A stretch of DNA of 64,000 bases, from IMG/VR virus record IMGVR_UViG_3300023177_000002; one strand, 5' to 3'. How positions within the stretch are numbered: the stretch's first letter is position 1; every line of letters begins with the position of its first letter. The position numbers and the translations under genes are program-made. Of the stretch, positions 1-64,000 are shown in pieces. The stretch comes from a virus. The notes beneath the pieces are model-generated. The model was not told the origin of the DNA. It saw nothing but the letters and a program-made list of their open reading frames with translations, and did no database searches.

Positions 1-417
1 CATGATCTATCGACATCTCAGCGGGAGCGAGTTTCCTTCCGGTGTATTGATCAGTAAATTCATCTCGTTCTTGGATCTGACGTGTGGTAGGATAAGTACC
101 ATATGCAATAATAGGCATGGCGTCAAAATGTCTTGCTATAAGAACCGTTGGTGCCCGCACAGTAATACTTGGTGAATGCAGTGGTATGTCCCATGGTCGT
201 ACGGGTAATTGTATCCAATTATCCCATGTAACAGGATTCATACTTATAGGCTTATCGAGATCTGGTTGACCTTCAACAAGTTCATATTGAATGTCAAGTG
301 CATAACAGTTTATGTCAGCACATAAATCTACAACAGCCTTAGCGATCGTAGAAAATCCTACGGGCATCCAAGATCTATTTAACTTTAATACTAAAATTTT
401 GTCCATTATTGACATAT
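1..417 (-). CDS. HNH endonuclease (partial, runs off window start)
   Basis: manual translation from ATG (RC of 415-417) gives MSIMDKILVLKLNRSWMPV...EMSIDH, an HNH-type ...SIDH motif; absent from ORF track because no stop in window. Confidence 0.5.
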
Positions 418-431
418 GATTTCTCCTTTCG

Positions 432-513
432 TAGAGGTAGAGGGACTTGAACCCTCAAGGCTTTCGCGGCAGATTATGATTCTGCTGGGATGCCCAGTTA
501 CCCACATACCTCT
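432..513 (-). tRNA. tRNA anticodon CAT with 12-nt variable region (Leu-like scaffold), Met/Ile2-type decoding
   Basis: acceptor AGAGGTA/TACCTCT perfect, stem GCAGA/TCTGC, loop ATCATAA, variable CGCGAAAGCCTT shared with tRNA-Leu(CAA), T-arm GAGGGTTCAAGTCCCTC. Confidence 0.55.
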
Positions 514-527
514 AATAAATATATAAA

Positions 528-1166
528 CTATAGATTGTAAGTAACAATAACACTGCTTTCTTCGGCAGTTGGATTAACATAATATGTAACAACAAGTTTT
601 TTATATTGATGGCTCATTCCAACATTTATAACATGCAATCCTTTTTCAGTATTATAGAAAAAGGCTTTTCCTATGGCGGCACCTATAAAGAAGGATAATT
701 GGCCGGATTCGGCAGGTAATCGGATAATTCGGTTGATTTGTAAGTATTTGCTGTGTGTAGTGTCGTTGTAAACATTACCTGTCGCCATAAATTCAAACCC
801 CGCATAATTGTACCTTCCTCCGATTTCAATAAAATGTGCGCCCAGATTTTTATTGGCAAAGTTCCCATATTTATTGGCGGGATACGGATAGTAATAGTCG
901 CAAAGCCAAATTGACCCGTCATTGACCAAACTCCAAGCGAATGTAACAGTATTTTCGGAGAAGCGTTCAGATATACTTGCATCTGCGGTAATATTGGCGA
1001 TAAAGTTTTTGGTAGAATATTCAAGATAGCCTCCAATTGTAGGTGTTGCACACAGCTGTATACCTTTTATTACATACTGTGATTTGAAACAAGCACCAGA
1101 ATTAAATTGCGCTTGTCCGATAGATATAAATAACAATAAAAATAAAAAAATAAATATGCGTTTCAT
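528..1166 (-). CDS. secreted beta-rich protein with N-terminal signal peptide, function unknown
   Basis: MKRIFIFLFLLLFISIGQAQ signal-like N-terminus, alternating aromatic/polar pattern. Confidence 0.45.
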   Translation of the reverse strand: MKRIFIFLFLLLFISIGQAQFNSGACFKSQYVIKGIQLCATPTIGGYLEYSTKNFIANITADASISERFSENTVTFAWSLVNDGSIWLCDYYYPYPANKYGNFANKNLGAHFIEIGGRYNYAGFEFMATGNVYNDTTHSKYLQINRIIRLPAESGQLSFFIGAAIGKAFFYNTEKGLHVINVGMSHQYKKLVVTYYVNPTAEESSVIVTYNL

Positions 1167-1202
1167 ATTGTTCCTTATATAATGATTATTGTTCGCTATT
1201 TA

Positions 1203-2030
1203 TTAAAGTGTTTTAAATTGTTCTTTTATCATCTTCGCAAATGACGTGAATACTGGCGAAGATGATAAATCTGTTTGCCAGGCCAACCCATTTTCTACAA
1301 GATCATAAGTATGTTTAATATAAGCTCCTGGTATTGCTTTGTTGTTTTCATCACGATCGCGCCCCATTAACCACAGAATATCGGAGACTTTAATAGCTGC
1401 CCGATGATCGTGTGTGATTACTATAATGGTATTTAATTCATGTAGGTTTGCGACTTCGGTTATTAATGTACAGATTTCATCTATCATTAAAGGATCAAGT
1501 CCAGAAAAGGGTTCATCCATCAATAAAAAATGTTCGCTACATAGTAATTGTTGTATGATGGCTATTCGTTGCCGCTGTCCTCCAGATAACTGTGATGGGT
1601 ATAAATGTGTCTGTGCTTTTAAATCAAACCGCTCCAGAAATATACGTGCTTTTTCAGGAGTATCCTTTCTATTTCGCCCAGCCAACAGTAAATTGGAAAT
1701 AACTGTGCGATGTGCGAAGAGAGGATAGTTCTGAGCTACGACGCCAACACTGCCGGGGGTTACTTCTATATTTTTCTCAGTGATACGAACTGTTCCTGTC
1801 GTGGGCTTCTGCAGACCAGATAGTATACGAAATAGTTGAGTTTTGCCTATTCCTGATGGGCCCAATAATCCTACAACTTGCCCATGTCCGACGTTATTTT
1901 TAATTTCGCCGTTTACATTTTTGAGAATCTGTCGATTGCCGTATGTTAAAGAAACGTTTTCTATACGAAGCAAAGTTTCTTTTGTTATCCGTTTCATGTT
2001 CTTTCCCTCGTAATAAATGCGTATGGACAA
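1203..2030 (-). CDS. ABC transporter ATP-binding protein (nitrate/sulfonate/taurine-type)
   Basis: Walker A GPSGIGKT, signature LSGGQRQRIAI, Walker B LLMDEPFSGLD. Confidence 0.85.
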   Translation of the reverse strand: MSIRIYYEGKNMKRITKETLLRIENVSLTYGNRQILKNVNGEIKNNVGHGQVVGLLGPSGIGKTQLFRILSGLQKPTTGTVRITEKNIEVTPGSVGVVAQNYPLFAHRTVISNLLLAGRNRKDTPEKARIFLERFDLKAQTHLYPSQLSGGQRQRIAIIQQLLCSEHFLLMDEPFSGLDPLMIDEICTLITEVANLHELNTIIVITHDHRAAIKVSDILWLMGRDRDENNKAIPGAYIKHTYDLVENGLAWQTDLSSSPVFTSFAKMIKEQFKTL

Positions 2031-2779
2031 ATAGTTTTATTTAGAGCACCGATAGCATAATCAATAAATAAACCTAATACAAAGATAGTTATTTGAATAG
2101 CAAAAATATCTGCTAATTCAAAATGTTTGTTACTATCAAGTAAAAATTTACCTACACCGCCCTCGGATCTAGCAACTCCTTCAACCATAGTAAGCATCAT
2201 CCATCCCATAGCAAAGTTTTGTTGTAATACCTCGATTGCATCGCTAGCGCGCCCCAAAACAATGATTTCAAATACTGCGCGCCATTCGTTCATTTGTAAT
2301 GTACGTGCATAGTCGAACTCACTTTTTGGAATTGCTTCTATAACCGCCATCATTGAAGTGACGAAAAACACGGACATACCAAATACTTCCAACATCAATT
2401 TAAGTTGGTGCCCACCACTAGCGATTAACGTAAATAAAAATGTAAAACCAACTAGTCCTAAAAAACGACCTTTTGTCACAAACATTGCTATAGGTCTGAA
2501 AAAAGGCATTACTGTTGCATATGTCAATCCTAATGAAACGATCAATGTAATACCTATCGCTTGCAAACATAAAATAAAACTTGTGATAAGTTCTTGCCCG
2601 AAACCATTGTACCATATCTTGCTAAAGCTAGCTAAAACTTCTAATGGTTTAGGAACCACGTATGAGGGCCAAATCCACCATACTGCAACAGCTATGGCAA
2701 GTTGAATTGCTGCCATAGAAGTCATAATTGATTTGGACATAACCTTGTTTGGTGAAAACATTTCCAATGTAAGGTTCAT
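1994..2779 (-). CDS. ABC transporter permease
   Basis: multiple hydrophobic TM segments, overlaps ATPase gene in operon arrangement. Confidence 0.7.
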   Translation of the reverse strand: MNLTLEMFSPNKVMSKSIMTSMAAIQLAIAVAVWWIWPSYVVPKPLEVLASFSKIWYNGFGQELITSFILCLQAIGITLIVSLGLTYATVMPFFRPIAMFVTKGRFLGLVGFTFLFTLIASGGHQLKLMLEVFGMSVFFVTSMMAVIEAIPKSEFDYARTLQMNEWRAVFEIIVLGRASDAIEVLQQNFAMGWMMLTMVEGVARSEGGVGKFLLDSNKHFELADIFAIQITIFVLGLFIDYAIGALNKTICPYAFITRERT

Positions 2780-2848
2780 TTTATTCCTTGAATTAGAGCA
2801 ACCGCCAGGATTACTGACGGTTGCCCGAAATTTTTGATTACTTGTGAA

Positions 2849-4639
2849 TTACTCTGTGCCAGTTACTATTTCGACACGTCTGTTTTTGGCACGTCCTGTC
2901 TCTGTATCATTGTCAGCCACTGGCCGGGTTTGACCGTGTGCAACAATATTTAATCGACCTTCCGGGAATAAATCTTGGTATTTCCCTTCAAGCCAATACT
3001 GTACAGCTTGTGCGCGATCTGCCGATAAACGCATATTTCCTTCAGGAGTACCAGTATTATCAGTATGTCCATGAATTACAGCTTTCAATGACAAGCTGAC
3101 CGCAAGCTCATCTTTTAATGCTTCGAGAGTGTTCTCTTGGCCTGCACGTATAGCTGATCTACCGATTTCGAATTGAATACTATATTTACGTTTGCCGACA
3201 ACTTCTTTTAAGGTACTTCCCTTTTTGAACGTAAAACGATCTGCCGTAGAGGTATTTGTGTTGGTTTCTTTTGCAACAGCTAATACATACGAACCATCGA
3301 TAGCGATTTCTGGCGCTGGTACGCTTGGTACAAGTTTTGGATATTGCTGAATTACAACATTACCAAATGCGACGTAGGTAGATTTAAATAATCCCGAAGG
3401 ACCAAACAAAAGTACCATATCTGCAATATTGTTTGGTTTTGAACCGCCTAATTGCACTACTGAACCGTGTTTATTTAGTTCTTCTGTACCATCATGATAT
3501 CGTAACCAGTATTCAGCATCCTTCTCCTTATATACACTGGCCGAGATTTCTGCTGCGCGTTGTTTTGCGGCATCGTATCTTTTTATTTGATCTCCGGCTT
3601 CGCCAATAGCTCGAAGCATTCCTTCAACCATTTTACGATTGTCTTTGCACCACACATCGATCCCAATAATAGCATTTGGCATTTGCCCCGCATATTCACG
3701 TGTGCTTACGATATTTATGATATCTTGGTCGCATTGTTCGACGACATTCACATCACCAGGAGTCCAAGTAACTGTACCTTGAACTTTGATACGTTGTGTT
3801 TTTCCAGTTTTCTTGCCATTAATAACTACTGGACGATCTTCTTCATATCCCGCAATTAATTTAGCTGGCGCATCTAAAAAGTCATTAGCAGCAACCCAAT
3901 TTACAGCATTAGGATCGTAAGTGGTTTCATCAGGATTATTTGGAATGCCGTTGTCACCAGTATATTTCATTGCAATATTCCAGTCGCCATCTCGTAGATA
4001 ACCGGATATGACACAACCGCGCATAGACCCAGGATTCTTTTTCCACTCCGGTGGCCCCATCAATTTATCTTCACCATAAGAATAACCGGCTGAACCTATG
4101 ACTTTAGCACGATATTCAGTGCCGAGTTTTTCTAGTACTGGATTGAGTGCGGCTATAAATTGTGCAGCACCATCTCCCATTACAGCAACAAATGCAGGTT
4201 TTTCTGATGGATATGGATTTCCGTCTTTGAGCTCAGTTGCAAATGCCACTAGGTCTGCCTTCATTTTTTCACAATCATCTTGTCGCTCTAGTGTAATATT
4301 AACCCCGTACTTTTCCATAAGCGACCCCGATGTGGTAACAATACCACCATTGGCAAGCATCAGAGAAAACTGTGAATTCCAGGCCATTATTTCATACTTG
4401 AAAGTTGTGTTTGTAGCAGGTGCTGGGTCTGCCGACGGAAGCGGAAGTTCCGCTGCAATACTTTTTGTATTTGCAATATTTCCCAGATTTACCCTTTTTG
4501 CTACAACTGCCTTGGCGGGTTCTTTGCCGGGAATATATTGGTTAAGAGGTCCAAAAAATAACAAATAGAATAATGTTCCAACTATTGCCATAATAATAAG
4601 CAGCCTTCCGGCTGGGCGTATTCCGGTTCCTTCGTTCAT
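2849..4639 (-). CDS. membrane-anchored substrate-binding protein (NMT1/SsuA/TauA-like) fused to C-terminal OmpA-like peptidoglycan-binding domain
   Basis: N-terminal TM helix; central SBP-like region; C-terminal GHTDNTGTPEGNMRLSADRAQAV OmpA/MotB motif. Confidence 0.6.
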   Translation of the reverse strand: MNEGTGIRPAGRLLIIMAIVGTLFYLLFFGPLNQYIPGKEPAKAVVAKRVNLGNIANTKSIAAELPLPSADPAPATNTTFKYEIMAWNSQFSLMLANGGIVTTSGSLMEKYGVNITLERQDDCEKMKADLVAFATELKDGNPYPSEKPAFVAVMGDGAAQFIAALNPVLEKLGTEYRAKVIGSAGYSYGEDKLMGPPEWKKNPGSMRGCVISGYLRDGDWNIAMKYTGDNGIPNNPDETTYDPNAVNWVAANDFLDAPAKLIAGYEEDRPVVINGKKTGKTQRIKVQGTVTWTPGDVNVVEQCDQDIINIVSTREYAGQMPNAIIGIDVWCKDNRKMVEGMLRAIGEAGDQIKRYDAAKQRAAEISASVYKEKDAEYWLRYHDGTEELNKHGSVVQLGGSKPNNIADMVLLFGPSGLFKSTYVAFGNVVIQQYPKLVPSVPAPEIAIDGSYVLAVAKETNTNTSTADRFTFKKGSTLKEVVGKRKYSIQFEIGRSAIRAGQENTLEALKDELAVSLSLKAVIHGHTDNTGTPEGNMRLSADRAQAVQYWLEGKYQDLFPEGRLNIVAHGQTRPVADNDTETGRAKNRRVEIVTGTE

Positions 4640-5679
4640 GATCGATTCTTTCGTAAATATTTGGATGTTGTGGTTGATTGTGATTTTGATTCTATTGGCA
4701 CTTGTTGCGCCGAGGGTAATTCGTTTAACAAAGGAGCGAGTTCTTCATTACCGACAAGTAATGCTTTTGTGTCGCCTAGCAACAAACTATCTACTTTGCT
4801 TTCCCATAATTCAAGTTCCTTTAATGTGTCTGCTTCAAAGGCCATATTAGCTAGATCAACACCCTCAATAAATGGAGTTGCAACTTCCATGAATTGATCG
4901 ATTTCTCCAAGTTTCTGCCCATAATCATTGAGTAGATTTTCAACTGTTTGATCATATAGCTTTTTATCATCAGATGCATCGCGAATAAAGGACATTGCCG
5001 CAGTCATGGCTTTGTGACCAGTGGTTACTGCCGCGGTTTGTCGCTCGAGAGTATCTACATTTTGTTTGATGTCTTCATACATAAATTCAGAGACTTCTCG
5101 CATCTTGTTCAACATACGCATCAAACTCTCCAGCTTTGTGTAGAGCTGCTGTAACGTGATGTTTGATTCTTTCAACCTTCCAGCACTACGTGCATTTAAT
5201 ACTAATGCCGCTTTTTTACCAGAAGTTTTTGCCGCCTTTGCCATCGAAATAGACCGCTGACGATCTCTCTCGTTGGTGTCAATGGTGACTTTTAATTGCC
5301 CCATCTGACCTCGGAGATTCTTTATTTGTTTTTCAATTAAGACAAGTTTATCAGCTAATTTATCTACATAATTTTTTAATATACCGATCGGATCAATAGT
5401 AATGAAAATCCCAGTGACCCAACGCATAATAAGTTTAAATGAACCAAAAAATAAGGTCCAAAATCGCTTACTTGTTAAGATCGTACCTACAATAACTACA
5501 GTCATAAAAAGAAACGCTGCCGTTAATGTATTTTCTAACAAACCAATAATAAATGGTAATGCTAGATTTAGTCCGTATAAAGCTGCCGCCGCTAATGCTA
5601 CTGCGACAATCATACCAAATGTGCCCTCTTTGCGTTGCCAGAATGACTTCGCGAGACCATCAGATAATCCTGGTGTCAT
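4636..5679 (-). CDS. membrane protein with long coiled-coil region
   Basis: 3 predicted TM segments in first 100 aa then heptad-rich sequence. Confidence 0.4.
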   Translation of the reverse strand: MTPGLSDGLAKSFWQRKEGTFGMIVAVALAAAALYGLNLALPFIIGLLENTLTAAFLFMTVVIVGTILTSKRFWTLFFGSFKLIMRWVTGIFITIDPIGILKNYVDKLADKLVLIEKQIKNLRGQMGQLKVTIDTNERDRQRSISMAKAAKTSGKKAALVLNARSAGRLKESNITLQQLYTKLESLMRMLNKMREVSEFMYEDIKQNVDTLERQTAAVTTGHKAMTAAMSFIRDASDDKKLYDQTVENLLNDYGQKLGEIDQFMEVATPFIEGVDLANMAFEADTLKELELWESKVDSLLLGDTKALLVGNEELAPLLNELPSAQQVPIESKSQSTTTSKYLRKNRS

Positions 5680-6347
5680 TAACGTGCCTTTCTCTTTTGC
5701 GTTGAAGTTGTTTGTGTTGCTAGATATGTTTTTATTTTTGTTTCTTGCTCTCTAATTGCAGTACGTACCGAATCGAGCGTAGCAGTAAATACATCTTTTT
5801 GCGCAGACAATTGTTGCTCCTCTTGTGCGGCACCAACCAATAAATCATTAGCTTGTACTTTTAGCTTCTCGATTTGATCATTTAATTCTGCAATGGTATC
5901 ATCGATCTTTGCCGCTTGATGTCTTTTTGTATCAATACCTTTTTGCGATTCGGACAATTCAGCATCAAATTGCTCCGATGCCGCATCTACAGCACTGAAT
6001 TTTGCGGTAATAGCATTTAATAAAATTTCTACACTTGCTTTTCCTTGTTTTTGCAAAGCAATAAAAGCAGATTTAAATCTAGCAGACTCATCGGCAATAG
6101 CTTCCGATAATGACTCGACAAGACCATAAAAATCCGACAGGACTGATGGCGTTGCTTTATCAACATCTGCAACTATTTGTTGCAGAATTTCTTCATCAAC
6201 TGTCTGACGTCCAGGCTTAATACTTTTTTGTGCGGGCGTTGCCATTTTTTCGGGCGTGGCCAGCTGCTCATCAGCAGAAGGGGTTTCTTGCCCAGAATCT
6301 GGAGCAAAATTCCAGAACGGGGATAGCGCCTTCTTTAGTACATTCAT
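5679..6347 (-). CDS. coiled-coil protein, unknown function
   Basis: ORF with AGGAGA RBS upstream of ATG at 6347; coiled-coil composition. Confidence 0.4.
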   Translation of the reverse strand: MNVLKKALSPFWNFAPDSGQETPSADEQLATPEKMATPAQKSIKPGRQTVDEEILQQIVADVDKATPSVLSDFYGLVESLSEAIADESARFKSAFIALQKQGKASVEILLNAITAKFSAVDAASEQFDAELSESQKGIDTKRHQAAKIDDTIAELNDQIEKLKVQANDLLVGAAQEEQQLSAQKDVFTATLDSVRTAIREQETKIKTYLATQTTSTQKRKAR

Positions 6348-6512
6348 TATATCTCCTGATATAAAGTTTTTTGTAATCGTGGCGGAGCCATATATAATGC
6401 AAAAGTCCTATCAAATGGCTCCGGTGCTCATTGAGCGGAATTGTTTATGACAGGACTGATAATCTCCCCATATTTATTAGGCGTCGAGAGAATAATACGC
6501 CGTCCGGATAAA

Positions 6513-6846
6513 AATTTATCCCTCTGGCAGGACTCAAACCTGCAGCATTACTTTTAGTCTACTGACAGTCAGTTCCGTTTGTAAGCGTTCGACAGGGAGT
6601 AGTAAAGATCCCATTCTAATTTTCAATTGAATATTCAGCCGCTACGCAACTAAACGTTCGTCGCATGACAATTGGTTTAATCGCTTCATCCTAGTTATTC
6701 TTCCAATACACTTGCTCTGAACTTGACCATAAAGAACAGTCTATACTGGTAACTCGATGCTGTCACCTACTAATTCAATCTAGTGACTTAGTAATGTATA
6801 TTAATACGTAACAAATATACATCTCTTTTCATTTCACCACAGAGGA
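6513..6846 (-). ncRNA. candidate tmRNA(ssrA)-like RNA inside structured noncoding region
   Basis: 3' end GCAGGTTTGAGTCCTGC CAGAGGG A resembles tmRNA T-arm plus acceptor; 5' TCCTCTG at 6840-6846 can pair with the acceptor 3' strand; internal frame GAC GAA CGT TTA GTT GCG TAG (..DERLVA stop) resembles ssrA tag region; lacks G3:U70. Confidence 0.3.
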
Positions 6847-6851
6847 ATAAG

Positions 6852-6925
6852 TGTCTGCGACGGGGAACGACCCCGTGTAACTAGTTTTAGAGACTAGTGC
6901 TTATTTCGTTCTCGGCCACGCAGAC
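6852..6925 (-). ncRNA. tRNA-like element with anticodon-like loop CUCUAAA (CUA)
   Basis: GTCTGCG...TCGCAGAC perfect 7-bp acceptor-like closure, 6-bp ACTAGT stem with 7-nt loop CTCTAAA, CGGGG/CCCCG arm with short loop; D-arm poor. Confidence 0.3.
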
Positions 6926-7210
6926 AATAGTTAATTTCGATCGAGCTTACCTTTTGGATCGACCCTGGGTCTAACCCATAATTAGACAGGCTCACCTACG
7001 ACGGGTAAGTATGCGTAGGACTCCCCTGTTCCAGGGGCTTTCGCAATTAACCTAAATCATTCTGGAATGCAGTTCTGGCGAACAGTACTATGATTGTTCA
7101 TAGCTAACCAATAAGGTTAATGGGCAACACGCCAGCCCAAAGGAGGTTAACGAGGCTATGGATCCCCGGCCCATTTGGTGGTTTTAACTGCATAGTTTCA
7201 TTTTTTACTG

Positions 7211-7543
7211 TCACAATAATTTTACATTTTTAAATATATTACCATCGCTCAATACAGCGACGGCAGTTGCCTGATTCATTAAATCAGGTTCTCTAAATAA
7301 AGCATACGGAATACCTCTGACAATTAATTTGTCACGCCATTCTATAAGCTTATCCTCATTCTTTATCCGCAAATATATAAGTGTAGTATTACACCATATA
7401 CCTGGGAATTCTAACATAAATTTTGCTACTGCATGTCCAGCTTGAACTCCAGCGTATGTAAGATTTAAGTCTTCACGCACTAACACATACAGTCTGTTCA
7501 ACTGTTTCATACTGCTCCACAAGTTTTTTGATGTAATTTTCAT
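7211..7543 (-). CDS. peptidyl-tRNA hydrolase, PTH2 family
   Basis: LYVLVREDLNLTYAGVQAGHAV ... LSDG matches PTH2 conserved pattern (VVRxDLxMxxGKxAAQCxHA); start codon uncertain. Confidence 0.6.
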   Translation of the reverse strand: MKITSKNLWSSMKQLNRLYVLVREDLNLTYAGVQAGHAVAKFMLEFPGIWCNTTLIYLRIKNEDKLIEWRDKLIVRGIPYALFREPDLMNQATAVAVLSDGNIFKNVKLL

Positions 7544-7823
7544 CGGGTTCGTTACCTTGTCTTGGTCTTTCGATTTGTTCACGTTTTTTACCACGTTGTA
7601 AAGACATAAATATGTGTTTATGTCTATACTCATAGTGAGCTCTCCAAGGACTTATATTTAATTCCTTAAATTGCTTTTCTAATTGTTCTGGTATTTCTTT
7701 TGGTTTCTTTTTGCCACCGGCATTTTGTGATTGGTAGGCACGTGAATTATAGTTGTCGTAATGAAGAAATTGAGCTAAGATTTTAAGCTCGGATTTTAGT
7801 TGATTGTATTGTTCTTTTGTCAT
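7473..7823 (-). CDS. hypothetical basic protein
   Basis: ORF, partly overlaps PTH2 ORF in other frame. Confidence 0.35.
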   Translation of the reverse strand: MTKEQYNQLKSELKILAQFLHYDNYNSRAYQSQNAGGKKKPKEIPEQLEKQFKELNISPWRAHYEYRHKHIFMSLQRGKKREQIERPRQGNEPDENYIKKLVEQYETVEQTVCVSA

Positions 7824-8217
7824 TGTAAACTCCAGTTTTAGTAAAAATATATAGCGACTTATTGTCGCGGTTATTAATATTATAAACTGGTGAGTTTACG
7901 AGGTATTGATATAGCCCTATTTCATATCTTGTTCCTTTAATTGTCCGCCATCACACATAGTGAGTGTTGGATCATGTAAATAAATCTCTGGCTTTGTTTT
8001 TAATGATTTATGTTTACGATGTGCTTGAACAGCCAGATCAATAAGCACTGAAACAATTATAGTGAAAATAACGAATAACGCAGTCATTTATTTTCCTTAA
8101 AAATAGATCGGCAATGTTGTGAGACTGAGTGCGTCCATTGCGCTTTCTCCCAAATTTTTTCTTGGCGGGAGAAATAGAAGTCGAATCTATGATAACAATC
8201 TCGATCCGGCCGATTTG

Positions 8218-8292
8218 TAGCGGGGACAGGACTTGAACCTGCATGCAGAGCTTATGAGACTCTCGTGGGGACCATTTCCAACGTACCCCGCA
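8218..8292 (-). tRNA. tRNA anticodon CAT (Met/fMet/Ile2-type), atypical D-arm, 1:72 mismatch
   Basis: T-arm GCAGGTTCAAGTCCTGT, anticodon loop CTCATAA, acceptor TGCGGGG/CCCCGCT. Confidence 0.55.
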
Positions 8293-8434
8293 GTCTTGGT
8301 ACGTTTTCCTTTATTTATTTTGAACGGAGGAAGTATAACGTACTACGAAAAGAAACCTCCTTGGTGGACTCGCGGGGCAGTAACTCTAAAATTTTCATTT
8401 TAGACTTGACTATTCCCTTATCTTTTAGTATATT

Positions 8435-8881
8435 TTGGATATAGGAGAAAAGATTACCATGTCCAAAAAGACTACGAAGATAGAAAGCATTTATAGTTGG
8501 ACCGCCGGCATCGTCGATGGTGAGGGTTCAGTTACATTAACACATAATCACTCCGGAGAGTACAGATCACCTGTGTTATCTGTAGCTAATACGTGTTTAG
8601 AAATTTTATTACCGTTACAACGATATTTTGGCGGAATTATTTGTAATCATGGCCGTCAAAAGCGAAATTACATGATTGCATATAGTTGGAAAATAACTCG
8701 TGCTGATGCAATAGACGTAATGCATAAATTATTGCCTTATATTAGACATCCAAAGAAATCACGTCGGATGAAATTCATTATAAGATATTATGCTAAATTG
8801 ACTGTTCGCAACGGTAAATACACCAAAGAACAAATACGACGAAAAAAACAATTTGAAAAAGAATTTTTCCAACTATCCTAG
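8435..8881 (+). CDS. LAGLIDADG homing endonuclease (single motif)
   Basis: WTAGIVDGEGSVTL LAGLIDADG-type motif; only plus-strand gene in the first 52 kb. Confidence 0.7.
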   Translation: MDIGEKITMSKKTTKIESIYSWTAGIVDGEGSVTLTHNHSGEYRSPVLSVANTCLEILLPLQRYFGGIICNHGRQKRNYMIAYSWKITRADAIDVMHKLLPYIRHPKKSRRMKFIIRYYAKLTVRNGKYTKEQIRRKKQFEKEFFQLS

Positions 8882-9446
8882 TAACTCATAGTTTTTATAC
8901 TTTAGAGTTCTATAAGTCGATAGCGAGCTGTTAAATTTCTTTACATACCCGACGGTGTTACCTCGCTATTAGCAGGGGTTTCGCCGTTTGAGCTTTCTTT
9001 TGTCATATATATTTCTATATAAGCGACCTAATACTAAGTCGAACCCCGGTCTTGCATGGATTTAATAAAAATTCATTCACATAGTTAGTTGTATTTTTAG
9101 TCGGTCGTCTGCTACAACTACATACTTAGGACTTACTTGTATTCGGACAAGTGGCCTACATCCCCGTTTATCGCACTCATAGCAATTGGGGCCTTGCTAT
9201 CGAGTTCTCTTGTCAGCGATTAGGCCATTACGGCTACAGGTACTTCGACTAGTGCCAAAGCCTGTTCAAAAGTCATGTCAGATTTTTCTTCTGCACTTAT
9301 TGTTTAAACGGATTTTACGTCATCGGTTCACTGACGCTATGCATTTATACTACATCTCATTCAATCGATTCCTGTCGAGCCCAAATTAATATACTAAATT
9401 AATACATTAAACGCAAGTGCGGTAGAGTCGCCTCTGCCACATAATC

Positions 9447-9779
9447 TTATACCGGAATTTCTTCTATTTCAACATCATTTAAAAAGTCAAATGTTGAACT
9501 TGGATCATTCGAAGGATCTCGAACATATCCACATAATTTTTCATATAGTTTATCACTAGAGGATAATATACGAATCTTCACATATTCCTGTTTATTGCTC
9601 CAAGTAGTGATTTTTATTATATCTTTCGCATGTAAGTAAAAAGGATCAGTGTGAAATGTCTCTTGAAATCCACGCGTCTGCATTTTCTTTCGACTATCAC
9701 TATCAAGACCCACTAATTCTATTTCAATATCTCGCATAATACGATAAGGTATGTTTTCTTTTGGTATGTGGAATTTCAT
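9447..9779 (-). CDS. hypothetical protein
   Basis: ORF. Confidence 0.4.
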   Translation of the reverse strand: MKFHIPKENIPYRIMRDIEIELVGLDSDSRKKMQTRGFQETFHTDPFYLHAKDIIKITTWSNKQEYVKIRILSSSDKLYEKLCGYVRDPSNDPSSTFDFLNDVEIEEIPV

Positions 9780-9783
9780 AACG

Positions 9784-9856
9784 AGCCAACTAAGAGAGTC
9801 GAACTCTTGACCTTTGCTTTACGAAAGCACTGCTCCACCAATTGAGCTAAGCTGGC
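9784..9856 (-). tRNA. tRNA-Thr (anticodon CGT)
   Basis: acceptor GCCAGCT/AGTTGGC, D-arm GCTCAATTGGTGGAGC, loop TTCGTAA, T-arm AAGAGTTCGACTCTCTT. Confidence 0.7.
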
Positions 9857-9878
9857 TATACAATTGTATATTTTTCTG

Positions 9879-9950
9879 AGCCGACTGAGGGATTTGAACC
9901 CCCGACCTGAGCATTACAGGTGCCCTGCTCTACCGCTGAGCTAAGCCGGC
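9879..9950 (-). tRNA. tRNA-Thr (anticodon TGT)
   Basis: acceptor GCCGGCT/AGTCGGC, loop CCTGTAA (C33), T-arm GGGGGTTCAAATCCCTC. Confidence 0.65.
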
Positions 9951-10181
9951 ACACATAGTCACGGATTTCCGATGTCACCGTGAAAAGGTTTTCTCCTCCC
10001 TATTGGCCTGTCAATTGTAATTATAACCATTATCTAATTACAGCCTAACTGGACTCAGGTATGCATTGCATTTAGGGCTTTGACCGCGACCCCAGATTCC
10101 GTGTATATCTGGGCGTTATGGAGTGACTCTACGCTACGAGAAATTTTCCAGTTCGTCTATACTCGTATTCTATGTATTGTA

Positions 10182-10469
10182 TTATATAATTAACTCTGAA
10201 AGTAATTCCTGCAATAATTTTACGATAAGATCTTGTTGACTAATACGATCTTGTAGTATATTTTGTATTTTTGAAGTATTTATACCTTTATTGCATCCCA
10301 TATCCAATATAGCTTCCTTCGGCAATTGTTGCCGAATTGACTCGGTTTTTTCTGCGATCGTGTTAATTATTGCCTGTGTTTCATCTTGTAATGTCTGCAG
10401 TTTATACAAACTACCTTCCATTATGTTTGTAGCCTTTGCTTCGCCGCAGGATTGTTTAGTGTTTATCAT
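10182..10469 (-). CDS. hypothetical protein
   Basis: ORF. Confidence 0.4.
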   Translation of the reverse strand: MINTKQSCGEAKATNIMEGSLYKLQTLQDETQAIINTIAEKTESIRQQLPKEAILDMGCNKGINTSKIQNILQDRISQQDLIVKLLQELLSELII

Positions 10470-10708
10470 ATACTAATTCCATTTCTCTTATTATTGTTGT
10501 ATCACCATTTTCCCATCTTACTTGTACATAAGTATAATTATCACGGTCTTCAGAAGCATAACGCATAACAATGCCTTTCTGACCGTCTAATATATCTACA
10601 ACCTTATCACCACGTTTAAAATTATACATGAAGCAAAAGGTAGGTTTTGAATCTACTATTTAGCGGATGTACTCCGCTGTCTTATTCATATTAGACGATC
10701 TTTTGCAA

Positions 10709-10996
10709 TTACCAAAATACGTTTATTAAATAATTTCCTGGCGCCAGTACACCGAGTTTTACCAAATACATTAATATATAACGCGTATATCGATCTTCTC
10801 CTAATAGGATTTTACGCTCAATATCTAAATATGACTTGTCATCTTTAGGCATTTCAACATTAAAAGTATATGCTGCATAATTATTTGCTTCATGACAGGC
10901 CACAAATTCGTAATCACCTTTAAACGCTGGAATATGTTTATTAACTAATTTATCAAATTCCATGTAGTCCATTTCATAATATAAAATTTGTTTCAT
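10709..10996 (-). CDS. hypothetical protein (start trimmed to avoid tRNA-Gln)
   Basis: ORF; internal Met MKQILYY used as start. Confidence 0.4.
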   Translation of the reverse strand: MKQILYYEMDYMEFDKLVNKHIPAFKGDYEFVACHEANNYAAYTFNVEMPKDDKSYLDIERKILLGEDRYTRYILMYLVKLGVLAPGNYLINVFW

Positions 10997-10999
10997 ACG

Positions 11000-11072
11000 C
11001 TGGGATGAAAGGACTCGAACCTTTATCATTCAGTTCCAGAGACTGACGTTCCACCAATTGAACTACATCCCA
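11000..11072 (-). tRNA. tRNA-Gln (anticodon CTG)
   Basis: acceptor TGGGATG/CATCCCA (U1-A72 as in bacterial tRNA-Gln), loop CTCTGGA. Confidence 0.75.
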
Positions 11073-11079
11073 AAAAATG

Positions 11080-11153
11080 CAGAGCTACAGAGATTCGAAC
11101 TCCGATTCCAAGATCCAAAGTCTTGTGTACTAAACCAATTGTACGATAGCTCT
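11080..11153 (-). tRNA. tRNA-Gln (anticodon TTG)
   Basis: acceptor AGAGCTA/TAGCTCT, loop CTTTGGA, T-arm CGGAGTTCGAATCTCTG. Confidence 0.7.
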
Positions 11154-11157
11154 ATAA

Positions 11158-11724
11158 TTATAGATACAGCTTACGTTCGATTATATATTCACGCACCGAA
11201 TCAACTACTAATCCTTTTATTGTCAAATGATTTTTTATTCGATTACGAATATCCGTTGAACTCACTTGTATGTAGGGCATAGGTAGCGACCGAAACTTAT
11301 GTGCCATCAGAGGTGCAGTACTTCGTTCAGCCACTAAAATATGTTCGTGCCCGATAATCTCTACAAGTTCATTAGGGTCCTTCCAACGGTAAAAATCTAA
11401 TAATGAATCACCACCTAACAGCAAATATAAATCATCTTCTGGATAATGATCTTTAAATAATTTTACAGTGTCTATAGTATATGATACCTTATCACGGCAA
11501 ATCTCTGTTGTATCACAATAAGTACTTTCGCATTCGAACGCCGTTAATCGTGTCATAGCGACTATATGATGAGCTTCTGTATGTTTATGATCCTTTAATG
11601 GAGAAAGCGCATTAGGCACCATAGCTATACTATCCAAATGATATAATTCCTGAGCACTTCTACACAACCATAAATGTCCAGCGTGCGGCGGATCAAAACT
11701 GCCACCAAATATTCCTAGTTTCAT
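11158..11724 (-). CDS. nicotinamide/nicotinate mononucleotide adenylyltransferase (NMNAT/NadD family)
   Basis: N-terminal GGSFDPPHAGH nucleotidyltransferase (H/T)xGH motif. Confidence 0.75.
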   Translation of the reverse strand: MKLGIFGGSFDPPHAGHLWLCRSAQELYHLDSIAMVPNALSPLKDHKHTEAHHIVAMTRLTAFECESTYCDTTEICRDKVSYTIDTVKLFKDHYPEDDLYLLLGGDSLLDFYRWKDPNELVEIIGHEHILVAERSTAPLMAHKFRSLPMPYIQVSSTDIRNRIKNHLTIKGLVVDSVREYIIERKLYL

Positions 11725-12434
11725 GGGCGTGCTCGTAAAGTTGGTTCAAGCCACAAAGGTTTGTCATCAGAAAGTAATACGTCGCGCATTGATGGGTATC
11801 GATCAAACAATTCAAAAGTTCGTGTTGTACTTGTTTTGAACATTTTAAACAATTCGTCTTTTTTACGTTCCCAAGAAATACGATTATTCAATTTGTTTAA
11901 TAACTCACGATTACCAAAACATGCTTCTACTGATAAGTCGATCTGCATTTTTTTGGTTACGGCAAATCTTAACGCGCGTAGCATGCGTAAAGCATCTTCA
12001 TTGAAGCGATCTTCGGGCTTACCAACACATTTAATGAGATTATTTTGTATGTCAATCAACCCACCATGCGGGTCAATAAAAGGACGCTTTGGATCTTGCA
12101 TGTCGATCGCAATAGCATTCATTGTGAAATCACGTCTGGCTAGATCGTCATACAATGTGCCCAACTCAACAGTATCAGGTCTACGACCGTCTGAATAGTT
12201 ACCATCCTTTCGACATAACACAAAATCAGCATCACCAAAACCATCTATATGAGCACGGATAGTGAAGTATTCTGGGGTCTCGAGATATATTTTGCCTTTG
12301 GCAAGAATATAATTTCTCATTTCTTCCCAAGAAACTGCTACTACTGCATAATCAATATCTTTTGACTTAACGCGTAATATTAAATCTCTAACACTACCAC
12401 CAACTTGAAATATTCTGATCATTTGTTGTGCCAT
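11721..12434 (-). CDS. tRNA nucleotidyltransferase (CCA-adding enzyme family) head domain
   Basis: VGGSVRDLIL (GGxVRD) and RRDFTMNA motifs of polyA polymerase/CCA family; only 237 aa. Confidence 0.7.
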   Translation of the reverse strand: MAQQMIRIFQVGGSVRDLILRVKSKDIDYAVVAVSWEEMRNYILAKGKIYLETPEYFTIRAHIDGFGDADFVLCRKDGNYSDGRRPDTVELGTLYDDLARRDFTMNAIAIDMQDPKRPFIDPHGGLIDIQNNLIKCVGKPEDRFNEDALRMLRALRFAVTKKMQIDLSVEACFGNRELLNKLNNRISWERKKDELFKMFKTSTTRTFELFDRYPSMRDVLLSDDKPLWLEPTLRARP

Positions 12435-12958
12435 GCATAAGTTAAACAGATAGCAAAATCTTTATTAGGTAATTCAATCGTACAAAGTACTAGTGTATGG
12501 GAACCATCGCTGGGAAGTGTTGCAGACGTATAACCATGCCCTATAAATGATAATTCTACAAGGTTTGGAATAAGTAATTTCTTAACATCGCCGCCATTCA
12601 TACTGAGATGAAATTCGGTGTCTAATTGATAATCCGTTAATAAGTCTTTATAATTGTTTTTATTAAATGTTGCCACTGCTATCGGTAATGTACCGAAATA
12701 CGTATTTTCAGTCCAAGGACAAGTATACATTGAAGCCTGTTTTAATTTATCCAGAAAATCTTTTGGGATATTCATTTTGGCCAATGCGTTAAACGCGGAT
12801 GTTGAAATTATCATTGTTGGTATAATATCTAGTTTCAACACCTCTGGTGTGAGTTCCTTTATATCCAAACCAACTGCAAATATAAAATCACTGTAATCCC
12901 GAATATCGTTGATAGATGTTTCTATTTCACGTTGAAATAACAATCTTTTGCTTTCCAT
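12419..12958 (-). CDS. hypothetical protein
   Basis: ORF. Confidence 0.4.
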   Translation of the reverse strand: MESKRLLFQREIETSINDIRDYSDFIFAVGLDIKELTPEVLKLDIIPTMIISTSAFNALAKMNIPKDFLDKLKQASMYTCPWTENTYFGTLPIAVATFNKNNYKDLLTDYQLDTEFHLSMNGGDVKKLLIPNLVELSFIGHGYTSATLPSDGSHTLVLCTIELPNKDFAICLTYAWHNK

Positions 12959-12987
12959 AATATACCTTTTTATTTAGTTTATGATTG

Positions 12988-13069
12988 TGCGCAAAAAGGG
13001 ACTCGAACCCTTATGGATTTCTCCGCCACCCCCTCAAGATGGTGTGTCTGCCAGTTCCACCATTTGCGC
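12988..13069 (-). tRNA. tRNA-Leu (anticodon GAG), type II
   Basis: acceptor GCGCAAA/TTTGCGC, D-loop GAACTGGCAGA, loop TTGAGGG, long variable arm, T-arm AAGGGTTCGAGTCCCTT. Confidence 0.7.
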
Positions 13070-13076
13070 TTTTATT

Positions 13077-13289
13077 TTAAGGTTGCAGTTTAACTTCTAT
13101 GCTATCCATCCACAAATTCATATTATGAAATACTACTAAATATGAAGTATAAATATTTAATGTACCATTTTTGTCGGTGCCCGTTTCTGTTTGTATTGCA
13201 ATCACTTTTGCAGATTCTTCGTCCTGGAATTTTGGATTTATCGCCCGACAATTTATTGGTTTATGAAATGTAGCCAACAATGTACTCAT
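13077..13289 (-). CDS. hypothetical small protein
   Basis: ORF. Confidence 0.3.
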   Translation of the reverse strand: MSTLLATFHKPINCRAINPKFQDEESAKVIAIQTETGTDKNGTLNIYTSYLVVFHNMNLWMDSIEVKLQP

Positions 13290-13531
13290 TTTACATGCTG
13301 TCCTTTTAAAACAGTTATTAGTAGCTTTTCTGTATCTTTCCGATTTCGTACTTTATCAAAAACTCGTCCTAATATGTCTTTAGGTGTAACTACTACACAA
13401 TAATCTTCTGATACGAGTGCATGTTGTTCTTTAGTTATAACTTTATTTTCTAATAGATTGTTAACAAGCACTTCCTTTACTTGGTTTGCAAACTCAGTCA
13501 TGTTTTCTGTCGTCATGCTGTATATGTTCAT
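13286..13531 (-). CDS. hypothetical small protein
   Basis: ORF. Confidence 0.35.
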   Translation of the reverse strand: MNIYSMTTENMTEFANQVKEVLVNNLLENKVITKEQHALVSEDYCVVVTPKDILGRVFDKVRNRKDTEKLLITVLKGQHVK

Positions 13532-13808
13532 TTTTTATCTCCATTAATTTTACGTCATAATCAAACGACAATATTAAATATTGTTTTAGCTTTTTCAAAA
13601 AGTCGGCGTCTTTTGGTGATGCATTAATAGTTATCAATTTAGTTTTCGTGACGAATCTTCTTTTATGTAGACCATGTTTAATAGTCTCTTCCAACGCAAT
13701 TCTTAAATTATTAGTATATGCAAATACTACACGTAATACATTATTTTCCGAGGCTACTATTGCCACTATACCATTTGTTTTAGTTTTTATAATAAGATAT
13801 TGTCTCAT
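13494..13808 (-). CDS. hypothetical protein
   Basis: ORF. Confidence 0.35.
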   Translation of the reverse strand: MRQYLIIKTKTNGIVAIVASENNVLRVVFAYTNNLRIALEETIKHGLHKRRFVTKTKLITINASPKDADFLKKLKQYLILSFDYDVKLMEIKNEHIQHDDRKHD

Positions 13809-13809
13809 G

Positions 13810-13898
13810 CGGAAAGTAGGAGATTCGAACTCCTATGGCGCACTACACGCCTACTGGTTTTCGAGACCAGGCCCCGCACCAATGAGGTCAGACTTTCC
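13810..13898 (-). tRNA. tRNA-Ser (anticodon CGA), type II
   Basis: acceptor GGAAAGT/ACTTTCC, loop CTCGAAA, long variable arm, T-arm AGGAGTTCGAATCTCCT. Confidence 0.7.
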
Positions 13899-13902
13899 TA
13901 TG

Positions 13903-13989
13903 CGGAGAGTTAGGGATTCGAACCCCAGACGGACATAATGCCGCGCGCAATTTTCAAGATTGGTTCCTCGACCAAACCGGACACTCTCC
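13903..13989 (-). tRNA. tRNA-Ser (anticodon TGA), type II
   Basis: acceptor GGAGAGT/ACTCTCC, loop CTTGAAA, long variable arm, T-arm TGGGGTTCGAATCCCTA. Confidence 0.7.
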
Positions 13990-14149
13990 AAGAAAGCCAA
14001 TTATTTGGCTTTCAATAGTTGATACACTTTTCTTGTGCAAGTGGGTTTCATTACTAATGGAACTGATTTTTTATCGTAATATTCTACCCAAGGCGCATCT
14101 TTTGTTATTTTATAGGCTTTCTTACGCAAAGCCTTAGCTCGTTTTCCAT

Positions 14150-15364
14150 TCATTCTTCAACCACGCATTCTGTGTGTATTTTATCTGGTCGTAGTCGCTG
14201 AATTATTCCAAACTGTAATTTTCCAGAATCTTGAATATCCTGATATTCGGCTTCGATTACAAAGTTCTTTTTTACTTTACCAGAATTTAGATCCTTTGTA
14301 AGTTGTGCTAGTTCATCGTGAGTTAGTTTACCAGGGCCGACATATCCACGATCGATAATGGTGCCTTTGGAGTCGTATTGTGCCACAGCAAACTTCGCAT
14401 AAAAATTGGCGTGTTTTCCGGATTTTCCCTTAAGCCATTCTGTGACAAAAAAGTCATCAGTTTTGAGAAATTTGTATTTATAACTTCCCGCTCGATGTGC
14501 TTCTCCATCCATTGTATAAGAGATATATGATTTCTCACCTGGCACACGAAGGACAAAACCCTCCCAATTTTCTTCTTCGGCAAATTGAAGTAGCTCCTTC
14601 CAATCTGTGTATATGGGGGGCACGTTGATATTGATAGATTTGAGTAATTCGAATCGTTTAGTATATTCTCTATTTCCGACAAAATCTCCTTTGAAGAATA
14701 GGACATCGAAGGGGATACAGTTGAATTGTCCATCTTTTGATAACTCGTTATAACGCGATATAGCCTCCGCAGCATCATCTTTACGAACAACCTGCGCTAC
14801 ATGTCTAGGCGATTCACGTTTTGTTGTGTTGTTATAATATATAAATTCGGTTAATAAAAACGTTTCACTTGGTAGTATAGCCAATAATTTTTTTATAGGC
14901 GGTAACTGTATTAATACGTCTGTACGATCTTCCATACGACGTGAAAATACTTTTTCGGTAGTTTTGCCTTTAACCAAGAATAAGCAATGCCCATCGAATT
15001 TTCTTTGTCCATACGTATTTTTACCATCAATAATTGATTGTGGTGTTTTAGATATAGGTTTATTAGGACAAAATGCTTCTGGTATATTATCCAGATCAAT
15101 AACAGTTTGCACTATTGATGAGGTAACTGAAGGCATCTTTGTATCGTAACCTTCTTTTTTCTTAATTACGATCTTGGCTTCCATCTCTGCCAATGCCTGC
15201 TCTGCAGGTGTAGTTTCATTAGCTTTACCGATATTCATTCCCACACATACCTTCACAGTTTCTTGCTGTTTACCGTTTAATTGCCCCCAACGAGTATAGA
15301 ATTTTTCTTTTACAGTCCAGAATTCTAATACTTTAATTTTTCCTGTTTTGCTTTTTTGGTACAA
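14150..15364 (-). CDS. ATP-dependent DNA/RNA ligase (nucleotidyltransferase superfamily)
   Basis: motif I QRKFDGHCLF (KxDG), motif III-like LLTEFIYY, motif IV-like EGFVLRV, motif V-like YKYKFLK. Confidence 0.6.
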   Translation of the reverse strand: MYQKSKTGKIKVLEFWTVKEKFYTRWGQLNGKQQETVKVCVGMNIGKANETTPAEQALAEMEAKIVIKKKEGYDTKMPSVTSSIVQTVIDLDNIPEAFCPNKPISKTPQSIIDGKNTYGQRKFDGHCLFLVKGKTTEKVFSRRMEDRTDVLIQLPPIKKLLAILPSETFLLTEFIYYNNTTKRESPRHVAQVVRKDDAAEAISRYNELSKDGQFNCIPFDVLFFKGDFVGNREYTKRFELLKSININVPPIYTDWKELLQFAEEENWEGFVLRVPGEKSYISYTMDGEAHRAGSYKYKFLKTDDFFVTEWLKGKSGKHANFYAKFAVAQYDSKGTIIDRGYVGPGKLTHDELAQLTKDLNSGKVKKNFVIEAEYQDIQDSGKLQFGIIQRLRPDKIHTECVVEE

Positions 15365-15366
15365 AG

Positions 15367-15549
15367 TTAATTTTTTAATCCGAGCACCTTATTAGTTAGA
15401 TTTGTCATACAAATTGAACAAATATTACAATAAACAGGTATATAAGCATCATTAGTGCAAAGTACAAATTTTTCATTTTTTATTATCTTTGCTTGACATT
15501 TATGACAATGTCTGGTATTATCTGCTTTTTCTACTGTTATTTTTCTCAT
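15367..15549 (-). CDS. small zinc-ribbon protein
   Basis: CHKCQ...CNICSIC cysteine pairs. Confidence 0.35.
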   Translation of the reverse strand: MRKITVEKADNTRHCHKCQAKIIKNEKFVLCTNDAYIPVYCNICSICMTNLTNKVLGLKN

Positions 15550-15902
15550 TCTTTAATTCCCAAATTAGTATGTAATTTGCTTTTTACGGCGGCCATTGAA
15601 TTGAGTAACTGTGTTAATAATAATTTTCGGTAATCTTCTAAATCCATTTCTAGCGCCAACGCCCTCAGTTTAACATGTATGGCGTCCGGTTTAATAGCAA
15701 GTTCTATATCTTTGGACAACGTCCTTAACAATTCTACACATTTGTCTGTTGTAGCATTGTGTATAAAATTTTCTATATCTGTTATATGTTGTTCCATAGG
15801 TTTGATTGTGAAAGTGAGAGTTGAGTAATCGTCAAAGAATAATTTTTTTATAGCAGCGGTAGTAATAACTGCTAATTCTATTTGTTCATATGCCTTAAAC
15901 AT
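15546..15902 (-). CDS. hypothetical protein
   Basis: ORF. Confidence 0.4.
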   Translation of the reverse strand: MFKAYEQIELAVITTAAIKKLFFDDYSTLTFTIKPMEQHITDIENFIHNATTDKCVELLRTLSKDIELAIKPDAIHVKLRALALEMDLEDYRKLLLTQLLNSMAAVKSKLHTNLGIKE

Positions 15903-15976
15903 GTACCCCCAGCAGGACTCGAACCCGCACTATTCGCGTCCGAAGCGCGACGTTTTATCCAATTAGACTATAGGGG
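15903..15976 (-). tRNA. tRNA-Arg (anticodon TCG)
   Basis: acceptor ACCCCTA/TGGGGGT, stem TCGCG/CGCGA, loop CTTCGGA, T-arm GCGGGTTCGAGTCCTGC. Confidence 0.65.
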
Positions 15977-15986
15977 TATAATTATC

Positions 15987-16550
15987 TTATACCAAACTTA
16001 TTATAGCAATAACTAATATCCAAGCAATAATTCCACCTTTATATAATTCAACGGTATCACCAACCTCTCCGCCGAAAAATTTCATCCAATAACTAGGTAT
16101 TTTTAACTTTCCGATTTGGCGCGTTCTTGGTAACCAAGGCATATATTTTGGTAAACGAAATCCTAGAATGTGAATAACTTCTCGAGAGCGCCACCAACTT
16201 TCCGGTAATTTTATCCAACGAGAAAACAAAAAGAACATTAAGTCTTCAACCCCCGCATAGAATAAAAATACCGTACATAGAAACATTACAAGCGATACAA
16301 ATGTATAACCACTCCAGAATATTAACATTAATGCGACTTCAGCAAACCAAAATATAAATTGGCCCACAGATATATTCTCTGATGCAGTGTTTTTTAGTAT
16401 TAATGTATCTTCTTCAACGTCGGGAGGTAAAAACGGTAATGTATCCATTATTGCTTCCCAATATAATAATTCTTTTTTAGCCATTTGCCACAAGTCAAAA
16501 AGTGAAATAGCTATAAACTGTAGTATTTGAAATAGTAATTGTGCTATCAT
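15987..16550 (-). CDS. membrane protein
   Basis: several hydrophobic segments. Confidence 0.45.
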   Translation of the reverse strand: MIAQLLFQILQFIAISLFDLWQMAKKELLYWEAIMDTLPFLPPDVEEDTLILKNTASENISVGQFIFWFAEVALMLIFWSGYTFVSLVMFLCTVFLFYAGVEDLMFFLFSRWIKLPESWWRSREVIHILGFRLPKYMPWLPRTRQIGKLKIPSYWMKFFGGEVGDTVELYKGGIIAWILVIAIISLV

Positions 16551-16552
16551 AG

Positions 16553-16626
16553 TACTCCTAATAGGACTTGAACCTACAACCTCTTCGTTCGTAGCGAAGC
16601 GCTCTATCCAATTGAGCTATAGGAGC
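16553..16626 (-). tRNA. tRNA-Arg (anticodon ACG)
   Basis: acceptor GCTCCTA/TAGGAGT, D-arm GCTCAATTGGATAGAGC, loop CTACGAA. Confidence 0.7.
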
Positions 16627-16629
16627 ATG

Positions 16630-16704
16630 TACCCTCGATGGGAGTCGAACCCACACACAAGTCCTTAGGAGGGACTGACTCTATTCCATTTAAGTTACGA
16701 GGGT
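16630..16704 (-). tRNA. tRNA-Arg (anticodon CCT)
   Basis: acceptor ACCCTCG/CGAGGGT perfect, loop CTCCTAA, T-arm GTGGGTTCGACTCCCAT. Confidence 0.7.
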
Positions 16705-17148
16705 GGAGGTGTTACATCGTGGACTACATTTTGGGCATGGGCAACTTATACCGTGTACACAGGGAGTCCCATCTAGTTTCATACCAGTACCATGACATTC
16801 TGTACATTGGTCGTGCATGCATGGCTGCCAATGTGTATGTTTTTGAATATTTTCCAAATGTTGTTTTTGGATTCGTCTTAAGTTTTCTTCGTATTGTTCT
16901 TTATTCATATCGATCCTTAGTTGTAGTAGGGATCCTAGCCAATCCCCCACACAGGCGGGAATTAATAGCCAAGGGTCACTTACATATGATATAACAATTA
17001 CCGCGCCAAGCAAATATAATACTGAACCGGAGCTTGCCGCTTGTAGTTGTTTTTTTAAAGTTTGCGCATGTGCTGTGCGTCGTATATAATATGAATATAA
17101 AAAGCCGAGCACAAATGCTGCGAGAAATACATATATTATTTGAACCAT
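16690..17148 (-). CDS. membrane protein with C-terminal DnaJ-type zinc finger
   Basis: TM segments; CTECHGTGMKLDGTPCVHGISCPCPKC CxxCxGxG-like repeats; start trimmed to MVQIIYV to avoid tRNA-Gly; 3' end overlaps tRNA-Arg by ~15 nt. Confidence 0.4.
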   Translation of the reverse strand: MVQIIYVFLAAFVLGFLYSYYIRRTAHAQTLKKQLQAASSGSVLYLLGAVIVISYVSDPWLLIPACVGDWLGSLLQLRIDMNKEQYEENLRRIQKQHLENIQKHTHWQPCMHDQCTECHGTGMKLDGTPCVHGISCPCPKCSPRCNTSTLVT

Positions 17149-17150
17149 AG

Positions 17151-17224
17151 AGCGGTTGATGGGATTCGAACCCACGAGATTCTGCATGGCAAGCAGACGC
17201 ACTAGGCCTCTATGCGACAACCGC
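17151..17224 (-). tRNA. tRNA-Gly (anticodon GCC)
   Basis: acceptor GCGGTTG/CAACCGC perfect, loop TTGCCAT, T-arm GTGGGTTCGAATCCCAT. Confidence 0.7.
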
Positions 17225-17231
17225 CTAATTA

Positions 17232-17588
17232 TTACTTTTCTATCATAAAGATTCCGATAAGATCGAAAGCGTTATTTACGAAAAATTCATGACAGATAGG
17301 TTTTTCAAAAGTATCAAGTATCTTTTTAAAGTTACTCTCCAGCTCAGCCAAACTGTTGGTTGATATATTTCCGATAGTATGTTGAATTATTTCTATCGAT
17401 GTGGGATCGTCTTCTTCTCTGTATCCCAAACTGATAATTAGTTGATCAAGGGGTTCTACATATTCCACACCTAAGCTATGTGCCGAAATATTTTGAGTAG
17501 CTGCAAATTCAGTTACTTCTTTTAATATTTTTTCCGGGCTGTCAGAATTACTTTTAAATAATTTGATCTTATTAAAATATGTTTTCAT
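17232..17588 (-). CDS. hypothetical protein
   Basis: ORF. Confidence 0.4.
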   Translation of the reverse strand: MKTYFNKIKLFKSNSDSPEKILKEVTEFAATQNISAHSLGVEYVEPLDQLIISLGYREEDDPTSIEIIQHTIGNISTNSLAELESNFKKILDTFEKPICHEFFVNNAFDLIGIFMIEK

Positions 17589-17617
17589 ATATGTGATCCT
17601 TTATAAAAGTTGAAAAT

Positions 17618-17989
17618 TTAGTGAGATTGTCCATCTATAACTGGAAACAAATCAAATATACGCATACCATGTGATTCGAAAGGTATATTAAAATCTTTAC
17701 AAGCAAGTCGTATTCGTTCTACTCCAAGTGGATTCCACGAAATACAACAAACTTTTTGTATTGACTTACCTGCTTTGCCATATTCGGTTATTAAATGAGA
17801 ACCATCATGACAACTATCTCCAAGATCATGATCCATGTAAATAATGTCATATACATTTTTCTGAATTAATTTCAACGCATCTTCAAATGTTGTGGCTACA
17901 TGAATATTGGTGCGGTTTAAATCAAACCACTCCGGTTGTTTTTCATCATCAACAAATAAAATCATTTTTTCGTATAACCCATGGATCAC
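17618..17989 (-). CDS. stand-alone response-regulator receiver (CheY-like REC) domain protein
   Basis: MILFVDDE ... IIYMDHDLGD pattern of REC acidic pocket and phospho-acceptor Asp. Confidence 0.5.
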   Translation of the reverse strand: MIHGLYEKMILFVDDEKQPEWFDLNRTNIHVATTFEDALKLIQKNVYDIIYMDHDLGDSCHDGSHLITEYGKAGKSIQKVCCISWNPLGVERIRLACKDFNIPFESHGMRIFDLFPVIDGQSH

Positions 17990-18452
17990 TCCCTGGATAA
18001 GCCCAATAGGGATTTGCTTGTTTTGATGCGTGGTTTGTATCAGTTAATACTACTTCATCCATAAATTGATCCTTTAGTTTATACAAACGCTTTTCCAACC
18101 CATTAATCATCTGTGAAGGATGCTCATGATAATGTACGGAGTTTTCATCCCAATTAGGATGAAATCTTTTAATGTCACTATATATAATATATGCTCGTAA
18201 TGGAGCAGGATTCACTAATTGACATTTTAAAGCCCATTCATAATTAAGTTGTAAAATATAAATACCGACTGAGGCCGCCTTATCAGAAAATTCCATTGAA
18301 ATATTTATTTGACCGATTTGGTGCGCCTTATGCGCAGGTTGTTCAGGATAATTATATCCGCAACACGACCAAAGTGTTTTGATACCTAATAAGTTTAAAT
18401 AAGCAATGGTTTTTACCAATGGTAAATCGATATCGTCTTTTAAGTTTGACAA
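17949..18452 (-). CDS. hypothetical protein
   Basis: ORF. Confidence 0.4.
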   Translation of the reverse strand: MSNLKDDIDLPLVKTIAYLNLLGIKTLWSCCGYNYPEQPAHKAHQIGQINISMEFSDKAASVGIYILQLNYEWALKCQLVNPAPLRAYIIYSDIKRFHPNWDENSVHYHEHPSQMINGLEKRLYKLKDQFMDEVVLTDTNHASKQANPYWAYPGSDPWVIRKNDFIC

Positions 18453-18886
18453 ATTTGTACTCCTAGTTCGTCTCTAAGTAAAAAGTTCTTTGCAGTTATT
18501 AACTCATTGGGCACAGAATATTTATTTTGTAAATATTCCCGTTCTAGCATTTTATATCTATGCAATAGTTCCATAGCATCGCTATGACGTTTTCGCGCGT
18601 CCTTTATTGAAGACAGAGAATCTTGCACAAGAATAAACGCGTGTAGTTTAGTAACTAGTTCTTTTTCGTTTAGAGAATATGTTATTCTTTTTCCAAAACA
18701 CTTTTTATCACATTCTTGCCAATTTATCGGTGCTGTTGGATATCGTTCTTCCACTCCTATACGTATAAATCCTGCAGGTAAATGTATTTCAATATTAAAT
18801 GGTTTTAAACTCAAATGAAGTCCTAAACTGATAAAATACCATTTTGTATACCGAAAATAACAAACAAATTCTAATTTTTTATCCAT
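18440..18886 (-). CDS. hypothetical protein
   Basis: ORF. Confidence 0.4.
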   Translation of the reverse strand: MDKKLEFVCYFRYTKWYFISLGLHLSLKPFNIEIHLPAGFIRIGVEERYPTAPINWQECDKKCFGKRITYSLNEKELVTKLHAFILVQDSLSSIKDARKRHSDAMELLHRYKMLEREYLQNKYSVPNELITAKNFLLRDELGVQICQT

Positions 18887-19098
18887 TTGTTCTTCTCATA
18901 GTGCCAGTTTGCAATAACATTATCATCAATACCTATTGCCTGAATCAAACAACCTTCTTGTATTATCAGGTGCGGATCTAATTGTTCAAATTCTTGTTGT
19001 GTGCGACATTTGTAATACAAACCCCAATCACATTTTAATTCATATCTGATTGCATTATATGGTAATTCAGTTGGAAAATGAAAAACGATGGATCTCAT
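18871..19098 (-). CDS. hypothetical small protein
   Basis: ORF. Confidence 0.3.
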   Translation of the reverse strand: MRSIVFHFPTELPYNAIRYELKCDWGLYYKCRTQQEFEQLDPHLIIQEGCLIQAIGIDDNVIANWHYEKNKWIKN

Positions 19099-19370
19099 CT
19101 TTGTCCTGGTCTAGAATCATCACATACCGAAATTACATATTTCGACCCATGATATAATTCTTGTACTTTATGTATAACAACAGTCACATTGTTTGCATAT
19201 AATTTTCTCGCAATCTCGAATGGATCTTCGTCAGTCTGGAATTCTGTGCGTACGGGATAACCGCTGCGATTTAACACTGATTCCTCTTCCTGGGAACCAT
19301 ACCACCAATTTAAATATATTGTGTAGGTCATACTGGAAATTGTCCTTGTATTTGTCCACAATTTAGACAA
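19095..19370 (-). CDS. hypothetical small protein
   Basis: ORF. Confidence 0.3.
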   Translation of the reverse strand: MSKLWTNTRTISSMTYTIYLNWWYGSQEEESVLNRSGYPVRTEFQTDEDPFEIARKLYANNVTVVIHKVQELYHGSKYVISVCDDSRPGQR

Positions 19371-19579
19371 TAAATAAATGTTACGTTATCACCATCCCCC
19401 ATTAAACCTACATCCCTTGGTGGGTAACTTTCAAAACTACTAAACTCGTTTACAGTTTCGTAAGAGTCTTGATACGTAATAAAGAAACACATGTCTTTAC
19501 ATCTTGCCGAAATATATGCAAGTTTAACCTCATTACATCGTTTGCATGGCTGCTGCAATGCTTTTTTTATTGTTTCCAT
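19328..19579 (-). CDS. hypothetical Cys-rich small protein
   Basis: CKRCNEV...CLNCGQ; start trimmed to METIKK to avoid tRNA-Gly. Confidence 0.3.
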   Translation of the reverse strand: METIKKALQQPCKRCNEVKLAYISARCKDMCFFITYQDSYETVNEFSSFESYPPRDVGLMGDGDNVTFIYCLNCGQIQGQFPV

Positions 19580-19581
19580 AG

Positions 19582-19655
19582 AGCGGGTAACCGGTCTCGA
19601 ACCGGCCTTATTCCACGTTGGAAGCGTGGTGCCATACCGACTAGGCGATACCCGC
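19582..19655 (-). tRNA. tRNA-Gly (anticodon TCC)
   Basis: acceptor GCGGGTA/TACCCGC perfect, stem CCACG/CGTGG, loop CTTCCAA, T-loop TTCGAGA. Confidence 0.75.
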
Positions 19656-19664
19656 ATTTGGACA

Positions 19665-20255
19665 TTATGAATCTTTGTCCAAACGATAATTACTTGTAGA
19701 GATATTCATTGACTTATAACTCTTCTGAAAACCATCTGTGTTTGCTGCAAAACACAATACGTTTTTGCTATCAAATCCATATGAACGTGTAGCATCATTT
19801 ATAGCATCCATATTTGCTGAGAAGAAATCGAATTTCCATCCAAGCGCTGTTTTTGCCGTAATGATATCTTTAATTTGATCTTTCGAAAACCTCACGCTTG
19901 AGTTTTCTTGCCCATCGGTTATGATTACCATAATCACGTGATCAGTTTTTTGATCGTCCGGAAGTTTTGCTTGACGATCCTCAACGCGTTTCACGGCATC
20001 ACCAATGGCATCTAACAATGCAGTATTGCCTCTTGGCACATAAGATATACGTGAAAGTGGTACAGCTTTTTGCAATTCTACACCATCTTCAAATACATCA
20101 TATTCAGTGTCAAATAAAACAGTAGTTATTTTTGCATCGCCAGGGAGTTTTTTCTGCTCATCAATAAATGTGTTATAACCACCTATTGTGTCAGCCACAA
20201 ATCCAGACATCGATCCCGAGCGATCGATTACAACAATTATTTCAGTAGGTTTCAT
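19665..20255 (-). CDS. von Willebrand factor type A (vWA) domain protein
   Basis: IVVIDRSGSMSG MIDAS DxSxS motif. Confidence 0.65.
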   Translation of the reverse strand: MKPTEIIVVIDRSGSMSGFVADTIGGYNTFIDEQKKLPGDAKITTVLFDTEYDVFEDGVELQKAVPLSRISYVPRGNTALLDAIGDAVKRVEDRQAKLPDDQKTDHVIMVIITDGQENSSVRFSKDQIKDIITAKTALGWKFDFFSANMDAINDATRSYGFDSKNVLCFAANTDGFQKSYKSMNISTSNYRLDKDS

Positions 20256-20262
20256 TTTATCC

Positions 20263-21363
20263 TTAATAAATTAGTTTATACTGATCAATCCATTTGTACA
20301 AAATATTTCTTTCTCCGTTGGTCGCCCTACGGTTTAATTTTCCACGGACCTGTCTGACCATTTTATCTTGTGGAGACACTTCTATGGTAAGATGCTTTCG
20401 TTCGTCGCCTATCCCATCGATACTATGCAAAGTGAATATTCTGCTTTGTCCACGCACGCATGCCTGAGAATACGACCATACACAATGGTGTTGTATCTTA
20501 CTTTCATATGCAAGATCTTTTCCGGTCAATAACTGATGAATCTTCCAATGTATCTTCGTGACCTTATCATAATATTCCCATGTCGGGATATTCATTGGCA
20601 TCCATGTGCCTTCAATAATTGACTTGCCGGTTAATCTACGACCCATATGCCAACGATTAGAAAATCGTATAAGGGACGATAATGTACGTCCCTCAATTTG
20701 AAAATTTTCGTAGTCATGGGCATATTTTATAAAATCCAACAGTTCAGATAACATATCCGAGTCCAACTCTTCCAAATAGTTTGTAAAGAATTGTATTATT
20801 TTGTCCCAATAAGCAACTTCTTTCCAATCATGTATAGGAAATGGACCTAACCGGTTGGCAAACGAATTAATTAGATTAGTAGGCCAATGACGCGCCCTAC
20901 ATTTTGCATACCAACTGTTGTAGAACACGTTATTTTTAGGCCCGTTTAAAAACCAATGCAGCTCTTTTGCCGTAAATATTCCCTTCACTCGATCTTTTAT
21001 AGAGCGCCCTTGGCCGAGATCTATCGCCCAATAGAATAGTTCTTGAACGAACGTATTTATTTCTTTTGGGGTAGTTAAGAAAGCATTGATAAACATATCA
21101 TGTACCGGATATTTAAAAAGCAAAAATCGTATGAGACTGGTTTTCTGCCGATCTGTATTATATGATGGACATTTCCATAAAGAAAGATTATTTATGAAAA
21201 ATTTCGAATAATTTGTCAAAGCTGGCATCAATTTATATACTTCTTCACCAGTGAGTTTTTTACTTTTTGCTGGTTTGACCGATTTATATGTTTTTAGCGT
21301 GTTATCGAATGAAGCTAGCCTACGCATTTTTTCTTGCAGTCGGCTAATAGTTTTTCGTCCCAT
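20263..21363 (-). CDS. hypothetical protein (366 aa)
   Basis: ORF adjacent to vWA gene. Confidence 0.45.
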   Translation of the reverse strand: MGRKTISRLQEKMRRLASFDNTLKTYKSVKPAKSKKLTGEEVYKLMPALTNYSKFFINNLSLWKCPSYNTDRQKTSLIRFLLFKYPVHDMFINAFLTTPKEINTFVQELFYWAIDLGQGRSIKDRVKGIFTAKELHWFLNGPKNNVFYNSWYAKCRARHWPTNLINSFANRLGPFPIHDWKEVAYWDKIIQFFTNYLEELDSDMLSELLDFIKYAHDYENFQIEGRTLSSLIRFSNRWHMGRRLTGKSIIEGTWMPMNIPTWEYYDKVTKIHWKIHQLLTGKDLAYESKIQHHCVWSYSQACVRGQSRIFTLHSIDGIGDERKHLTIEVSPQDKMVRQVRGKLNRRATNGERNILYKWIDQYKLIY

Positions 21364-21391
21364 AAAATCATGTCCTAATTAGTTTTACATG

Positions 21392-21464
21392 AGTCAAGTG
21401 TCGGATTCGAACCGACGCATATAGGTTTTGCAGACCTATGCCTTAACCACTCGGCCAACTTGAC
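21392..21464 (-). tRNA. tRNA-Cys (anticodon GCA)
   Basis: acceptor GTCAAGT/ACTTGAC, stem TAGGT/ACCTA, loop CTGCAAA, T-arm GTCGGTTCGAATCCGAC. Confidence 0.7.
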
Positions 21465-21628
21465 ATCTTTTCTTTTTGTTAATGTGAATTTACGTACTGC
21501 TAAAGTAATATAAGTATCTGAAAGAGTTAAAATTTTACGACAATTACAACAAATGTTGGCACTTAATTTCCGTATGACTGTTGTTCCACAACACACAGTT
21601 TTTTCTTCATATAAGTGATATTTCATAG

Positions 21629-21700
21629 CAGGGCGTACAGGACTTGAACCCGTAGTCACGGTTTTGGAGACCGTTGGTTTACCAATTAACCGAACGCCCT
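21629..21700 (-). tRNA. tRNA-Trp (anticodon CCA)
   Basis: acceptor AGGGCGT/ACGCCCT perfect, loop CTCCAAA, T-arm ACGGGTTCAAGTCCTGT. Confidence 0.75.
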
Positions 21701-21735
21701 GAAATAACTCATTCCATATGCGTGCTTTGATTTAA

Positions 21736-21753
21736 CATAGATAGCTATCTATG
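21736..21753. repeat. perfect 18-nt palindrome CATAGATAGCTATCTATG
   Basis: read directly; lies between split-tRNA trailer and tRNA-Trp. Confidence 0.8.
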
Positions 21754-21832
21754 GCTGAAGCGTGCTCGTTACAGCTTACCTTAGAGAATGAGCCATAATA
21801 AAATTAAATTACGAGCAAATGGTCATATACCA

Positions 21833-21870
21833 TCTTTATACTGTTGCTCTACCGACTGAGCTATCTCTCC
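21833..21870 (-). tRNA. 5' half of split/permuted Phe-like tRNA (acceptor 5' strand, D-arm, anticodon 5' strand)
   Basis: GGAGAGA TA GCTCAGTCGGTAGAGC A ACAGT ATAAAGA; D-arm identical to the tRNA-Phe at 35291-35364. Confidence 0.5.
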
Positions 21871-21972
21871 CAACCAGAAAGATAGTTATAGGAGGCTTCT
21901 TTTATATTGTCATGTCCTATACCATAAAATGAATTTAATCATTCAACAAAAGGGACCAACTATCTTTCAGGG

Positions 21973-22012
21973 TGGAGAGAGTAGGATTCGGACCTACGAC
22001 ACACAGTTCTTT
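21973..22012 (-). tRNA. 3' half of split/permuted Phe-like tRNA (anticodon 3' strand, T-arm, acceptor 3' strand), located UPSTREAM of its 5' half
   Basis: AAAGA ACTGT GTGTC GTAGG TCCGAAT CCTAC TCTCTCC A; ACTGT pairs with ACAGT and TCTCTCC pairs with GGAGAGA of the 5' half. Confidence 0.5.
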
Positions 22013-22040
22013 GATAACGATATACTTCGGCTCGTAAAAT

Positions 22041-23438
22041 TTATTTTCTAAGTGCGGCAATCATATCTGTTTTATGCTTAAGTAATATATCACTTACACC
22101 TACTTTATAGATATGTGGGTTTTCAAATCTAGTGAATTCTTTTCCTAAGCTCTGCAGACGACTTTCCGCATAAAGTCTTGATGTACGTACGATAGGATTA
22201 GTTATTACAACCTTTCCATTTTCCACGCACTTTATTAAAAGCGCTTCGTTTTTTAGATCTCCAACATCTGATAATCTATCTGGATAAACAGGATCATACA
22301 ACTTCTTCGGTGGAGGCATTCCTGCGCAAGTAATACCGTCGCCATAAAAAGTGCCGTCGTTATTATAATAACGATACAGATCTTTTGGTCCGGGTAATGT
22401 AGCTTTTTCAGGATTATCTGAAAATTTCATTTTCGGCTGTCCTTGAATCGATGATAGTTTATATACACCATCATGAGCTCCAGCGCCAGCACCGATAATT
22501 AAATTTGTGCCTACACCATAAATATCAATAGGAGCGTCCTGTTCTTCTAGACTACGAATTACATATTCATCTAATTGATTAGATGCAACTATTTTTACAT
22601 AAGACAAATTGGCCTCATCAAGAAGATTTCTTGCTTTTTTGCTTAGGTACGCAAAGTCGCCGCTATCTAATCGGATACCATGTAATTTACATCCGTTGGC
22701 TTCAAGTTCTTTAGCTACGATTATTGCATTCGGCACACCACTTTTTAATGTATCATAAGTATCAACTAGCAACACTGTGTTGTGCGGATATTCTTTAGCA
22801 AACGCACGAAATGCAGTTAACTCGTTTTCAAAACCAAGTATCCAGGCATGAGCCATTGTACCTACCGCTAAGAGATCGTATTTCTTTGCGGCATAAACAT
22901 TAGAAGTTGAAGTTGCACCACCAATAATAGCGGCTTTACTCGCCAAAATACCTCCCAACCCCTGTGCACGTCGTAATCCCATATCAATTATAGGTCGTTC
23001 GTTTACAACTTGTTTTATACGTGCTGCTTTAGTTGCGATCAATGTACTGAAGTTGATAATGTTGAGCAACAGAGTTTCTAATAATTGACACTCTAGCCAA
23101 CCACCTTCAATTCGCAGTATAGGTTCATTTGGAAAAACAACTTCGCCCTCACGCACAGAATAGATATCGCCTTTGAATTGAAAGTCACGTAAATAACTCA
23201 AAAAGCCTGCGTGAAAAATTCCTTGATGAAATAAATACGTTGTATCTTCTTCGGTAAATTTCCAATTCTTTAAGATATCTAACAACTCACTTAATCCGGC
23301 AAATAATGCATAACCGCCGCCGTATGGGTTACGTCGATAAAAATAATCATACGTGGCTCGGTCATTATGGCGGCTCATCTGGAAATATCCTTGTGCCATA
23401 ACAAGTTGATACATATCTGTGTATAACCCGTAGTTCAT
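22041..23438 (-). CDS. nadV: nicotinamide phosphoribosyltransferase (NAMPT/NadV)
   Basis: 465-aa protein with NAMPT-like sequence throughout (MNYGLYTDMYQLVMAQGYF..., GTMAHAWI..). Confidence 0.75.
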   Translation of the reverse strand: MNYGLYTDMYQLVMAQGYFQMSRHNDRATYDYFYRRNPYGGGYALFAGLSELLDILKNWKFTEEDTTYLFHQGIFHAGFLSYLRDFQFKGDIYSVREGEVVFPNEPILRIEGGWLECQLLETLLLNIINFSTLIATKAARIKQVVNERPIIDMGLRRAQGLGGILASKAAIIGGATSTSNVYAAKKYDLLAVGTMAHAWILGFENELTAFRAFAKEYPHNTVLLVDTYDTLKSGVPNAIIVAKELEANGCKLHGIRLDSGDFAYLSKKARNLLDEANLSYVKIVASNQLDEYVIRSLEEQDAPIDIYGVGTNLIIGAGAGAHDGVYKLSSIQGQPKMKFSDNPEKATLPGPKDLYRYYNNDGTFYGDGITCAGMPPPKKLYDPVYPDRLSDVGDLKNEALLIKCVENGKVVITNPIVRTSRLYAESRLQSLGKEFTRFENPHIYKVGVSDILLKHKTDMIAALRK

Positions 23439-23668
23439 ATTTTTATCCTTATTATTTGTGTATTATATAACCAATTATGCTCAATAATGGCATTACTCTT
23501 ACACACTTCACCATCACTGTCTACGGTGGTGCCACGTATGAAAGCTTTTACATTACCCTTGTGTGTGATATGAAAAGGAGCGTCGAAGTTGTGGTGTTCG
23601 TATCCCGTGGGGCGCACCATGGACTTATAGCAGTCAGTGAATTTATCATTATCCAAACAATAAGTCAT
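23435..23668 (-). CDS. hypothetical small protein
   Basis: ORF. Confidence 0.3.
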   Translation of the reverse strand: MTYCLDNDKFTDCYKSMVRPTGYEHHNFDAPFHITHKGNVKAFIRGTTVDSDGEVCKSNAIIEHNWLYNTQIIRIKI

Positions 23669-24540
23669 TTTTTACCTTTTGTTTTAGGTTTTTTATACAA
23701 CGCTAATTTCTTCAACGCCTCGTCAAACTCCGCCTGTACTGTATCGGAAACTATTGCCTCATCTTTTTCAAAATGCTTTAATAATTCTAGAGCTTGTGCA
23801 CTGTCACCGAATTTCACTTGCTCTTCCACACGCCGTGTCATAGCCTGCAACGCAGTGATACGTTCATAATGTTGATTTATAACTTTAATGATAGCTTCCG
23901 ATATTCCAGGAATACCTGCATATAGTCGTTTAGAAATAGTAACATCTAATTCTTGCAAAGCACGTCCTTCCCGTGAAAGCTGAGCCAATAATGAAGCACG
24001 ATCAGCTTCGATCTTTTTGACATATTTTCTGAAAGCACCGATTGTCATGTTTTGATCTAGCTCATTCATATCTATTGTACCAGACAATTCATCCAACGTA
24101 TCTTTCTTTTCTTGTAGGGATTTTTGATCTCTATCATATTGCTCCAATAGTTTGAATGTTTCTGCATCAACTACTTTAATGGCATTTTTTAAGATCGGTA
24201 GTTTTTTTAGCACGGTATTGGCACGTTCTTCGGCAATTTTTTGTAACTCATCCCAATTTCTACCGTGCAAAGAACCGCAGTTACTATTAGTAATAACTGC
24301 ACTCACACATTGTATATTTCTTGTATGTTTGTTACTTATAAATTTGCGATCAATCGCTTTATCTATAATTACGTGCGCTGTATGTTCCAATAACCACGCT
24401 GCCACTTCAACACGTTCTTTAAACGTTTTTAAGAATTCGTTCTTTTTGTTATCGGCCCAAAAAGCTATAGGTCTGGTATCGGCCATGTTAATCAATGACG
24501 TGTTAGAAGTATCTAACAACGCATCTTGTTGATTTTCCAC
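23665..24540 (-). CDS. hypothetical protein, coiled-coil rich
   Basis: ORF. Confidence 0.45.
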   Translation of the reverse strand: MENQQDALLDTSNTSLINMADTRPIAFWADNKKNEFLKTFKERVEVAAWLLEHTAHVIIDKAIDRKFISNKHTRNIQCVSAVITNSNCGSLHGRNWDELQKIAEERANTVLKKLPILKNAIKVVDAETFKLLEQYDRDQKSLQEKKDTLDELSGTIDMNELDQNMTIGAFRKYVKKIEADRASLLAQLSREGRALQELDVTISKRLYAGIPGISEAIIKVINQHYERITALQAMTRRVEEQVKFGDSAQALELLKHFEKDEAIVSDTVQAEFDEALKKLALYKKPKTKGKK

Positions 24541-24581
24541 TGAGTTATTCCTTTTATATTTTTTGAAAATTGTGAGTTAGG

Positions 24582-24654
24582 TGCATCCGACAGGACTTGA
24601 ACCTGTAACTTCCGGTTTAAGAGACCGGCACTCTACCAATTAAGTTACGGATGC
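24582..24654 (-). tRNA. tRNA-Lys (anticodon CTT)
   Basis: acceptor GCATCCG/CGGATGC perfect, stem CCGGT/ACCGG, loop CTCTTAA, T-arm ACAGGTTCAAGTCCTGT. Confidence 0.75.
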
Positions 24655-24858
24655 TTAATTATCTGGAATTAATATTCCATTATTATCTTTAAACTTTTCT
24701 AGGGCTTGATGTATATTATATATTTCAACATGCCTAACTTCTCCACCAAGTTCTATATCAATAAATTTACCTAATACCGCCCATGTATCAGGAAGCAAAC
24801 ACTGATGTAGTACAGCTCTGCCATTACCAGCAGGTAAACGTAAATCAACACGTATCAT
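24655..24858 (-). CDS. hypothetical small protein
   Basis: ORF. Confidence 0.3.
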   Translation of the reverse strand: MIRVDLRLPAGNGRAVLHQCLLPDTWAVLGKFIDIELGGEVRHVEIYNIHQALEKFKDNNGILIPDN

Positions 24859-24921
24859 TAGATTTCCTTATTACTATATGATTGGAATTAGTTGGTATAT
24901 ATGAAACTTATTTTTTTCATG

Positions 24922-24993
24922 AGCCAGAGATGGGACTTGAACCCATGACCTCCTGCTTACCATGCAGGTACTCTACCGCTGAGTTACTCCGGC
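24922..24993 (-). tRNA. tRNA-Thr (anticodon GGT)
   Basis: acceptor GCCGGAG/CTCTGGC, stem CCTGC/GCAGG, loop ATGGTAA, T-arm ATGGGTTCAAGTCCCAT. Confidence 0.7.
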
Positions 24994-25000
24994 CATATAT

Positions 25001-25147
25001 TCATTTGTGTGACTTATAATAAAGGAATATACCTAACCCTAAAAGTGTCACGCCGATTATCACACCGGTTATAATTTGTTTATTAGATATTTCGAGTGAA
25101 TTAAAATCCATATCAAAACATCCGTAGGTATCTATTGATTGGTTCAT
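25001..25147 (-). CDS. small membrane protein (48 aa), not in ORF track
   Basis: manual translation MNQSIDTYGCFDMDFNSLEISNKQIITGVIIGVTLLGLGIFLYYKSHK; one TM helix. Confidence 0.3.
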   Translation of the reverse strand: MNQSIDTYGCFDMDFNSLEISNKQIITGVIIGVTLLGLGIFLYYKSHK

Positions 25148-25148
25148 A

Positions 25149-25631
25149 TTATGTCCACATGTAAGATCGATATTGAATTATTAAATGTAAAATTTCTTGG
25201 TCTTTAGCTTCATAAAATCTTTCTGCTTTATGCACAGATTCTGCATCTTTTTTGCTTATTTTATCTAGTTCCTCCCACGAAATACTGCCAAAAACATTGT
25301 GTAGTAATGTCTCGTATTTTTCTACTGCTTTGGGACGTTCCTCTTTTATCCATTTATATGCTTTTAATAAAGCCTTTGCAGCTTCTTGATGTTTTGGATC
25401 ACTGTCCCAATCAACACGATTCATTGCAAACTCATCCTCAATGAAACGTACGAGATATTCAAATACTGCTAAACGAATAAGTTCGTCCTTATCGCACCAT
25501 GTTGGTGGTCGATTTAAAATCAGTATATTATGGGGGTGTCTCCAAGCAATAAACCAGTACCACCATTCATATAATTTACCTCGCCAGGACATGCCTTTAG
25601 TCTCTGGCCATATATTTTTTATTTTTTTCAT
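25149..25631 (-). CDS. hypothetical protein
   Basis: ORF. Confidence 0.45.
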   Translation of the reverse strand: MKKIKNIWPETKGMSWRGKLYEWWYWFIAWRHPHNILILNRPPTWCDKDELIRLAVFEYLVRFIEDEFAMNRVDWDSDPKHQEAAKALLKAYKWIKEERPKAVEKYETLLHNVFGSISWEELDKISKKDAESVHKAERFYEAKDQEILHLIIQYRSYMWT

Positions 25632-25635
25632 AGTG

Positions 25636-25715
25636 TAGCCTCTAAGGGACTCGAACCCTTACTCCGAAGAATACGGTCCTAAGCCGTACGCGGCTGCCAA
25701 TTACGCCAAGAGGCT
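25636..25715 (-). tRNA. tRNA-Leu (anticodon TAG), type II
   Basis: acceptor AGCCTCT/AGAGGCT perfect, stem TACGG/CCGTA, loop CTTAGGA, variable arm TTCTTCGGAGTA. Confidence 0.7.
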
Positions 25716-26033
25716 AGAAATTCCAATTTACACATTTGCCTTTAAAACCGACAATTATATTATTTATAGCAACACCTATAGCTAATATTAATAAACAAGT
25801 ACCTAACCATATCCAAAAATCTGACATAATGAATTGTAATAGTTCTAACATTTTACATCCTTTCTTAAAAATTTTAGACATATACAGAGATCACACCCTA
25901 TTGGTTTTCGACGGTCTGCACTACAAATTATCATATGGTCATATTGTTTTTCTTCGCCATAGAGTTTTTTATGTAAAGGAGTTTGCGAATACTTATTTAA
26001 CCATTTTGGTTTTAGATTTATTTGTTTCATAGT

Positions 26034-26113
26034 GACCTTGAAGAGACTCGAACTCTTATGCTTTCGCGACAGATCTTGAATCTGTTGTGTCTGCCAGTTT
26101 CACCACAAGGCCT
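26034..26113 (-). tRNA. tRNA-Leu (anticodon CAA), type II
   Basis: acceptor GGCCTTG/CAAGGTC, D-loop AAACTGGCAGA, stem ACAGA/TCTGT, loop TTCAAGA, variable CGCGAAAGCAT. Confidence 0.7.
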
Positions 26114-26118
26114 TAACA

Positions 26119-26562
26119 CTATATAACATAAATCGGTATTTTTGCTTCATTCAACATTATTAACGCCGCTTTAAAATTTTCGCCCCAACGCTCGTTAGCT
26201 TCGGGGTTATCTTCACATCGTGTATTATCGATATAAACTTCACAGATACCTGATTGAATTATAGCTCTGGCACATTCTGCACATGGATACCAACTTAAGT
26301 AAATACGTGCACCATCTAGAGATACGCCACGACGTGCTGCTAAGTAAATTGCATTCCTTTCGGCGTGTTCTGTGTACATATACTTAGCCGGGCGTTCGAA
26401 TCGTTCTGGAGATTCATTTACTAATCTAGGAATACCATTAAAACCCGTAGATATAATTTCATTATACGGCCCAACTATAACACATCCAACCTTTGTAGAG
26501 GGATCCTTGGACTTTGTTTTAATAACAGTTACTAAATCAAAAAAATATTTAGACCATTCCAT
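26119..26562 (-). CDS. dCMP/cytidine deaminase
   Basis: HAERNAI ... YPCAECARAI zinc-binding CDA motifs (HxE, PCxxC). Confidence 0.75.
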   Translation of the reverse strand: MEWSKYFFDLVTVIKTKSKDPSTKVGCVIVGPYNEIISTGFNGIPRLVNESPERFERPAKYMYTEHAERNAIYLAARRGVSLDGARIYLSWYPCAECARAIIQSGICEVYIDNTRCEDNPEANERWGENFKAALIMLNEAKIPIYVI

Positions 26563-26564
26563 AG

Positions 26565-26645
26565 TCGTCTCTGAGAGACTCGAACTCTCATGCTATTCGC
26601 GACGCGTTCTGGACGCGTTGTGTCTACCAATTCCACCAAGAGACG
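26565..26645 (-). tRNA. tRNA-Leu (anticodon CAG), type II
   Basis: acceptor CGTCTCT/AGAGACG perfect, stem ACGCG/CGCGT, loop TCCAGAA, variable CGCGAATAGCAT. Confidence 0.65.
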
Positions 26646-26669
26646 AGGTGGGATTACTCCCACCAGTCG

Positions 26670-26918
26670 TTACGAAGTTGCTTTTGTAACATTTTTCGCT
26701 TGGAGACCTTTCTCTCCTTGCTCGACGTCGAAATTAACCGCTTCGCCGTCTTTTAGTGATTTATAACCATCACCCGTGATTGCCTTGTAATGTACAAAAA
26801 CATCTTCACCGGTGGCACGGGTTATGAAACCATAACCTTTGGCATTATTGAACCACTTGACTGTGCCTTGTTCCATGTTGCTTTGATCCTTTATGTTGTT
26901 TTGTTGCATTAGGTGCAC
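26670..26918 (-). CDS. cold-shock protein (CspA family)
   Basis: [15 protein letters not shown] ... VFVHY RNP motifs. Confidence 0.85.
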
Positions 26919-26939
26919 TTATTGTGCAACTCCTAATAG

Positions 26940-27020
26940 TCGGGAGAGAGGGATTCGAACCCTCATGCTGTTCGCGTGGCCTTTTAAGGACCATGTGGCT
27001 GCCAATTTCACCATCCCCCG
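26940..27020 (-). tRNA. tRNA-Leu (anticodon TAA), type II
   Basis: acceptor CGGGGGA/TCTCCCG, D-loop AAATTGGCAGC, stem TGGTC/GGCCA, loop CTTAAAA, variable CGCGAACAGCAT. Confidence 0.7.
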
Positions 27021-27250
27021 GATAATTCTACTTCTGCATATATTTTTTTAATATCTATGTTATTAAGATTCAATAATGCTTCCATACCTTTTAGATAAGC
27101 ATTTTTTTCAAGGAGTATTAAATAATCTCTTGGACTTAATTCGAACTGATCGAATTCAAGTTTTGATGCTGGATTCCAGCCATATGAAACTTTTAAATTA
27201 TAGCACCAAGTTAAATACTTGCGCACCTCTTGTTTATATTGTTCTAGCAT
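27008..27250 (-). CDS. hypothetical small protein (3' end overlaps tRNA-Leu by ~13 nt)
   Basis: ORF. Confidence 0.3.
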   Translation of the reverse strand: MLEQYKQEVRKYLTWCYNLKVSYGWNPASKLEFDQFELSPRDYLILLEKNAYLKGMEALLNLNNIDIKKIYAEVELSGGW

Positions 27251-27400
27251 AATTTATAATTTATTACGGCGCTCAAATATGGATCGGGGGTAGTGAAAGT
27301 CATTATCCCTTATGAGCTTTGAGCAGTCTGCTTGCGTTACCTTTCACCCACTTCAGACCTTCGGCACTCTATCTCGCTCCTTTGTCGCCGTAATAATTTG

Positions 27401-27474
27401 TGCACCCGAGAGGACTCGAACCTCCACCTAACGGATTAAAAGTCCGCTGCATTATCCAGTTTTGCTACGAGTGC
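27401..27474 (-). tRNA. tRNA-Lys (anticodon TTT)
   Basis: acceptor GCACTCG/CGGGTGC, stem GCGGA/TCCGT, loop CTTTTAA, T-arm GGAGGTTCGAGTCCTCT. Confidence 0.75.
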
Positions 27475-27670
27475 TGCTTTTCAAGAATTCTTGTAAAGAG
27501 GTTGTTCTGTAACTTAATTTAAATACTAATGGATTTGTTTTGTAATATTCTCGTGTAATTATGTTAACAAAGGCTTTGTCTATTTCGTCCGTAATATTTT
27601 TTGCGGACCTGTCTACAAATTTGTCGAGATCTTTATAAACGTCCATACTCCATGTGATTTTTGCTTTCAT
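27452..27670 (-). CDS. hypothetical small protein (overlaps tRNA-Lys at 3' end)
   Basis: ORF squeezed between two tRNAs. Confidence 0.25.
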   Translation of the reverse strand: MKAKITWSMDVYKDLDKFVDRSAKNITDEIDKAFVNIITREYYKTNPLVFKLSYRTTSLQEFLKSSTRSKTG

Positions 27671-27672
27671 CG

Positions 27673-27746
27673 TCGGCACCCTGGGGGTTGAACCCAGAAC
27701 CTTTGGCTTATCAGACCAATGCTCTAACCAGTTGAGCTAGATGCCG
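27673..27746 (-). tRNA. tRNA-Ile (anticodon GAT)
   Basis: acceptor CGGCATC/GGTGCCG, D-arm GCTCAACTGGTTAGAGC, loop CTGATAA. Confidence 0.7.
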
Positions 27747-27768
27747 TTTAATATTATTCACAATCCTT

Positions 27769-28257
27769 TCATGCCAAATCCAATTGCAAAAATACTCTAG
27801 TTGTCATTAATAACGTACCCAGAATATTATACTTGTATTGAGTTTTGCAGTAATCACACGTACATGCTCCCCAGTAATTATCATGCCAAGTATTACCTTC
27901 TTCAAGAAAAAGATTACCCGTCGCTATTAACTTTTTTCGTAATTCGGGGTAATTAGTGAACTTGGCCGCCAACAACTGGGCCATAACAGTTTGTTTTATA
28001 AGTTCCCAATCAGGACGACGATCAACTATTCGTCCTAACTGTTTTGCTTTACCCGGAGTCGGTGCAACTCGAATTTCTTCGCGCTGCGCAGGATTCAATG
28101 TTTTGGCCGCCTGAAAAGCATGTTCAACCGTAGGATATTCAGCGCCATCATATGTGATGGGGGCTGGATAGAAATTTGATAAGAATTCCCACTCGTCCTT
28201 AAAACTTGTTATCGAATACAAATTTTGTTGCTCCTTCGTGTCCATGTATTTGCTCAC
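27769..28257 (-). CDS. NADAR / YbiA-like N-glycosidase domain protein
   Basis: FLSNFYPAP ... YPTVEHAFQAAK ... conserved YbiA/DUF1768 pattern. Confidence 0.6.
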   Translation of the reverse strand: MSKYMDTKEQQNLYSITSFKDEWEFLSNFYPAPITYDGAEYPTVEHAFQAAKTLNPAQREEIRVAPTPGKAKQLGRIVDRRPDWELIKQTVMAQLLAAKFTNYPELRKKLIATGNLFLEEGNTWHDNYWGACTCDYCKTQYKYNILGTLLMTTRVFLQLDLA

Positions 28258-28915
28258 AATCCTCGAATGTGTTATAAACAGTGACTGATGCTATTTTTCC
28301 ATACCATGTTACTACGCATTTACCGTTTGTAAATATAACTCCTTCTCCTACTATACCTTTTCCAGAAACACCGCTAACATCTTTTTCACGACTCAATTTG
28401 AATGTCCGTGGAATCACACTTTTCATTAAAGCGTCTAATGTTTCCCACATTTTTTCGTTACCATCGTTCGCAAAGAATAAGCGAGCTTTAAATTCTGGAT
28501 ACTCCTTCATATACATTGTCAGCTGCGGAGACTTTTCAGCCTTGGAATACCGCATGTTTGCTATACGGTCAGCTAATTTTAAACGTGTGAATCGCAAATG
28601 ACCCGCCGTTTTATTGTACATTGCTTCTTTGCGTTCCTTACGATTCTTACCTTCTCCATCAGTAACCGCTAAAACCAATGCAGTAGTTATCATACCAAAT
28701 TCTTCTTGCAGTTCCTCTTGCGAAGTTTTTGTGTCTTCTAATATATCATGTAAGAATCCTGCCGCTAACATCGATGGGTCGGTTTCGCCAAATTCCATTA
28801 AAACATGATAAACGTTATCAAGATGTACTATAATATCCACTGGCAATGTACCATATTTATGTCCTGCATGTCGTTTCTCTGCAAAGCTTCGTGCCTTTTT
28901 TACTAGTTCGTGCAT
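28199..28915 (-). CDS. HD-domain (p)ppGpp hydrolase (small alarmone hydrolase, SpoT/Mesh1-like) with extra C-terminal domain
   Basis: RHAGHKYGTLPY..H ... LHDILEDT HD motifs of RelA/SpoT hydrolase domain; start placed at MHELVKK. Confidence 0.6.
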   Translation of the reverse strand: MHELVKKARSFAEKRHAGHKYGTLPVDIIVHLDNVYHVLMEFGETDPSMLAAGFLHDILEDTKTSQEELQEEFGMITTALVLAVTDGEGKNRKERKEAMYNKTAGHLRFTRLKLADRIANMRYSKAEKSPQLTMYMKEYPEFKARLFFANDGNEKMWETLDALMKSVIPRTFKLSREKDVSGVSGKGIVGEGVIFTNGKCVVTWYGKIASVTVYNTFEDCEQIHGHEGATKFVFDNKF

Positions 28916-28917
28916 TG

Positions 28918-29529
28918 TTAAACCTCTATTGTTGTGTATTGTGCCTTTCCTAAACACTGAAAGGCAGTTTTGTGAATTATAAATTTTCGTGTATGATGGA
29001 AATGACCGAAACACCAATAAGATGGATTATGAAGTTCAAACATGGCTTGCAATAATTGATTTGTTCTGGAAGGTTGATTATACGCATGTTTTCCGTATAA
29101 ATATATCAGCATACTTATCTTTGCTATTTCCGGACAATCATGTGAAAGCACTATTCGTGGTTTTGACACCTCGTATAATTTTAAGGCTTCATAACATTGT
29201 CGCATTGACAGTTCCTCATCATACCACCAAGATACACCAGGAATTCTACTGTCCCAATCTGTCGACCAACCACCCCCTAGATAGAATATATCCCATTCTT
29301 CGATATATCCAAATTCTCCAAGATAATTAGGATGTGTTTTACATAGTTCTGGATTATCATGATTACCGCGGATAAATTTATGTTGAGACGGCAACTCAGG
29401 TAAAAATGTATTTGGGAATCCATGGGCCATATCGCCTAATTGAATTGAAGGTCCATCAATCTTCTTGATCATAGGCAAATATATTTCTGTGTATAATCCA
29501 TGTATATCACCAATTATATGTATTGTCAT
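28918..29529 (-). CDS. calcineurin-like metallophosphoesterase (Ser/Thr phosphatase or ApaH-like)
   Basis: GDIHG, GDMAHG, GNHDNPE motifs. Confidence 0.7.
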   Translation of the reverse strand: MTIHIIGDIHGLYTEIYLPMIKKIDGPSIQLGDMAHGFPNTFLPELPSQHKFIRGNHDNPELCKTHPNYLGEFGYIEEWDIFYLGGGWSTDWDSRIPGVSWWYDEELSMRQCYEALKLYEVSKPRIVLSHDCPEIAKISMLIYLYGKHAYNQPSRTNQLLQAMFELHNPSYWCFGHFHHTRKFIIHKTAFQCLGKAQYTTIEV

Positions 29530-29552
29530 AAAGTGATGCCCCTTGAGCGTAG

Positions 29553-30044
29553 TTAGCTAATAGTTATTTCTTTTTTGTCGATGCTTGGACTTGTTTTTGG
29601 AAGTTCGATAGTAAGAACTCCACTATCCATATTAGTTTTGATGGCATCTACATCTACATCGGCTGGAAGCGCCCAGGAACGATGAAACGAGGAAAAATGT
29701 ACTTCTTGAGCAAGATAACGTGTATCTTTCTTAGAAGCCTTCCCAGATTTCTCACCTTTTACAGTAAGAAACTTTCTTCCTTTATCATTTGTAACTTCTA
29801 ATTTAATTTGATCTTTTCCATAACCAGGCAAAGCCGCTTCTATGACAAATTCCTTGTCTGTTTCGGAAATGTTTACTTTTGGAAATGCTCGACCAATAGG
29901 TTCAAAACATAGTTCCAAATTTGCTGCCTCCTCAAAGGCTTTTCTAATATCATTAAGCCAATATTCTATATCAGAGGCAAAGTCTCTTTTTAAAATAGGT
30001 AGCATATATTTTCTCCTTATGAATGAAAATACGCTAAGGGGCAT
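29553..30044 (-). CDS. small heat-shock protein (Hsp20/alpha-crystallin)
   Basis: alpha-crystallin core FVIEAALPGYGKDQIKLEV ... TVKGEK; start trimmed to avoid tRNA-Arg. Confidence 0.7.
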   Translation of the reverse strand: MPLSVFSFIRRKYMLPILKRDFASDIEYWLNDIRKAFEEAANLELCFEPIGRAFPKVNISETDKEFVIEAALPGYGKDQIKLEVTNDKGRKFLTVKGEKSGKASKKDTRYLAQEVHFSSFHRSWALPADVDVDAIKTNMDSGVLTIELPKTSPSIDKKEITIS

Positions 30045-30048
30045 CTTG

Positions 30049-30122
30049 TACTCTCGGCGAGACTCGAACTCGCAACGCTCACGCTTAGAAGGCGCAGCTC
30101 TGTCCAATTGATGTACGAGAGC
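30049..30122 (-). tRNA. tRNA-Arg (anticodon TCT)
   Basis: acceptor GCTCTCG/CGAGAGT, loop CTTCTAA, T-arm GCGAGTTCGAGTCTCGC. Confidence 0.65.
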
Positions 30123-30130
30123 ATAATTTA

Positions 30131-30616
30131 TTAACAGGCTAAGTTTATATTCAGATACTCAGAGTCGCCAGTTACATATAAAAAACTGCCGAAGCGCCCC
30201 AATTCAGTGTCTGAGTAATTATCTGCTTCCTCTTCCGTAGCAAACTCTATTTCTCCAGTGATCAATGGCCATTTCCTCGAATGTTGATATACATCTAATT
30301 CTAATATAAGACCAGATTCCAGTGGAAAGTGATAACGTGTTTTGTAAACACGTCGACCAATTGTTAAGGGCCAAATTGCAATAAACACATTTTCATCTAT
30401 TTGACATTGTGCTTCGTCCCGAACTACACCCATTCCTAATTTATAATTTATTTTATAATCTTTTGTATTATCTTCATGTACTCGTTGAGTAAACCTAATC
30501 CCATCTATTGTATAACCCTGCATTAATTTTATTGATTTACTAGCTTGAGCCAGCTGTGGAAGCACAACATTCTCATCAAAGAACAAAAATTTATATTCAA
30601 TTTCTTTTGGTATCAT
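30131..30616 (-). CDS. hypothetical protein
   Basis: ORF. Confidence 0.4.
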   Translation of the reverse strand: MIPKEIEYKFLFFDENVVLPQLAQASKSIKLMQGYTIDGIRFTQRVHEDNTKDYKINYKLGMGVVRDEAQCQIDENVFIAIWPLTIGRRVYKTRYHFPLESGLILELDVYQHSRKWPLITGEIEFATEEEADNYSDTELGRFGSFLYVTGDSEYLNINLAC

Positions 30617-31173
30617 CCAAATTCAGCCCCTTCTTCATAACCTCGTTGTTCATTTTTTCCTATATTGAATATTTGATCTTTTCCTGCACGTACTCGTTTG
30701 GCATATCTATCATATAAAGTAAGATAAACAGCCGCTGCCAAGTTTGTGCAATGTTTCGTGGGTATAGTGACAATTCGATGGCAGTGTTGCATATGTACTC
30801 GTTCAATACCACCATCTTCTGGACCAAAAACATACACTGCATTATATGGATGTTCAAAGTCTAATAAGTTTTCAGAGTTTTCTCGCACTTCAATTGCAAT
30901 AGGAATTGCTTTTTCAAACATATCAAACGGATAATCAAATTGTGTGAGTGTAACTTCTTTATAACCCTTCATCCGTTCTTCTCTTGGTAAACGATAATCT
31001 TTTGTTGGTGTCATTGATACACGATTGCCGGTGTACCAAACCTGGGCTATACCAAAACAAGATGCAGCACGTATTATTGCGCCAACGTTTCTTGGATATT
31101 TAGGATTAATTAGTACGATCGAAGGAGTTACCCCGATCTTCTTATGGTTTTTACCGCAGATTAGTTGTTCCAT
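30613..31173 (-). CDS. SpoU-class RNA 2'-O-methyltransferase (TrmH/TrmL-like, likely tRNA)
   Basis: NVGAIIRAASCFG ... VFGPEDGGI ... IPT...NLAAAVYLTLYDRY SPOUT motifs. Confidence 0.65.
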   Translation of the reverse strand: MEQLICGKNHKKIGVTPSIVLINPKYPRNVGAIIRAASCFGIAQVWYTGNRVSMTPTKDYRLPREERMKGYKEVTLTQFDYPFDMFEKAIPIAIEVRENSENLLDFEHPYNAVYVFGPEDGGIERVHMQHCHRIVTIPTKHCTNLAAAVYLTLYDRYAKRVRAGKDQIFNIGKNEQRGYEEGAEFG

Positions 31174-31781
31174 TAACTATTTATTATCTTATCTGCTAGA
31201 TTATCTGAATATAAAGCATGTACTTTATTTAACCACTGCAATGTCTTAGCTTTTGCCATATTGTAGTGCGTCCCCTCCCCATCTTTGCCGACGACTCCTT
31301 CAAAAGTGATTCCTTCTATTTCATTATAATAGATCTTAGTGGTAAATTCTTTATTCCAGCGATAATATCCAAGATATTTTGGTATCAGTACTTTACCGTC
31401 AAATAATTTTATGAACATCTTAGGAGATACGAATCCTTTTTTATCTAAGGCCACATCAAACACCGTCAGTGTCTTCACATCATCTTTTTCATGTTGTCCA
31501 GCAAAACTTCTTTTCCCAGCAAATTCTGCAAACACTACCGCATGTTCAAATCGGTTATCAATCATAATTTGGGTAAGCGGGAATAACAACGTTTCGTGAA
31601 ATAAAGGAACTGCTGATCCAAATACGTCATCTGATTGGTCAAATAATCTTGTGCGCGTACCGAATTTAAACCAACCACGTTTTTTGCTGTATTCAAAACG
31701 TAAGTTACTACCATCTATTTTATCGAACACGTGTGCATTAAAAGATGGCACATCTTTAGGAATTTCTGGATATTGTTTCAT
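31173..31781 (-). CDS. hypothetical protein
   Basis: ORF. Confidence 0.4.
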   Translation of the reverse strand: MKQYPEIPKDVPSFNAHVFDKIDGSNLRFEYSKKRGWFKFGTRTRLFDQSDDVFGSAVPLFHETLLFPLTQIMIDNRFEHAVVFAEFAGKRSFAGQHEKDDVKTLTVFDVALDKKGFVSPKMFIKLFDGKVLIPKYLGYYRWNKEFTTKIYYNEIEGITFEGVVGKDGEGTHYNMAKAKTLQWLNKVHALYSDNLADKIINS

Positions 31782-31987
31782 ATATCGGTTGCTTTCCGTA
31801 ACGGAAATTTTTGATTTATTTCAATAAGATCTTCAGTCAAACGAATGTCCATATAGATTATTAATACTCTAGCATATTTATCATCTACTATAATTCGGCG
31901 ATGCTTGTGTGCAAATTCTTCAGGTATCCAACATATTTCAAATGCACCATCATCATATTGTATTTTTACTTGTTTATAATAATTCAT
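31778..31987 (-). CDS. hypothetical small protein
   Basis: ORF. Confidence 0.3.
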   Translation of the reverse strand: MNYYKQVKIQYDDGAFEICWIPEEFAHKHRRIIVDDKYARVLIIYMDIRLTEDLIEINQKFPLRKATDI

Positions 31988-32196
31988 TTATACATACAAA
32001 TTTTACAGGGGCGATAACTACATTGTAATGCATCTAGTTCTGTAAGAAAAAATACTCGATTCTTTTTTTTCATACGTTTGCCGCTATAACAATCTAATGT
32101 TCCGTAAATTTTTAATTTCCTATTTCCCGCAAGTATGCCTTTTCTAAACGATAAATGTATACCTCGGCTTGTCAATATCTTGTATTGTTTTGGCAT
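31984..32196 (-). CDS. hypothetical small protein (start trimmed to avoid tRNA-Pro)
   Basis: ORF. Confidence 0.25.
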   Translation of the reverse strand: MPKQYKILTSRGIHLSFRKGILAGNRKLKIYGTLDCYSGKRMKKKNRVFFLTELDALQCSYRPCKICMYK

Positions 32197-32199
32197 TTG

Positions 32200-32274
32200 T
32201 CGGAATAGTGGGGCTTGAACCCACACGATGTCCAGTTCCCGAAACTGGTGGCCTACCAATTGGCCCATATTCCG
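32200..32274 (-). tRNA. tRNA-Pro (anticodon CGG)
   Basis: acceptor CGGAATA/TATTCCG perfect, stem CCAGT/ACTGG, loop TTCGGGA, T-arm GTGGGTTCAAGCCCCAC. Confidence 0.75.
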
Positions 32275-32281
32275 TTTAATT

Positions 32282-33124
32282 TTAAAACAGCCCCTGTTCT
32301 TTTAATTGGACTAATGCACGAATCATTTCATCAGCATGAAAATTGAAATATCCTTCTCCGCTAGCGATTATTAATTTTCCGTCCTCACTTTTTTTAGCAT
32401 CAAATCCTTTTCGTATGAATGGGGATTCAATACCTGTGAATTTTAATATTAATTCAAGATCTGGATATATTCTTTCCAGCGAATCACATAATTCGGCATC
32501 CATAAGAAGTTCTGGTGCTGATATAATTTTTTTTGGTGTATCAGTAATAATAAGCATCTTGGTCTTTACATATTTTTCTTTCGCTAAAATTACGGATTCT
32601 TCGTGAGGATGCTTATCAAACCATTCAGGTGCAACACGTTTTCGATCTTCTAATGTGTAAAGACCACGTTTATTTGCAGCCGCTGAAAGTGGTCGTCTAA
32701 ATGCATGATTATCATCAATCGCCTTTATTATATCTGCTATAGAATAACAATGAATTGTTTGACAGAAGTAAGTTTCCGGAATACCGGGAATTTCGTACCT
32801 GTAATTTATTTTTTGATCTGACCTGTATAAACATCTAGCTGCAAAAACACACGTTCTTAAAAAATTAGCCTGACTAAATTGAAAATTATCCTCACCTGAT
32901 TCTACATCATACGTAGCTGCTCCACTAATGTGTCGAAATATTCCTAACAATAATGTATGTCCCAAAACTGTTCCATAATATTCAAAATAAGTTCCAACCT
33001 CTAATAACGACGGAATTAATTCTTTTGTGACATGATACCTATGTGCATTTAATGTAGATATAAAAATTTCTGCTACCTTAAAACGTCTTTCTAAATCATG
33101 AACGGTTTTCTTATAAGTTGTCAA
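32282..33124 (-). CDS. hypothetical protein (280 aa)
   Basis: ORF; no confident motif. Confidence 0.45.
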   Translation of the reverse strand: MTTYKKTVHDLERRFKVAEIFISTLNAHRYHVTKELIPSLLEVGTYFEYYGTVLGHTLLLGIFRHISGAATYDVESGEDNFQFSQANFLRTCVFAARCLYRSDQKINYRYEIPGIPETYFCQTIHCYSIADIIKAIDDNHAFRRPLSAAANKRGLYTLEDRKRVAPEWFDKHPHEESVILAKEKYVKTKMLIITDTPKKIISAPELLMDAELCDSLERIYPDLELILKFTGIESPFIRKGFDAKKSEDGKLIIASGEGYFNFHADEMIRALVQLKEQGLF

Positions 33125-33164
33125 ATTAAACCAAGAAATTGTTTAACATTAGTTATTTATAGTG

Positions 33165-33238
33165 TCGGAGTGACTGGACTCGAACCAGCGATCCCATGCG
33201 CCCAGGGCATGTGCGTTAGCCAACTACGCTACACTCCG
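33165..33238 (-). tRNA. tRNA-Pro (anticodon TGG)
   Basis: acceptor CGGAGTG/CACTCCG perfect, stem CATGC/GCATG, loop CCTGGGC (C33), T-arm GCTGGTTCGAGTCCAGT. Confidence 0.65.
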
Positions 33239-33272
33239 GTAAGACAACATCAATGATGTTGTCGGTTGTTAT

Positions 33273-33755
33273 TTAAAACTTTTTTGCAATGAACTCTTTT
33301 AGAAGCTTTAATAATGATTTTCCGCTTCCACCAAAAAATAATTTATCCTCAATACGGGCTATTTCCTTCTCGACGGCATTTTCACGTTTTGCACATTCAG
33401 CTAATGCCGCCTTATGTTTAAGTAGTAACTGCTTTCCTTGTTTACTTATTTTTGCCGATGCCGTGGAACCGAAAAGATCGAGGATATCGATACTTGGAGA
33501 ATAAATTTCATCTATGGCTTCTTTTAAAGGATTGATTAGTTTGGATATATCTATATCCGCAACCGTAATTTCTTTGCTTAGGATTAATGGTAATAAAGCA
33601 GCCGTGTCCCGTTCATCCTTATAATCGTACATGTGTTTGTCGAGATCGCCGTACTCTTGCTTTATGGAAGCAAGTTTTTTATTAGCAGCCTCTCGAAGAC
33701 GCCTGCTAAAATGTTTGCGCATATCGACAGTGATTGTATTGTCTGTCTTTTCCAT
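33273..33755 (-). CDS. hypothetical protein
   Basis: ORF. Confidence 0.4.
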   Translation of the reverse strand: MEKTDNTITVDMRKHFSRRLREAANKKLASIKQEYGDLDKHMYDYKDERDTAALLPLILSKEITVADIDISKLINPLKEAIDEIYSPSIDILDLFGSTASAKISKQGKQLLLKHKAALAECAKRENAVEKEIARIEDKLFFGGSGKSLLKLLKEFIAKKF

Positions 33756-33760
33756 ATGTG

Positions 33761-33835
33761 TGGGAGATCACGGGATCGAACCGTGGACCTTCGGTTTGTA
33801 GGACCGACGCTCTAAACCAGCTGAGCTAATCTCCC
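33761..33835 (-). tRNA. tRNA-Val (anticodon TAC)
   Basis: acceptor GGGAGAT/ATCTCCC perfect, stem TCGGT/ACCGA, loop CCTACAA, T-arm CACGGTTCGATCCCGTG. Confidence 0.75.
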
Positions 33836-34090
33836 ATAACTATAATAGCTGTGACTCTGCGGTTACTCTTAATGGAACGTTTCATTTCCAGGCATAAAAT
33901 ACTTCAATTAAAGCCGCAGTCCATTAATTATATTTTTATGCGTATGCACGAGTAGCTATTATAGCTTTGTACCTTTTACGACAATGTATATTGCTGGGCA
34001 AACCATGCGCAACATTGATTCAAACATATTTGGTACTCTATTTTCAAAGATCGTAACGTAGATATAATGTCTGTCATTATGTCTATGCTA

Positions 34091-34757
34091 TTACCATTTA
34101 CCCTTTATCCACGCTTTCAGATCGCGTCGCTCGTTTGTTCTATGGTCAATCCATAAATTATGTTTTACCATATAAGTACGAATTTTTTCTGCTCGATGTC
34201 CCGACCCCATCTGCAATCGTTTATTTTGGGCCGCTTGTTTTTGATGATTATATTTAGCGATACGTTGTAACTTAGAATATAATATTTCAAAAGCAAGTTG
34301 TTTGTTTTGGTACTGGGATCTTTCGGAACCGCAACGAACAGTTAACCCTGATTTATGTTTTAATACAACAACTGTTTCAACTTTATTACGATTCTGTCCT
34401 CCAGGACCGCTTCCTTTAGTGGTTGTAACTTCAACGTCATTAAAATTTATACTGACCTCGGGAAGTTCTATAAGATCCAACACTGCAACTGTTACAACAG
34501 AGGTATGTGTTCGTCCTCGGTTTTCTGTAGGAGGAACTCTGTGCCATTGGTGCGCACCACCCTCGTTTTCAAATAATTCCTTTGCTCTTTGTCCGATAAC
34601 CTGAACTGAAGCAAACCCATCACTAACATATATTGGAATTGCCTCAAAGTCCGTGTTTATACGCGACTTTTAAATAAATACTTAATTGATCCTCGACGAG
34701 GAGTTTTGCATCCGCTCCACCCTCGCCAGCTTGTAATTCCAATAAAATGTTACTCAT
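34091..34757 (-). CDS. class I peptide chain release factor homolog (RF1-like, GGQ and PxT-type motifs, lacks domain 1) requiring +1 frameshift at 34644-34649
   Basis: upstream segment LELQAGEGGADAKLLVEDQLSIY (RF domain 2) ends at CUU UGA; +1 frame continues EAIPIYVSDGF...HQWHRVPPTENRGRTHTSVV...SGPGGQNRNKVETVV...IRTYMV matching RF1 domains 2-4. Confidence 0.7.
34644..34649 (-). other. candidate programmed +1 ribosomal frameshift site CUU UGA (G), identical core to prfB site
   Basis: minus-strand CTT TGA GGC; reading CTTT|GAG GCA restores RF-like frame. Confidence 0.55.
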
Positions 34758-34814
34758 GATGTTTTTCCTTTCTACCCAAGGTTTGAATTTCTTCAGGGAC
34801 ACAAGGGGAATGTA

Positions 34815-34889
34815 GGTGACCGATGGGATTCGAACCCATAACGTACAGGGCCACAACCTGTCGGACTAAGCCAATTGTCCTACGGCCAC
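34815..34889 (-). tRNA. tRNA-His (anticodon GTG)
   Basis: acceptor GTGGCCG/CGGTCAC, stem ACAGG/CCTGT, loop TTGTGGC, T-arm ATGGGTTCGAATCCCAT. Confidence 0.75.
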
Positions 34890-34891
34890 AG

Positions 34892-34974
34892 TGTATCTGG
34901 AGGGATTCGAACCCCCACGCCCAAAGGGGACCTGATCTACAGTCAGGCGAGCCAGCCAGTTGCTCAACAGATAC
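34892..34974 (-). tRNA. tRNA-Tyr (anticodon GTA), type II
   Basis: acceptor GTATCTG/CAGATAC perfect, stem CCTGA/TCAGG, loop CTGTAGA, long variable arm. Confidence 0.75.
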
Positions 34975-35039
34975 ATATCGCGGGTAATTTAAGCGACGTC
35001 AGTGTTTTTAATTTAGCTACTACGTATTTTCATACGCGC

Positions 35040-35112
35040 TAGGACTTGAACCTAGAGTGTTATATTTTTGAGATATATGCTTTAACCGATAACTAACATC
35101 TATCGACCCGCT
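35040..35112 (-). pseudogene. degenerate tRNA-like element (T-arm and CAA anticodon-like hairpin but no acceptor pairing)
   Basis: CTAGGTTCAAGTCCTAG T-arm, TATAT/ATATA stem with loop CTCAAAA; 5'/3' ends do not pair. Confidence 0.3.
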
Positions 35113-35118
35113 AGCTCA

Positions 35119-35190
35119 GCAGGAAGGGCTCGAACCTTCAACATCCTGGTTAACAGCCAGGCACTCTACCGTTGAGTTACTGCTGAATTT
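35119..35190 (-). tRNA. tRNA-Asn (anticodon GTT)
   Basis: acceptor TCAGCAG/CTGCTGA perfect, stem CCTGG/CCAGG, loop CTGTTAA, T-arm GAAGGTTCGAGCCCTTC. Confidence 0.75.
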
Positions 35191-35208
35191 ATTGTATTTT
35201 TTAGTCGA

Positions 35209-35283
35209 CGCGGTAGGACTTGAACCCACATATCTTCCGTGTATAAGGCGGCTGCCGTCACCAATTTAGCTACGCGTCGTTTA
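35209..35283 (-). tRNA. tRNA-like gene with good acceptor/T-arm but defective anticodon stem (possible anticodon TAT; likely degenerate)
   Basis: acceptor CGACGCG/CGCGTCG perfect, T-arm GTGGGTTCAAGTCCTAC, anticodon region GCCGC CTTATAC ACGGA pairs only 3 bp. Confidence 0.4.
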
Positions 35284-35290
35284 TTGTGGA

Positions 35291-35364
35291 GACAACCGGA
35301 ATCGAACCAGTGCATACCCAGGTCTTCAGCCTAGAGCTCTACCGACTGAGCTATGTCTCCATGT
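35291..35364 (-). tRNA. tRNA-Phe (anticodon GAA)
   Basis: acceptor GGAGACA/TGTCTCC perfect, D-arm GCTCAGTCGGTAGAGC, loop CTGAAGA, T-arm ACTGGTTCGATTCCGGT. Confidence 0.8.
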
Positions 35365-35584
35365 CATTTAATTGTTCATTAATGACTTTTTTATCTTTTC
35401 TGCGTTGTATAGTATGTTCGCGATATTTGATAGCTTGTTCATATTTACACATACTACAACTATCTTTCAACCAATGATTTTTAAACAACCTATTCGTTTG
35501 ATTATTATACCACCACTTAAATCTATCCCAAACTCTTTTACGTTTTAAAACCTTTAATTCATCTTTGTCTCTGTTGTGTTTCAT
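35351..35584 (-). CDS. hypothetical small basic protein (3' end overlaps tRNA-Phe)
   Basis: ORF trimmed to MKHNRD start. Confidence 0.25.
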   Translation of the reverse strand: MKHNRDKDELKVLKRKRVWDRFKWWYNNQTNRLFKNHWLKDSCSMCKYEQAIKYREHTIQRRKDKKVINEQLNDMET

Positions 35585-35658
35585 GCGGGGCGTACGGAAC
35601 TCGAATCCGTACTCTTCTGCGTGACAGGCAGGCGTGTTAACCAATTACACTAACGCCC
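35585..35658 (-). tRNA. tRNA-Asp (anticodon GTC)
   Basis: acceptor GGGGCGT/ACGCCCC perfect, stem CCTGC/GCAGA, loop CTGTCAC, T-arm ACGGATTCGAGTTCCGT. Confidence 0.75.
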
Positions 35659-35941
35659 CAATTGCACCATGTACCAAACATGGAAATAATTTATTATAAT
35701 GACAAATTTGTACGCCCGTACAGGTTAAAATACGATAATAATATTGTCTAGGATCCATTAATAAAGAATAAAGATGTGCAACATCAACCCGCGCCTCGCT
35801 GGCATATCCTATCGTACTTACATAGCAATTCCAATGTTTTTTATGTATAATTTGTAATAAATCGATTTCACTTATTGAGTCAAAAGCAAGCCCTGTTTTT
35901 TGTGAAATCCATTTTTGAAGTTCTTCATCTTGTAAATACAT
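35645..35941 (-). CDS. hypothetical protein
   Basis: ORF. Confidence 0.35.
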   Translation of the reverse strand: MYLQDEELQKWISQKTGLAFDSISEIDLLQIIHKKHWNCYVSTIGYASEARVDVAHLYSLLMDPRQYYYRILTCTGVQICHYNKLFPCLVHGAIGALV

Positions 35942-35946
35942 TAATA

Positions 35947-36162
35947 TTATTCTTCTATAACACCTGTCAAAAGATTAATACCATTTTCATAATCATTTCC
36001 AGATTCTTCGCAGGTTACTATCCACTTTATTCCACAAACCGGACATTTATAAATATATGTATATGCAGTATTAAAGAATGCTTCGGGGTCTGTTGCTTTT
36101 AATTTTTGTCCGCAAGTACATTTAAACTTCGGAGCTATGAAATTCGGTTCTTTCTGTTTCAT
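35947..36162 (-). CDS. small zinc-ribbon protein (start trimmed to avoid tRNA-Glu)
   Basis: CTCGQKL ... CPVCGIKW. Confidence 0.35.
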   Translation of the reverse strand: MKQKEPNFIAPKFKCTCGQKLKATDPEAFFNTAYTYIYKCPVCGIKWIVTCEESGNDYENGINLLTGVIEE

Positions 36163-36165
36163 TAG

Positions 36166-36239
36166 TAGCGCTAGCCGGGATTGAACCGGCCTTTTGACCT
36201 TGAAAGAGTCGTGTCCTAACCAACTAGACGATAGCGCCA
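36166..36239 (-). tRNA. tRNA-Glu (anticodon TTC)
   Basis: acceptor GGCGCTA/TAGCGCT, stem CGACT/GGTCA, loop CTTTCAA, T-arm GCCGGTTCAATCCCGGC. Confidence 0.75.
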
Positions 36240-36514
36240 TTTATTACCGAGCTTACCCAGCTTTTTGTTTTATCCCGTCATTTCTCTATTGGCCTCTACC
36301 CGACCGTTATTAGACAAGAAGCGTGCCGTCCTGGGTCTGTTTGAGTTGCATACTTGCTGGTGGTGCGAACGAATAATGTGATGGCTTTGAATTACGTTCG
36401 GAAAGATAGCCACAAACTTCCTCAGTATATCTTGGTCACATTCTTCTCCCACTCGCTTCTTTGTATGAGCTGAAGTTCCTCACCGTGGTGTAACGGGTTC
36501 TCTTGTAATTTTTG

Positions 36515-36587
36515 TACCGCTAACGAGATTCGAACTCGTGTATTAAGATTGAGAATCTTATATCCTGGGCCACTAGATGATAGCGGC
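36515..36587 (-). tRNA. tRNA-Glu (anticodon CTC)
   Basis: acceptor GCCGCTA/TAGCGGT, stem TAAGA/TCTTA, loop TTCTCAA, T-arm ACGAGTTCGAATCTCGT. Confidence 0.7.
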
Positions 36588-36745
36588 GGTTTAGTTCACG
36601 GACCTTGTCAGTACGCCCCATAGATGGGGTCTGGATGGTGAACATAAATACCACCCACAGGGCATGACAGATGGGTTATCAAGTCCTACAATAAATGTGC
36701 GATATTTTTGTTCGAAGAATTGCATGTATTAATATACGTAATTTT

Positions 36746-37027
36746 TTATTTAGTGTCAAGCAAAATCGACATCAAACCATATAAACACATTAACTCCTGA
36801 TTCGGCCCATGGTATCCTCCGGATACATGATATGATGGAACAGGCGAAAGTGTTGTACGATTATTTTTAACGATTGCAGTAAATGGTTCAATATATATAA
36901 TCCCGCCCATGTTTTGGTAACAAGTAATTACTTCATGATCAAGAAGTTTATGTTTGTCAAGAAAGGTATAAAACATTTTTCTCAACTCTTCATCGGGAAT
37001 CAACGTAATAGCTTTTTGTATAGTCAT
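36746..37027 (-). CDS. hypothetical protein
   Basis: ORF. Confidence 0.35.
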   Translation of the reverse strand: MTIQKAITLIPDEELRKMFYTFLDKHKLLDHEVITCYQNMGGIIYIEPFTAIVKNNRTTLSPVPSYHVSGGYHGPNQELMCLYGLMSILLDTK

Positions 37028-37048
37028 TTTTTTTGGTGGTGCCTGTTG

Positions 37049-37390
37049 TCAGGCACCTATTTTTACACAAAGAAATCCATTATTTTTTGGTTTCACTGTT
37101 ATAACTTTGCCGATTAATTCGCCAATTGAACTAATATCCAAAGAAGCAAGTAATCGAGCCAAGTCGCTTGTAGCAAAAATTTGACCGTCTTGGTCAAAAT
37201 CCATCCATAAGCCTTGTGTAGGTTTGTTATCATCTTTACACCATATTTCGTTTACAGTGAATGAGCGCTGCCCATCAGTTACTTTAAGATATAACTTATT
37301 TCGCCCCATAGGGCGGCGTATTTCTAGGTTTTCAATTGTTACTTTTTTTAATGGACAACCTATTTTAAGGTTGTAATAATTCTGTATCAT
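37049..37390 (-). CDS. hypothetical protein
   Basis: ORF. Confidence 0.35.
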   Translation of the reverse strand: MIQNYYNLKIGCPLKKVTIENLEIRRPMGRNKLYLKVTDGQRSFTVNEIWCKDDNKPTQGLWMDFDQDGQIFATSDLARLLASLDISSIGELIGKVITVKPKNNGFLCVKIGA

Positions 37391-37637
37391 CCGTCTTTTT
37401 TTCGACTTTAACGTAACCTAGCTGCTCAAGCGTTTTTATACGTTTTTCTAATTCTATATTAGCTTGTTCAAAGGTTCCACGAAACTCGGCAGCCGGTTGG
37501 TTCCTAATTAATTCTGTTTTAGAAGGATCTACGATACCGTTTGACTGAATTAGTATCCACTCGTTATTTAATCCGGGTAGTAAATCCAATTCATGCCATT
37601 TTACAGGAATATCATCCCGTACACATTCATATCTCAC
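37365..37637 (-). CDS. hypothetical protein
   Basis: ORF. Confidence 0.35.
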   Translation of the reverse strand: MRYECVRDDIPVKWHELDLLPGLNNEWILIQSNGIVDPSKTELIRNQPAAEFRGTFEQANIELEKRIKTLEQLGYVKVEKKTDDTELLQP

Positions 37638-37640
37638 TAA

Positions 37641-39764
37641 TCATCCGTTACTTAAAATTGGTAATTCACATTGTCCGCCTGCGCATACTAATTCTTGCTG
37701 TAATGTAGTACTATCCTCTTCTTCTTTTAGTGTCTTGTAATTTACAGATTTGAACGAAGTTATAATAGTATCCCACAATTGTTTATCTTGCTCTGTTATC
37801 ACAGCTTCAAGTGGCGGTTGTTTGAAATCTTTATCACCTGTTTGTGCCAACAATGCTACAGCGGCGAAATTATTTTTGTTATTAAATAAATACTCACGCA
37901 CCTTGTCCCATTCATCAGCTTTTACTATGACTGTACATGATACGTTATGCGTAACATTTTTTCTATTAGCAACACTGGTTCCTGGTAATACCCAGTTTTG
38001 TTGTGTTGATTTAATGAGGTCTAAATGCGCTATGGCATCTAGATCTTTTTTTACTATCGCCCCTTCCGGAACCTCTATAGGAAAGGTGATTACATCGTCT
38101 GTTTTATTTGCGCTCCAAACCGACTCTTCGCTCATGTGCGGATTTGCGATTTTGAAGTGCATATATACCGGATCAAGTTTATTTACTTGCACCCGTCGAA
38201 AATATTTTTTTGCATGATGTGCATGTATACCAGACGCACTTCCCAATACTAAACTTGCGGTTCCTTCTGGTTTTATACACGTCACGCGGGCAGCTTGTTT
38301 TATATAAAGTTTCTCTGCCCACACTTTATTTGTTGCAACTGCTAATTGCGCAGCTTGTTTTTGATACGCAGGATTCAATAATATTTGAGGATTATCCATC
38401 ATACCGGTCATTGATACACCCAGCAATGCTTCATCTTCAGTTAGTTTTTTTGCGGCCGGTGATAAATAAGGAAAATATGTGTAGCCGGCCTGTAGTGTCC
38501 CAATGATTGTGGCAGCTTTTACACAAGTTAAATAATCATCTAGTGTATGTATTTCTGCACCATTAATGGAAGTTAAATTACAAAATTGTACGCCACAAAC
38601 ACCATCATCAGTTACCGGAATAAAGCCGATCTCTGCACATGGATTAGTACTCATCCATGGATGGTTACCAAATATAAACCCGGGTTCACCGAAATTTTTT
38701 GTTCGTTCGAATATTTCTTTAAACTCTTCTGAAGTTAACTGGTCTCGAAGTAACAAAACACTATTATTACTTCTTGCTCTATGTTTATAAACATCAAACC
38801 AACTTATACGTTGATTCTGTTGCAAATCAGATAAAGCCCAGTCATCTAGTTCTACCTCGATTTTTTGTTTGCCTGGGTATGCAGGATCTTCTAGTATTAC
38901 ATAACCTTCGTGTTTATTTGTTTTCGCGTTTAGCTCAAAACGACCTTTTTTATGTACAGTAAAGAATGCTTTTGCATTTATCATATCAATATCGTTTTTA
39001 TCGAATAATACTAACGTAGCACTTCGACGAATACCTCCACTTATTACTGCGTCGGCTACATGCATTAATATATCATATGCATTGATAGATTTTAAATTTA
39101 ATTGATGCAAATCCTCGATAATATGGTCTAATAAAAGTTTTATTTTTTTATGAGCATTCTTTAGACCTCTATATCCGGGAGCACGGCCACCACCCGTTTT
39201 TAACGGAGTGCCGGCAGAACGTATTTTACTGTAATCAAACACAATCTTTCTACCTGTGTATGCAGTATTTTTAAAATAACAGTTCAACAACGCTTCTAAA
39301 CTGTCGGCCCATCCTTCGATGGTATCTTCTACTGCGTAAGTAATGATTGTGCCTGTTTTGTCTTTTTCAGTTACTAAATTAGGTAATCGGCTAAGAAACA
39401 TATTTGATAAACCAATTCCTACGCCATTACCACATAATAACAAATAAAATATCTCCGAAAACGCACGAAGAGAATCAACATGGCGACAAGCACAATTGAA
39501 AATACGTGATTGATGTGCTTCAATCGCTTTGCCACCAAATTGTATTGATCTCATTGACGGTACTACACGTTTTACACGCACAAGGTCAAAAGCCCATTCG
39601 ATTTCTTTTTTATCTTCATCAGATAGAAATGAATAGTGTTTTTTGTGCATGGATTCAAGTCGTTTTATAGCCTCTTCCCAAGACTCTCTACGACCAGCTT
39701 TTTCATTGTAACGAGCATATTTGCTCGTAAAAATAAAATTGGATAATTCCTCTAAATAATTCAT
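37641..39764 (-). CDS. ribonucleotide reductase, probably class II (adenosylcobalamin-dependent, NrdJ-like)
   Basis: NPCAEIGF (NPCGEI-type active-site motif), 707 aa, C-terminal Cys pair CAGGQC, no small subunit gene nearby. Confidence 0.75.
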   Translation of the reverse strand: MNYLEELSNFIFTSKYARYNEKAGRRESWEEAIKRLESMHKKHYSFLSDEDKKEIEWAFDLVRVKRVVPSMRSIQFGGKAIEAHQSRIFNCACRHVDSLRAFSEIFYLLLCGNGVGIGLSNMFLSRLPNLVTEKDKTGTIITYAVEDTIEGWADSLEALLNCYFKNTAYTGRKIVFDYSKIRSAGTPLKTGGGRAPGYRGLKNAHKKIKLLLDHIIEDLHQLNLKSINAYDILMHVADAVISGGIRRSATLVLFDKNDIDMINAKAFFTVHKKGRFELNAKTNKHEGYVILEDPAYPGKQKIEVELDDWALSDLQQNQRISWFDVYKHRARSNNSVLLLRDQLTSEEFKEIFERTKNFGEPGFIFGNHPWMSTNPCAEIGFIPVTDDGVCGVQFCNLTSINGAEIHTLDDYLTCVKAATIIGTLQAGYTYFPYLSPAAKKLTEDEALLGVSMTGMMDNPQILLNPAYQKQAAQLAVATNKVWAEKLYIKQAARVTCIKPEGTASLVLGSASGIHAHHAKKYFRRVQVNKLDPVYMHFKIANPHMSEESVWSANKTDDVITFPIEVPEGAIVKKDLDAIAHLDLIKSTQQNWVLPGTSVANRKNVTHNVSCTVIVKADEWDKVREYLFNNKNNFAAVALLAQTGDKDFKQPPLEAVITEQDKQLWDTIITSFKSVNYKTLKEEEDSTTLQQELVCAGGQCELPILSNG

Positions 39765-40225
39765 TGATCGCTGCTACCAAATCCTTTATCACCACGTGCG
39801 GTGATTTTAAATTCATCTACCTTAACTAATTCGATGTCAGGTACCGCATGAAACGCAATTTGCGCCAATTTTGTACCAGCATCGATCATTTCTGGATAAT
39901 CACCGTGATTGTGTACGATCACCTTTACTTCACCGGTGTATCCAGCATCTATAACCCCAGCTTTCACTGTTATAGGACGTTGTAACGATACTCCACTGCG
40001 TTCATATATTTTGCCAAAATATCCTTTTGGAATATTGAACGCGATCCCAGTCTGAACGGCATCAAAGCCATTCGCAGCTAGTCTGATTTGCTTTACAGAA
40101 TACAAATCGTAGCATGCGTCTGTATCATGTGTTTTAGTTGGTAATATAGCTTTATCCGATAGCACTTTTACCGGGACTGTTATCGTCGAAGATACTTTTT
40201 GTTTCTTGTTTGAGTTTTTCTGCAT
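39761..40225 (-). CDS. dut: dUTP diphosphatase (dUTPase)
   Basis: GVIDAGYTGEVKVIVHN motif 3, trimeric dUTPase pattern. Confidence 0.8.
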   Translation of the reverse strand: MQKNSNKKQKVSSTITVPVKVLSDKAILPTKTHDTDACYDLYSVKQIRLAANGFDAVQTGIAFNIPKGYFGKIYERSGVSLQRPITVKAGVIDAGYTGEVKVIVHNHGDYPEMIDAGTKLAQIAFHAVPDIELVKVDEFKITARGDKGFGSSDQ

Positions 40226-40425
40226 ATTTTATATGTTTAATTAATTTTATTTTGTCTAAGCGTATATAAAGATCGGAATCAACACAGGCCCATTCTTTCG
40301 ATAGTGGATTAGTTGTTGGAATCGGAGATAATTTTCCCCATTCTACATCTATAGCCATAAACATACCAATAGACATGTGTGGCCAATCTTGTATAACAAT
40401 ACCTAAACATTCATTGTTAAAAGTG

Positions 40426-40938
40426 TCAAATGTCATTAAAATACTTTAAATAATTATCGATTTCCGTAAGCCATTTCTGGTCGAATTCAGCATAAGGAAG
40501 GCTTCGGCGTGAGGATTCATCATACCAATATTTTTTGACAAAAGCAAGTGGCGTGACAAACGCATGATCGACATGTAGTTTCTTAAAATGTATCAGAAAA
40601 AAGGCTGTTCCTCCACAGTCTTCAAAATACTCCAAAAATATTAATTGATGCTGTTTAATATTATTTAGAGGAAACGAAGTTTTACTTAACGTTTCTTTTG
40701 CATCAAAGGCTATACCTTGCCCTACAACGATTTCGTCATAATCAATGGAAGAGTACTTATTATGTTCTTTCATTGATCTTTTATAAATACCTGTGAAATC
40801 TACTGTACTTTGTTTTGGTATGAGCCCTTGGTTGGTAAGGAGAATAGGAACTTCAACCTTATTGATTACCGCAACTTTATTTTTGCGGTACTTAAGATTG
40901 GCTTGTTGTATCCTCTTCTCTAGTTGATTCATTGACAT
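40426..40938 (-). CDS. hypothetical protein
   Basis: ORF. Confidence 0.4.
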   Translation of the reverse strand: MSMNQLEKRIQQANLKYRKNKVAVINKVEVPILLTNQGLIPKQSTVDFTGIYKRSMKEHNKYSSIDYDEIVVGQGIAFDAKETLSKTSFPLNNIKQHQLIFLEYFEDCGGTAFFLIHFKKLHVDHAFVTPLAFVKKYWYDESSRRSLPYAEFDQKWLTEIDNYLKYFNDI

Positions 40939-41067
40939 CGATTGATACTACGATTCCTCTATCTTGGAATATTTTATATAATATATCCAAGAGTTTCTTT
41001 TGTGTATTAGGATTAGTGACAAAGTCAGCGGCGTCCTCTATAACTTTAATTTGGATCAGTAAGTCGT

Positions 41068-41763
41068 TCATCTTTTTCCTCGGACTTTATTTTTTCTGCT
41101 ATTTTTACTCCTGTGTCCACCAGTTCCAGAATTTTTTCCTTTTGGCTGTGCAATGAGTTTACTATTGCTTCGATCGACTCCACTATTTGTGTTACTATTT
41201 CCATTTTCTAATTCCTTTATTCTTTTTAATTCTTTTTCTACTTCTTCCGTAGTTAAAACATTTGTTGCTGAAGGAGCTAATGATACAGCACGGCGAGTTA
41301 TGGAGAACTCTCGTTCTTTATCTGTAAGTTTATCTTTTATTTTTACTTTTTTCTTTAATACCGGTTGCGCGCGAGCGCAGGATTCCGATACTGATATTAT
41401 TTTATACAGTTCATTATTTAACTTTGTATAGTCACCAATCTTAAATAATTTTTCTGCAGCTTTTGGTTTGATGTCGTTATTTATTTTGTATGTTCCAGGT
41501 ACTATCATGCCGATCGAAGCTAAATCATCTGTTTCTAATGATTTTATATTTTCATCTAAAACCATGTCTCTATGTATGACATTTTCAGAAGCTTCGTCTA
41601 CTACCTCTACATGAATTATACCTCTGTCTGAAATGGAAAGAGCAGCTTTTCGGGCTGCTCTTATCGCACTATCCTTTGTATCACGGCTACCCCTGTGGTT
41701 GCCGTTTATCTTGTACTGAAATTTCATGCTTTTTTCGTTTTTGATCAGCCAGGAATTCTTCAA
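41068..41763 (-). CDS. hypothetical protein with highly basic Gly/Lys/Arg-rich C-terminus
   Basis: C-terminal KGKNSGTGGHRSKNSRKNKVRGKR. Confidence 0.4.
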   Translation of the reverse strand: MKNSWLIKNEKSMKFQYKINGNHRGSRDTKDSAIRAARKAALSISDRGIIHVEVVDEASENVIHRDMVLDENIKSLETDDLASIGMIVPGTYKINNDIKPKAAEKLFKIGDYTKLNNELYKIISVSESCARAQPVLKKKVKIKDKLTDKEREFSITRRAVSLAPSATNVLTTEEVEKELKRIKELENGNSNTNSGVDRSNSKLIAQPKGKNSGTGGHRSKNSRKNKVRGKR

Positions 41764-41923
41764 AAGCTAATACATTCCTAAGTTCTGTATAATTACCTAG
41801 TATTTTATGATATTTTGTCAGAGTGATCTCTCCCTCTGCGTGACATGTACCACATCGTCTTCGTAATGCTTTTATTTTTCCTGTACCGTTACATCCGCCC
41901 GGGCATGGCATCGTGAGCTTCAT
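41687..41923 (-). CDS. small zinc-finger protein
   Basis: CPGGCNGTG...CGTCHAEG CxxCxGxG-like. Confidence 0.3.
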   Translation of the reverse strand: MKLTMPCPGGCNGTGKIKALRRRCGTCHAEGEITLTKYHKILGNYTELRNVLAFEEFLADQKRKKHEISVQDKRQPQG

Positions 41924-41929
41924 ATTACC

Positions 41930-42652
41930 TCATGAAATTAGTTGACGATTCTTATGTAATTGTTTTTTAATATACGAAAGATTGTACTTTGTAAATAAAT
42001 TTCGTATCTCTTCGTTTTTAATCTTATGTAACGTATTAGCATCTAACCACCGCATCAAATTAGTCGGTCTAAATTTTGCAAATGTGGGTGTCTGTAAAAT
42101 ACTACGTGCTACGAATCCATTTTTATCACTATGAACAGTGTAGCGTTTTATCCAGTTCATTGCTTCCCAGAAATTATTATCGTTGATGATCATTGCCAAG
42201 TTAAAGCTATATATGACTTCGTTCTTGTAATCGAACTGGTAATCATCGGCAAAGAAGCAAGCCAATATTTCGCTGGTTCCTTCGTACATTGTTTGCCACG
42301 ACCCAAAATTTCCGGCGGAATACTGGTAAAAGTGTATACATTCATGTAAGATTGTGGCCATAGGTATTATGAAATGCGGTACCGCAAGACCTTGAACGTA
42401 AGAAAATCCTTGAAATACCGCCGTATTCGTTCCATGATCAAATATTGCCGGTAACGTAGGTACAGCTGAATTTATTTCCTCTACCGTCGTTTGGCCCGGC
42501 TCTGTTCCATGCAACTTTGCGAATTGTTCTGGAGTCTTAGCAAAAATTATAGTAAACTTTTGCGGCGGCGTATACCCTAAATGATACGACAAAAATTGTA
42601 GTATCTCATTTATTTGTGAACGTGTTAAAGCTCTTTGTATGAATTTATCCAT
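41930..42652 (-). CDS. putative zinc metallopeptidase-like protein
   Basis: HECIH (HExxH) motif. Confidence 0.4.
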   Translation of the reverse strand: MDKFIQRALTRSQINEILQFLSYHLGYTPPQKFTIIFAKTPEQFAKLHGTEPGQTTVEEINSAVPTLPAIFDHGTNTAVFQGFSYVQGLAVPHFIIPMATILHECIHFYQYSAGNFGSWQTMYEGTSEILACFFADDYQFDYKNEVIYSFNLAMIINDNNFWEAMNWIKRYTVHSDKNGFVARSILQTPTFAKFRPTNLMRWLDANTLHKIKNEEIRNLFTKYNLSYIKKQLHKNRQLIS

Positions 42653-42694
42653 AATACATGAAGGCCTCGATATTTACCGAGGCCAATAAAGCTA

Positions 42695-43117
42695 TTAAGC
42701 TAAAAGACTGTTCTTTTTGCTTGCAACCGTTTCTTCGGTTATTTTGGCGTAGTTTTTTACTGTATTTGATGTTTGATCGTTTGGACCAATACGAATTTCT
42801 AACCAAGCATTCACCTTTGCACCTTGTAATGCATTGGCTATATCTTGTTCAGTAGCATTTACAGATTCAGCAATATTACTACCAATTGCTTCTAGAATTC
42901 CCTTTAACTTCCACAGGGATTTATCTGTTAATACAAAATTATCCCATACTAAACGACCTTTAAAGTCTCCATCGAGAATCTTCAAAGTCGCTTTGATCAT
43001 AGGATTACCACTATCTTTTGCAGTTGTTAACTCTGCTTTATCCACCGTTAGGTTATAACGGCCTTCTGGAATAGGATCAAAACTCGATCCCTTAACATCG
43101 CGTAAGTTATAGCTCAT
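42695..43117 (-). CDS. hypothetical protein
   Basis: ORF. Confidence 0.4.
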   Translation of the reverse strand: MSYNLRDVKGSSFDPIPEGRYNLTVDKAELTTAKDSGNPMIKATLKILDGDFKGRLVWDNFVLTDKSLWKLKGILEAIGSNIAESVNATEQDIANALQGAKVNAWLEIRIGPNDQTSNTVKNYAKITEETVASKKNSLLA

Positions 43118-43542
43118 TAATTATTAATACCTAGTTTTGCTTGTAGATCAGTAAGGAACTGCTTTGCCTCGTCTTCTTTCAGATCGAGTAGAGAACCAAC
43201 ATAATAGTCCTCCTGTAATTTATCTTTTAATTCCCGTTCCTCAAAATGTGGAATAATGTCACGAAGTTTTGTGAAAGTTTCTACTGTTATACCGCCGGTC
43301 ATCACGGTTTGACCATCTAGTGTTATAGCAACGGTACGGTTAGAAACTTGATTCAAGCGTTGTACCGCACGGAGTGCAACAGGTTCACGCTCTAGTTCTT
43401 TCATATCCAAGTACTTCGTTAACTCTTGATATGTGTATTCAAACTCTTTTGGTAATGTGTTAGTACGATCTTTTATAACTTTTGCTATTCTGGTATCATT
43501 TGGACCAAACATAAGTTCAAGGACTATGTCAAATAAATCCAT
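43117..43542 (-). CDS. hypothetical protein
   Basis: ORF. Confidence 0.4.
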   Translation of the reverse strand: MDLFDIVLELMFGPNDTRIAKVIKDRTNTLPKEFEYTYQELTKYLDMKELEREPVALRAVQRLNQVSNRTVAITLDGQTVMTGGITVETFTKLRDIIPHFEERELKDKLQEDYYVGSLLDLKEDEAKQFLTDLQAKLGINN

Positions 43543-43795
43543 GTGTTAGCTATAGTTTTATATATATCTATAGAGCAGACTGTATCATCTTCATACTTGA
43601 AGTCGGTTGTCAGTCGTTCGAGCGTTTCCGCTACGGAATTGTCCTTACTGGTTAAGGAGTTTCTCCGTTATTCCCGATTTTCCTATAAGATTTCTCTACA
43701 TAGGCCGCTATTTTATCCAATATTCGTGTTTTTATCTGTAATTTCAAGATAAACATATTTATTTTAAAAACGAATTGGACCAGTATATTTTCTTT

Positions 43796-44317
43796 TCATG
43801 TCAACGGTACTTCCTTTGGACCGTCTGGTTTTTTACCAATTATTTTCATGAATTCACTGCTCTCTGCAGAATATTCATTTTTTGATTTAGCTGTTACAAT
43901 GATATTAAGATCTAATGCTAACAACTTGTTTATAAAGGATTTTAAATCAGCCTGAAGCAACCGATAATCCATCGGTTGAAATGTATAATCAGGCTTTGCC
44001 TTTTTCACCCTTAGACGTTTTAGGTGTTTGTCTTGCAACAAGTCCCAGTATGCGGTCATACTGTCCAAAACAAATGTTTTTATTCCTGTGGGATCTTCGA
44101 TTAACTCATCGACGGCTCGATTTATTTCATCTATATCCGTTGTAAGTAATCGCGTCATTTCAAATTTGTCGACATAAAAATGTGTGCCACCTTCGATGTC
44201 GACTACGGCAGGAGATGGAAAGTATAGCGAAGTTAGCGTTTTCCCAACACCGCTTTCGCCGAATACATACATCTTTAACCGTCTATCGTCTTTAGTTGGT
44301 TTTTTAAATAAGCTCAT
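43796..44317 (-). CDS. small RecA-like P-loop ATPase (Sak4-like recombination protein)
   Basis: Walker A GESGVGKT in ~170-aa protein, next to exonuclease and MBL nuclease. Confidence 0.5.
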   Translation of the reverse strand: MSLFKKPTKDDRRLKMYVFGESGVGKTLTSLYFPSPAVVDIEGGTHFYVDKFEMTRLLTTDIDEINRAVDELIEDPTGIKTFVLDSMTAYWDLLQDKHLKRLRVKKAKPDYTFQPMDYRLLQADLKSFINKLLALDLNIIVTAKSKNEYSAESSEFMKIIGKKPDGPKEVPLT

Positions 44318-44320
44318 TAA

Positions 44321-44989
44321 TTATTTTACTATATAATCGATTATAATTTCGTATAACTTGTGAGTAGCCACAACATCGCCTAAACAATACTCGGCGATCT
44401 CTTTTATTTTTCCTTCATTATATGCTTGTTCGACATTTTCTGCGTGTATCTTGCCGTTTTTTGGTGATGGAATACCGAATGCCGCGCATGCATTTTTTAA
44501 ACTTAAAAATCCGTCTCGTCCAGACAATTGAAGCATTACATCAAAATGAGGAGGAAATGGATCAAAGCGTGTATATTGCAGAAAAGACGAATTCGTAGGT
44601 ATTATCCTATGTAACATACTTCGTCTAATAATAAAGGGGACATCGAATCTAACTGAGTTAAACCCAACGAAAACACCATTAAATACACTAATTGCTTTCC
44701 AAAATTTTTCTAAAATAACTTTTTCAGAAGAATCGGTGAGTGCCACTTTTGTGTCACTTGTAGAGTAATACATACCTATACAAATAATTTGTCCTAACAA
44801 AGGATCAGTAGCCATAATTTTACGGCGTTCGCTTGTAACATTGAGCAGTGGATTTGACTTCTGTGCCCTTTCTATCTTACGTGTTATCAGTTCTTCTAGT
44901 TCATCGGGCACAACATCCCGCGTAGGGATGGTTTCGATGTCGAAGGCTAATTGTTTATTAAAAACAGTTGTATCTTTTTGAAAAACCAT
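44321..44989 (-). CDS. DEDD-family 3'-5' exonuclease
   Basis: Exo I FDIETIP, Exo II FNSVRFDVPF, Exo III YCLGDV. Confidence 0.65.
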   Translation of the reverse strand: MVFQKDTTVFNKQLAFDIETIPTRDVVPDELEELITRKIERAQKSNPLLNVTSERRKIMATDPLLGQIICIGMYYSTSDTKVALTDSSEKVILEKFWKAISVFNGVFVGFNSVRFDVPFIIRRSMLHRIIPTNSSFLQYTRFDPFPPHFDVMLQLSGRDGFLSLKNACAAFGIPSPKNGKIHAENVEQAYNEGKIKEIAEYCLGDVVATHKLYEIIIDYIVK

Positions 44990-44996
44990 TTATACC

Positions 44997-45326
44997 TTAT
45001 ATTAAAATATCTTGAAATCCTAAATACTCATTTATTTTTAAAACTACCTGATCCACCATCTGAAGGTTCTGCAAGTTTTCACAGAATTCCAACTTCACTG
45101 GTTTCTTGTGGGTTAATGCAACGCTTATTAAGTTCTTTAATACCGGCGCCTGAACATCTTTACCAACTGCTATATGAAGATAGGTATTGCCAAGATGCAC
45201 AATAATGGTGTCTGACGATGATGTATATTCGTATACTTTGCCGACACGTTTGCCAATCAACTTTTTGTAGTCGTCGGAATGTTGCCCAAGTGAATAAACC
45301 GATTTAAAGAATGTTTTATATATCAT
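44997..45326 (-). CDS. hypothetical protein
   Basis: ORF. Confidence 0.35.
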   Translation of the reverse strand: MIYKTFFKSVYSLGQHSDDYKKLIGKRVGKVYEYTSSSDTIIVHLGNTYLHIAVGKDVQAPVLKNLISVALTHKKPVKLEFCENLQNLQMVDQVVLKINEYLGFQDILI

Positions 45327-46072
45327 GTCAATTCTAAGGGGGCATCAAATGGAGCAATATGAAATTTATTTTCAAGTGTTGCAAATTTCTTCATAAAATG
45401 CTCCTTAACTTTTTCGGGCGAATTAGTCCTTGGACTTATATGACCAATAACTATTCCCTTTGTCTTAGTCAAATCAAACTCAGATAAAAATTCTAAAGCC
45501 TGTGATGTACTAAGGTGACCAAAGTTGGAGCTAATACGATCCTTTAATAATTGGTCGTATCCGTCGTAAGTTGCCAATAATTCATCGTCATAATCGCATT
45601 CGATGAAAAAGGCGTTACAATGTTTTGTACGTTCTCGCATAGTTTTGCTGATGCTGCCAGTATCGGTTAAATAGCAGAGAAACGTATTTGTAGCGGGCTC
45701 TTCAATTATAAAACCCAGTGCAAACTTTGCGTCGTGTTTTGTTGAAAAAGGTTTAACTATCAAAGATTTAATTTGCAGTACAGATGTCTCATTTATATAT
45801 TTGATTTCACAATCATTTAAATCTGTTTCTTTTGCTTTGAAAACAGCTTCATGAATATATATAGGAACTTTGGTTTTACGCCCAACAGGGCCTGCGCCAA
45901 CAATATGATCGCTATGTTCGTGAGAAATAAACAGGGCGCTGAATTCCTTGTGCCCTGTTTTCTCAAAAACCCTTTTTGCCGATATACCGCAATCGATTAA
46001 GATGCGTGTATTATCGTTATAAATTAATGTGCAGTTCCCGGAACTCGAGGAACCCACAGGTAATATTTTCAT
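45323..46072 (-). CDS. metallo-beta-lactamase-fold hydrolase/nuclease
   Basis: ISHEHSDHIVG HxHxDH motif. Confidence 0.65.
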   Translation of the reverse strand: MKILPVGSSSSGNCTLIYNDNTRILIDCGISAKRVFEKTGHKEFSALFISHEHSDHIVGAGPVGRKTKVPIYIHEAVFKAKETDLNDCEIKYINETSVLQIKSLIVKPFSTKHDAKFALGFIIEEPATNTFLCYLTDTGSISKTMRERTKHCNAFFIECDYDDELLATYDGYDQLLKDRISSNFGHLSTSQALEFLSEFDLTKTKGIVIGHISPRTNSPEKVKEHFMKKFATLENKFHIAPFDAPLELT

Positions 46073-46081
46073 TACTTAATC

Positions 46082-46522
46082 CTATTTACTAAAATGTATT
46101 TTTACGGGTAATACCCGCCAGTCGGAAATATGCCATCTTCGTATTTGACCTATTTGCCTGGCGCTTAATCCTATTCGTATCAAGCGGTGTATTACAGGAG
46201 ACGGTGTATTTCCTAGTGTACGCAATGTATCAAGAACGGTAGTTCGTGAAAAATCAGTGAAAATCGGATATGCAACATGACCGCTTTTGGTATACGATAA
46301 TTCTTGTGTGCGCACACCATAGTAATTATCGATACCTCTTTCAACAACTTTTAATGTAAAGCCGGTATGATCAAATTTTTTATTTGCGTCTGATTCGACG
46401 TTTTCCGTGGTTACCATTATCAAAAAAGTTTGTACCTGGACTGAATGATATTTGCGTTTTAGGCGTGTGTATGGTTTTAAGGCTGTTTTTGTGATGTTCT
46501 GACTAGATCTTTTTCGATCCAT
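46082..46522 (-). CDS. hypothetical protein
   Basis: ORF. Confidence 0.35.
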   Translation of the reverse strand: MDRKRSSQNITKTALKPYTRLKRKYHSVQVQTFLIMVTTENVESDANKKFDHTGFTLKVVERGIDNYYGVRTQELSYTKSGHVAYPIFTDFSRTTVLDTLRTLGNTPSPVIHRLIRIGLSARQIGQIRRWHISDWRVLPVKIHFSK

Positions 46523-46770
46523 TCTTTGCTATTCCTCAAGAAAAGTGTTATGTCTTCTTCGATTTGCCACATTGTTTGCAGCCAAATAACATAGTCTTCA
46601 TCCCGCAAATCATCTTCTTTCAAACTGCGTACGCATACATACTTATCGTTATATTTAACTATTTTTATATCGTATTGTTCGCTTTTTAATGATTTTAATT
46701 CTTGGGGAGATGTGGTGTAGTTTGTCACTAAAACTATATATTTGTCGAAGTATTTACTAAAGTCTGTCAT
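46477..46770 (-). CDS. hypothetical protein
   Basis: ORF. Confidence 0.35.
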   Translation of the reverse strand: MTDFSKYFDKYIVLVTNYTTSPQELKSLKSEQYDIKIVKYNDKYVCVRSLKEDDLRDEDYVIWLQTMWQIEEDITLFLRNSKEWIEKDLVRTSQKQP

Positions 46771-46812
46771 TGCTTAAATATACTAAATTTGTGTATTAAA
46801 AGCAAATTAAAC

Positions 46813-47235
46813 TTATAATTCTACTCCTGCTCTTTTTAATAAGTCAAAGCTATGTTTTTGGTCGTCTTTAGGATACATAGAATTCGAAGTTAATCGTAAT
46901 TCTTCCCATCTAACCTTACCATCATCAATTAATTTTTTTATGTTGCGTTGTGTACGATTTAGTCCTGACGCTCCAGTTTTAATTTCTAAAAATATTATTG
47001 CATTATCGTCAAATACAATATAATCTACAGGCATCCCTAAAAAATGAGCTCTTTTTGGATCATATTGAAAATGTTTCAGATACGGAACCAAATGTTCGGC
47101 TATTTGTCCCAGGCGGACTTCTGATGCTTTCTTTTGTCGATATATCTTTAAATATTGCACCCTGTAAAAGAATGCCGTATAAATTAAGGCAATAATTAAC
47201 GTTGTAACAATAATTATGATATAGGTGTTAAACAT
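46813..47235 (-). CDS. membrane-anchored putative PD-(D/E)xK-like nuclease
   Basis: N-terminal TM; VDYIVFDD...IFLEIKTG D..ExK-like pattern. Confidence 0.35.
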   Translation of the reverse strand: MFNTYIIIIVTTLIIALIYTAFFYRVQYLKIYRQKKASEVRLGQIAEHLVPYLKHFQYDPKRAHFLGMPVDYIVFDDNAIIFLEIKTGASGLNRTQRNIKKLIDDGKVRWEELRLTSNSMYPKDDQKHSFDLLKRAGVEL

Positions 47236-48295
47236 TTGATAATTCTTTTTCGATTTTGGTTTTTAACAATTCTATCTTATCATTTGACGGTGGAACCATG
47301 GTACCACGTCTATCCGCTTCTCGCACTTTTATAAGTTGATATATGTTTTCTTTGCCGACTCTTTTAATTAGACGACGCACGCCCTTTACGGTTAACTTCG
47401 GGTCCGCGTCAAACATATGATTCTCTATTAATATCTTTACAGTTTGTATTAGAGACGGCGGTAATTTATATTTTGTCATGTATGTTACAGCGAGCTCGGC
47501 GCCTACAAATTCGTGTTTGAAAAAATGCATTTTACCATCGGAAGTAATATCCATAGTAGTTGGTTTTGCCATATCATGAAATAACATAGTCCATCTGATT
47601 TCTTCTTCAAGTGCTGCCGCATTTATAGCCAACAATATGTGTTCAAATACATTGATGCCTTCGCCCCGACGTGTTTGACGAATATTGTTACAACGTGCTA
47701 ACTCTGGAAAAATATATTGTAGTACGTTGGTCTCTAACATCAAACGAAAACCATGCCCCGGATTTTTTGACATAATTATTTGTTGCAATTGTTTTCCAAT
47801 ATATGCTGGGTTGCTCTTTACTACATTCTTGATCAATCGTGAATGTTCGTACATTGTTACCCACGTTGGGACATCTACGGCAAAAGAGGTTTGCGCAGCA
47901 ATGCGACATATCCGTAATAACTCTTCGGGGTAATCGAGAAATGTGGAGGTATTGGCACGAATGAGTTTATTCTTTAAATCATCGGCGCGAAATACCTTGC
48001 CATCCAGACTGAGAATAGCATTGTTTATCGATATAGGATCAAATGGTACACTATCTATACTATTCAAAAAATACAATTCATATGTTGTGTCACCGTCACT
48101 TATCTGCAGTGTTGGTTTTGTTCTGTGCAATGTATAGTTATCTAACAATGGAATTACCTGTTCGCGGGTTACTCCAATTATAGCTAACTTATAATACTGC
48201 ACTTTTATTTTTAATGCTGTTGCCCAAACACATTCACCAAATAAGTAGATCGTGGCCCCTAGTTTTTCAATAGCAAAGATTAAGTTGTTATCCAT
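47228..48295 (-). CDS. CCA-adding enzyme/polyA polymerase family protein with HD domain and degenerate nucleotidyltransferase motif
   Basis: YLFGECVWATAL in place of GGxVRD; RLMLETNVLQYIFPEL neck motif; FHDMAKP HD motif. Confidence 0.5.
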   Translation of the reverse strand: MDNNLIFAIEKLGATIYLFGECVWATALKIKVQYYKLAIIGVTREQVIPLLDNYTLHRTKPTLQISDGDTTYELYFLNSIDSVPFDPISINNAILSLDGKVFRADDLKNKLIRANTSTFLDYPEELLRICRIAAQTSFAVDVPTWVTMYEHSRLIKNVVKSNPAYIGKQLQQIIMSKNPGHGFRLMLETNVLQYIFPELARCNNIRQTRRGEGINVFEHILLAINAAALEEEIRWTMLFHDMAKPTTMDITSDGKMHFFKHEFVGAELAVTYMTKYKLPPSLIQTVKILIENHMFDADPKLTVKGVRRLIKRVGKENIYQLIKVREADRRGTMVPPSNDKIELLKTKIEKELSNV

Positions 48296-48723
48296 AAACC
48301 GGTTCTTAAGTCTTCTCGCATAGTTTCATATGTCGGTGCTTTCATAAACATATCTGGTTGCATACTTATAGAATTAAATAATCGTCGTGAATTCAATCCA
48401 ATATGGCCCTCTATAATTCCTATGACATTGATAGACTGTGGTCTTGTGTAATGTACACGCATACGTATTCTTGATAAAAATACATGTGCGAGCGATGAAA
48501 CTACATTTGTAATAATCATATGATGCGTATCATCATGCTGTGTACTTGGTAAGAATAACCAAAAATTATTTAAATGTACAACGGAGAAAGGCACGGAGAT
48601 TTTACTGGAGTCCAATGCTGTAGCAATCTCGAGTTGTTTCGCTACATAATCAAATTTATCTCTGAATGCAAACTGAAAGCAGTCATAGTTGTCTGTCATC
48701 TGGAATGGCTGCATTGAAATCAT
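48280..48723 (-). CDS. hypothetical protein
   Basis: ORF. Confidence 0.35.
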   Translation of the reverse strand: MISMQPFQMTDNYDCFQFAFRDKFDYVAKQLEIATALDSSKISVPFSVVHLNNFWLFLPSTQHDDTHHMIITNVVSSLAHVFLSRIRMRVHYTRPQSINVIGIIEGHIGLNSRRLFNSISMQPDMFMKAPTYETMREDLRTGLWITT

Positions 48724-48940
48724 GGTGTATCCTATGTATAGTCACGCTGTGATTTTTAAAAACATGCGCATCACAAGTACAAATTAGATGCGTCGGTCGC
48801 TTTGGAGCTGTCGGGTTAGCTAGTGTTTCTAGTCGACATGTGCCGTGTGAAACAGTTACTTTTCTATAATATAAACAATTGCCACACGCTCTAGCGACCT
48901 GATACCCTGGCGGCGTATAATCAGTGTTTGGTAGAGACAT
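48683..48940 (-). CDS. hypothetical small protein
   Basis: ORF. Confidence 0.3.
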   Translation of the reverse strand: MSLPNTDYTPPGYQVARACGNCLYYRKVTVSHGTCRLETLANPTAPKRPTHLICTCDAHVFKNHSVTIHRIHHDFNAAIPDDRQL

Positions 48941-49160
48941 GTTTAAATCCTTTATTAGTACAATATTTTTTTAGTTCTTCAATAGTACTTTGCATACTAC
49001 TAAACGAATCTCGCTTTAAAAATTCTTGGTGAAACTGAAAATCTGTCTCATCTTTTACGCTGCCGTAACTAAAATAAACGGCAAACAACTTATCTACCTG
49101 TTTGCCGGTTATCTCGTAATAAAAAACAATTCCACTTGTTAGCTTTTGTTCGTAGCGCAT
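48921..49160 (-). CDS. hypothetical small protein
   Basis: ORF. Confidence 0.3.
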   Translation of the reverse strand: MRYEQKLTSGIVFYYEITGKQVDKLFAVYFSYGSVKDETDFQFHQEFLKRDSFSSMQSTIEELKKYCTNKGFKHVSTKH

Positions 49161-49507
49161 GATTCTAGTTCTGATGTGGCTTCGGCAGCTGTGGCTATTA
49201 ATTCCGACAATGCTTCGGAAAGTCCTAATAAATTCTGTCCGTTATTATAATATTTACAGACTTGTACTAGTTCCTCATAAAGAACCTTTATAGCGTCTAA
49301 TTGATTTGCATTCTCTAGTTGTTGCGCCACCTGTTTGAAAACATATAACATTTGTTGCGTAAATACTGCTTTTGGTATATTGCTTTTGTCTTGTAATAAC
49401 TCGTCAAATCTTGCTTCGATCTTATCCGCTATTTCTTCGATAGTGCTCTCTGACGCTAAATTTGCAGTCGGATATTTTCTTAATACTTCTTTTATAATTT
49501 CAGTCAT
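49139..49507 (-). CDS. hypothetical protein
   Basis: ORF. Confidence 0.35.
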   Translation of the reverse strand: MTEIIKEVLRKYPTANLASESTIEEIADKIEARFDELLQDKSNIPKAVFTQQMLYVFKQVAQQLENANQLDAIKVLYEELVQVCKYYNNGQNLLGLSEALSELIATAAEATSELESCATNKS

Positions 49508-49515
49508 TTAAGTCC

Positions 49516-49959
49516 TTAAATTAATTTTCCGGTCATATGATCCAACTCATGTTGTATAATAATTGCCGGCATACCGACAAATTTATCAACGTGTGGAGTA
49601 CCTTCCTCATCCATATATGATACGGTAACGATTTCTCGACGAATACATCTTTTCTTATACCCGGGTTTTGACATACATCCTTCTTCAAACGAGAAGTATT
49701 TACCCGATCTTTTTGCCGTTGCATTTATAAATACTTTCCAATTATCAGAAATATTTACTACAAATACATGCGGTATGGGCTCATTTTCTTTTGTCCAGAT
49801 TTGATTACTTGCCAGCCCCATACATATTTCATAGTTCTTAGCGGTGTCTATTAAATCTACTGCCAACAAGGCCGCTGGGCCCACTTCACCACGAGTAGCT
49901 GGTGTTCGTAATATCCGCAATTGTGCCTCGTTATCTGCTTTATTTATCGACACAACCAT
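49516..49959 (-). CDS. def: peptide deformylase
   Basis: GLASNQIW (GxGxAAxQ), EGCMS (EGCLS), QHELDHMTG (QHExDH) motifs. Confidence 0.8.
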   Translation of the reverse strand: MVVSINKADNEAQLRILRTPATRGEVGPAALLAVDLIDTAKNYEICMGLASNQIWTKENEPIPHVFVVNISDNWKVFINATAKRSGKYFSFEEGCMSKPGYKKRCIRREIVTVSYMDEEGTPHVDKFVGMPAIIIQHELDHMTGKLI

Positions 49960-50188
49960 ATTTTAACCTTTCATGATATTTACATAAATAATCATACGCA
50001 TTTTCAGCGTCCAATAACGTGTTATATGTTTCTTTTATAGTAGTAATTTTTATTCCAAGAAAGTAAAGAATATATATTAATAAACAGTGTGATTCTTCTG
50101 GTTTCAATATTATTTTGCATGTTGTAAAATTGCGTCTGTACTTGGTCATAATCATAGTTGTGTAAATACTCTCTTTCTTGCATACCAT
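49940..50188 (-). CDS. hypothetical small protein
   Basis: ORF. Confidence 0.3.
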   Translation of the reverse strand: MVCKKESIYTTMIMTKYRRNFTTCKIILKPEESHCLLIYILYFLGIKITTIKETYNTLLDAENAYDYLCKYHERLKYGCVDK

Positions 50189-50718
50189 TGGAATTTTAGT
50201 AAATCTATATTTACATCCGCAAAATCAATAATGACTGGATTCTTTTTTATCTTATTTGAAACTCGCATTAGTCTGCCGGCGCTTTGTTTTAACCACACTT
50301 TACTTCGTGTTGGTGCGCATATAAATAAGATCTCAAGCTCCTTCAGATCGATGCCTTTATGAAACAATTGCCAGGTAGTAACAACAATACGCTTTTTACC
50401 GCTTTCAAGTTGCTGCATAATAGCGGCGCGATCTTTTTTCTTTACACTGGATAATAAAACTACGGAGTCCGGTAGTAACGCACCCAGTCTCTGAGCATGT
50501 TCTTGTCTATGACACAATAGAACACATTGTTGTGTTTTATATTTATTTACGGTGTCAACTATTAATTTATTTCTTATGTCATTAGTACCCATATCCGTTA
50601 TCATGATACCATATTCTGACGTATCAAATAATGGATACGTATATGAAGTTTTTATATACTCATATACAGGTTTTACAATTCTATCTGCAACAGCGGCATC
50701 TGGAACCTGATGTACCAA
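50152..50718 (-). CDS. helicase C-terminal domain segment (split gene, second part)
   Basis: motif VI QSAGRLMR, helicase C-domain pattern; N-terminal partner at 51827-52474. Confidence 0.6.
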   Translation of the reverse strand: MVHQVPDAAVADRIVKPVYEYIKTSYTYPLFDTSEYGIMITDMGTNDIRNKLIVDTVNKYKTQQCVLLCHRQEHAQRLGALLPDSVVLLSSVKKKDRAAIMQQLESGKKRIVVTTWQLFHKGIDLKELEILFICAPTRSKVWLKQSAGRLMRVSNKIKKNPVIIDFADVNIDLLKFQWYARKRVFTQL

Positions 50719-50959
50719 TGGGCCGGTTAACCAGAATATTACTTTAGTAAGACCATCAGCTCGTTCTGGTGTGGCTGATAATCCATATTTATATTTTGCT
50801 GGTATCTTTGAAATAACTTCAGCGTATGTTTTTGCTGGTACGATGTGTCATTTTGTTATCATTGAGGTTGTTATCTCAATTTCTACAAATTACTTTGTAG
50901 CTCGGCATATATTTTCATCCTATAAGGATGTCAAGGACTCTTGGGAATATTATATTTAT

Positions 50960-51820
50960 TCAATTCCTATGCTCTACACTGCGCAGGGCCTGTTTGCTAT
51001 CCTTGCGTTTAGCACGGTATTGCCCATCACGGGTTTTTACCGTTTTTCCTTGATTTACACCTTTGATCTTACGATCAAGTGCGGCACAAGCTTTTTCAAA
51101 TAATGCTTTTTTTCTCTTTAGAAAAATTGTACTGTCTTTATATAAATAATTAAATATTCTAACAACTTCAATTAAATTAGTCGTCTCTAATCTAAATATT
51201 GAGCGGTGTTTTGTTATCTTAGTATAAAGTTTTAATCTTTTATGGCACCAAGAAACAACATCGATATTGCCAGATATGTCAAAACAGTATCTAAGATGAG
51301 GAACTTTTCTTATATATATCGAACCATCACCATCAAATATACCCCTAATAAAATGATGTGTGTATTTTATAGGAATATTTTTGGGTTTTCCACCTCGTAG
51401 AGATTTTTGTGGCAAGCACCCTTTAGCTATGACGTCTAATCTCATTTGTTTATTATTTATATAATACACCGCTAAAGGTTGTTTTGATATTTGAATCTTT
51501 GCCTTGGTTCCTAAAATATCTTTAATCCGTCGCAACATGTACAGATCATTCGGATGTAGTGCTAAGGTCATGCCTGGGCGATTTTTTCTAACACAACCGT
51601 CGGCGAATATTAATCCAAGTATATACGCTTTTTCTTCTGTATCTATATTTTTAAAATAACGACTATTCAAACCAGGGTGTCTGCATTCTTCGTAGTCCCT
51701 AGTTAATTTTTCTTCATGTATAACATTGTATACTAATTCTTTTGAAGCAATGTGTAGTTTTTGCATTATTTGATAAGCCGACAACCCACTTTTATATAAT
51801 ATCTTAATTTTATTTTTCAT
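50960..51820 (-). CDS. LAGLIDADG homing endonuclease (double motif) inserted within helicase gene
   Basis: LGLIFADGCV and IRGIFDGDGSI motifs; own ATG 6 nt after stop of upstream helicase segment. Confidence 0.75.
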   Translation of the reverse strand: MKNKIKILYKSGLSAYQIMQKLHIASKELVYNVIHEEKLTRDYEECRHPGLNSRYFKNIDTEEKAYILGLIFADGCVRKNRPGMTLALHPNDLYMLRRIKDILGTKAKIQISKQPLAVYYINNKQMRLDVIAKGCLPQKSLRGGKPKNIPIKYTHHFIRGIFDGDGSIYIRKVPHLRYCFDISGNIDVVSWCHKRLKLYTKITKHRSIFRLETTNLIEVVRIFNYLYKDSTIFLKRKKALFEKACAALDRKIKGVNQGKTVKTRDGQYRAKRKDSKQALRSVEHRN

Positions 51821-51826
51821 AAGTTA

Positions 51827-52474
51827 TTATACGTAATATGTGGACCTTGTCAATACCTCATCGCATATTATCATTCCGAATTTATTTAATTCTGATTGAT
51901 CAATTTTTTTTACGCTTTGTAATAGCCCTACAGTTATTGGTTTTATTTTTCTTTCGCCCGCGCCGATTTTTCCTATATTCTTTACTGAGGTGAACTGTTT
52001 TAATCGCGCAATAAATTGATGCGCAAGTTCTATAGTATCTACCAGTATCAATGTAGGTTGTTTTAGTTTTGCAAGTAACGCACAGGCTATAACGGTTTTT
52101 CCTGAAGCCGTGATAGAGCATAAAACCCCGTTTGTTGTATTACTTAATACATCTACTGCAGTTTTTTGATAATCTCGTAACTCCCCGGTAAATTCTATTT
52201 GTATAGGAGTTTTGCTATAATAGCGATTATCATCAATCTGTAAATTAGGATTTATTATCTTCAATGACGAAAGGAAACCAACGGGGGCGGTTATTGTATT
52301 GTTTGCTTCTGTGTAAAATCGAAGCTTTGGTTCGATCCCCCACAGACTTTTGTTCATACTCATAGCCGTTACCCAGGTTGGATTTTCGGTCACAAGGCTC
52401 GCTTTTATCTGGTGTGCCTCGTCTTCTGTGTAATCGGTTATGGTTAATTCACCACTTATATTTACATTCATCAA
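51827..52474 (-). CDS. helicase N-terminal ATPase segment (split gene, first part)
   Basis: Walker A ITASGKT, motif II ICDEV; ORF stops ~10 aa after motif II. Confidence 0.6.
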   Translation of the reverse strand: MMNVNISGELTITDYTEDEAHQIKASLVTENPTWVTAMSMNKSLWGIEPKLRFYTEANNTITAPVGFLSSLKIINPNLQIDDNRYYSKTPIQIEFTGELRDYQKTAVDVLSNTTNGVLCSITASGKTVIACALLAKLKQPTLILVDTIELAHQFIARLKQFTSVKNIGKIGAGERKIKPITVGLLQSVKKIDQSELNKFGMIICDEVLTRSTYYV

Positions 52475-52536
52475 TTCTTTTCATTAATTATAATAATAAA
52501 ACACCTGAAACTCAATAATCTTATACCATAATAGTC

Positions 52537-52565
52537 TTGCATTTGATTATAAAAAACAGTATAAT
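52537..52565 (+). promoter_or_regulatory. sigma70-like promoter (TTGCAT -17 nt- TATAAT) with AGGAGA RBS for tail module
   Basis: TTGCAT at 52537-52542, TATAAT at 52560-52565, AGGAGA 52575-52580, ATG 52585. Confidence 0.5.
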
Positions 52566-52584
52566 CATATCATAAGGAGAATAC

Positions 52585-53025
52585 ATGACACAATTAACAG
52601 AAAAACAACAAAAGTGGTTAGAAGATCTTGTTATAAACGGTCAAACAACTACTACCGAAGAAATAATTCGCGGTTTAGCCAAGATAACTATCGCCTCATT
52701 AGTAGGTGGAACACAGCTGGCAATTGAACAAGCTATACCGGCTGAAGGTGCTTCGGTGTATGTTTTGCATTCTTTTGCGATTCAAACGTTGGCACAGGTA
52801 TTAAAAGCTTATGAAACAAAGGATAAAAAGACCGTCTTCGACAGTACAGCAGTAGCATTGGAGTTTGTAAAAAACCGCCCTACTGCAGTTATCGATGAAA
52901 TGATACAAGTGCAAACTAAATTCGAAAAAGAATTGAAGCAATTAATTACCCCGGAGACATTACAGGAAAATTTTACTACGACCCCAGGAACAGGCGCAGA
53001 CTCCAACTCTACATCAAAGGTATAA
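52585..53025 (+). CDS. putative tail assembly chaperone (short form)
   Basis: 146-aa ORF immediately upstream of tape-measure-like gene, carries slippery heptamer near its 3' end. Confidence 0.45.
   Translation: MTQLTEKQQKWLEDLVINGQTTTTEEIIRGLAKITIASLVGGTQLAIEQAIPAEGASVYVLHSFAIQTLAQVLKAYETKDKKTVFDSTAVALEFVKNRPTAVIDEMIQVQTKFEKELKQLITPETLQENFTTTPGTGADSNSTSKV
52968..52974 (+). other. candidate -1 programmed frameshift slippery heptamer A AAT TTT; -1 frame open to 53324 giving extended chaperone
   Basis: AAATTTT in X XXY YYZ register of the 52585 ORF; -1 frame has no stop for ~117 codons and no in-frame ATG. Confidence 0.5.
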
Positions 53026-53310
53026 ATCCTGGGGGCAAAGGATCAGTACGGGAATATGTACTGTTAAATGAATTACAACGACAAGATCTATTAGCGTATA
53101 TACATAGTTCGCTGCAAAAATATGCGGCAATAGTAGATCGTGAAAATGCGGCTGAAGTAAAAAATCTAAATGAGATACAACAACACTTGGATGAGCTGAC
53201 ATTTCCCGAACGATACCAAAAAACGAAGTTACCCAAGCAGGAATTTGAAGATAAAATAAAAAAATTATCCGCGCTTGAAAAGAAGTTTCCTAAAAACTAT
53301 GTAAAACGCA

Positions 53311-56082
53311 ATGGCAGATCAAGATCTTGAATATAGACTAAAAATAGACACAAGTGATTTAGCTTCTCAACTACAACAGGTACGCGCACAAATCGACCAG
53401 GCCCTCGGTGCGCAAGTATTTAATACAATTACTCCTTCAACACAACCCGCAGCTTTTGCTTTCCCAATGCAGCAAGCGCTGGCAAATGCACAAATATCGC
53501 TAGGGCAAGATATAAATAATACAATAAGCGCGGCACAGAATGCGCAGAACGATGTACATCGTGCAATGCAATCCATGCGTCTTGGATTTCAGAAATTTAA
53601 TAACGATGTAATGACATCTTATTTATCACAGGTTGATGTACCCATGTTTGCATCTGCACAAGGTGCGCCAATACCGTCATTTCATAACCGCGGTGTTTTT
53701 CAAAACTTAACCGCCAATGTTATTGGTTTGGGATATGACCCATCAATGTCACTTACGCCAGGAGAGTTCCGACGACGCGCAGGCTATGAATTTGCTAATC
53801 AATCAGGCAGGTTAACATTTGGAATAGGCGGTTCAATGCTTGGTGGTATAGCAGGAAGCCTAACTCCAATACCTTTTGGAAGTGTTATTGGAACTGTACT
53901 CGGAGGTATGGTAGGTGATATGGCATATGATGTCGCAGGAACTACCATATTACGAGATTACGAACAAGCAAGCGCAATCCGTGATTTTGCATATAATACT
54001 TCTTGGCGTACATTTGCTGGAAGATTCACAAGACAGCAAGCTTTACAGATTGGCCAGGATTTATCAACTGTAGCAAGAAGCGAGGCATTGGTTGGATATG
54101 GTGTTACAAATACTGATGTACAACGTGTAATGCAGGAATATACCGCTATTGGTGGGTTCGATACTGTAAGATCAGCAGAAGAATATCGAACTCGTGCAAA
54201 AGATATGATTGAGAATCATCGCAAAGTAATGCAGATATTACGTCTTACTGAAGAAGACGCTTTACAGTATATGAATACCATGCAAATGTATGGACGACCT
54301 ATAACCGGTAATTCAGCAATAGGTACAGCTACAATGGCATATGCTGCTGGTTATACACCAAAAGAATTTATGTCATTTGCACAACAAGCTGCGGAGATGG
54401 TACGTGGTACCGGGATAAATTTAGGGTCAGCGTTTGCGGGAGGAATGGATGCATTATTACGTACTAAATCATTTGTCGAAGCAGGCACCGTTCCGATGGA
54501 ACTAATACAACAGTATGGTGGAATACAACAATATACATTAAATACAACTCGTATGGGATACGAATGGGCTAATAGTATGAATGGCTTTACTCGTTTTGCT
54601 GCGGGTATGACATCGGGCGGATTAATGGGTACCGTTGGTATGAGTCCACAAGAAGCGATTGGTACCGCAGTTGCAAATCTTAGTGCCGGGGGAATCGAAG
54701 GCATATTGGGAATGCAGGGTCGTATGGGTAAATTAATCAGTAATGAAAATCCCACAGTCCTTGCGGCTATGCGCGGATTAGATATAGCATCAGTTATGAA
54801 GATGTTAAATATAAATCCTACAATGGAAAATTTTATGGGATTTGCGCAGACAACACTAGGGGTGTCGTTACCAGATGCCGAATCATCATATCGAATGGCT
54901 ACAGGAGGTGCAACGGTTAATATAGCTAAACTACGTAATACCGGCTATCAAACAGCGGTTGATATGGCTCCATCGACACTTGCCCAGATGTCTGATCGTT
55001 TTACAAATGTCATTAGTAATACAATGGCTGCTACAGGAAACTTTCTAGGATTACCTACGGCTTTGCGAGGATTAGAACAATACGCTGAAAAAGTACTTGG
55101 TAACGCAACATTGAGAGAGCCTGATTATATAACACGTACACGCACTTCTGCTATAAACGCCCTGTTCACTGGAATAGATCACGAACGTTTCGATGATTTA
55201 CAAAAAGTTCTTGGATCTGAAAAAGCGGTGGTCGACTTAATATATGCTTCTGAAAATGAACGAAAAAATATACTTGAAAGTGTGTCTGACGCAAATGACA
55301 AACAAACAACTCTTGCACGAGAATATTTTATAAATCGAAATTTAAATAAATTACGTCAAGTTGATTCAAAAACCACGGCGGCGGAGAAGACGCTGCAAGA
55401 ACGACTTGCCGAGCCAATGACACAAGAAAAAATGCAACTTCTTATAAATGAAAAGTTGGTGTCAAATATAAAAGATTTTGCTAAACCCGGGATGACTAAG
55501 GGGGAAGCAACTAGAATAACACAATTGTATAACAAAACTACTGCGGCACAAGAAGAGCAAACAGTAAGTGATATATTAGCAGGCCCGCAAGTTTCTTTTT
55601 TACGAGGAATAGCGCGGGGGCTAGATGAATGGGGGCTAGAACGTGAAGATATTGCATCGCGTGTTGAAGTTAGTAAGACATTTCGAGCAAATAAATGGCT
55701 GACAGCCACATTAAACCGCGCTGGCGCTGTGGTCGCTCGTGGCGCCGCCGAGCTTATCGGACGAGGTACTGGTGCCGATACTTTCAATTCTCAAACCAGT
55801 GATCTATTACAAGAATCAGGAATTAGTGCCGAGAAAGCAAAAGTAGACGATCAGCTGAAAGATCAAAAAAAGGTAAATGACCAACTGGATCTAATAGCAA
55901 AACAAATGAAACAGTTCGGCGCAATAGGTATGACTGGAGGACTAAGTCCTGAAGCAACGATGCAAGCACAAAGTAACGCTGCGCAGGCAGCGGCATTGAA
56001 AGAAATTATTACAAACACAGCTACGCTGAAAAAAGCTGCTGATCAAGCCACTGGTTATATAAATGTTAAAGTACATTGGTAA
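53311..56082 (+). CDS. putative tail tape measure protein (923 aa)
   Basis: very long ORF after chaperone-frameshift pair, Q/A-rich helical sequence with internal Gly-rich hydrophobic segment. Confidence 0.45.
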   Translation: MADQDLEYRLKIDTSDLASQLQQVRAQIDQALGAQVFNTITPSTQPAAFAFPMQQALANAQISLGQDINNTISAAQNAQNDVHRAMQSMRLGFQKFNNDVMTSYLSQVDVPMFASAQGAPIPSFHNRGVFQNLTANVIGLGYDPSMSLTPGEFRRRAGYEFANQSGRLTFGIGGSMLGGIAGSLTPIPFGSVIGTVLGGMVGDMAYDVAGTTILRDYEQASAIRDFAYNTSWRTFAGRFTRQQALQIGQDLSTVARSEALVGYGVTNTDVQRVMQEYTAIGGFDTVRSAEEYRTRAKDMIENHRKVMQILRLTEEDALQYMNTMQMYGRPITGNSAIGTATMAYAAGYTPKEFMSFAQQAAEMVRGTGINLGSAFAGGMDALLRTKSFVEAGTVPMELIQQYGGIQQYTLNTTRMGYEWANSMNGFTRFAAGMTSGGLMGTVGMSPQEAIGTAVANLSAGGIEGILGMQGRMGKLISNENPTVLAAMRGLDIASVMKMLNINPTMENFMGFAQTTLGVSLPDAESSYRMATGGATVNIAKLRNTGYQTAVDMAPSTLAQMSDRFTNVISNTMAATGNFLGLPTALRGLEQYAEKVLGNATLREPDYITRTRTSAINALFTGIDHERFDDLQKVLGSEKAVVDLIYASENERKNILESVSDANDKQTTLAREYFINRNLNKLRQVDSKTTAAEKTLQERLAEPMTQEKMQLLINEKLVSNIKDFAKPGMTKGEATRITQLYNKTTAAQEEQTVSDILAGPQVSFLRGIARGLDEWGLEREDIASRVEVSKTFRANKWLTATLNRAGAVVARGAAELIGRGTGADTFNSQTSDLLQESGISAEKAKVDDQLKDQKKVNDQLDLIAKQMKQFGAIGMTGGLSPEATMQAQSNAAQAAALKEIITNTATLKKAADQATGYINVKVHW

Positions 56083-56091
56083 CGAGGATAT

Positions 56092-58464
56092 ATGCTATCA
56101 GCATCAAAAATAAAATGTCATGTATATCTTGAAAATGTAGAAATTGATTTTTCAAATATACATATAATCGAACAAATCGGAACACCACCAACCGCTATCA
56201 TAAATGTGGTTCCTATAAAAAATATCTTTAATATTTTACCGAAGACTATTTGTGTTATAACCTTGGAAGAAATTAAAAGTTATAAAGATGGAATACCTGT
56301 ATATGAAGAAGTGGTTATATTTTTTGGTGAATACACTGATAACGGGCTGAATCGTACAGCGACCTCATCCGAAGTGCAGTTAACATTTACTGGATTTACA
56401 GGTAATTGGGATACAAATCCGATAGTACCGATAGATGCTACTATCCCAACGGCAGCTGAATCCGTTATGCTCGGTATAAATTATTTTACTAATACTGGGG
56501 CAGATGGAAAGGGGATATATTATAGTAAGTTTCCTTCACTATTACTTAGTCTTGTGAACTTTATGGATACAACCAAAGACGACAAAACTATAAAAGATTA
56601 TGAACAAGTTTTAGGCTCGACAAATAGTCGTAATAAATTAATGGCAGGTTTAAAAGCATATTGGAAAAATAATCCGCCGGAGGGGCCGGATTTTAAATTT
56701 CACCGCGGTACAAAATTGCGTGCAAGAATTGCACTAGTTATAAATCACTTTTTGTTTAAGTATGGCCCGTTTTTAAATGGCTTGATGCAAAGTTTATTAT
56801 TTGATTCAATGATAAATTATATCGGGTCTGGCACTATGGAAAATCTTGCAAAGAGTACTGCCGTGCTAGCATATCTAAAAGAACGTATACGTGGTATCGC
56901 AAGTTCAGGATCAATGCCTGTTTCATCAGCTATCCGAAAAATTTTAGAGCCGTTTAAATATACTTTTCAGGAATTTGCGGCGCCGGTTCTAACAATCGAT
57001 GCTTTAAGCGACATTGCTGAATTAACTTTGTCTAAAGTTATTGTTGCACCAGAATGTAATCTGTTGGCGCCCATATCCAATAATGTATTTTTCGATGATG
57101 ACGTCGAAACAATACAAATGAATCGTTCTTGGAGAAATGAACCAACTAGATTGATTTATACTTCCAATACAATTCCAACCAAAGACGAAAGCGGCAACAT
57201 CATTATAAATGCTATGTTGGCTATTATTGTGCCAGCAAAAATACTGGTCAGTGATGTAATAAATAAACTTTCAAAGTTAACTGCGTCTTCAAGAAAAGCG
57301 TTGCGAGAAGGCGCCGTGAAATCTGAAGAATCCGAACGTTGGGTTGTGGATACATTTGACAAATATATAAAATCTTTTAAAAACCAGAAAACTATTGGAT
57401 TAGCGAGCACTGAAAATGAGCAAATTAAAACTTTGTCACAAAATAAAACTATATCTAATGATAATGCCGTATTAAATAAAGATGTTATTGATATATTAAA
57501 ATACACCAATGAAGAGGCAATGCGTGGTGTCGTGTCATTGGTGGAAAAAGATGATAGCGCTTTAGAACAAGCATTCCTATTGAATGCGGTAAAAGATTCG
57601 TTATCTACCGAAGTTGAATCTCCTGCAGCAATTTCTTCTGATAAAAATTTCGAAAAGATAGATACAGATAAAAAATTATTTGATCGCATGAATATGGGTA
57701 ATGGTTCTGAAGCATTAATGAATTATAAAATGCAACTTGCTGAAACTATTTACGTAGAGAAGCGTCGTATAGGCAGAACCGCTGCTTTGCGTGTTACTTT
57801 TTCGCCATATCGAGTGTGTGGTGCACAATCGTTATTATTGTTAAAAGACTTTGGTCCACTCACTGGTGTAATTACTACAAATATTATAAATATCAGTGCG
57901 CAAGGAGAAGCAGTACAAAATATAAATTTATCACACGTATCTTGTGTTGATACATCTCTACCGACAGAAAGTTACGCCGATTTCCTTGATCCATATAAAG
58001 ACATATTGCCACCGACATTATCTGAATTTAATGTTAAAGAAGTTGGTGGAAGGTTATACGTGTATTTGACTGGACGCTCAGATAGTTCAGTTTATGATTA
58101 TTGTGTTAATAATTTACAATTAAACGCTAGGGGCGAAGATATAGATCCACTTTCTACAAGTAAATGCGCCGCAAAATTACAAGAAAAATACAATGTTATA
58201 AAAGATACGGCGACCCTAAAAAAGTTCACAGATGATTTGACATATCGACGATTAGCTACGTTAAAAGAATTAATGTCTGGATTATCAAATGCAGTAGATA
58301 AACTAACCGCTAGATCACTATGTGACTCCGCAGGAAAACCTTACTTCGTAGGGCAAGTTGACATGGATTCTCCTAGACCTTTTATACGAGAACGACAAAA
58401 CATGATATTAAATATTTTTAAAGCTACAAACCCGGCCGTAGCTGTTTGGAAAGGATTAGAATAA
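56092..58464 (+). CDS. putative tail/baseplate structural protein (790 aa)
   Basis: position in structural module. Confidence 0.35.
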   Translation: MLSASKIKCHVYLENVEIDFSNIHIIEQIGTPPTAIINVVPIKNIFNILPKTICVITLEEIKSYKDGIPVYEEVVIFFGEYTDNGLNRTATSSEVQLTFTGFTGNWDTNPIVPIDATIPTAAESVMLGINYFTNTGADGKGIYYSKFPSLLLSLVNFMDTTKDDKTIKDYEQVLGSTNSRNKLMAGLKAYWKNNPPEGPDFKFHRGTKLRARIALVINHFLFKYGPFLNGLMQSLLFDSMINYIGSGTMENLAKSTAVLAYLKERIRGIASSGSMPVSSAIRKILEPFKYTFQEFAAPVLTIDALSDIAELTLSKVIVAPECNLLAPISNNVFFDDDVETIQMNRSWRNEPTRLIYTSNTIPTKDESGNIIINAMLAIIVPAKILVSDVINKLSKLTASSRKALREGAVKSEESERWVVDTFDKYIKSFKNQKTIGLASTENEQIKTLSQNKTISNDNAVLNKDVIDILKYTNEEAMRGVVSLVEKDDSALEQAFLLNAVKDSLSTEVESPAAISSDKNFEKIDTDKKLFDRMNMGNGSEALMNYKMQLAETIYVEKRRIGRTAALRVTFSPYRVCGAQSLLLLKDFGPLTGVITTNIINISAQGEAVQNINLSHVSCVDTSLPTESYADFLDPYKDILPPTLSEFNVKEVGGRLYVYLTGRSDSSVYDYCVNNLQLNARGEDIDPLSTSKCAAKLQEKYNVIKDTATLKKFTDDLTYRRLATLKELMSGLSNAVDKLTARSLCDSAGKPYFVGQVDMDSPRPFIRERQNMILNIFKATNPAVAVWKGLE

Positions 58465-59432
58465 TGCCATTATTTTATATACCTGCGGTAATTAGTAATA
58501 CTTATTCAAAAGTTACTGCTACCGGTGGTTCACTTAATAGTATAATGACTGTACCCGAAAAAAGTCAGGTTACTCCAGATGCAGACGATGCTTTAACGAT
58601 TTCAACAGAACAAAATGAAAAATCTCATACAATAAATTTATCGGAGATAAAACAACCGGCAGTTATATCAATATTTAATGCTACTGATCGTCGTATTAAA
58701 TATATGACTAAAAATTTCTTTCTGCAAAGTATAACAAAACCTAAATTGGAGCGATTTCAAATAATTGAGACATTTCGAGAATCGAAATTATTTTTCTTCG
58801 GCGAGCGTACTAAGGTATATACAATTCAAGGTATGCTTATTGAGGCATTAGACTCAAGTTATACAAATGACAACATATACGGTGAATTAATGGCGGTCGA
58901 ATTGGGCTTGGCCGATGTCGACAGAATGTTTTCTTTGCGTACTCGCGATCAGTATCGTTGGTCTACCTCATTTCAAATGTTTTACGATGAGCAGTTGCGC
59001 GGTACAAAACTAGTGGAACAGAATAATATAGCAGGCTTGTTTTTTGAACGGTCATCAATTATTGGTTATCCGGTACAATTACAATTAACTAGAGATACCA
59101 ATAATCAGTATTTGGTACAGTTTCAAATGACTTGGGCTGTAATGGAAGAAAACTTTTATAACGCTTATGTTCGTAATCAGTATACTCCAGGAATAGCAAC
59201 ATCGAAGACTTTAAAAACAACTTTGAATAATTTATTAAAGATATACAATGATTTAGTTGCTCAGGTAACGGAAGCCGAAGCTAAACTAATTACTGAAAAG
59301 CGCGAGGCAGCGATAGGCATCGAAGCAGGAACAGGTATGACAGATGATAAACTAGATAAGTTGAAGAAAGACCGGGATGCAGCATATTCTGCATATTTGA
59401 ATGAATATAGAAAAGCACTAAAAAATGAGTAA
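58446..59432 (+). CDS. putative structural protein (328 aa)
   Basis: position in structural module. Confidence 0.35.
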   Translation: MERIRIMPLFYIPAVISNTYSKVTATGGSLNSIMTVPEKSQVTPDADDALTISTEQNEKSHTINLSEIKQPAVISIFNATDRRIKYMTKNFFLQSITKPKLERFQIIETFRESKLFFFGERTKVYTIQGMLIEALDSSYTNDNIYGELMAVELGLADVDRMFSLRTRDQYRWSTSFQMFYDEQLRGTKLVEQNNIAGLFFERSSIIGYPVQLQLTRDTNNQYLVQFQMTWAVMEENFYNAYVRNQYTPGIATSKTLKTTLNNLLKIYNDLVAQVTEAEAKLITEKREAAIGIEAGTGMTDDKLDKLKKDRDAAYSAYLNEYRKALKNE

Positions 59433-60135
59433 TAATTTAAAACAAAACGAGATAGCAATTTGGAAGCGATGGAAGCATACAGGTGATCCTCAATTCGCCA
59501 ATCAGTTGTTGCGTTCAATGGATCCATTTTTACAATCATATGTAAATAAATATACTGGTGCGCCGTTACCTAGACCCGCAATTGAAAGCCAGGCACGTAT
59601 TTTGGCTTTAAAGGCGTTTAGCACCTTTAAGCCGACGATGGGTACGCAATTAAATACGCATGTTGGTCATGAGTTAAAGCATTTACATAGATATGTGCTT
59701 GAGTATCAAAACGTTGGAAAAATACCCGAAAACCGAGGTATAGCCATAAGTAAATTTAAAAATATAAAGGCCAACTTAACCGAATCACTAAATCGTGAGC
59801 CAACAGTAATAGAACTGGCCGATGAACTACAGTGGTCGCCTGCAGAAGTAGAACGTATGCAGGCTGAATTACGCGCCGACTTAAACGTCATACAAGGTAA
59901 GGAAGAGGCGTTCTTTGATAGTCAATTGAATATGACAGATTCAAGTAGAGACCTCGTAGAATTTGTATATTGGAGTAGTACCCCCGAAGAACAAAAAGTC
60001 ATAGAGTATTGGTTTGGAATAGGTGGGGCCCCGAAGTTAAACTTACAACAAATATCACGTAAGTTACATAAAACTGAAGAAGAGATTAGAACAATAAGCA
60101 AAAGAATAGCACAACGTGTTAAGGAAAGTATGTAA
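59425..60135 (+). CDS. sigma-70 family sigma factor-like protein
   Basis: region 2-like QLLRSMDPFLQSYVNKY and region 4 HTH-like LNLQQISRKLHKTEEEIRTISKRIAQRV. Confidence 0.45.
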   Translation: MSNNLKQNEIAIWKRWKHTGDPQFANQLLRSMDPFLQSYVNKYTGAPLPRPAIESQARILALKAFSTFKPTMGTQLNTHVGHELKHLHRYVLEYQNVGKIPENRGIAISKFKNIKANLTESLNREPTVIELADELQWSPAEVERMQAELRADLNVIQGKEEAFFDSQLNMTDSSRDLVEFVYWSSTPEEQKVIEYWFGIGGAPKLNLQQISRKLHKTEEEIRTISKRIAQRVKESM

Positions 60136-62042
60136 TGGCATCATTTGTGTGCCCTCCGACTACTTCGGAGGATATATTAAAGAAAGTAAAAGCCTCAAAG
60201 GAAGCTAGTGTTGCAGGTGCATTTGCTGGCACTGGAATACCTGCACTGGATTCAATTATATCGGGATTATCTGATACTATCGGAGGATTAACTTCCGCAG
60301 GTATACAAACCGCTGTGACACAAATGCAAGAAGCCGCACAAGAAAAATTAGGCGCATTTGCATCTAGTGCTTTGGCCGGCCTAGTTTCTATTTTGAATCT
60401 ATCCGCGGAAGCCGAATCAGTCTCTTTTGGGATGACCTTGGATTCCCTGAAAAGGCAGGTCGCATTACGATTATTATCACTAAATGAAATATTATATCAT
60501 ACGGACGGCGCATTAAATATATTACGAAGATTATCAAAACCATATATAAAATCAGTTAACACTCAATTAAAATACGCTTATCCCTTTATCAAAAAAGCAT
60601 TGGAGGATTTAAACGTAATACAAAAAAGTTTATCTTCAGAAAAACCACGTTTTAATACATCATTACTGAGGCAAGTAATTTATAATATCGACGTAGCTAT
60701 TGGAATTATAACCGGGGATCGATCACGCAAATTAGGACAAAAGTTTTTTAACGATATACTTACAAAAAAGAAAAGTGTCGGACAGGCCTTTAAAGATGTT
60801 ATATTAGAAGGTGTAGTTGCTGAGCATATAATGCTGGCTGAAGCATATATTTGGCATCTAACACAATTAGCAATCATAACCTCTGGCGCAAGTATCCTTG
60901 GTGTTGAAATAAAAGGTATCGATTTAACATTTGGGAAGTCCATCCCCGGCGTTGCAAAAGACCGCAATACAATATTAATACAACGACAACAACAATACAA
61001 CACGTTAAAAACACAATGGAGTAAAGATATACCGAAAGAAAATTCATTTTTGCAAACTTTATCTTGGATCGATACAAATAAGGGATTGGTTGCCACTCAC
61101 GCTGTAATAAAAAAGCAGGTGGAATTAATTAAAAATTGGACGCTCAATTGGTCAACACTAAAGACTTCTGCTAAAGTACTATGGTATTCTTTGAGTCCAG
61201 CCAAGTCAATAATCGAAGAAGTAGAAGCTAGTGTTGCAAAACATCTGAAAGAAGTAGGAGATAGTGCTGCGGCAGGAACACTAACAAACGCCATTGCCAA
61301 ACCAGTTTTATTTAAAGCATGGACAGTTACTAAATTAGAAGGTGCAAAACAATTATTAGCACAACAAACCGAAGCGGGCGAAGCTTTTAACGCGGTGGCC
61401 AGTGATTTCTATATAATAGAAAAAATACAAACATATTTAAATTCCACTGCGTATCAAAAGTATGATGAGGAAGCTATAGATAGCTTGTTAAAGCTCTCAT
61501 TAGTTATTACAGGATTCGCTGTCACTGCACCGTTAAATAAAGCAGTATTACGTAGAGCTGTTGTGTTATTTACTGAAGTGCGGGCATTATTGTTACGCGC
61601 TATCGCCGAAGATACATATCTATTGTCTTTGTTAAAACAATTAAATATATTAAATAATCCGCTGGTTTCTGCGGTTACAAAAGCATTATCACAATTAGCA
61701 CAGCAAAGTCCATTTGGCGCCGCGTTAGTAACTGGTTTGGTATCCGGCCAAACTGCTAATCTGGCAAATACATTAAGTAGCGTTGCAACGGCTATGATTG
61801 AAACGGCGTCCGGTGCAATAAATAATGTAAACAATCTATTTAAAAAAATAACTGGTGATTGTAATCATGCTAATAATAAATCTGGGCTAACAAATGCTAA
61901 AGTTGACGAAGAAGCGAAGATTCAAGGTAAACAAGTTGAACAAACAGCCAAGGCTGACGAAAACAAACCGCCAGATACCGCGCCTTGGTGGGAAGGAACT
62001 GGCGACGCAACATCAGACTTTTTTATGGGGCTGGCTTTATGA
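60135..62042 (+). CDS. hypothetical Ala-rich structural protein (635 aa)
   Basis: ORF in structural module. Confidence 0.35.
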   Translation: MASFVCPPTTSEDILKKVKASKEASVAGAFAGTGIPALDSIISGLSDTIGGLTSAGIQTAVTQMQEAAQEKLGAFASSALAGLVSILNLSAEAESVSFGMTLDSLKRQVALRLLSLNEILYHTDGALNILRRLSKPYIKSVNTQLKYAYPFIKKALEDLNVIQKSLSSEKPRFNTSLLRQVIYNIDVAIGIITGDRSRKLGQKFFNDILTKKKSVGQAFKDVILEGVVAEHIMLAEAYIWHLTQLAIITSGASILGVEIKGIDLTFGKSIPGVAKDRNTILIQRQQQYNTLKTQWSKDIPKENSFLQTLSWIDTNKGLVATHAVIKKQVELIKNWTLNWSTLKTSAKVLWYSLSPAKSIIEEVEASVAKHLKEVGDSAAAGTLTNAIAKPVLFKAWTVTKLEGAKQLLAQQTEAGEAFNAVASDFYIIEKIQTYLNSTAYQKYDEEAIDSLLKLSLVITGFAVTAPLNKAVLRRAVVLFTEVRALLLRAIAEDTYLLSLLKQLNILNNPLVSAVTKALSQLAQQSPFGAALVTGLVSGQTANLANTLSSVATAMIETASGAINNVNNLFKKITGDCNHANNKSGLTNAKVDEEAKIQGKQVEQTAKADENKPPDTAPWWEGTGDATSDFFMGLAL

Positions 62043-62539
62043 GTGCATATAATGAAATTTTTAAATCATCTGACACTGGACTAACTTTTGAATTAACTGA
62101 GAATTTACCAACCTCGACCAAAGGTGTAAGTATGTCCATAGTCAGTGTCGATGAAAATACAGGTGAAATTTCGTTGACTTTTGGTGCGGCACCGAAAAAA
62201 TCTACTGGTGTGCAAGTTTTATTAGATAAAATAACTCTTGCACTACTTACGACTTTTGGGGAAAGCTTATTTAATCCTGGTATGGGCTCTTTAATTACGC
62301 AGATAAAAGTCCAAAATACTTCTGATACATTAGAACTACATGTTCGAGTGACATCAGCGTTAGCATCGGTAAAAAAACAAATATTAGAAGCACAAGCCGG
62401 TCAAACATTAGCAGCTAATCAACTACTAGTAGATTTACAATTAAGTGATATCTATTTAGATCCAACAGATAGTACAACAGTGCTGGTTGAGGTCATTGTG
62501 GTAACAGAAAGTAATGAAGAATATATATTAACGGTGTAA
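62039..62539 (+). CDS. baseplate wedge protein, gp25/GpW-like
   Basis: LLTTFGESLFNPGMG resembles GpW/gp25 GExxxxPxxG signature; start set to MSAYNEIF. Confidence 0.45.
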   Translation: MSAYNEIFKSSDTGLTFELTENLPTSTKGVSMSIVSVDENTGEISLTFGAAPKKSTGVQVLLDKITLALLTTFGESLFNPGMGSLITQIKVQNTSDTLELHVRVTSALASVKKQILEAQAGQTLAANQLLVDLQLSDIYLDPTDSTTVLVEVIVVTESNEEYILTV

Positions 62540-62540
62540 T

Positions 62541-63893
62541 ATGTTAACAACAAGAGAATACATAAAAATAATTTTAAAAGCTAAACTGCCAAATCTAGAT
62601 GTATCAGATAATTCTCCACTGTCTGAATTATTTGTGAATCCAGCTGCGGCCATGATGGACCCGGTACTTACTCAATTAAAATATTTATTAGATAATTTGG
62701 GATTGAAAGACCCAGAGAAGATCAACCCCGACGAACTAGATGCTATCGGCAGTAATTTTTTAGTTTACCGCAGACAAGCGATTCCATCCACTGGTTATGT
62801 AGAAATGTTTTATGATATCGCACAAAACATATCGATCCCAATTGGTACAACTTTTACTGCATTGGATAGTCGTATATATGCAACGACAAAAACATTTACT
62901 ATATCTGAAGGAACCATGAATGCCAATTTATGGCGATTCCCCTTATATTCCACTGGATTGATTCCCGTAGTAGCTACATATGACACATTGGGAACACCAC
63001 TTGATCCAAATTCTATTACATCAACTGATTTTGCTATTGAACCGTCGCAGATAACGAACCCAGTAGCGTTTGCCGCCGGGATATTAGCAGAGACAAATAC
63101 TGAATATGCCGAAAGATTAATAAACGCCGTAATGAACCGAAGTCTTGCCAGCGAACAGAGTTTTAATAATCTTATTACTGAAAATTTTCCGTCAGTATAT
63201 GAAACAGTAGTTATTGGTGCAGGCGATGATCGTATGGTACGTGACTTACATTATTCAGGGGTTGAATCATTGGAAAATTATTATTTGGTTGACTATAGGG
63301 GAAAGATCAGCGTCACAGATTTTTATATTTCTGCCTCTGGAGGATATTACATAAGAACAAGCGGTTTGTTTGATTCGGTACCATCATTTGATGAATATCC
63401 GTATACTCAAAGTAAAGCATATTGGACGTTATTTTATGATGACCCCACCACGTCAGGATTAGTACCCGATATGCCTATACCAGATGAATATATAACACAA
63501 TTTACTACTGCGCAGTATGCAAATATTTATTATTTAAAAGATGCTTATAAGACAACCTTACAGACAACATTATTATTGCAAGATCCTTTTGTTGGCGGAG
63601 CTTTGGATCCGAAGTGGATTGCGGGAGACGCATATGTTGGCACAAGCTCGTTGTGGAATGCTTATGAAATTGCTGCCACTGATGATGGTGTAAGACTTGG
63701 ATACATTCCAGCTGCGGCGGTTTTAGAACAAACTCCTATCCCTGTTAGCAAACGATTTATGACTTTGATAAAAAATGTTATTAATTTGGCACTTACTCAA
63801 AATCCATCTTATGCATCAATGATAGATCAAAACGCATTATCTACCAATTTACTAGATGCGTTGGGAATAGAAAATAAATTCACAGAGGATTAA
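62541..63893 (+). CDS. baseplate J-like protein
   Basis: 450-aa ORF directly after gp25-like gene, conserved order W-J. Confidence 0.4.
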   Translation: MLTTREYIKIILKAKLPNLDVSDNSPLSELFVNPAAAMMDPVLTQLKYLLDNLGLKDPEKINPDELDAIGSNFLVYRRQAIPSTGYVEMFYDIAQNISIPIGTTFTALDSRIYATTKTFTISEGTMNANLWRFPLYSTGLIPVVATYDTLGTPLDPNSITSTDFAIEPSQITNPVAFAAGILAETNTEYAERLINAVMNRSLASEQSFNNLITENFPSVYETVVIGAGDDRMVRDLHYSGVESLENYYLVDYRGKISVTDFYISASGGYYIRTSGLFDSVPSFDEYPYTQSKAYWTLFYDDPTTSGLVPDMPIPDEYITQFTTAQYANIYYLKDAYKTTLQTTLLLQDPFVGGALDPKWIAGDAYVGTSSLWNAYEIAATDDGVRLGYIPAAAVLEQTPIPVSKRFMTLIKNVINLALTQNPSYASMIDQNALSTNLLDALGIENKFTED

Positions 63894-63895
63894 AT

Positions 63896-64000
63896 ATGCA
63901 AGAACAATTACAATTAATACAGGATACAATTTCAAATATTAACACTATGTTAAGTACACCAAAAGCGGAAAATTATTTGCCGATATTACACACGCCGCTA
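63896..64000 (+). CDS. hypothetical protein (partial, continues past window end)
   Basis: ATG 63896 MQEQLQLIQDTISNINTMLS... Confidence 0.3.
   Translation, partial: MQEQLQLIQDTISNINTMLSTPKAENYLPILHTPL

Follow-up and report, generated by a model that had tools for sequence, protein, structure and literature searches.

The DNA analysed here is a 64,000-nt stretch of the virus record IMGVR_UViG_3300023177_000002 (the window) and belongs to an uncultivated phage. It carries a baseplate J gene, a sigma factor, RNR and homing endonucleases, and its relatives are IMG/VR viral contigs, the region being present on contigs of about 215 kb. At default settings, ARAGORN placed a tRNA array at positions 431 to 36587, on the minus strand throughout; to the left of the window edge the array runs about 1.5 kb further with Val(TAC) and Ser(GCT), as read in L026. 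The array comprises about 37 tRNA or tRNA-like genes in the window (39 overall), one tmRNA and about 60 ORFs, which share one strand and are separated by gaps of a few bases.

A dispersed tRNA array

The tRNA and tRNA-like genes are listed below. Each was found by both ARAGORN and Rfam unless otherwise stated; "ATG +n (m aa)" denotes the ATG of an m-aa ORF n nt past the discriminator.

432-513 (-): class II Leu-like tRNA, CAU anticodon; ARAGORN default, Rfam 27.8 bits (slightly below threshold), 71% identity to Leu(CAA)
6510-6850 (-): structured tRNA-like RNA, 11-bp closing helix adjoining a T-arm-like hairpin; fold z-score -3.2; no Rfam match, seen by ARAGORN only with introns allowed and a relaxed threshold
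6852-6925 (-): CUA tRNA (amber suppressor); CUA tRNA at the matching site in L109
9784-9856 (-): tRNA-Thr(CGT); ATG +4 (110 aa)
9879-9950 (-): tRNA-Thr(TGT), C33
11000-11072 (-): tRNA-Gln(CTG); ATG +3 (95 aa)
11080-11153 (-): tRNA-Gln(TTG)
12988-13069 (-): tRNA-Leu(GAG)
13810-13898 (-): tRNA-Ser(CGA); ARAGORN default, tRNA-Sec model 46 bits; ATG +1 (104 aa)
13903-13989 (-): tRNA-Ser(TGA); ARAGORN at relaxed threshold, tRNA-Sec model 29.5 bits; orthologues in relatives called at default
15904-15977 (-): tRNA-Arg(TCG); ATG +1 (118 aa)
16553-16626 (-): tRNA-Arg(ACG); ATG +2 (187 aa)
16630-16704 (-): tRNA-Arg(CCT)
17151-17224 (-): tRNA-Gly(GCC); ATG +2 (152 aa), N-terminus kept in relative
19582-19655 (-): tRNA-Gly(TCC); ATG +2 (83 aa)
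21392-21464 (-): tRNA-Cys(GCA)
21629-21700 (-): tRNA-Trp(CCA); ATG +2 (83 aa)
24582-24654 (-): tRNA-Lys(CTT); the ORF upstream has its stop codon directly at the tRNA 5' end
24922-24993 (-): tRNA-Thr(GGT)
25636-25715 (-): tRNA-Leu(TAG); ATG +4 (160 aa)
26033-26112 (-): tRNA-Leu(CAA); ATG +2 (61 aa)
26565-26645 (-): tRNA-Leu(CAG), C33; ARAGORN, local Rfam search; ATG +2 (dCMP deaminase)
26940-27020 (-): tRNA-Leu(TAA)
27401-27474 (-): tRNA-Lys(TTT)
27673-27746 (-): tRNA-Ile(GAT); ATG +2 (72 aa)
30049-30122 (-): tRNA-Arg(TCT); ATG +4 (HSP20 ORF)
32200-32274 (-): tRNA-Pro(CGG); ATG +3 (70 aa)
33165-33238 (-): tRNA-Pro(TGG), C33
33761-33835 (-): tRNA-Val(TAC), C33 (kept in relative); ATG +5 (160 aa)
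34815-34889 (-): tRNA-His(GTG); T at -1 (G-1 not encoded), C73
34892-34974 (-): tRNA-Tyr(GTA)
35031-35103 (-): degenerate tRNA-like gene, CAA at the anticodon position, two acceptor mismatches; Rfam 31.1 bits, ARAGORN relaxed only
35115-35186 (-): tRNA-Asn(GTT)
35205-35279 (-): tRNA-Ile(TAT), reads AUA; kept in relatives
35287-35360 (-): tRNA-Phe(GAA)
35586-35659 (-): tRNA-Asp(GTC); ATG +1 (77 aa), N-terminus kept in relative
36166-36238 (-): tRNA-Glu(TTC); ATG +3 (71 aa)
36515-36587 (-): tRNA-Glu(CTC), first of the array's tRNAs as transcribed

An earlier note, made by reading cloverleaves by eye, had counted about 37 dispersed minus-strand tRNAs, and this number was recovered. Over the whole window ARAGORN called 35 tRNAs by default, all on the minus strand. 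The loci also stood up to the covariance model: 33 passed the RF00005 gathering score in a whole-window Rfam scan, and Leu(CAG), which scored 47.9 bits in a local search, above threshold, brought the number to 34. Adding the class II pair of Ser tRNAs and a single weak additional copy gives about 37. A further locus, 10632-10706, was called by ARAGORN only under relaxed settings and had no Rfam tRNA match even in a 141-nt search. The order of the tRNAs is syntenic in five related phages, whose protein identity is 62-79%, and in a comparison of stems between the window and one relative we counted 133 two-sided compensatory changes and 34 that were one-sided; 70 pairs were broken. Because the order is kept in related phages and the stems carry compensatory changes, these comparisons exclude a chance origin of the tRNAs and show the genes to be under selection.

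The amino acids and anticodons reported earlier were right for 33 genes. The list was nevertheless incomplete, since the amber-suppressor tRNA at 6852-6925 (43.6 bits) had been left out, and the two tRNAs given as CAT required correction: the gene at 35205-35279 has a TAT anticodon and is a tRNA-Ile, and the gene at 432-513 does carry CAT but on a Leu-like class II body. By standard wobble rules the set is nearly complete, decoding all sense-codon boxes but Ala and, arguably, Met. Neither tRNA-Ala nor canonical tRNA-Met was found in the window. The set fits the A/U-rich codon usage of the phage. AUA, served by the UAU tRNA, accounts for 48% of the Ile codons of the window, more than any other; AUA, UUA, AAA, GAA, CAA, ACA and AGA are each read by a U34 tRNA; and, with the exception of GCA (Ala), the most-used codons all have a cognate or wobble tRNA. 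Such tRNAs could sustain phage translation if the host tRNA pool were ill-matched, depleted or cleaved.

A probable interrupted tmRNA and the interleaved protein genes

What had previously been read as a "split tRNA" is, most probably, a tmRNA gene with a group I-type intron in its T-loop, with the following parts.

9037-9382 (-): tmRNA 5' exon, with the acceptor's 5' strand, the tag reading frame and the pseudoknot region, then the T-arm as far as T-loop base 7; Rfam tmRNA model, 37.4 bits (E = 1e-11); in-silico splice
8378-9036 (-): 659-nt group I-type intervening sequence in the T-loop; absent from the L107 tmRNA
8362-8377 (-): tmRNA 3' exon, with the 3' strands of the T-stem and of the acceptor (the latter with G3:U70) and an encoded ACCA end; in-silico splice, L107 alignment
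8459-8881 (+): LAGLIDADG homing-endonuclease ORF within the intron, antisense to the tmRNA; Pfam LAGLIDADG_1 E = 7e-4; 140-aa gene call in five other assemblies

When spliced in silico, the window tmRNA can be aligned over its full length with the L107 tmRNA, which is uninterrupted. The intervening sequence scored 19.2 bits with Intron_gpI (threshold 50). At its 5' splice site the preceding U is able to form a U.G pair with the intron GGUCG; the intron ends in G and contains the motif AAUAGUC at J8/7-P7 together with a P9 GAAA hairpin.

The protein genes below were identified by profile matches.

7211-7633 (-): possible PTH2-like protein, weak; Pfam E = 0.0045, under threshold; no PDB sequence match
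11721-12434 (-): CCA-adding tRNA nucleotidyltransferase head domain; Pfam PolyA_pol E = 2.7e-20, NCBIfam CCA tRNA nucleotidyltransferase E = 6e-39
14150-15364: ATP-dependent DNA ligase; Pfam or NCBIfam
26670-26918 (-): cold-shock domain protein; Pfam CSD E = 5e-29
28199-29017 (-): HD_4/SpoT-like hydrolase domain protein; Pfam, NCBIfam
28918-29529 (-): metallophosphoesterase, possible RNA-end healing enzyme; profile match
29553-30107 (-): HSP20 small heat-shock protein; Pfam or NCBIfam
30613-31173 (-): SpoU-family RNA 2'-O-methyltransferase (TrmJ/TrmL-like); Pfam, NCBIfam
31173-31781 (-): RNA ligase; Pfam RNA_ligase E = 3e-7
34091-34483 (-): stand-alone GGQ (RF-1) domain protein, ArfB-/release-factor-like peptidyl-tRNA hydrolase; Pfam RF-1 E = 5.6e-27, NCBIfam
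47228-48295 (-): second CCA-enzyme-like protein (RNA-binding body and HD domain); NCBIfam
49516-49959 (-): peptide deformylase, beyond 422-36587; Pfam Pep_deformylase E = 5e-23

Translation and stress genes are thus interleaved with the tRNAs, as had been proposed, for the RF-like protein, the CCA enzyme head, SpoU, the ligase, CSD, HSP20 and the HD_4/SpoT-like protein; peptide deformylase falls outside the range and the PTH2 match is weak. Many interleaved genes are unrelated to translation. They include NAD salvage genes (NAPRTase, NaMN adenylyltransferase), nucleotide-metabolism genes (dCMP deaminase, DNA ligase), an RNA-repair-like set, NADAR, VWA, PcfJ and an ABC/OmpA operon. The window encodes neither aminoacyl-tRNA synthetases nor ribosomal proteins nor elongation factors, and with tRNA-Ala and canonical tRNA-Met also missing, "translation autonomy", the term used earlier, is too strong. 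The island is indeed far larger than in most phages, although huge phages carrying up to 67 tRNAs have already been described (PMC7162821). What is new is not the large tRNA set but the layout of its 3' ends, where a C follows the tRNA and an ATG abuts it. The earlier reading saw the large, dispersed, CCA-less set and missed what is most informative, namely the following C and the abutting starts, as well as the amber suppressor and the tmRNA intron.

tRNA 3' ends and the starts of downstream genes

None of the 38 window tRNA genes encodes CCA, as the earlier note had it, and CCA-enzyme genes are present in the phage. Of the 36 solid window tRNAs, 35 have a C directly 3' of the discriminator; the sole exception is tRNA-His(GTG). 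Across six phages (the window and five relatives), the following C is found in 134/138 tRNAs and a full CCA in 7/138. Since the genes end in the discriminator and a C, without CCA, maturation would need RNase P, a 3' cut and CCA completion: RNase P would make the 5' ends, an endonuclease cutting at the discriminator or the C, or immediately beyond either, would make the 3' ends, and the phage-encoded nucleotidyltransferases would complete the CCA. A C immediately past the discriminator is a poor context for RNase Z. No phage RNase Z was found; the one metallo-beta-lactamase protein, at 45323-46072, is Apyc1-like and lacks the length needed to include the RNase Z arm.

In the same six phages, an ATG begins 1-5 nt past the discriminator in 72/138 tRNAs, and for 61 of these 72 ATGs the ORF that follows is 40 codons or longer. 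For the window and one relative, the figure is 38/63 compared with about 7 expected, with no ATG starting at 0 or 6-9 nt. The abutting start is always ATG, never GTG or TTG. A Shine-Dalgarno-like motif occurs at 2/18 abutting starts, and AGGAG is present before ORFs that begin farther from tRNAs; the tRNA-ATG gaps are too small for a ribosome-binding site. Genes opened in this way in the six phages encode HU, thioredoxin, ThyX, Thg1, Tpt1 and dCMP deaminase. Their Pfam domains cover residues 1-111 on profile 1-100 (dCMP deaminase), 1-87 on 1-86 (HU), 2-99 on 3-102 (thioredoxin), 4-162 on 6-175 (Tpt1) and 7-137 on 2-130 (Thg1), and independent JGI and Logan gene calls chose the same abutting starts. 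Because the domains start at or close to the N-termini of the ORF products and the independent calls agree, we take the abutting ATGs to be true gene starts, perhaps with at least one exception, HSP20 (ATG at 30044). There, the homologue in a relative and the Logan call both start 13 codons downstream; the abutting ATG is not necessarily the start in use, and the true start may be the downstream one.

We compared this layout with three phages (T5, DSS3_MAL1 and Nate), none of which pairs CCA-less with dispersed tRNAs. Unlike the window phage, T5 encodes CCA on 22/23 tRNAs; it has no ATG-led ORF within 5 nt of a discriminator, its ATG- or GTG-led ORFs lying 16-37 nt away and the only nearer candidate start being a TTG. 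Roseophage DSS3_MAL1 likewise encodes CCA and lacks the abutting ATG. In Bacillus phage Nate the tRNAs form a tight tandem cluster with which ORFs are not interleaved.

Because the genes share one strand with few-base spacing, the tRNAs and ORFs are presumably co-transcribed as long precursors. There is little sign of internal transcription signals: we found 54 sigma-70-like sites versus 64 expected, and 16 terminator-like sites versus 10.7 expected. Since roughly every second tRNA has an ATG 1-5 nt past its end, excision of a tRNA probably also yields the downstream mRNA. A single 3' cut would free both the tRNA and an mRNA whose leader is 0-5 nt long, and the downstream genes would be translated from leaderless or near-leaderless mRNAs. 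This scheme resembles mitochondrial tRNA punctuation, where tRNA excision doubles as mRNA maturation. On balance we lean, by a modest degree, towards viewing the region as a tRNA and translation-maintenance module of a phage of about 215 kb, this coupling to processing included. The ORF that abuts a given tRNA is seldom the same gene across relatives; the rule of layout is kept while the individual junctions are not.

The tRNA array and its counterparts in related phages

The window (36-40% G+C) encodes a baseplate J protein, a sigma factor, a class II RNR and homing endonucleases, and proteins identical to its own are found in Logan, JGI and ENA assemblies on sequences of up to 215,168 nt. 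Thus, its source is an uncultivated phage of about 215 kb. No nucleotide match to the window was found among 50,697 deposited phage genomes, and its large proteins have distant matches at best (at most 41% identity for RNR). Since the nearest bacterial NAPRTases come from Balneolaceae and the nearest OmpA-like proteins from Thermoanaerobaculia, the two host signals conflict; searches of genome contigs with the 923-aa structural protein and the LAGLIDADG protein gave no match. Five related phages were reached through homologues of RNR, NAPRTase, the MBL protein and the OmpA-like protein, at 62-79% protein identity. A 280-aa island protein had no match in IMG/VR, and RNR relatives at 60% identity or less have no tRNAs nearby.

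The dispersed tRNA array described in the earlier note is confirmed. At default settings ARAGORN called 35 tRNA genes, all on the minus strand between 431 and 36587 and none elsewhere in the 64 kb. The gathering score of Rfam model RF00005 (29 bits) was reached by 33 tRNAs in a whole-window scan; Leu(CAG) at 26565-26645 was missing there because the speed filters removed it, and a search limited to the 131 nt around it gives 47.9 bits, above the threshold. The original count of about 37 is a fair one (35 by ARAGORN, 34 by Rfam, plus two class II Ser tRNAs and one weak copy). Both class II Ser tRNAs match the tRNA-Sec model only (46 and 29.5 bits); Ser(CGA) is an ARAGORN call at default and Ser(TGA) at a relaxed threshold only, the orthologues of the latter in the relatives being called at default settings. 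The weak copy, at 35031-35103, scores 31.1 bits and has two acceptor mismatches. We rejected 10632-10706 as a tRNA and regard it as a cloverleaf-like element, called by relaxed ARAGORN only and giving no Rfam tRNA match in a 141-nt search.

The earlier assignment of amino acids and anticodons proved right for 33 genes. It had left out a well-formed CUA (amber suppressor) tRNA at 6852-6925 (43.6 bits), and one of its two CAT tRNAs, at 35205-35279, has the anticodon TAT and is a tRNA-Ile for AUA. The other, at 432-513 (27.8 bits, under the RF00005 threshold of 29), does carry CAT, but its body is class II, 71% identical to the phage Leu(CAA), whose variable arm it shares. Neither a tRNA-Ala nor a canonical tRNA-Met, whether initiator or elongator, is present in the window. 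In L026, which is another assembly of this phage, the array extends for about 1.5 kb beyond the window's left edge and then stops; ThiF, SLT, sigma-factor and DNA polymerase A genes lie beyond its end. The added stretch holds two tRNAs:

L026 11491-11565: second Val(TAC), outside the window
L026 11996-12087: Ser(GCT), outside the window

The islands of the related phages contain the same tRNAs in the same order.

tRNA genes in the islands of the five related phages
L010 and L024 (one relative): 28
L105: 24
L106: 20
L107 and L108 (one relative): 27
L109: 4

Orthologous tRNAs are 55-92% identical and keep the cloverleaf. When the stems were compared with those of a relative's contig, we counted 133 two-sided compensatory changes; a further 34 changes were one-sided, and 70 pairs were broken, in some cases through alignment slips. 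The compensatory changes, together with the preserved cloverleaf, indicate selection on working tRNAs and rule out chance and decay. Two tRNAs that the window lacks are present in relatives, an Ala(TGC) at 639-713 of L107 and an initiator-like Met at 257-333 of L109.

Start codons next to tRNA 3' ends

The absence of an encoded CCA, already reported in the earlier note, holds throughout the window (0/38). Instead, a C directly follows the discriminator in 35 of the 36 well-supported tRNAs, the exception being tRNA-His. When the ARAGORN-default tRNAs of six phages, the window's and the five relatives, were pooled, the C was present in 134 of 138 and a full CCA in 7 of 138. For the window and the first relative taken together, 38 of 63 tRNAs have an ATG that starts 1-5 nt beyond the discriminator, against about 7 expected from a background ATG rate of 2.2% per position, and no ATG lies at 0 or at 6-9 nt. 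Over the six phages 72 of 138 tRNAs have such an abutting ATG, and 61 of the 72 open an ORF of at least 40 codons; within the window, 17 tRNAs have abutting ORFs of 61-187 codons. On the other side, stops of the upstream ORFs lie from -2 to 14 nt before the tRNA 5' ends. The mitochondrial type of layout, with flanking on the same strand and no room for a promoter or ribosome-binding site, is found at about half of the tRNAs only. This junction rule is conserved, but at a given tRNA the adjoining ORF is often a different gene from one relative to the next.

Judged from the sequence, the abutting ATGs are true starts, since Pfam domains begin at the first residues of their ORFs and the JGI and Logan gene callers independently chose the same starts. 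Measured from the abutting ATG, the matches cover residues 1-111 for dCMP deaminase (profile 1-100), 1-87 for HU (1-86), 2-99 for thioredoxin (3-102), 4-162 for Tpt1 (6-175) and 7-137 for Thg1 (2-130), and begin at residue 14 for ThyX. HSP20 may be an exception, as both a relative's homologue and the Logan call place the start 13 codons downstream of the abutting ATG. Several JGI and Logan calls at island loci overlap tRNAs. All abutting starts are ATG, the second codon is frequently AAA or GAA, and a Shine-Dalgarno-like motif is within reach of 2 of 18; ORFs that start further from a tRNA have a clear AGGAG, as is seen downstream of Leu(TAA) and of the CAU tRNA. A search for the Bacteroidota-type promoter TTTG-N17-21-TANNTTTG gave 6 matches, against 3.2 expected, with none in the island, and sigma-70-like sites were not enriched.

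Because the spacers have no room for promoters, a tRNA and its abutting ORF can be placed, directly from the sequence, on one primary transcript, and production of the tRNA entails a cut between the discriminator and an ATG that is 1-5 nt away. Either an mRNA with a 0-5 nt leader arises from this same cut, or each transcript becomes tRNA or mRNA but not both; we favour the former. RNase P would cut the tRNA 5' end, an RNase Z-type activity would cut at the discriminator or the C or immediately beyond it, completion of the CCA would fall to the phage nucleotidyltransferases, and the downstream mRNA would be translated as a leaderless or near-leaderless message in which no ribosome-binding site is used. 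The tRNAs would then serve as punctuation: cutting of long early transcripts at tRNA ends that bear the fixed C would give a CCA-less tRNA and a 5'-monophosphate mRNA with its AUG 0-4 nt in, so that expression of about 17 adjacent genes would be coupled to the supply of tRNAs. We put the processing model forward tentatively, as slightly more likely than not, and this punctuation form of it as somewhat less likely. The exclusive use of ATG and the absence of Shine-Dalgarno motifs fit leaderless initiation. On the other hand, C after the discriminator is not known as a favoured context for RNase Z, and no phage RNase Z was found in the window. One candidate, the MBL protein at 45323-46072, was rejected: it matches the RNase Z model with E = 6e-10 but has 249 aa and a match confined to residues 16-60, whereas RNase Z enzymes have an MBL fold of some 300 aa and a flexible arm that binds tRNA. 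Precomputed Pfam annotation assigns its homologues to Anti-Pycsar_Apyc1.

The nearest parallel to the proposed mechanism is the tRNA punctuation of mitochondria, where processing was shown by experiment (Ojala, Montoya and Attardi 1981; PMC8601606). There too, polycistronic genes are directly separated by tRNAs with no encoded CCA, and excision by RNase P and RNase Z leaves mRNAs with little or no 5' leader, an outcome that in the phage we infer. About half of the phage tRNAs abut an ORF, and most phage genes are not flanked by tRNAs, which differs from the mitochondrial arrangement. The likeness is one of mechanism and not of descent.

Among phages, T5 (NC_005859, about 28-41 kb) resembles the window in having about 24 tRNAs on one strand among small ORFs and homing endonuclease genes, with tRNA-like stable RNAs in the tRNA region, although no sequence relationship between the two phages was detectable. 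It differs in encoding CCA on 22 of 23 tRNAs, in having promoters and terminators annotated within the region and in lacking a tmRNA. Its ORFs led by ATG or GTG begin 16-37 nt from the discriminator, which leaves room for a ribosome-binding site; none led by ATG begins within 5 nt, and the sole closer start candidate is a TTG. The island of roseophage DSS3_MAL1 (MN602268) is likewise dispersed and includes a tmRNA, a CUA tRNA and a gene for a nucleotidyltransferase, but 15 of its 16 tRNAs encode CCA and no ATG lies within 5 nt of a discriminator. Bacillus phage Nate differs in having 20 tandem tRNAs with no ORFs between them. The comparison is limited, since none of T5, DSS3_MAL1 and Nate has a CCA-less dispersed array. 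Two further sources describe huge phages of more than 200 kb, or tRNA-rich ones, with tens of tRNAs (Al-Shayeb et al. 2020, PMC7162821) and mycobacteriophages of cluster C1 with about 33 tRNAs and a tmRNA (PMC10264068). These phages share with the window tmRNA, release-factor-like proteins, PDF and genes for tRNA modification or ligation; the window differs from those sets in having no synthetase or ribosomal protein. Neither tRNA-abutting start codons nor a fixed C is described in these sources, as far as they were searched. The literature searched contained nothing relevant on tRNA punctuation or processing-derived leaderless mRNAs in phages, and a mitochondrion-like mode of expression is undescribed there for phage or bacterium. 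What is new is the fixed C with its abutting start codons, conserved across the clade; a tRNA-rich huge phage was already known.

Although the tRNA sets of big phages are known, their expression has hardly been studied. If the model is correct, it would provide a bacterial-virus counterpart of mitochondrial tRNA punctuation and natural leaderless mRNAs that arise by processing and not by transcription start, and expression of the genes beside the tRNAs would be linked to tRNA output by a single processing step. Standard gene callers, which seek ribosome-binding sites and leave tRNAs unmasked, would then mis-set many start codons. Even if it fails, the island stands as a near-complete phage tRNA set that is conserved and well documented. 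The clade offers testable handles in the fixed C, a recurrent C33, a conserved class II CAU tRNA, the amber suppressor, a tRNA-His lacking G-1 beside relatives that encode Thg1, and a phage tmRNA with a mobile intron.

Genes of the island and the purposes it may serve

Many of the genes interleaved with the tRNAs were confirmed by Pfam or NCBIfam. They include the translation and stress genes that had been named before, namely a stand-alone GGQ/RF-1 protein, a CCA-enzyme head, a SpoU methylase, an RNA ligase, a cold-shock protein, HSP20 and an HD_4/SpoT-like hydrolase, and in addition a metallophosphoesterase, an ATP-dependent DNA ligase, a dCMP-type deaminase, NAPRTase, NaMN adenylyltransferase, NADAR, cREC_REC, VWA and PcfJ proteins and an ABC-transporter/OmpA operon. 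The PDF gene is real, at a position (49516-49959) outside the range given for the island, and the PTH2 assignment is weak, being under the Pfam threshold and having no PDB sequence match. The description of the island as one of translation autonomy goes too far, and the earlier interpretation was partly supported: neither a synthetase, a ribosomal protein nor an elongation factor was seen in the window, and about half of the interleaved genes concern NAD salvage, nucleotide metabolism, RNA repair or counter-defence.

Genes tentatively assigned to CCA addition, NAD salvage, counter-defence and RNA repair
11721-12434, minus strand: CCA-enzyme head (PolyA_pol), 237-aa ORF, NCBIfam E = 6e-39, below the cut-off
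47228-48295, minus strand: CCA-enzyme-like RNA-binding body and HD domain, separate 355-aa ORF
22041-23438, minus strand: NAPRTase, NAD salvage
11158-11724, minus strand: NaMN/NMN adenylyltransferase, NAD salvage
27769-28257, minus strand: NADAR protein
45323-46072, minus strand: Apyc1-like MBL phosphodiesterase
31173-31781, minus strand: RNA ligase, RNA-repair-like set
28918-29529, minus strand: metallophosphoesterase, RNA-repair-like set
17618-17989, minus strand: cREC_REC protein, RNA-repair-like set
30131-30616, minus strand: possible CYTH protein, N-terminal EIEYKFL motif, no Pfam match
L107 719-1243: Tpt1 RNA 2'-phosphotransferase, a relative's addition to the RNA-repair-like set

The head and body ORFs of the putative CCA enzyme are 35 kb apart and each is conserved in relatives. 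NAPRTase, the adenylyltransferase, NADAR and the Apyc1-like MBL protein look like a counter-defence set within or beside the island. The deaminase at 26119-26562 was considered as a TadA acting on Arg(ACG) and rejected, as it resembles dCMP/ComEB and dCTP deaminases instead. An operon-like group at 528-6347 (minus strand) encodes a beta-barrel-like protein with a signal peptide, an ABC ATPase, a permease, a 596-aa OmpA-family protein and two coiled-coil proteins; Thermoanaerobaculia proteins match the OmpA-like protein along its whole length with 48-51% identity, and such cargo is unusual for a phage.

We then weighed what other purposes could account for the array. The 98 genes called in the window have A/U-rich third codon positions: AUA accounts for 48% of Ile codons and UUA for 45% of Leu codons, while AAA, GAA and CAA each account for 74-79% of their boxes, and for each of these five codons the island has a tRNA with U34. 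By standard wobble the set reads all boxes save Ala, and Met unless the class II CAU tRNA serves. Plain codon compensation, in which the tRNAs top up poorly read codons, the tight spacing reflects compaction, and the abutting ORFs are translated from a tRNA-mRNA chimera or from a separate pool, is consistent with this match between tRNAs and phage codon usage, with the rise of tRNA number with genome size in huge phages (PMC7162821), and with a window that is dense throughout and has many overlaps of stop and start codons. Yet the set is near-complete and not confined to rare codons, and compaction does not explain why an ATG lies at 1-5 nt or is absent, never at 6-9 nt, nor does it account for the exclusive use of ATG at abutting starts or for an invariant C. 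Translation of a transcript that is neither cleaved nor unfolded is moreover hard to picture, as an ATG 2 nt from a folded acceptor stem would place the stem within the mRNA footprint of the ribosome. As a full account of the island we consider codon compensation distinctly unlikely. The idea that the tRNAs are a reserve against defence, replacing and repairing tRNAs cleaved by host nucleases and having altered loops that make them poor substrates for anticodon nucleases, has been published for T5 and mycobacteriophages (PMC10264068, PMC11555353). U33 is present in 32 of the 36 well-supported tRNAs, and the other four have C33:

9879-9950, minus strand: Thr(TGT)
26565-26645, minus strand: Leu(CAG)
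33165-33238, minus strand: Pro(TGG)
33761-33835, minus strand: Val(TAC)

Every relative has one to five tRNAs with a base other than U33, mostly C33, which brings the count over six phages to 17 of 138. Lys(UUU) is among these tRNAs in one relative, and the C33 of Val(UAC) is conserved between the window and one of the relatives. The RNA ligase, metallophosphoesterase and cREC_REC genes among the tRNAs, Tpt1 and Thg1 in relatives, and the neighbouring Apyc1-like MBL, NAD-salvage and NADAR genes point the same way. Most of the tRNAs nevertheless have ordinary anticodon loops, and the isoacceptors that bear C33 vary among relatives, so that we regard a defence-related purpose as a possible but rather doubtful explanation of the array. 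Codon supply and protection against defence can be compatible with each other and with the processing model.

Two further explanations have much less in their favour. The well-formed CUA tRNA (6852-6925, with the canonical loop CTCTAAA) is conserved in L109, and TAG is the rarest stop, used by 8 of 98 genes, as would be expected if UAG were read as sense in some phage genes and the island were part of a code switch. However, the large genes of the window, plus-strand structural ones included, are intact under the standard code, read-through of TAG would lengthen the 8 genes by 1-19 codons only, and L108 has no CUA tRNA. Recoding in the window is not supported on these grounds, with no in-frame TAG or split gene in the 64 kb (about 30% of the genome) and a TAG that is merely rare, and for the phage it is improbable. 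Still harder to maintain is the view that the island is decaying or selfish tRNA-like DNA, made of pseudogenes or homing-endonuclease cargo with no role in translation. Degenerate elements do exist (35031-35103, 10632-10706 and the tRNA-like 6510-6850), and HNH and LAGLIDADG genes lie inside and beside the array. Against this, 34 genes exceed the Rfam threshold, and order and anticodons are kept although the tRNA sequences have diverged to 55-90% identity, with many compensatory changes, which brings this view close to refutation; we give it next to no credence.

An interrupted tmRNA gene and other unusual RNAs

The split tRNA listed in the earlier note is probably a tmRNA interrupted in its T-loop. 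Rfam gives a sub-threshold but significant tmRNA match at 9036-9375 that lacks both acceptor strands. A 5' acceptor strand, GGGCUCG, is found at 9382, the T-arm breaks off after GGGGUUCGACU at 9037, and the continuation CCCCG-CGAGUCC-ACCA lies at 8377-8362, 659 nt beyond the break. After in silico removal of the 659 nt, ARAGORN at default calls a 362-nt tmRNA with G3:U70, the tag AEEKSDMTFEQALALVEVPVAVMA and, unlike the tRNAs of the window, an encoded CCA. At the corresponding position of the relative L107 the tmRNA is uninterrupted (20610-20970, tag AEEISDMTFEDALALVEAPAVVLA), and its end-to-end alignment with the spliced sequence proves both the insertion and its limits. A search of IMG/VR with the exact 5' end of the tmRNA gave no match.

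The insert has the marks of a group I-type intron, and its splicing is predicted. At the 5' junction, CGACU|UAGUAUUAGGUCG, the U before the splice site can form the P1 U.G pair with GGUCG of the intron; the intron ends in ...UUACUG|CCCCG with G as its last base, and its J8/7-P7 segment AAUAGUC and GAAA-capped P9 hairpin align with high posterior probability. The Intron_gpI score of 19.2 bits, against a threshold of 50, is low because the model cannot bridge the endonuclease gene, across which the 5' half is misaligned.

8459-8881, plus strand: LAGLIDADG ORF within the intron, opposite the tmRNA (8362-9382, minus strand)

Intron-bearing tmRNA genes are known in bacteria, where a minority carry a LAGLIDADG gene in the P7.1 region and insertion at subsite 8, after the seventh T-loop base, is reported only from Saprospiraceae (PMC11915505). 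The phage gene resembles them in its T-loop group I-type intron, the U before the 5' splice site and the final G, and differs in being phage-borne, in its insertion at subsite 8 and in having the LAGLIDADG ORF on the opposite strand.

Directly after the CUA tRNA lies an ORF-free RNA of 340 nt (6510-6850, minus strand) with a fold z-score of -3.2 and an 11-bp closing helix beside a T-arm-like hairpin, GCAGG-UUUGAGU-CCUGC. Possible identities are a stable tRNA-like RNA such as those of T5 and a tRNA with an intron. Neither this segment nor 6926-7215 gave an Rfam match, and the latter folds no better than shuffled sequence (z = -1.4). The class II CAU tRNA (432-513, minus strand) has a class II counterpart, also with CAU, at the same place in L109 (9272-9355), and the corresponding position of L108 is occupied by a class I CAU tRNA (14160-14236). 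The tRNA-His at 34815-34889 (minus strand) has C73 and a T at -1, with no encoded G-1; G at this position is encoded in three relatives. In L106, a Thg1-like gene (12171-12914) starts 4 nt after tRNA-Cys.

Outside the array, a helicase gene is split over 50152-52474 (minus strand) into a ResIII part (51827-52474), a LAGLIDADG_3 ORF (50960-51820) and a Helicase_C part (50152-50718). In the further relatives L101 and L103 the helicase is a single 439-aa gene, and the split is probably due to insertion of a mobile intron or a homing endonuclease gene.

What the first reader, a model, noticed from the sequence alone, without database searches (positions are those of the whole stretch)
6852..6925. 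74-nt tRNA-like element with anticodon-like loop CUCUAAA (CUA, amber-reading) next to the tmRNA-like RNA
The minus-strand segment reads GTCTGCG-TG-...-ACTAGT-CTCTAAA-ACTAGT-TACA-CGGGG-TCGTT-CCCCG-TCGCAGAC-A. It has a perfect 7-bp acceptor-like closure, a 6-bp stem with a 7-nt loop carrying U33 and a CUA triplet, and a GC-rich T-like arm. The D-arm is poor and the T-loop is only 5 nt, so it may be a tRNA-like structure rather than a decoding tRNA. Even so, a CUA-type element beside a phage-encoded RF1-like gene would be notable.
Basis: seen in the sequence. Interest (0 to 1): 0.5.

Follow-up and report, generated by a model that had tools for sequence, protein, structure and literature searches.

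The report
Phage amber-suppressor tRNA with hydrolase partner
This is a real transfer-RNA gene built to read the UAG stop codon, carried by a giant phage that otherwise uses the normal genetic code; it travels through many phages as a fixed trio with two small protein genes, one shaped like a peptidyl-tRNA hydrolase.

Summary
The element at 6852-6925 (- strand) is real. ARAGORN calls a tRNA with anticodon CUA, and Rfam's tRNA model scores it 43.6 bits against a cut-off of 29. The same gene sits at the same place in six related jumbo phages, where 16 of 21 stem pairs show compensatory changes and the CUA anticodon never varies.

It is not tRNA-Pyl and not part of a larger RNA. It is not beside a tmRNA (the tmRNA homolog is 2.1 kb away) or beside the RF1-like gene (27 kb away).

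The window, 4 kb beyond it and the relatives all use the standard code. TAG is an ordinary, rare stop, and I found no in-frame TAG, so wholesale recoding is not supported.

The gene just upstream encodes a 99-aa Pth2-fold protein. It is followed by a tRNA(CUA) in 43 of 51 unrelated IMG/VR phage loci, often within 10 nt. A ~110-aa helical protein gene precedes it in at least 28 of those loci. In nine loci the Pth2-like gene itself carries one in-frame TAG.

The window's copy is the family outlier: T-loop GUCGUUC and no GG in the D-loop. However, those two loops are complementary over 6 nt.

Best reading: an amber suppressor tRNA belonging to a conserved cassette that I could not find described. 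Its role in this standard-code phage is unresolved.

The parts
6852..6925 (-). tRNA gene with anticodon CUA. The discriminator is A at 6852, and no CCA is encoded (the next bases are CUUAUU).
   Evidence: ARAGORN. Rfam RF00005 43.6 bits. Syntenic orthologues with compensatory changes.
6888..6890 (-). Anticodon C34-U35-A36, inside the loop CUCUAAA (6886-6892).
   Evidence: Read from the sequence. The CUA is invariant in all 7 syntenic copies. The loop is CUCUAAA in 36 of 49 family members.
7211..7510 (-). 99-aa Pth2-fold protein gene, the conserved upstream partner of the tRNA. An upstream ATG at 7633 would give 140 aa.
   Evidence: Weak PF01981 match in all 7 orthologues. AlphaFold model with pLDDT 91.8. 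The top 13 PDB fold matches are all Pth2/Bit1, TM 0.64-0.80. A tRNA(CUA) lies downstream in 43 of 51 IMG/VR loci found through the protein alone.
7473..7823 (-). 116-aa all-helical protein gene that overlaps the start of the Pth2-like gene; third member of the cassette, function unknown.
   Evidence: Conserved in the six relatives. Found by tblastn just upstream of the Pth2-like gene in at least 28 IMG/VR loci. No match in Pfam, PHROGs, PADLOC, PDB sequences or PDB folds.
11721..12434 (-). Phage nucleotidyltransferase with a PolyA_pol head domain, a candidate CCA-adding enzyme. The tRNA would need this activity because CCA is not encoded.
   Evidence: Pfam PF01743, E = 2.7e-20. A second gene at 47228-48295 matches the PHROG 'tRNA nucleotidyltransferase'. 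Its link to this tRNA is inferred.

Best explanation
The element is a maintained tRNA gene with anticodon CUA, of the amber-suppressor type. It is the RNA member of a conserved phage cassette: a ~110-aa helical protein, a ~100-aa Pth2-fold protein, then tRNA(CUA).

Proposed mechanism:
1. The tRNA is transcribed with the leftward gene block that also holds 34 other tRNA genes.
2. It is cut out by host RNase P and 3' processing enzymes.
3. It receives its CCA end from the phage's own nucleotidyltransferase.
4. It is charged by a host synthetase whose identity is not fixed across the family.
5. It pairs with UAG in the ribosomal A site in competition with RF1.
6. The Pth2-fold partner most likely hydrolyses the acyl- or peptidyl-tRNA species that this activity creates, limiting or cleaning up suppression.

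This phage and its relatives are written in the standard code, with TAG as a normal rare stop. The job here is therefore not genome-wide recoding. It is more likely low-level or timed UAG read-through, or buffering of nonsense codons.

Shown: the gene, its conservation, the cassette, UAG inside frames of some cassettes, and the standard code here.
Inferred: processing, charging, competition with RF1, and the role of the hydrolase.
For: The tRNA is real and maintained:
- It is called by two independent methods.
- Orthologues sit at the same place in L007, L009, L011, L013, L014 and L017. 94.6% of stem cells are paired, 16 of 21 pairs have changes on both sides, and 0 of 500 shuffles reach this.
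- Across about 52 distinct CUA tRNAs, 96% of cells are paired, on a model-fitted alignment.
- The CUA anticodon is invariant, and A37 and A38 are nearly so.

The cassette:
- 43 of 51 loci found through the protein have a tRNA(CUA) downstream on the same strand. In at least 17 of them it starts within 10 nt of the stop codon.
- Control: of 117 loci fetched through an unrelated neighbouring protein, only 2 had a tRNA(CUA), and both are relatives of this phage. L017 was confirmed to carry the Pth2-like gene. L054 has the same tRNA and flanks as L009.
- Relative L012 lacks both cassette proteins and the tRNA together.

Decoding in the family:
- Nine cassettes have one in-frame TAG inside the otherwise conserved Pth2-like ORF. 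None is interrupted by TGA or TAA.

The window copy:
- All 17 pairs of its acceptor, anticodon and T stems are Watson-Crick, despite only 51-65% identity to its relatives.
- Its odd D-loop (GAACGA) and T-loop (UCGUUC) are complementary over 6 nt, with a chance of 0.002-0.005.
Against: - No UAG that needs decoding was found in this phage. Standard-code ORFs cover 86% of the window.
- Structural genes of 923, 790, 635 and 450 aa are intact, as are their homologues in relatives.
- TAG ends 7-15% of genes in the tRNA-bearing relatives.
- The window copy is the only one of 49 with a non-canonical T-loop and one of two without GG in the D-loop.
- It has the lowest Rfam score of the orthologues, 43.6 against 50-63 bits.
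- Two D-stem pairs are broken.
- It sits 285 nt from its partner gene, between two insertions.
- Its thermodynamic optimum is not the cloverleaf: -26 against -21 to -25 kcal/mol.
- The discriminator base varies (A 19, U 14, G 14, C 2) and the acceptor stems vary freely, so no amino-acid identity can be assigned.
Confidence: 0.6

Rival explanations
1. Decaying copy. The family is functional, but in this phage the tRNA is a relic that no longer folds or decodes properly.
For: - It is the only family member with a non-canonical T-loop (G54, U58), and it has no G18G19.
- Its D-stem has C.A and G.A mismatches.
- It has the lowest Rfam score among the orthologues.
- It is separated from its partner gene by 285 nt and followed by a 344-nt insertion.
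- The same phage's tmRNA homolog is also sub-threshold, 37.4 bits against 78-102 in relatives.
- The MFE fold is not a cloverleaf.
Against: - All 17 acceptor, anticodon and T-stem pairs are intact, with compensatory changes relative to relatives.
- The anticodon loop CUCUAAA is the family consensus.
- The D-loop and T-loop changes are mutually complementary over 6 nt, which random decay gives in about 0.2-0.5% of trials.
- Both partner genes are intact, and the Pth2-like protein is 64-79% identical to the orthologues in close relatives and 47% to that of L017.
Confidence: 0.2
2. Non-decoding partner RNA. The tRNA serves mainly as a substrate, guide or decoy for the Pth2-fold protein. Examples would be an RF1-independent way of ending translation at UAG, or an uncharged A-site ligand. 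It would not be there to insert an amino acid.
For: - The discriminator and acceptor stem are hypervariable, as if amino-acid identity did not matter.
- C33 replaces U33 in 7 of 49 copies.
- The tRNA is tightly and almost obligatorily linked to a hydrolase-fold gene.
- The genomes keep TAG as a true stop.
- The same phage also carries an RF1-type factor.
Against: - In-frame TAG codons inside the conserved Pth2-like ORF in nine loci require insertion of an amino acid.
- The A36-A37-A38 loop is typical of decoders of U-starting codons (established knowledge).
- Pth2 enzymes are known to act on free peptidyl-tRNA, not in the A site (established knowledge).
- The lysine aligned with the Pth2 catalytic Lys is not conserved in this family.
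Confidence: 0.1
3. Code-15-type recoding. Late or lysis genes elsewhere in the ~215-kb genome contain in-frame TAG, and the tRNA is the code-change device described for recoded phages.
For: - Recoding is known to be confined to parts of phage genomes, and a partial sequence can miss it (10.1101/2021.08.26.457843).
- Only about 68 of about 215 kb were seen.
- Some cassette-bearing phages have in-frame TAG, and loci L165 and L168 gain coding density when TAG is read as sense.
Against: - The 11-kb structural block at 53311-63893 is intact in the standard code.
- The collinear block of relative L134 is intact.
- Homologues of the 923-aa protein are full length in relatives.
- No in-frame TAG spans conserved sequence across about 21 kb in each of 7 genomes.
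- TAG is used as a stop.
- Reading TAG as sense gains no more ORF length than reading TGA or TAA as sense.
Confidence: 0.07
4. Pyrrolysine tRNA, as ARAGORN's label suggests.
For: - ARAGORN's label is 'tRNA-Pyl'.
- The window copy can form a 6-bp anticodon stem with a 3-nt variable loop.
- It lacks G18G19 and T54, features I recall for tRNA-Pyl.
Against: - ARAGORN's label follows from the anticodon alone.
- There are two nucleotides (U8, G9) between the acceptor and D stems, and the D-loop is 10 nt.
- All relatives have canonical D- and T-loops.
- No pyl genes appeared among the roughly 30 of ~95 window ORFs scanned.
Confidence: 0.01

Closest known systems
Suppressor tRNAs of stop-codon-recoded phages (crAss-like, Lak, Agate, Jade and others; Borges et al., bioRxiv 10.1101/2021.08.26.457843; Peters et al., PMC9523058)
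   Same: It is a phage-encoded tRNA with anticodon CUA, encoded in a standard-code part of the genome among other translation genes. That work also reports suppressor tRNAs in standard-code relatives of recoded phages.
   Different: No recoded genes were found here or in relatives. The 'code change module' described there is tRNA + tRNA synthetase + release factor. Here the fixed partners are a Pth2-fold protein and a small helical protein.
The two CUA tRNAs of the standard-code jumbo phage XacN1 (PMC5852040)
   Same: XacN1 is a jumbo phage with dozens of tRNA genes, the standard code and amber-type tRNAs. Its authors found no read-through targets, as here.
   Different: In XacN1 the CUA tRNAs lie in the terminal repeats. 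The homologue of the Pth2-like protein is a domain of a 279-aa ORF with no tRNA next to it.
PTH2 genes of jumbo phages (Iyer et al. 2021, PMC7824862)
   Same: An archaeo-eukaryotic-type peptidyl-tRNA hydrolase fold in large phages, proposed to help ribosome rescue.
   Different: That survey does not mention suppressor tRNAs (0 occurrences of 'suppressor'). The family here is a short divergent branch, below Pfam's cut-off, and is almost always followed by tRNA(CUA).
Laboratory amber suppressors (supE, supF, su+7) in E. coli and T4 (my own knowledge)
   Same: The anticodon is CUA in an otherwise ordinary elongator tRNA, with an A37/A38 loop context and competition with RF1.
   Different: Those arise by anticodon mutation of an identifiable isoacceptor. 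Here no parent isoacceptor can be named, and the identity elements drift freely.
tRNA-Pyl
   Same: The anticodon is CUA. The window copy lacks G18G19 and T54 and can form a 6-bp anticodon stem.
   Different: The spacer between acceptor and D stems, the D-loop size and the canonical relatives do not fit.

Membership tests
tRNA (Rfam RF00005) | Covariance-model score at or above the curated gathering score of 29 bits | tested here: met
   43.6 bits, full-length match to model positions 1-71. ARAGORN also calls it.
tRNA (Rfam RF00005) | Four-helix cloverleaf kept by compensatory substitutions among homologues | tested here: met
   In 7 syntenic sequences, 94.6% of cells are paired and 16 of 21 pairs have changes on both sides. 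Slid controls give 37-49% paired. About 52 family members are 96% paired, on a model-fitted alignment.
tRNA (Rfam RF00005) | Core nucleotides U8, A14, R15/Y48, U33, R37, U55, C56, G53-C61 | tested here: met
   Read from the sequence and the Rfam alignment.
tRNA (Rfam RF00005) | Elbow nucleotides G18-G19 in the D-loop and T54/A58 in the T-loop (established knowledge) | tested here: not met
   The D-loop is AGAACGAAAU, with no GG. The T-loop is GUCGUUC. It is the only one of 49 family members with a non-canonical T-loop. Instead there is a 6-nt complementarity between the D-loop and T-loop.
Amber suppressor tRNA (decodes UAG) | Anticodon CUA in a 7-nt loop with U33 and A37 | tested here: met
   The loop is CUCUAAA, which is the family consensus.
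Amber suppressor tRNA (decodes UAG) | UAG is translated inside reading frames of the same genome | tested here: not met
   No in-frame TAG was found in 64 kb of window plus 4 kb of extension, or in the relatives' homologous regions. About 147 kb of the genome was not seen.
Amber suppressor tRNA (decodes UAG) | UAG is translated in genomes that carry a homologous tRNA | tested here: met
   Nine loci have one in-frame TAG within the conserved Pth2-like ORF. Seven of the nine have the tRNA(CUA) called downstream in the locus. No locus is interrupted by TGA or TAA.
Amber suppressor tRNA (decodes UAG) | Aminoacylation by a synthetase | not testable with these tools
   The discriminator varies (A 19, U 14, G 14, C 2) and so do the acceptor stems. 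No closest isoacceptor could be found among the phage's own tRNAs.
Stop-codon-recoded (code 15) phage | Genes are fragmented under the standard code and restored when TAG is read as sense | tested here: not met
   Standard-code coding density is 86%. Reading TAG as sense gives no specific gain. Late genes are intact here and in relatives.
tRNA-Pyl | One nucleotide between acceptor and D stems and a ~5-nt D-loop (recalled from the literature) | tested here: not met
   There are two nucleotides (U8, G9) and a 10-nt D-loop.
tRNA-Pyl | pylS and pylBCD genes present | not tested
   No such domains appeared among the roughly 30 window ORFs scanned. The other ORFs and the rest of the genome were not scanned.
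Pth2 (PF01981), for the partner protein | Pfam gathering score of 23 bits | tested here: not met
   18.9 bits for the window protein. All 7 orthologues match weakly, with a best E-value of 7.3e-5.
Pth2 (PF01981), for the partner protein | Pth2 fold | tested here: met
   The model has pLDDT 91.8. PDB matches 1-13 are all Pth2/Bit1-family chains, with TM 0.64-0.80 normalised to the query.
Pth2 (PF01981), for the partner protein | Catalytic Lys and Asp (residues recalled from the S. solfataricus enzyme) | tested here: inconclusive
   In the alignment to 2zv3, the Lys of the GK motif falls on Y/S/Q, while an invariant E-P-D lies at the Asp position.
tmRNA (RF00023), for the adjacent 344-nt RNA | A match to the tmRNA model, or an ARAGORN tmRNA call with a credible tag | tested here: not met
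   No Rfam hit in 6300-7500 at E <= 10 other than the tRNA. Relaxed ARAGORN gives only implausible permuted calls that overlap ORFs.

The most novel reading that the evidence does not exclude
The tRNA is the RNA component of an undescribed, widely distributed three-gene phage cassette: a ~110-aa helical protein, a ~100-aa Pth2-fold protein and tRNA(CUA). Together they would form a dedicated system for handling UAG codons. The suppressor's acyl- or peptidyl-tRNA products would be governed by its own hydrolase. The in-frame UAG found in the hydrolase gene of some phages would act as a built-in sensor of suppressor activity. The system would operate in phages that keep the standard code. The window's copy would additionally be a natural tRNA whose elbow is held by a Watson-Crick loop-loop helix instead of the universal G18G19/T-loop contacts.
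Probability: 0.35. Interest if true: 0.8.

Novelty: new variant of a known kind. Interest (0 to 1): 0.6.

Why it matters
Phage suppressor tRNAs are known mainly as tools for stop-codon recoding. Why standard-code jumbo phages keep them has been an open puzzle; the XacN1 authors found no targets.

The tRNA(CUA) turns out to be almost obligatorily coupled to a Pth2-fold protein and a second small protein across dozens of diverse phages. Sometimes a UAG sits inside the hydrolase gene itself. This gives the puzzle a concrete handle: a three-gene unit that can be cloned and tested for read-through level, charging, hydrolase specificity and effect on infection.

It also suggests that annotation pipelines could use the cassette to flag suppressor tRNAs.

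Finally, the window's copy may be a natural example of a tRNA with a re-wired elbow, which would interest people who engineer orthogonal tRNAs.

Tried and rejected
Searches that found nothing:
- Megablast of the region, and tblastn of a structural protein, against 50,697 phage records gave no match.
- Exact and degenerate pattern scans of IMG/VR for the tRNA gave none.
- Single-protein scans of IMG/VR with the two flanking proteins gave none.
- Copies of the same phage in five Logan runs are 100% identical and so uninformative.

Analyses that did not resolve the question:
- Relaxed ARAGORN for a tmRNA next to the tRNA gave only implausible permuted calls. An ARAGORN intron search found nothing new.
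- Rfam at E <= 10 on the two flanking structured RNAs and on the L013 gap gave no family.
- I tried to assign an amino-acid identity by similarity to the phage's 34 other tRNAs. No clear parent emerged, with best identities of 0.62-0.72 spread over Lys, Arg, Cys, His and Trp.
- I looked for conserved TAG-terminated genes as read-through targets. The only recurrent TAG (on the cytidylyltransferase gene) overlaps the 5' end of tRNA-Gln in L007. The recurrence is probably explained by that overlap, which I checked only there.
- The in-frame TAG search first produced many hits. They proved to be off-frame shadows and translated tmRNA.
- The sigma-70 promoter and terminator scan gave nothing above chance.
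- The 116-aa partner gave no match in Pfam, PHROGs, PADLOC or PDB sequences, and a single-sequence AlphaFold model gave no fold match.
- 6-kb loci could not show whether the nine phages with TAG inside the Pth2-like gene are recoded genome-wide. Coding density was ambiguous except in L165 and L168, and there was no excess of TAG-bridged ORF pairs.

Full report
**1. What is at the coordinates**

The - strand of 6852-6925 reads GUCUGCG UG GCCG AGAACGAAAU AAGC A CUAGU CUCUAAA ACUAG UUAC ACGGG GUCGUUC CCCGU CGCAGAC A.
- ARAGORN calls a 75-nt tRNA with anticodon CUA. Its label 'Pyl' follows from the anticodon alone (drawn).
- Rfam's tRNA model matches over its full length at 43.6 bits, against a gathering score of 29, with E = 5.7e-6 for the window.
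- It is the only Rfam match in 6300-7500 even at E <= 10.
- The acceptor (7 bp), anticodon (5 bp, or 6 with A26-U44) and T (5 bp) stems are all Watson-Crick.
- U8, A14, G15/C48, U33, A37, U55 and C56 are in place.
- The D-stem has only two good pairs.
- The D-loop AGAACGAAAU lacks the universal GG.
- The T-loop is GUCGUUC rather than UUCGAAU.
- CCA is not encoded.

Its '5-nt T-loop' is simply the alternative in which G54 pairs with C60.

**2. The genome around it**

The window has 37% G+C and carries 35 tRNA genes, all on the - strand. It also carries:
- a class II-like ribonucleotide reductase, NAMPT, a DNA ligase and nucleotidyltransferases of the CCA-adding type;
- a + strand block of large structural genes ending in a baseplate wedge protein.

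It is a jumbo phage. Proteins from the window lie on contigs of up to 215,168 bp. It has no close relative among 50,697 deposited phage genomes or in IMG/VR. Other assemblies of it, from Logan runs, are 100% identical over the overlapping parts.

Homologues of a neighbouring 347-aa membrane protein occur in Bacteroidota genomes, which hints at the host phylum.

**3. Genetic code**

- Under the standard code, non-overlapping ORFs cover 86% of the window. The stops are TAA 52, TGA 33 and TAG 10, and some of the TAG cases are spurious ORFs over tRNA genes.
- Reading TAG as sense lengthens ORFs no more than reading TGA or TAA as sense.
- The structural genes (923, 790, 328, 236, 635 and 450 aa) are uninterrupted.
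- Homologues of the 923-aa protein are full length in relatives.
- The collinear structural block of relative L134 is intact.
- I ran a homology-guided search for TAG codons spanned by conserved protein sequence, across the window, its 4-kb extension and seven relatives. It found only off-frame shadows, translated tmRNA and natural stops.
- In the tRNA-bearing relatives, TAG ends 7-15% of the called genes.

The clade therefore uses the standard code in everything I could see, which is about 68 of about 215 kb here.

**4. Conservation of the tRNA**

I fetched syntenic loci through homologues of the 347-aa protein. A tRNA(CUA) sits at the same place, between a 99-aa gene and a ~220-aa gene, in these loci:
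- L007 (neighbouring protein 71% identical to the window's)
- L009 and L054
- L011
- L013
- L014 and L015
- the more distant L017 (43% identical)

Alignment of the 7 distinct sequences and pair counting gave:
- 94.6% of stem cells paired, against 76% in shuffles and 37-49% when partners are slid;
- 16 of 21 pairs with changes on both sides;
- 0 of 500 shuffles reaching the observed value;
- C34-U35-A36-A37-A38 invariant.

The relatives' copies are ordinary tRNAs, with GG in the D-loop and UUCGAAU-type T-loops. They score 50-63 bits with Rfam. The hairpins are not part of a larger conserved RNA, because conservation with relatives stops at the tRNA borders.

**5. The cassette**

The 99-aa gene immediately upstream (7211-7510) is more conserved than its neighbours, at 64-79% identity among the close relatives and 47% to L017.

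Evidence that it has a Pth2 fold:
- It matches Pfam PTH2 weakly in all seven orthologues (best E = 7.3e-5, below the cut-off).
- It matches a PHROG annotated 'hydrolase'.
- Its AlphaFold model has pLDDT 91.8. The top 13 PDB matches are all Pth2/Bit1 structures, with TM 0.64-0.80.

I then searched IMG/VR with the protein alone and recovered 51 loci.
- 43 of them have a tRNA(CUA) downstream on the same strand.
- In at least 17 of them the tRNA starts within 10 nt of the stop codon.
- A covariance model adds one more, L149.
- As a control, 117 loci fetched through the unrelated 347-aa protein contained a tRNA(CUA) only twice. Both are relatives of this phage. L017 was confirmed to carry the Pth2-like gene, and L054 has the same tRNA and flanks as L009.
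- Relative L012 lacks the 99-aa gene, the gene before it and the tRNA together.

Among deposited genomes the pattern is mixed:
- The 462-kb and 735-kb 'huge phages' LR756500 and LR756501 have tRNA(CUA) 0.8-2.2 kb downstream of the homologue.
- Lak phages have a tRNA(UUA) about 600-700 nt upstream instead.
- XacN1, RAS14 and E. coli phage A4 have the domain inside longer ORFs with no tRNA nearby.

The 116-aa gene at 7473-7823 overlaps the start of the Pth2-like gene.
- It is conserved in the relatives.
- It is found in the same position in at least 28 IMG/VR loci.
- It is predicted to be all-helical.
- It matches nothing in Pfam, PHROGs, PADLOC, or PDB sequences or folds.

**6. Does the family decode UAG?**

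In nine of the IMG/VR loci the Pth2-like ORF carries exactly one in-frame TAG. The positions differ between loci, and conserved motifs continue on both sides. Two examples are ...MLDFP#NTWNNQTLIYL... and ...KFSVF#EPDLDN.... No member is interrupted by TGA or TAA. UAG is therefore read as an amino acid in those phages.

The 6-kb loci could not show whether those phages are recoded throughout. L165 and L168 gain coding density with TAG as sense. The others do not, and TAG-bridged ORF pairs are not in excess.

**7. Identity and oddities**

Across 49 distinct cassette tRNAs:

| Feature | Counts |
|---|---|
| Anticodon loop CUCUAAA | 36 |
| Anticodon loop CCCUAAA (C33) | 7 |
| Discriminator A | 19 |
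| Discriminator U | 14 |
| Discriminator G | 14 |
| Discriminator C | 2 |
| CCA encoded | 29 |

The acceptor stems vary at every pair. I could not name a parent isoacceptor. Either different synthetases charge different members, or the inserted residue is unimportant, or charging is not the point.

**8. The window's copy**

Signs that it is an outlier:
- It is the only one of 49 with a non-canonical T-loop, and one of two without GG.
- It scores lowest with Rfam.
- It is separated from its partner gene by 285 nt and from the conserved downstream leader by a 344-nt insertion.

Signs that it is still under selection:
- All 17 pairs of three stems are intact, with compensatory changes.
- D-loop GAACGA is perfectly complementary to T-loop UCGUUC. 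A run of 6 arises in 0.2-0.5% of shuffled or random loops.
- The cloverleaf (-21 to -25 kcal/mol) and the alternative fold that uses this pairing (-26 kcal/mol) are nearly isoenergetic.

This looks more like a re-wired elbow than random decay. It is a post-hoc observation and needs probing.

**9.

- The RF-like gene is 27 kb away. ORF1 (34644-34758) ends ...GGA CUU UGA G, and the +1 frame continues into an ORF with PPT (the RF1-type PxT motif) and GGQ.
- The joined product matches RF1 models better than RF2 or PrfH: 170-176 bits against 120 and 75. It aligns to RF1 structures straight through the junction and lacks domain 1.
- The phage's tmRNA homolog is at about 9036-9375 and is sub-threshold, at 37.4 bits against a cut-off of 47. 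Relatives have clear tmRNAs.

**10. Literature**

- Suppressor tRNAs, release factors and 'code change modules' of recoded phages are described in 10.1101/2021.08.26.457843, which also reports suppressor tRNAs in standard-code relatives.
- XacN1 has two CUA tRNAs with no identifiable targets (PMC5852040).
- PTH2 in jumbo phages is noted in PMC7824862, with no mention of suppressors.
- Searches combining Pth2 or peptidyl-tRNA hydrolase with suppressor tRNA and phage found no description of the linkage. The library does not cover all journals.

**11. Verdict**

The element is a conserved amber-suppressor-type tRNA gene in a standard-code jumbo phage, which is a known kind of thing. What is new, as far as I could search, is twofold. 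First, it belongs to a widespread three-part cassette with a Pth2-fold protein. Second, this particular copy has an unusual, possibly compensated elbow. Its function in this phage remains inferred.

Noticed in passing
window 6508-6851 (-); L013 8226-8535: This 344-nt insertion lies directly 3' of the tRNA and is absent from L009 and L011. It folds as a closed RNA: its 5' UUAUUCCUCUG pairs with its 3' CAGAGGGAUAA, next to a T-arm-like hairpin GCAGG-UUUGAGU-CCUGC (z = -2.85). Its 5' end resembles the start of a tRNA-Leu D-arm. L013 has a homologous ~300-nt RNA with compensatory changes in the closing stem. Neither matches any Rfam family.
   Followed up: partly
window ~9036-9375 (-): The phage's tmRNA homolog scores only 37.4 bits, against a gathering score of 47. 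ARAGORN misses it, and the Rfam alignment lacks the 5' acceptor strand and the 3' end. Six relatives have clear tmRNAs (78-102 bits) with tags such as AKEENSSMTFEDALAMVSAPAVVLA.
   Followed up: partly
window 34091-34758 (-), junction at 34644-34649: An RF1-type release factor (PPT and GGQ motifs, no domain 1) is split into two ORFs at CUU UGA G. This is the same slippery context as the RF2 +1 frameshift site, but in an RF1-like gene and without an upstream Shine-Dalgarno-like sequence. It could be programmed frameshifting or a pseudogene. I did not check conservation in relatives.
   Followed up: partly
L011 9065-9138, L013 9144-9216, L017 4089-4160 and four IMG/VR loci: Seven of 49 cassette tRNAs have C33 in place of the near-universal U33 (loop CCCUAAA).
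   Followed up: partly
L189 1844-1916 (Lak-B5); L192 1734-1806 (Lak-A2): In Lak megaphages the homologue of the Pth2-like protein lies about 600-700 nt downstream of a tRNA with anticodon UUA (ochre type), not CUA.
   Followed up: partly
window 7121-7188 (-); L011 8973-9040: A 68-nt non-coding element upstream of the tRNA is 82% identical between the window and L011. In L011 it lies inside a called 182-aa 'gene'.
   Followed up: no
window 431-513 (-); L007 14984-15066, L009 14981-15065, L011 15016-15098: A tRNA with anticodon CAU, 83-85 nt long, has a long variable arm, which is unusual for Met or Ile2 tRNAs. It is conserved at the same place in relatives and scores low with Rfam: 30.7-32.7 bits in L007 and L011, and no match at the gathering score in the window or L009.
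   Followed up: no
window 35031-35103 (-) and 8218-8292 (-): There are two weak tRNA-like matches that ARAGORN does not call: 31.1 bits with Rfam at 35031-35103, and 18.7 bits (Rfam) or 30.9 bits (family model) at about 8220-8290. At the equivalent position after the tmRNA, relatives L007, L011 and L014 have a tRNA-Met.
   Followed up: no
window 1203-4639 (-): The phage carries an ABC-transporter ATPase, a permease-like protein and a 596-aa OmpA-domain protein. In relatives the OmpA-domain protein is fused to an NMT1-type substrate-binding domain. This is an unusual cargo, conserved across the clade.
   Followed up: no
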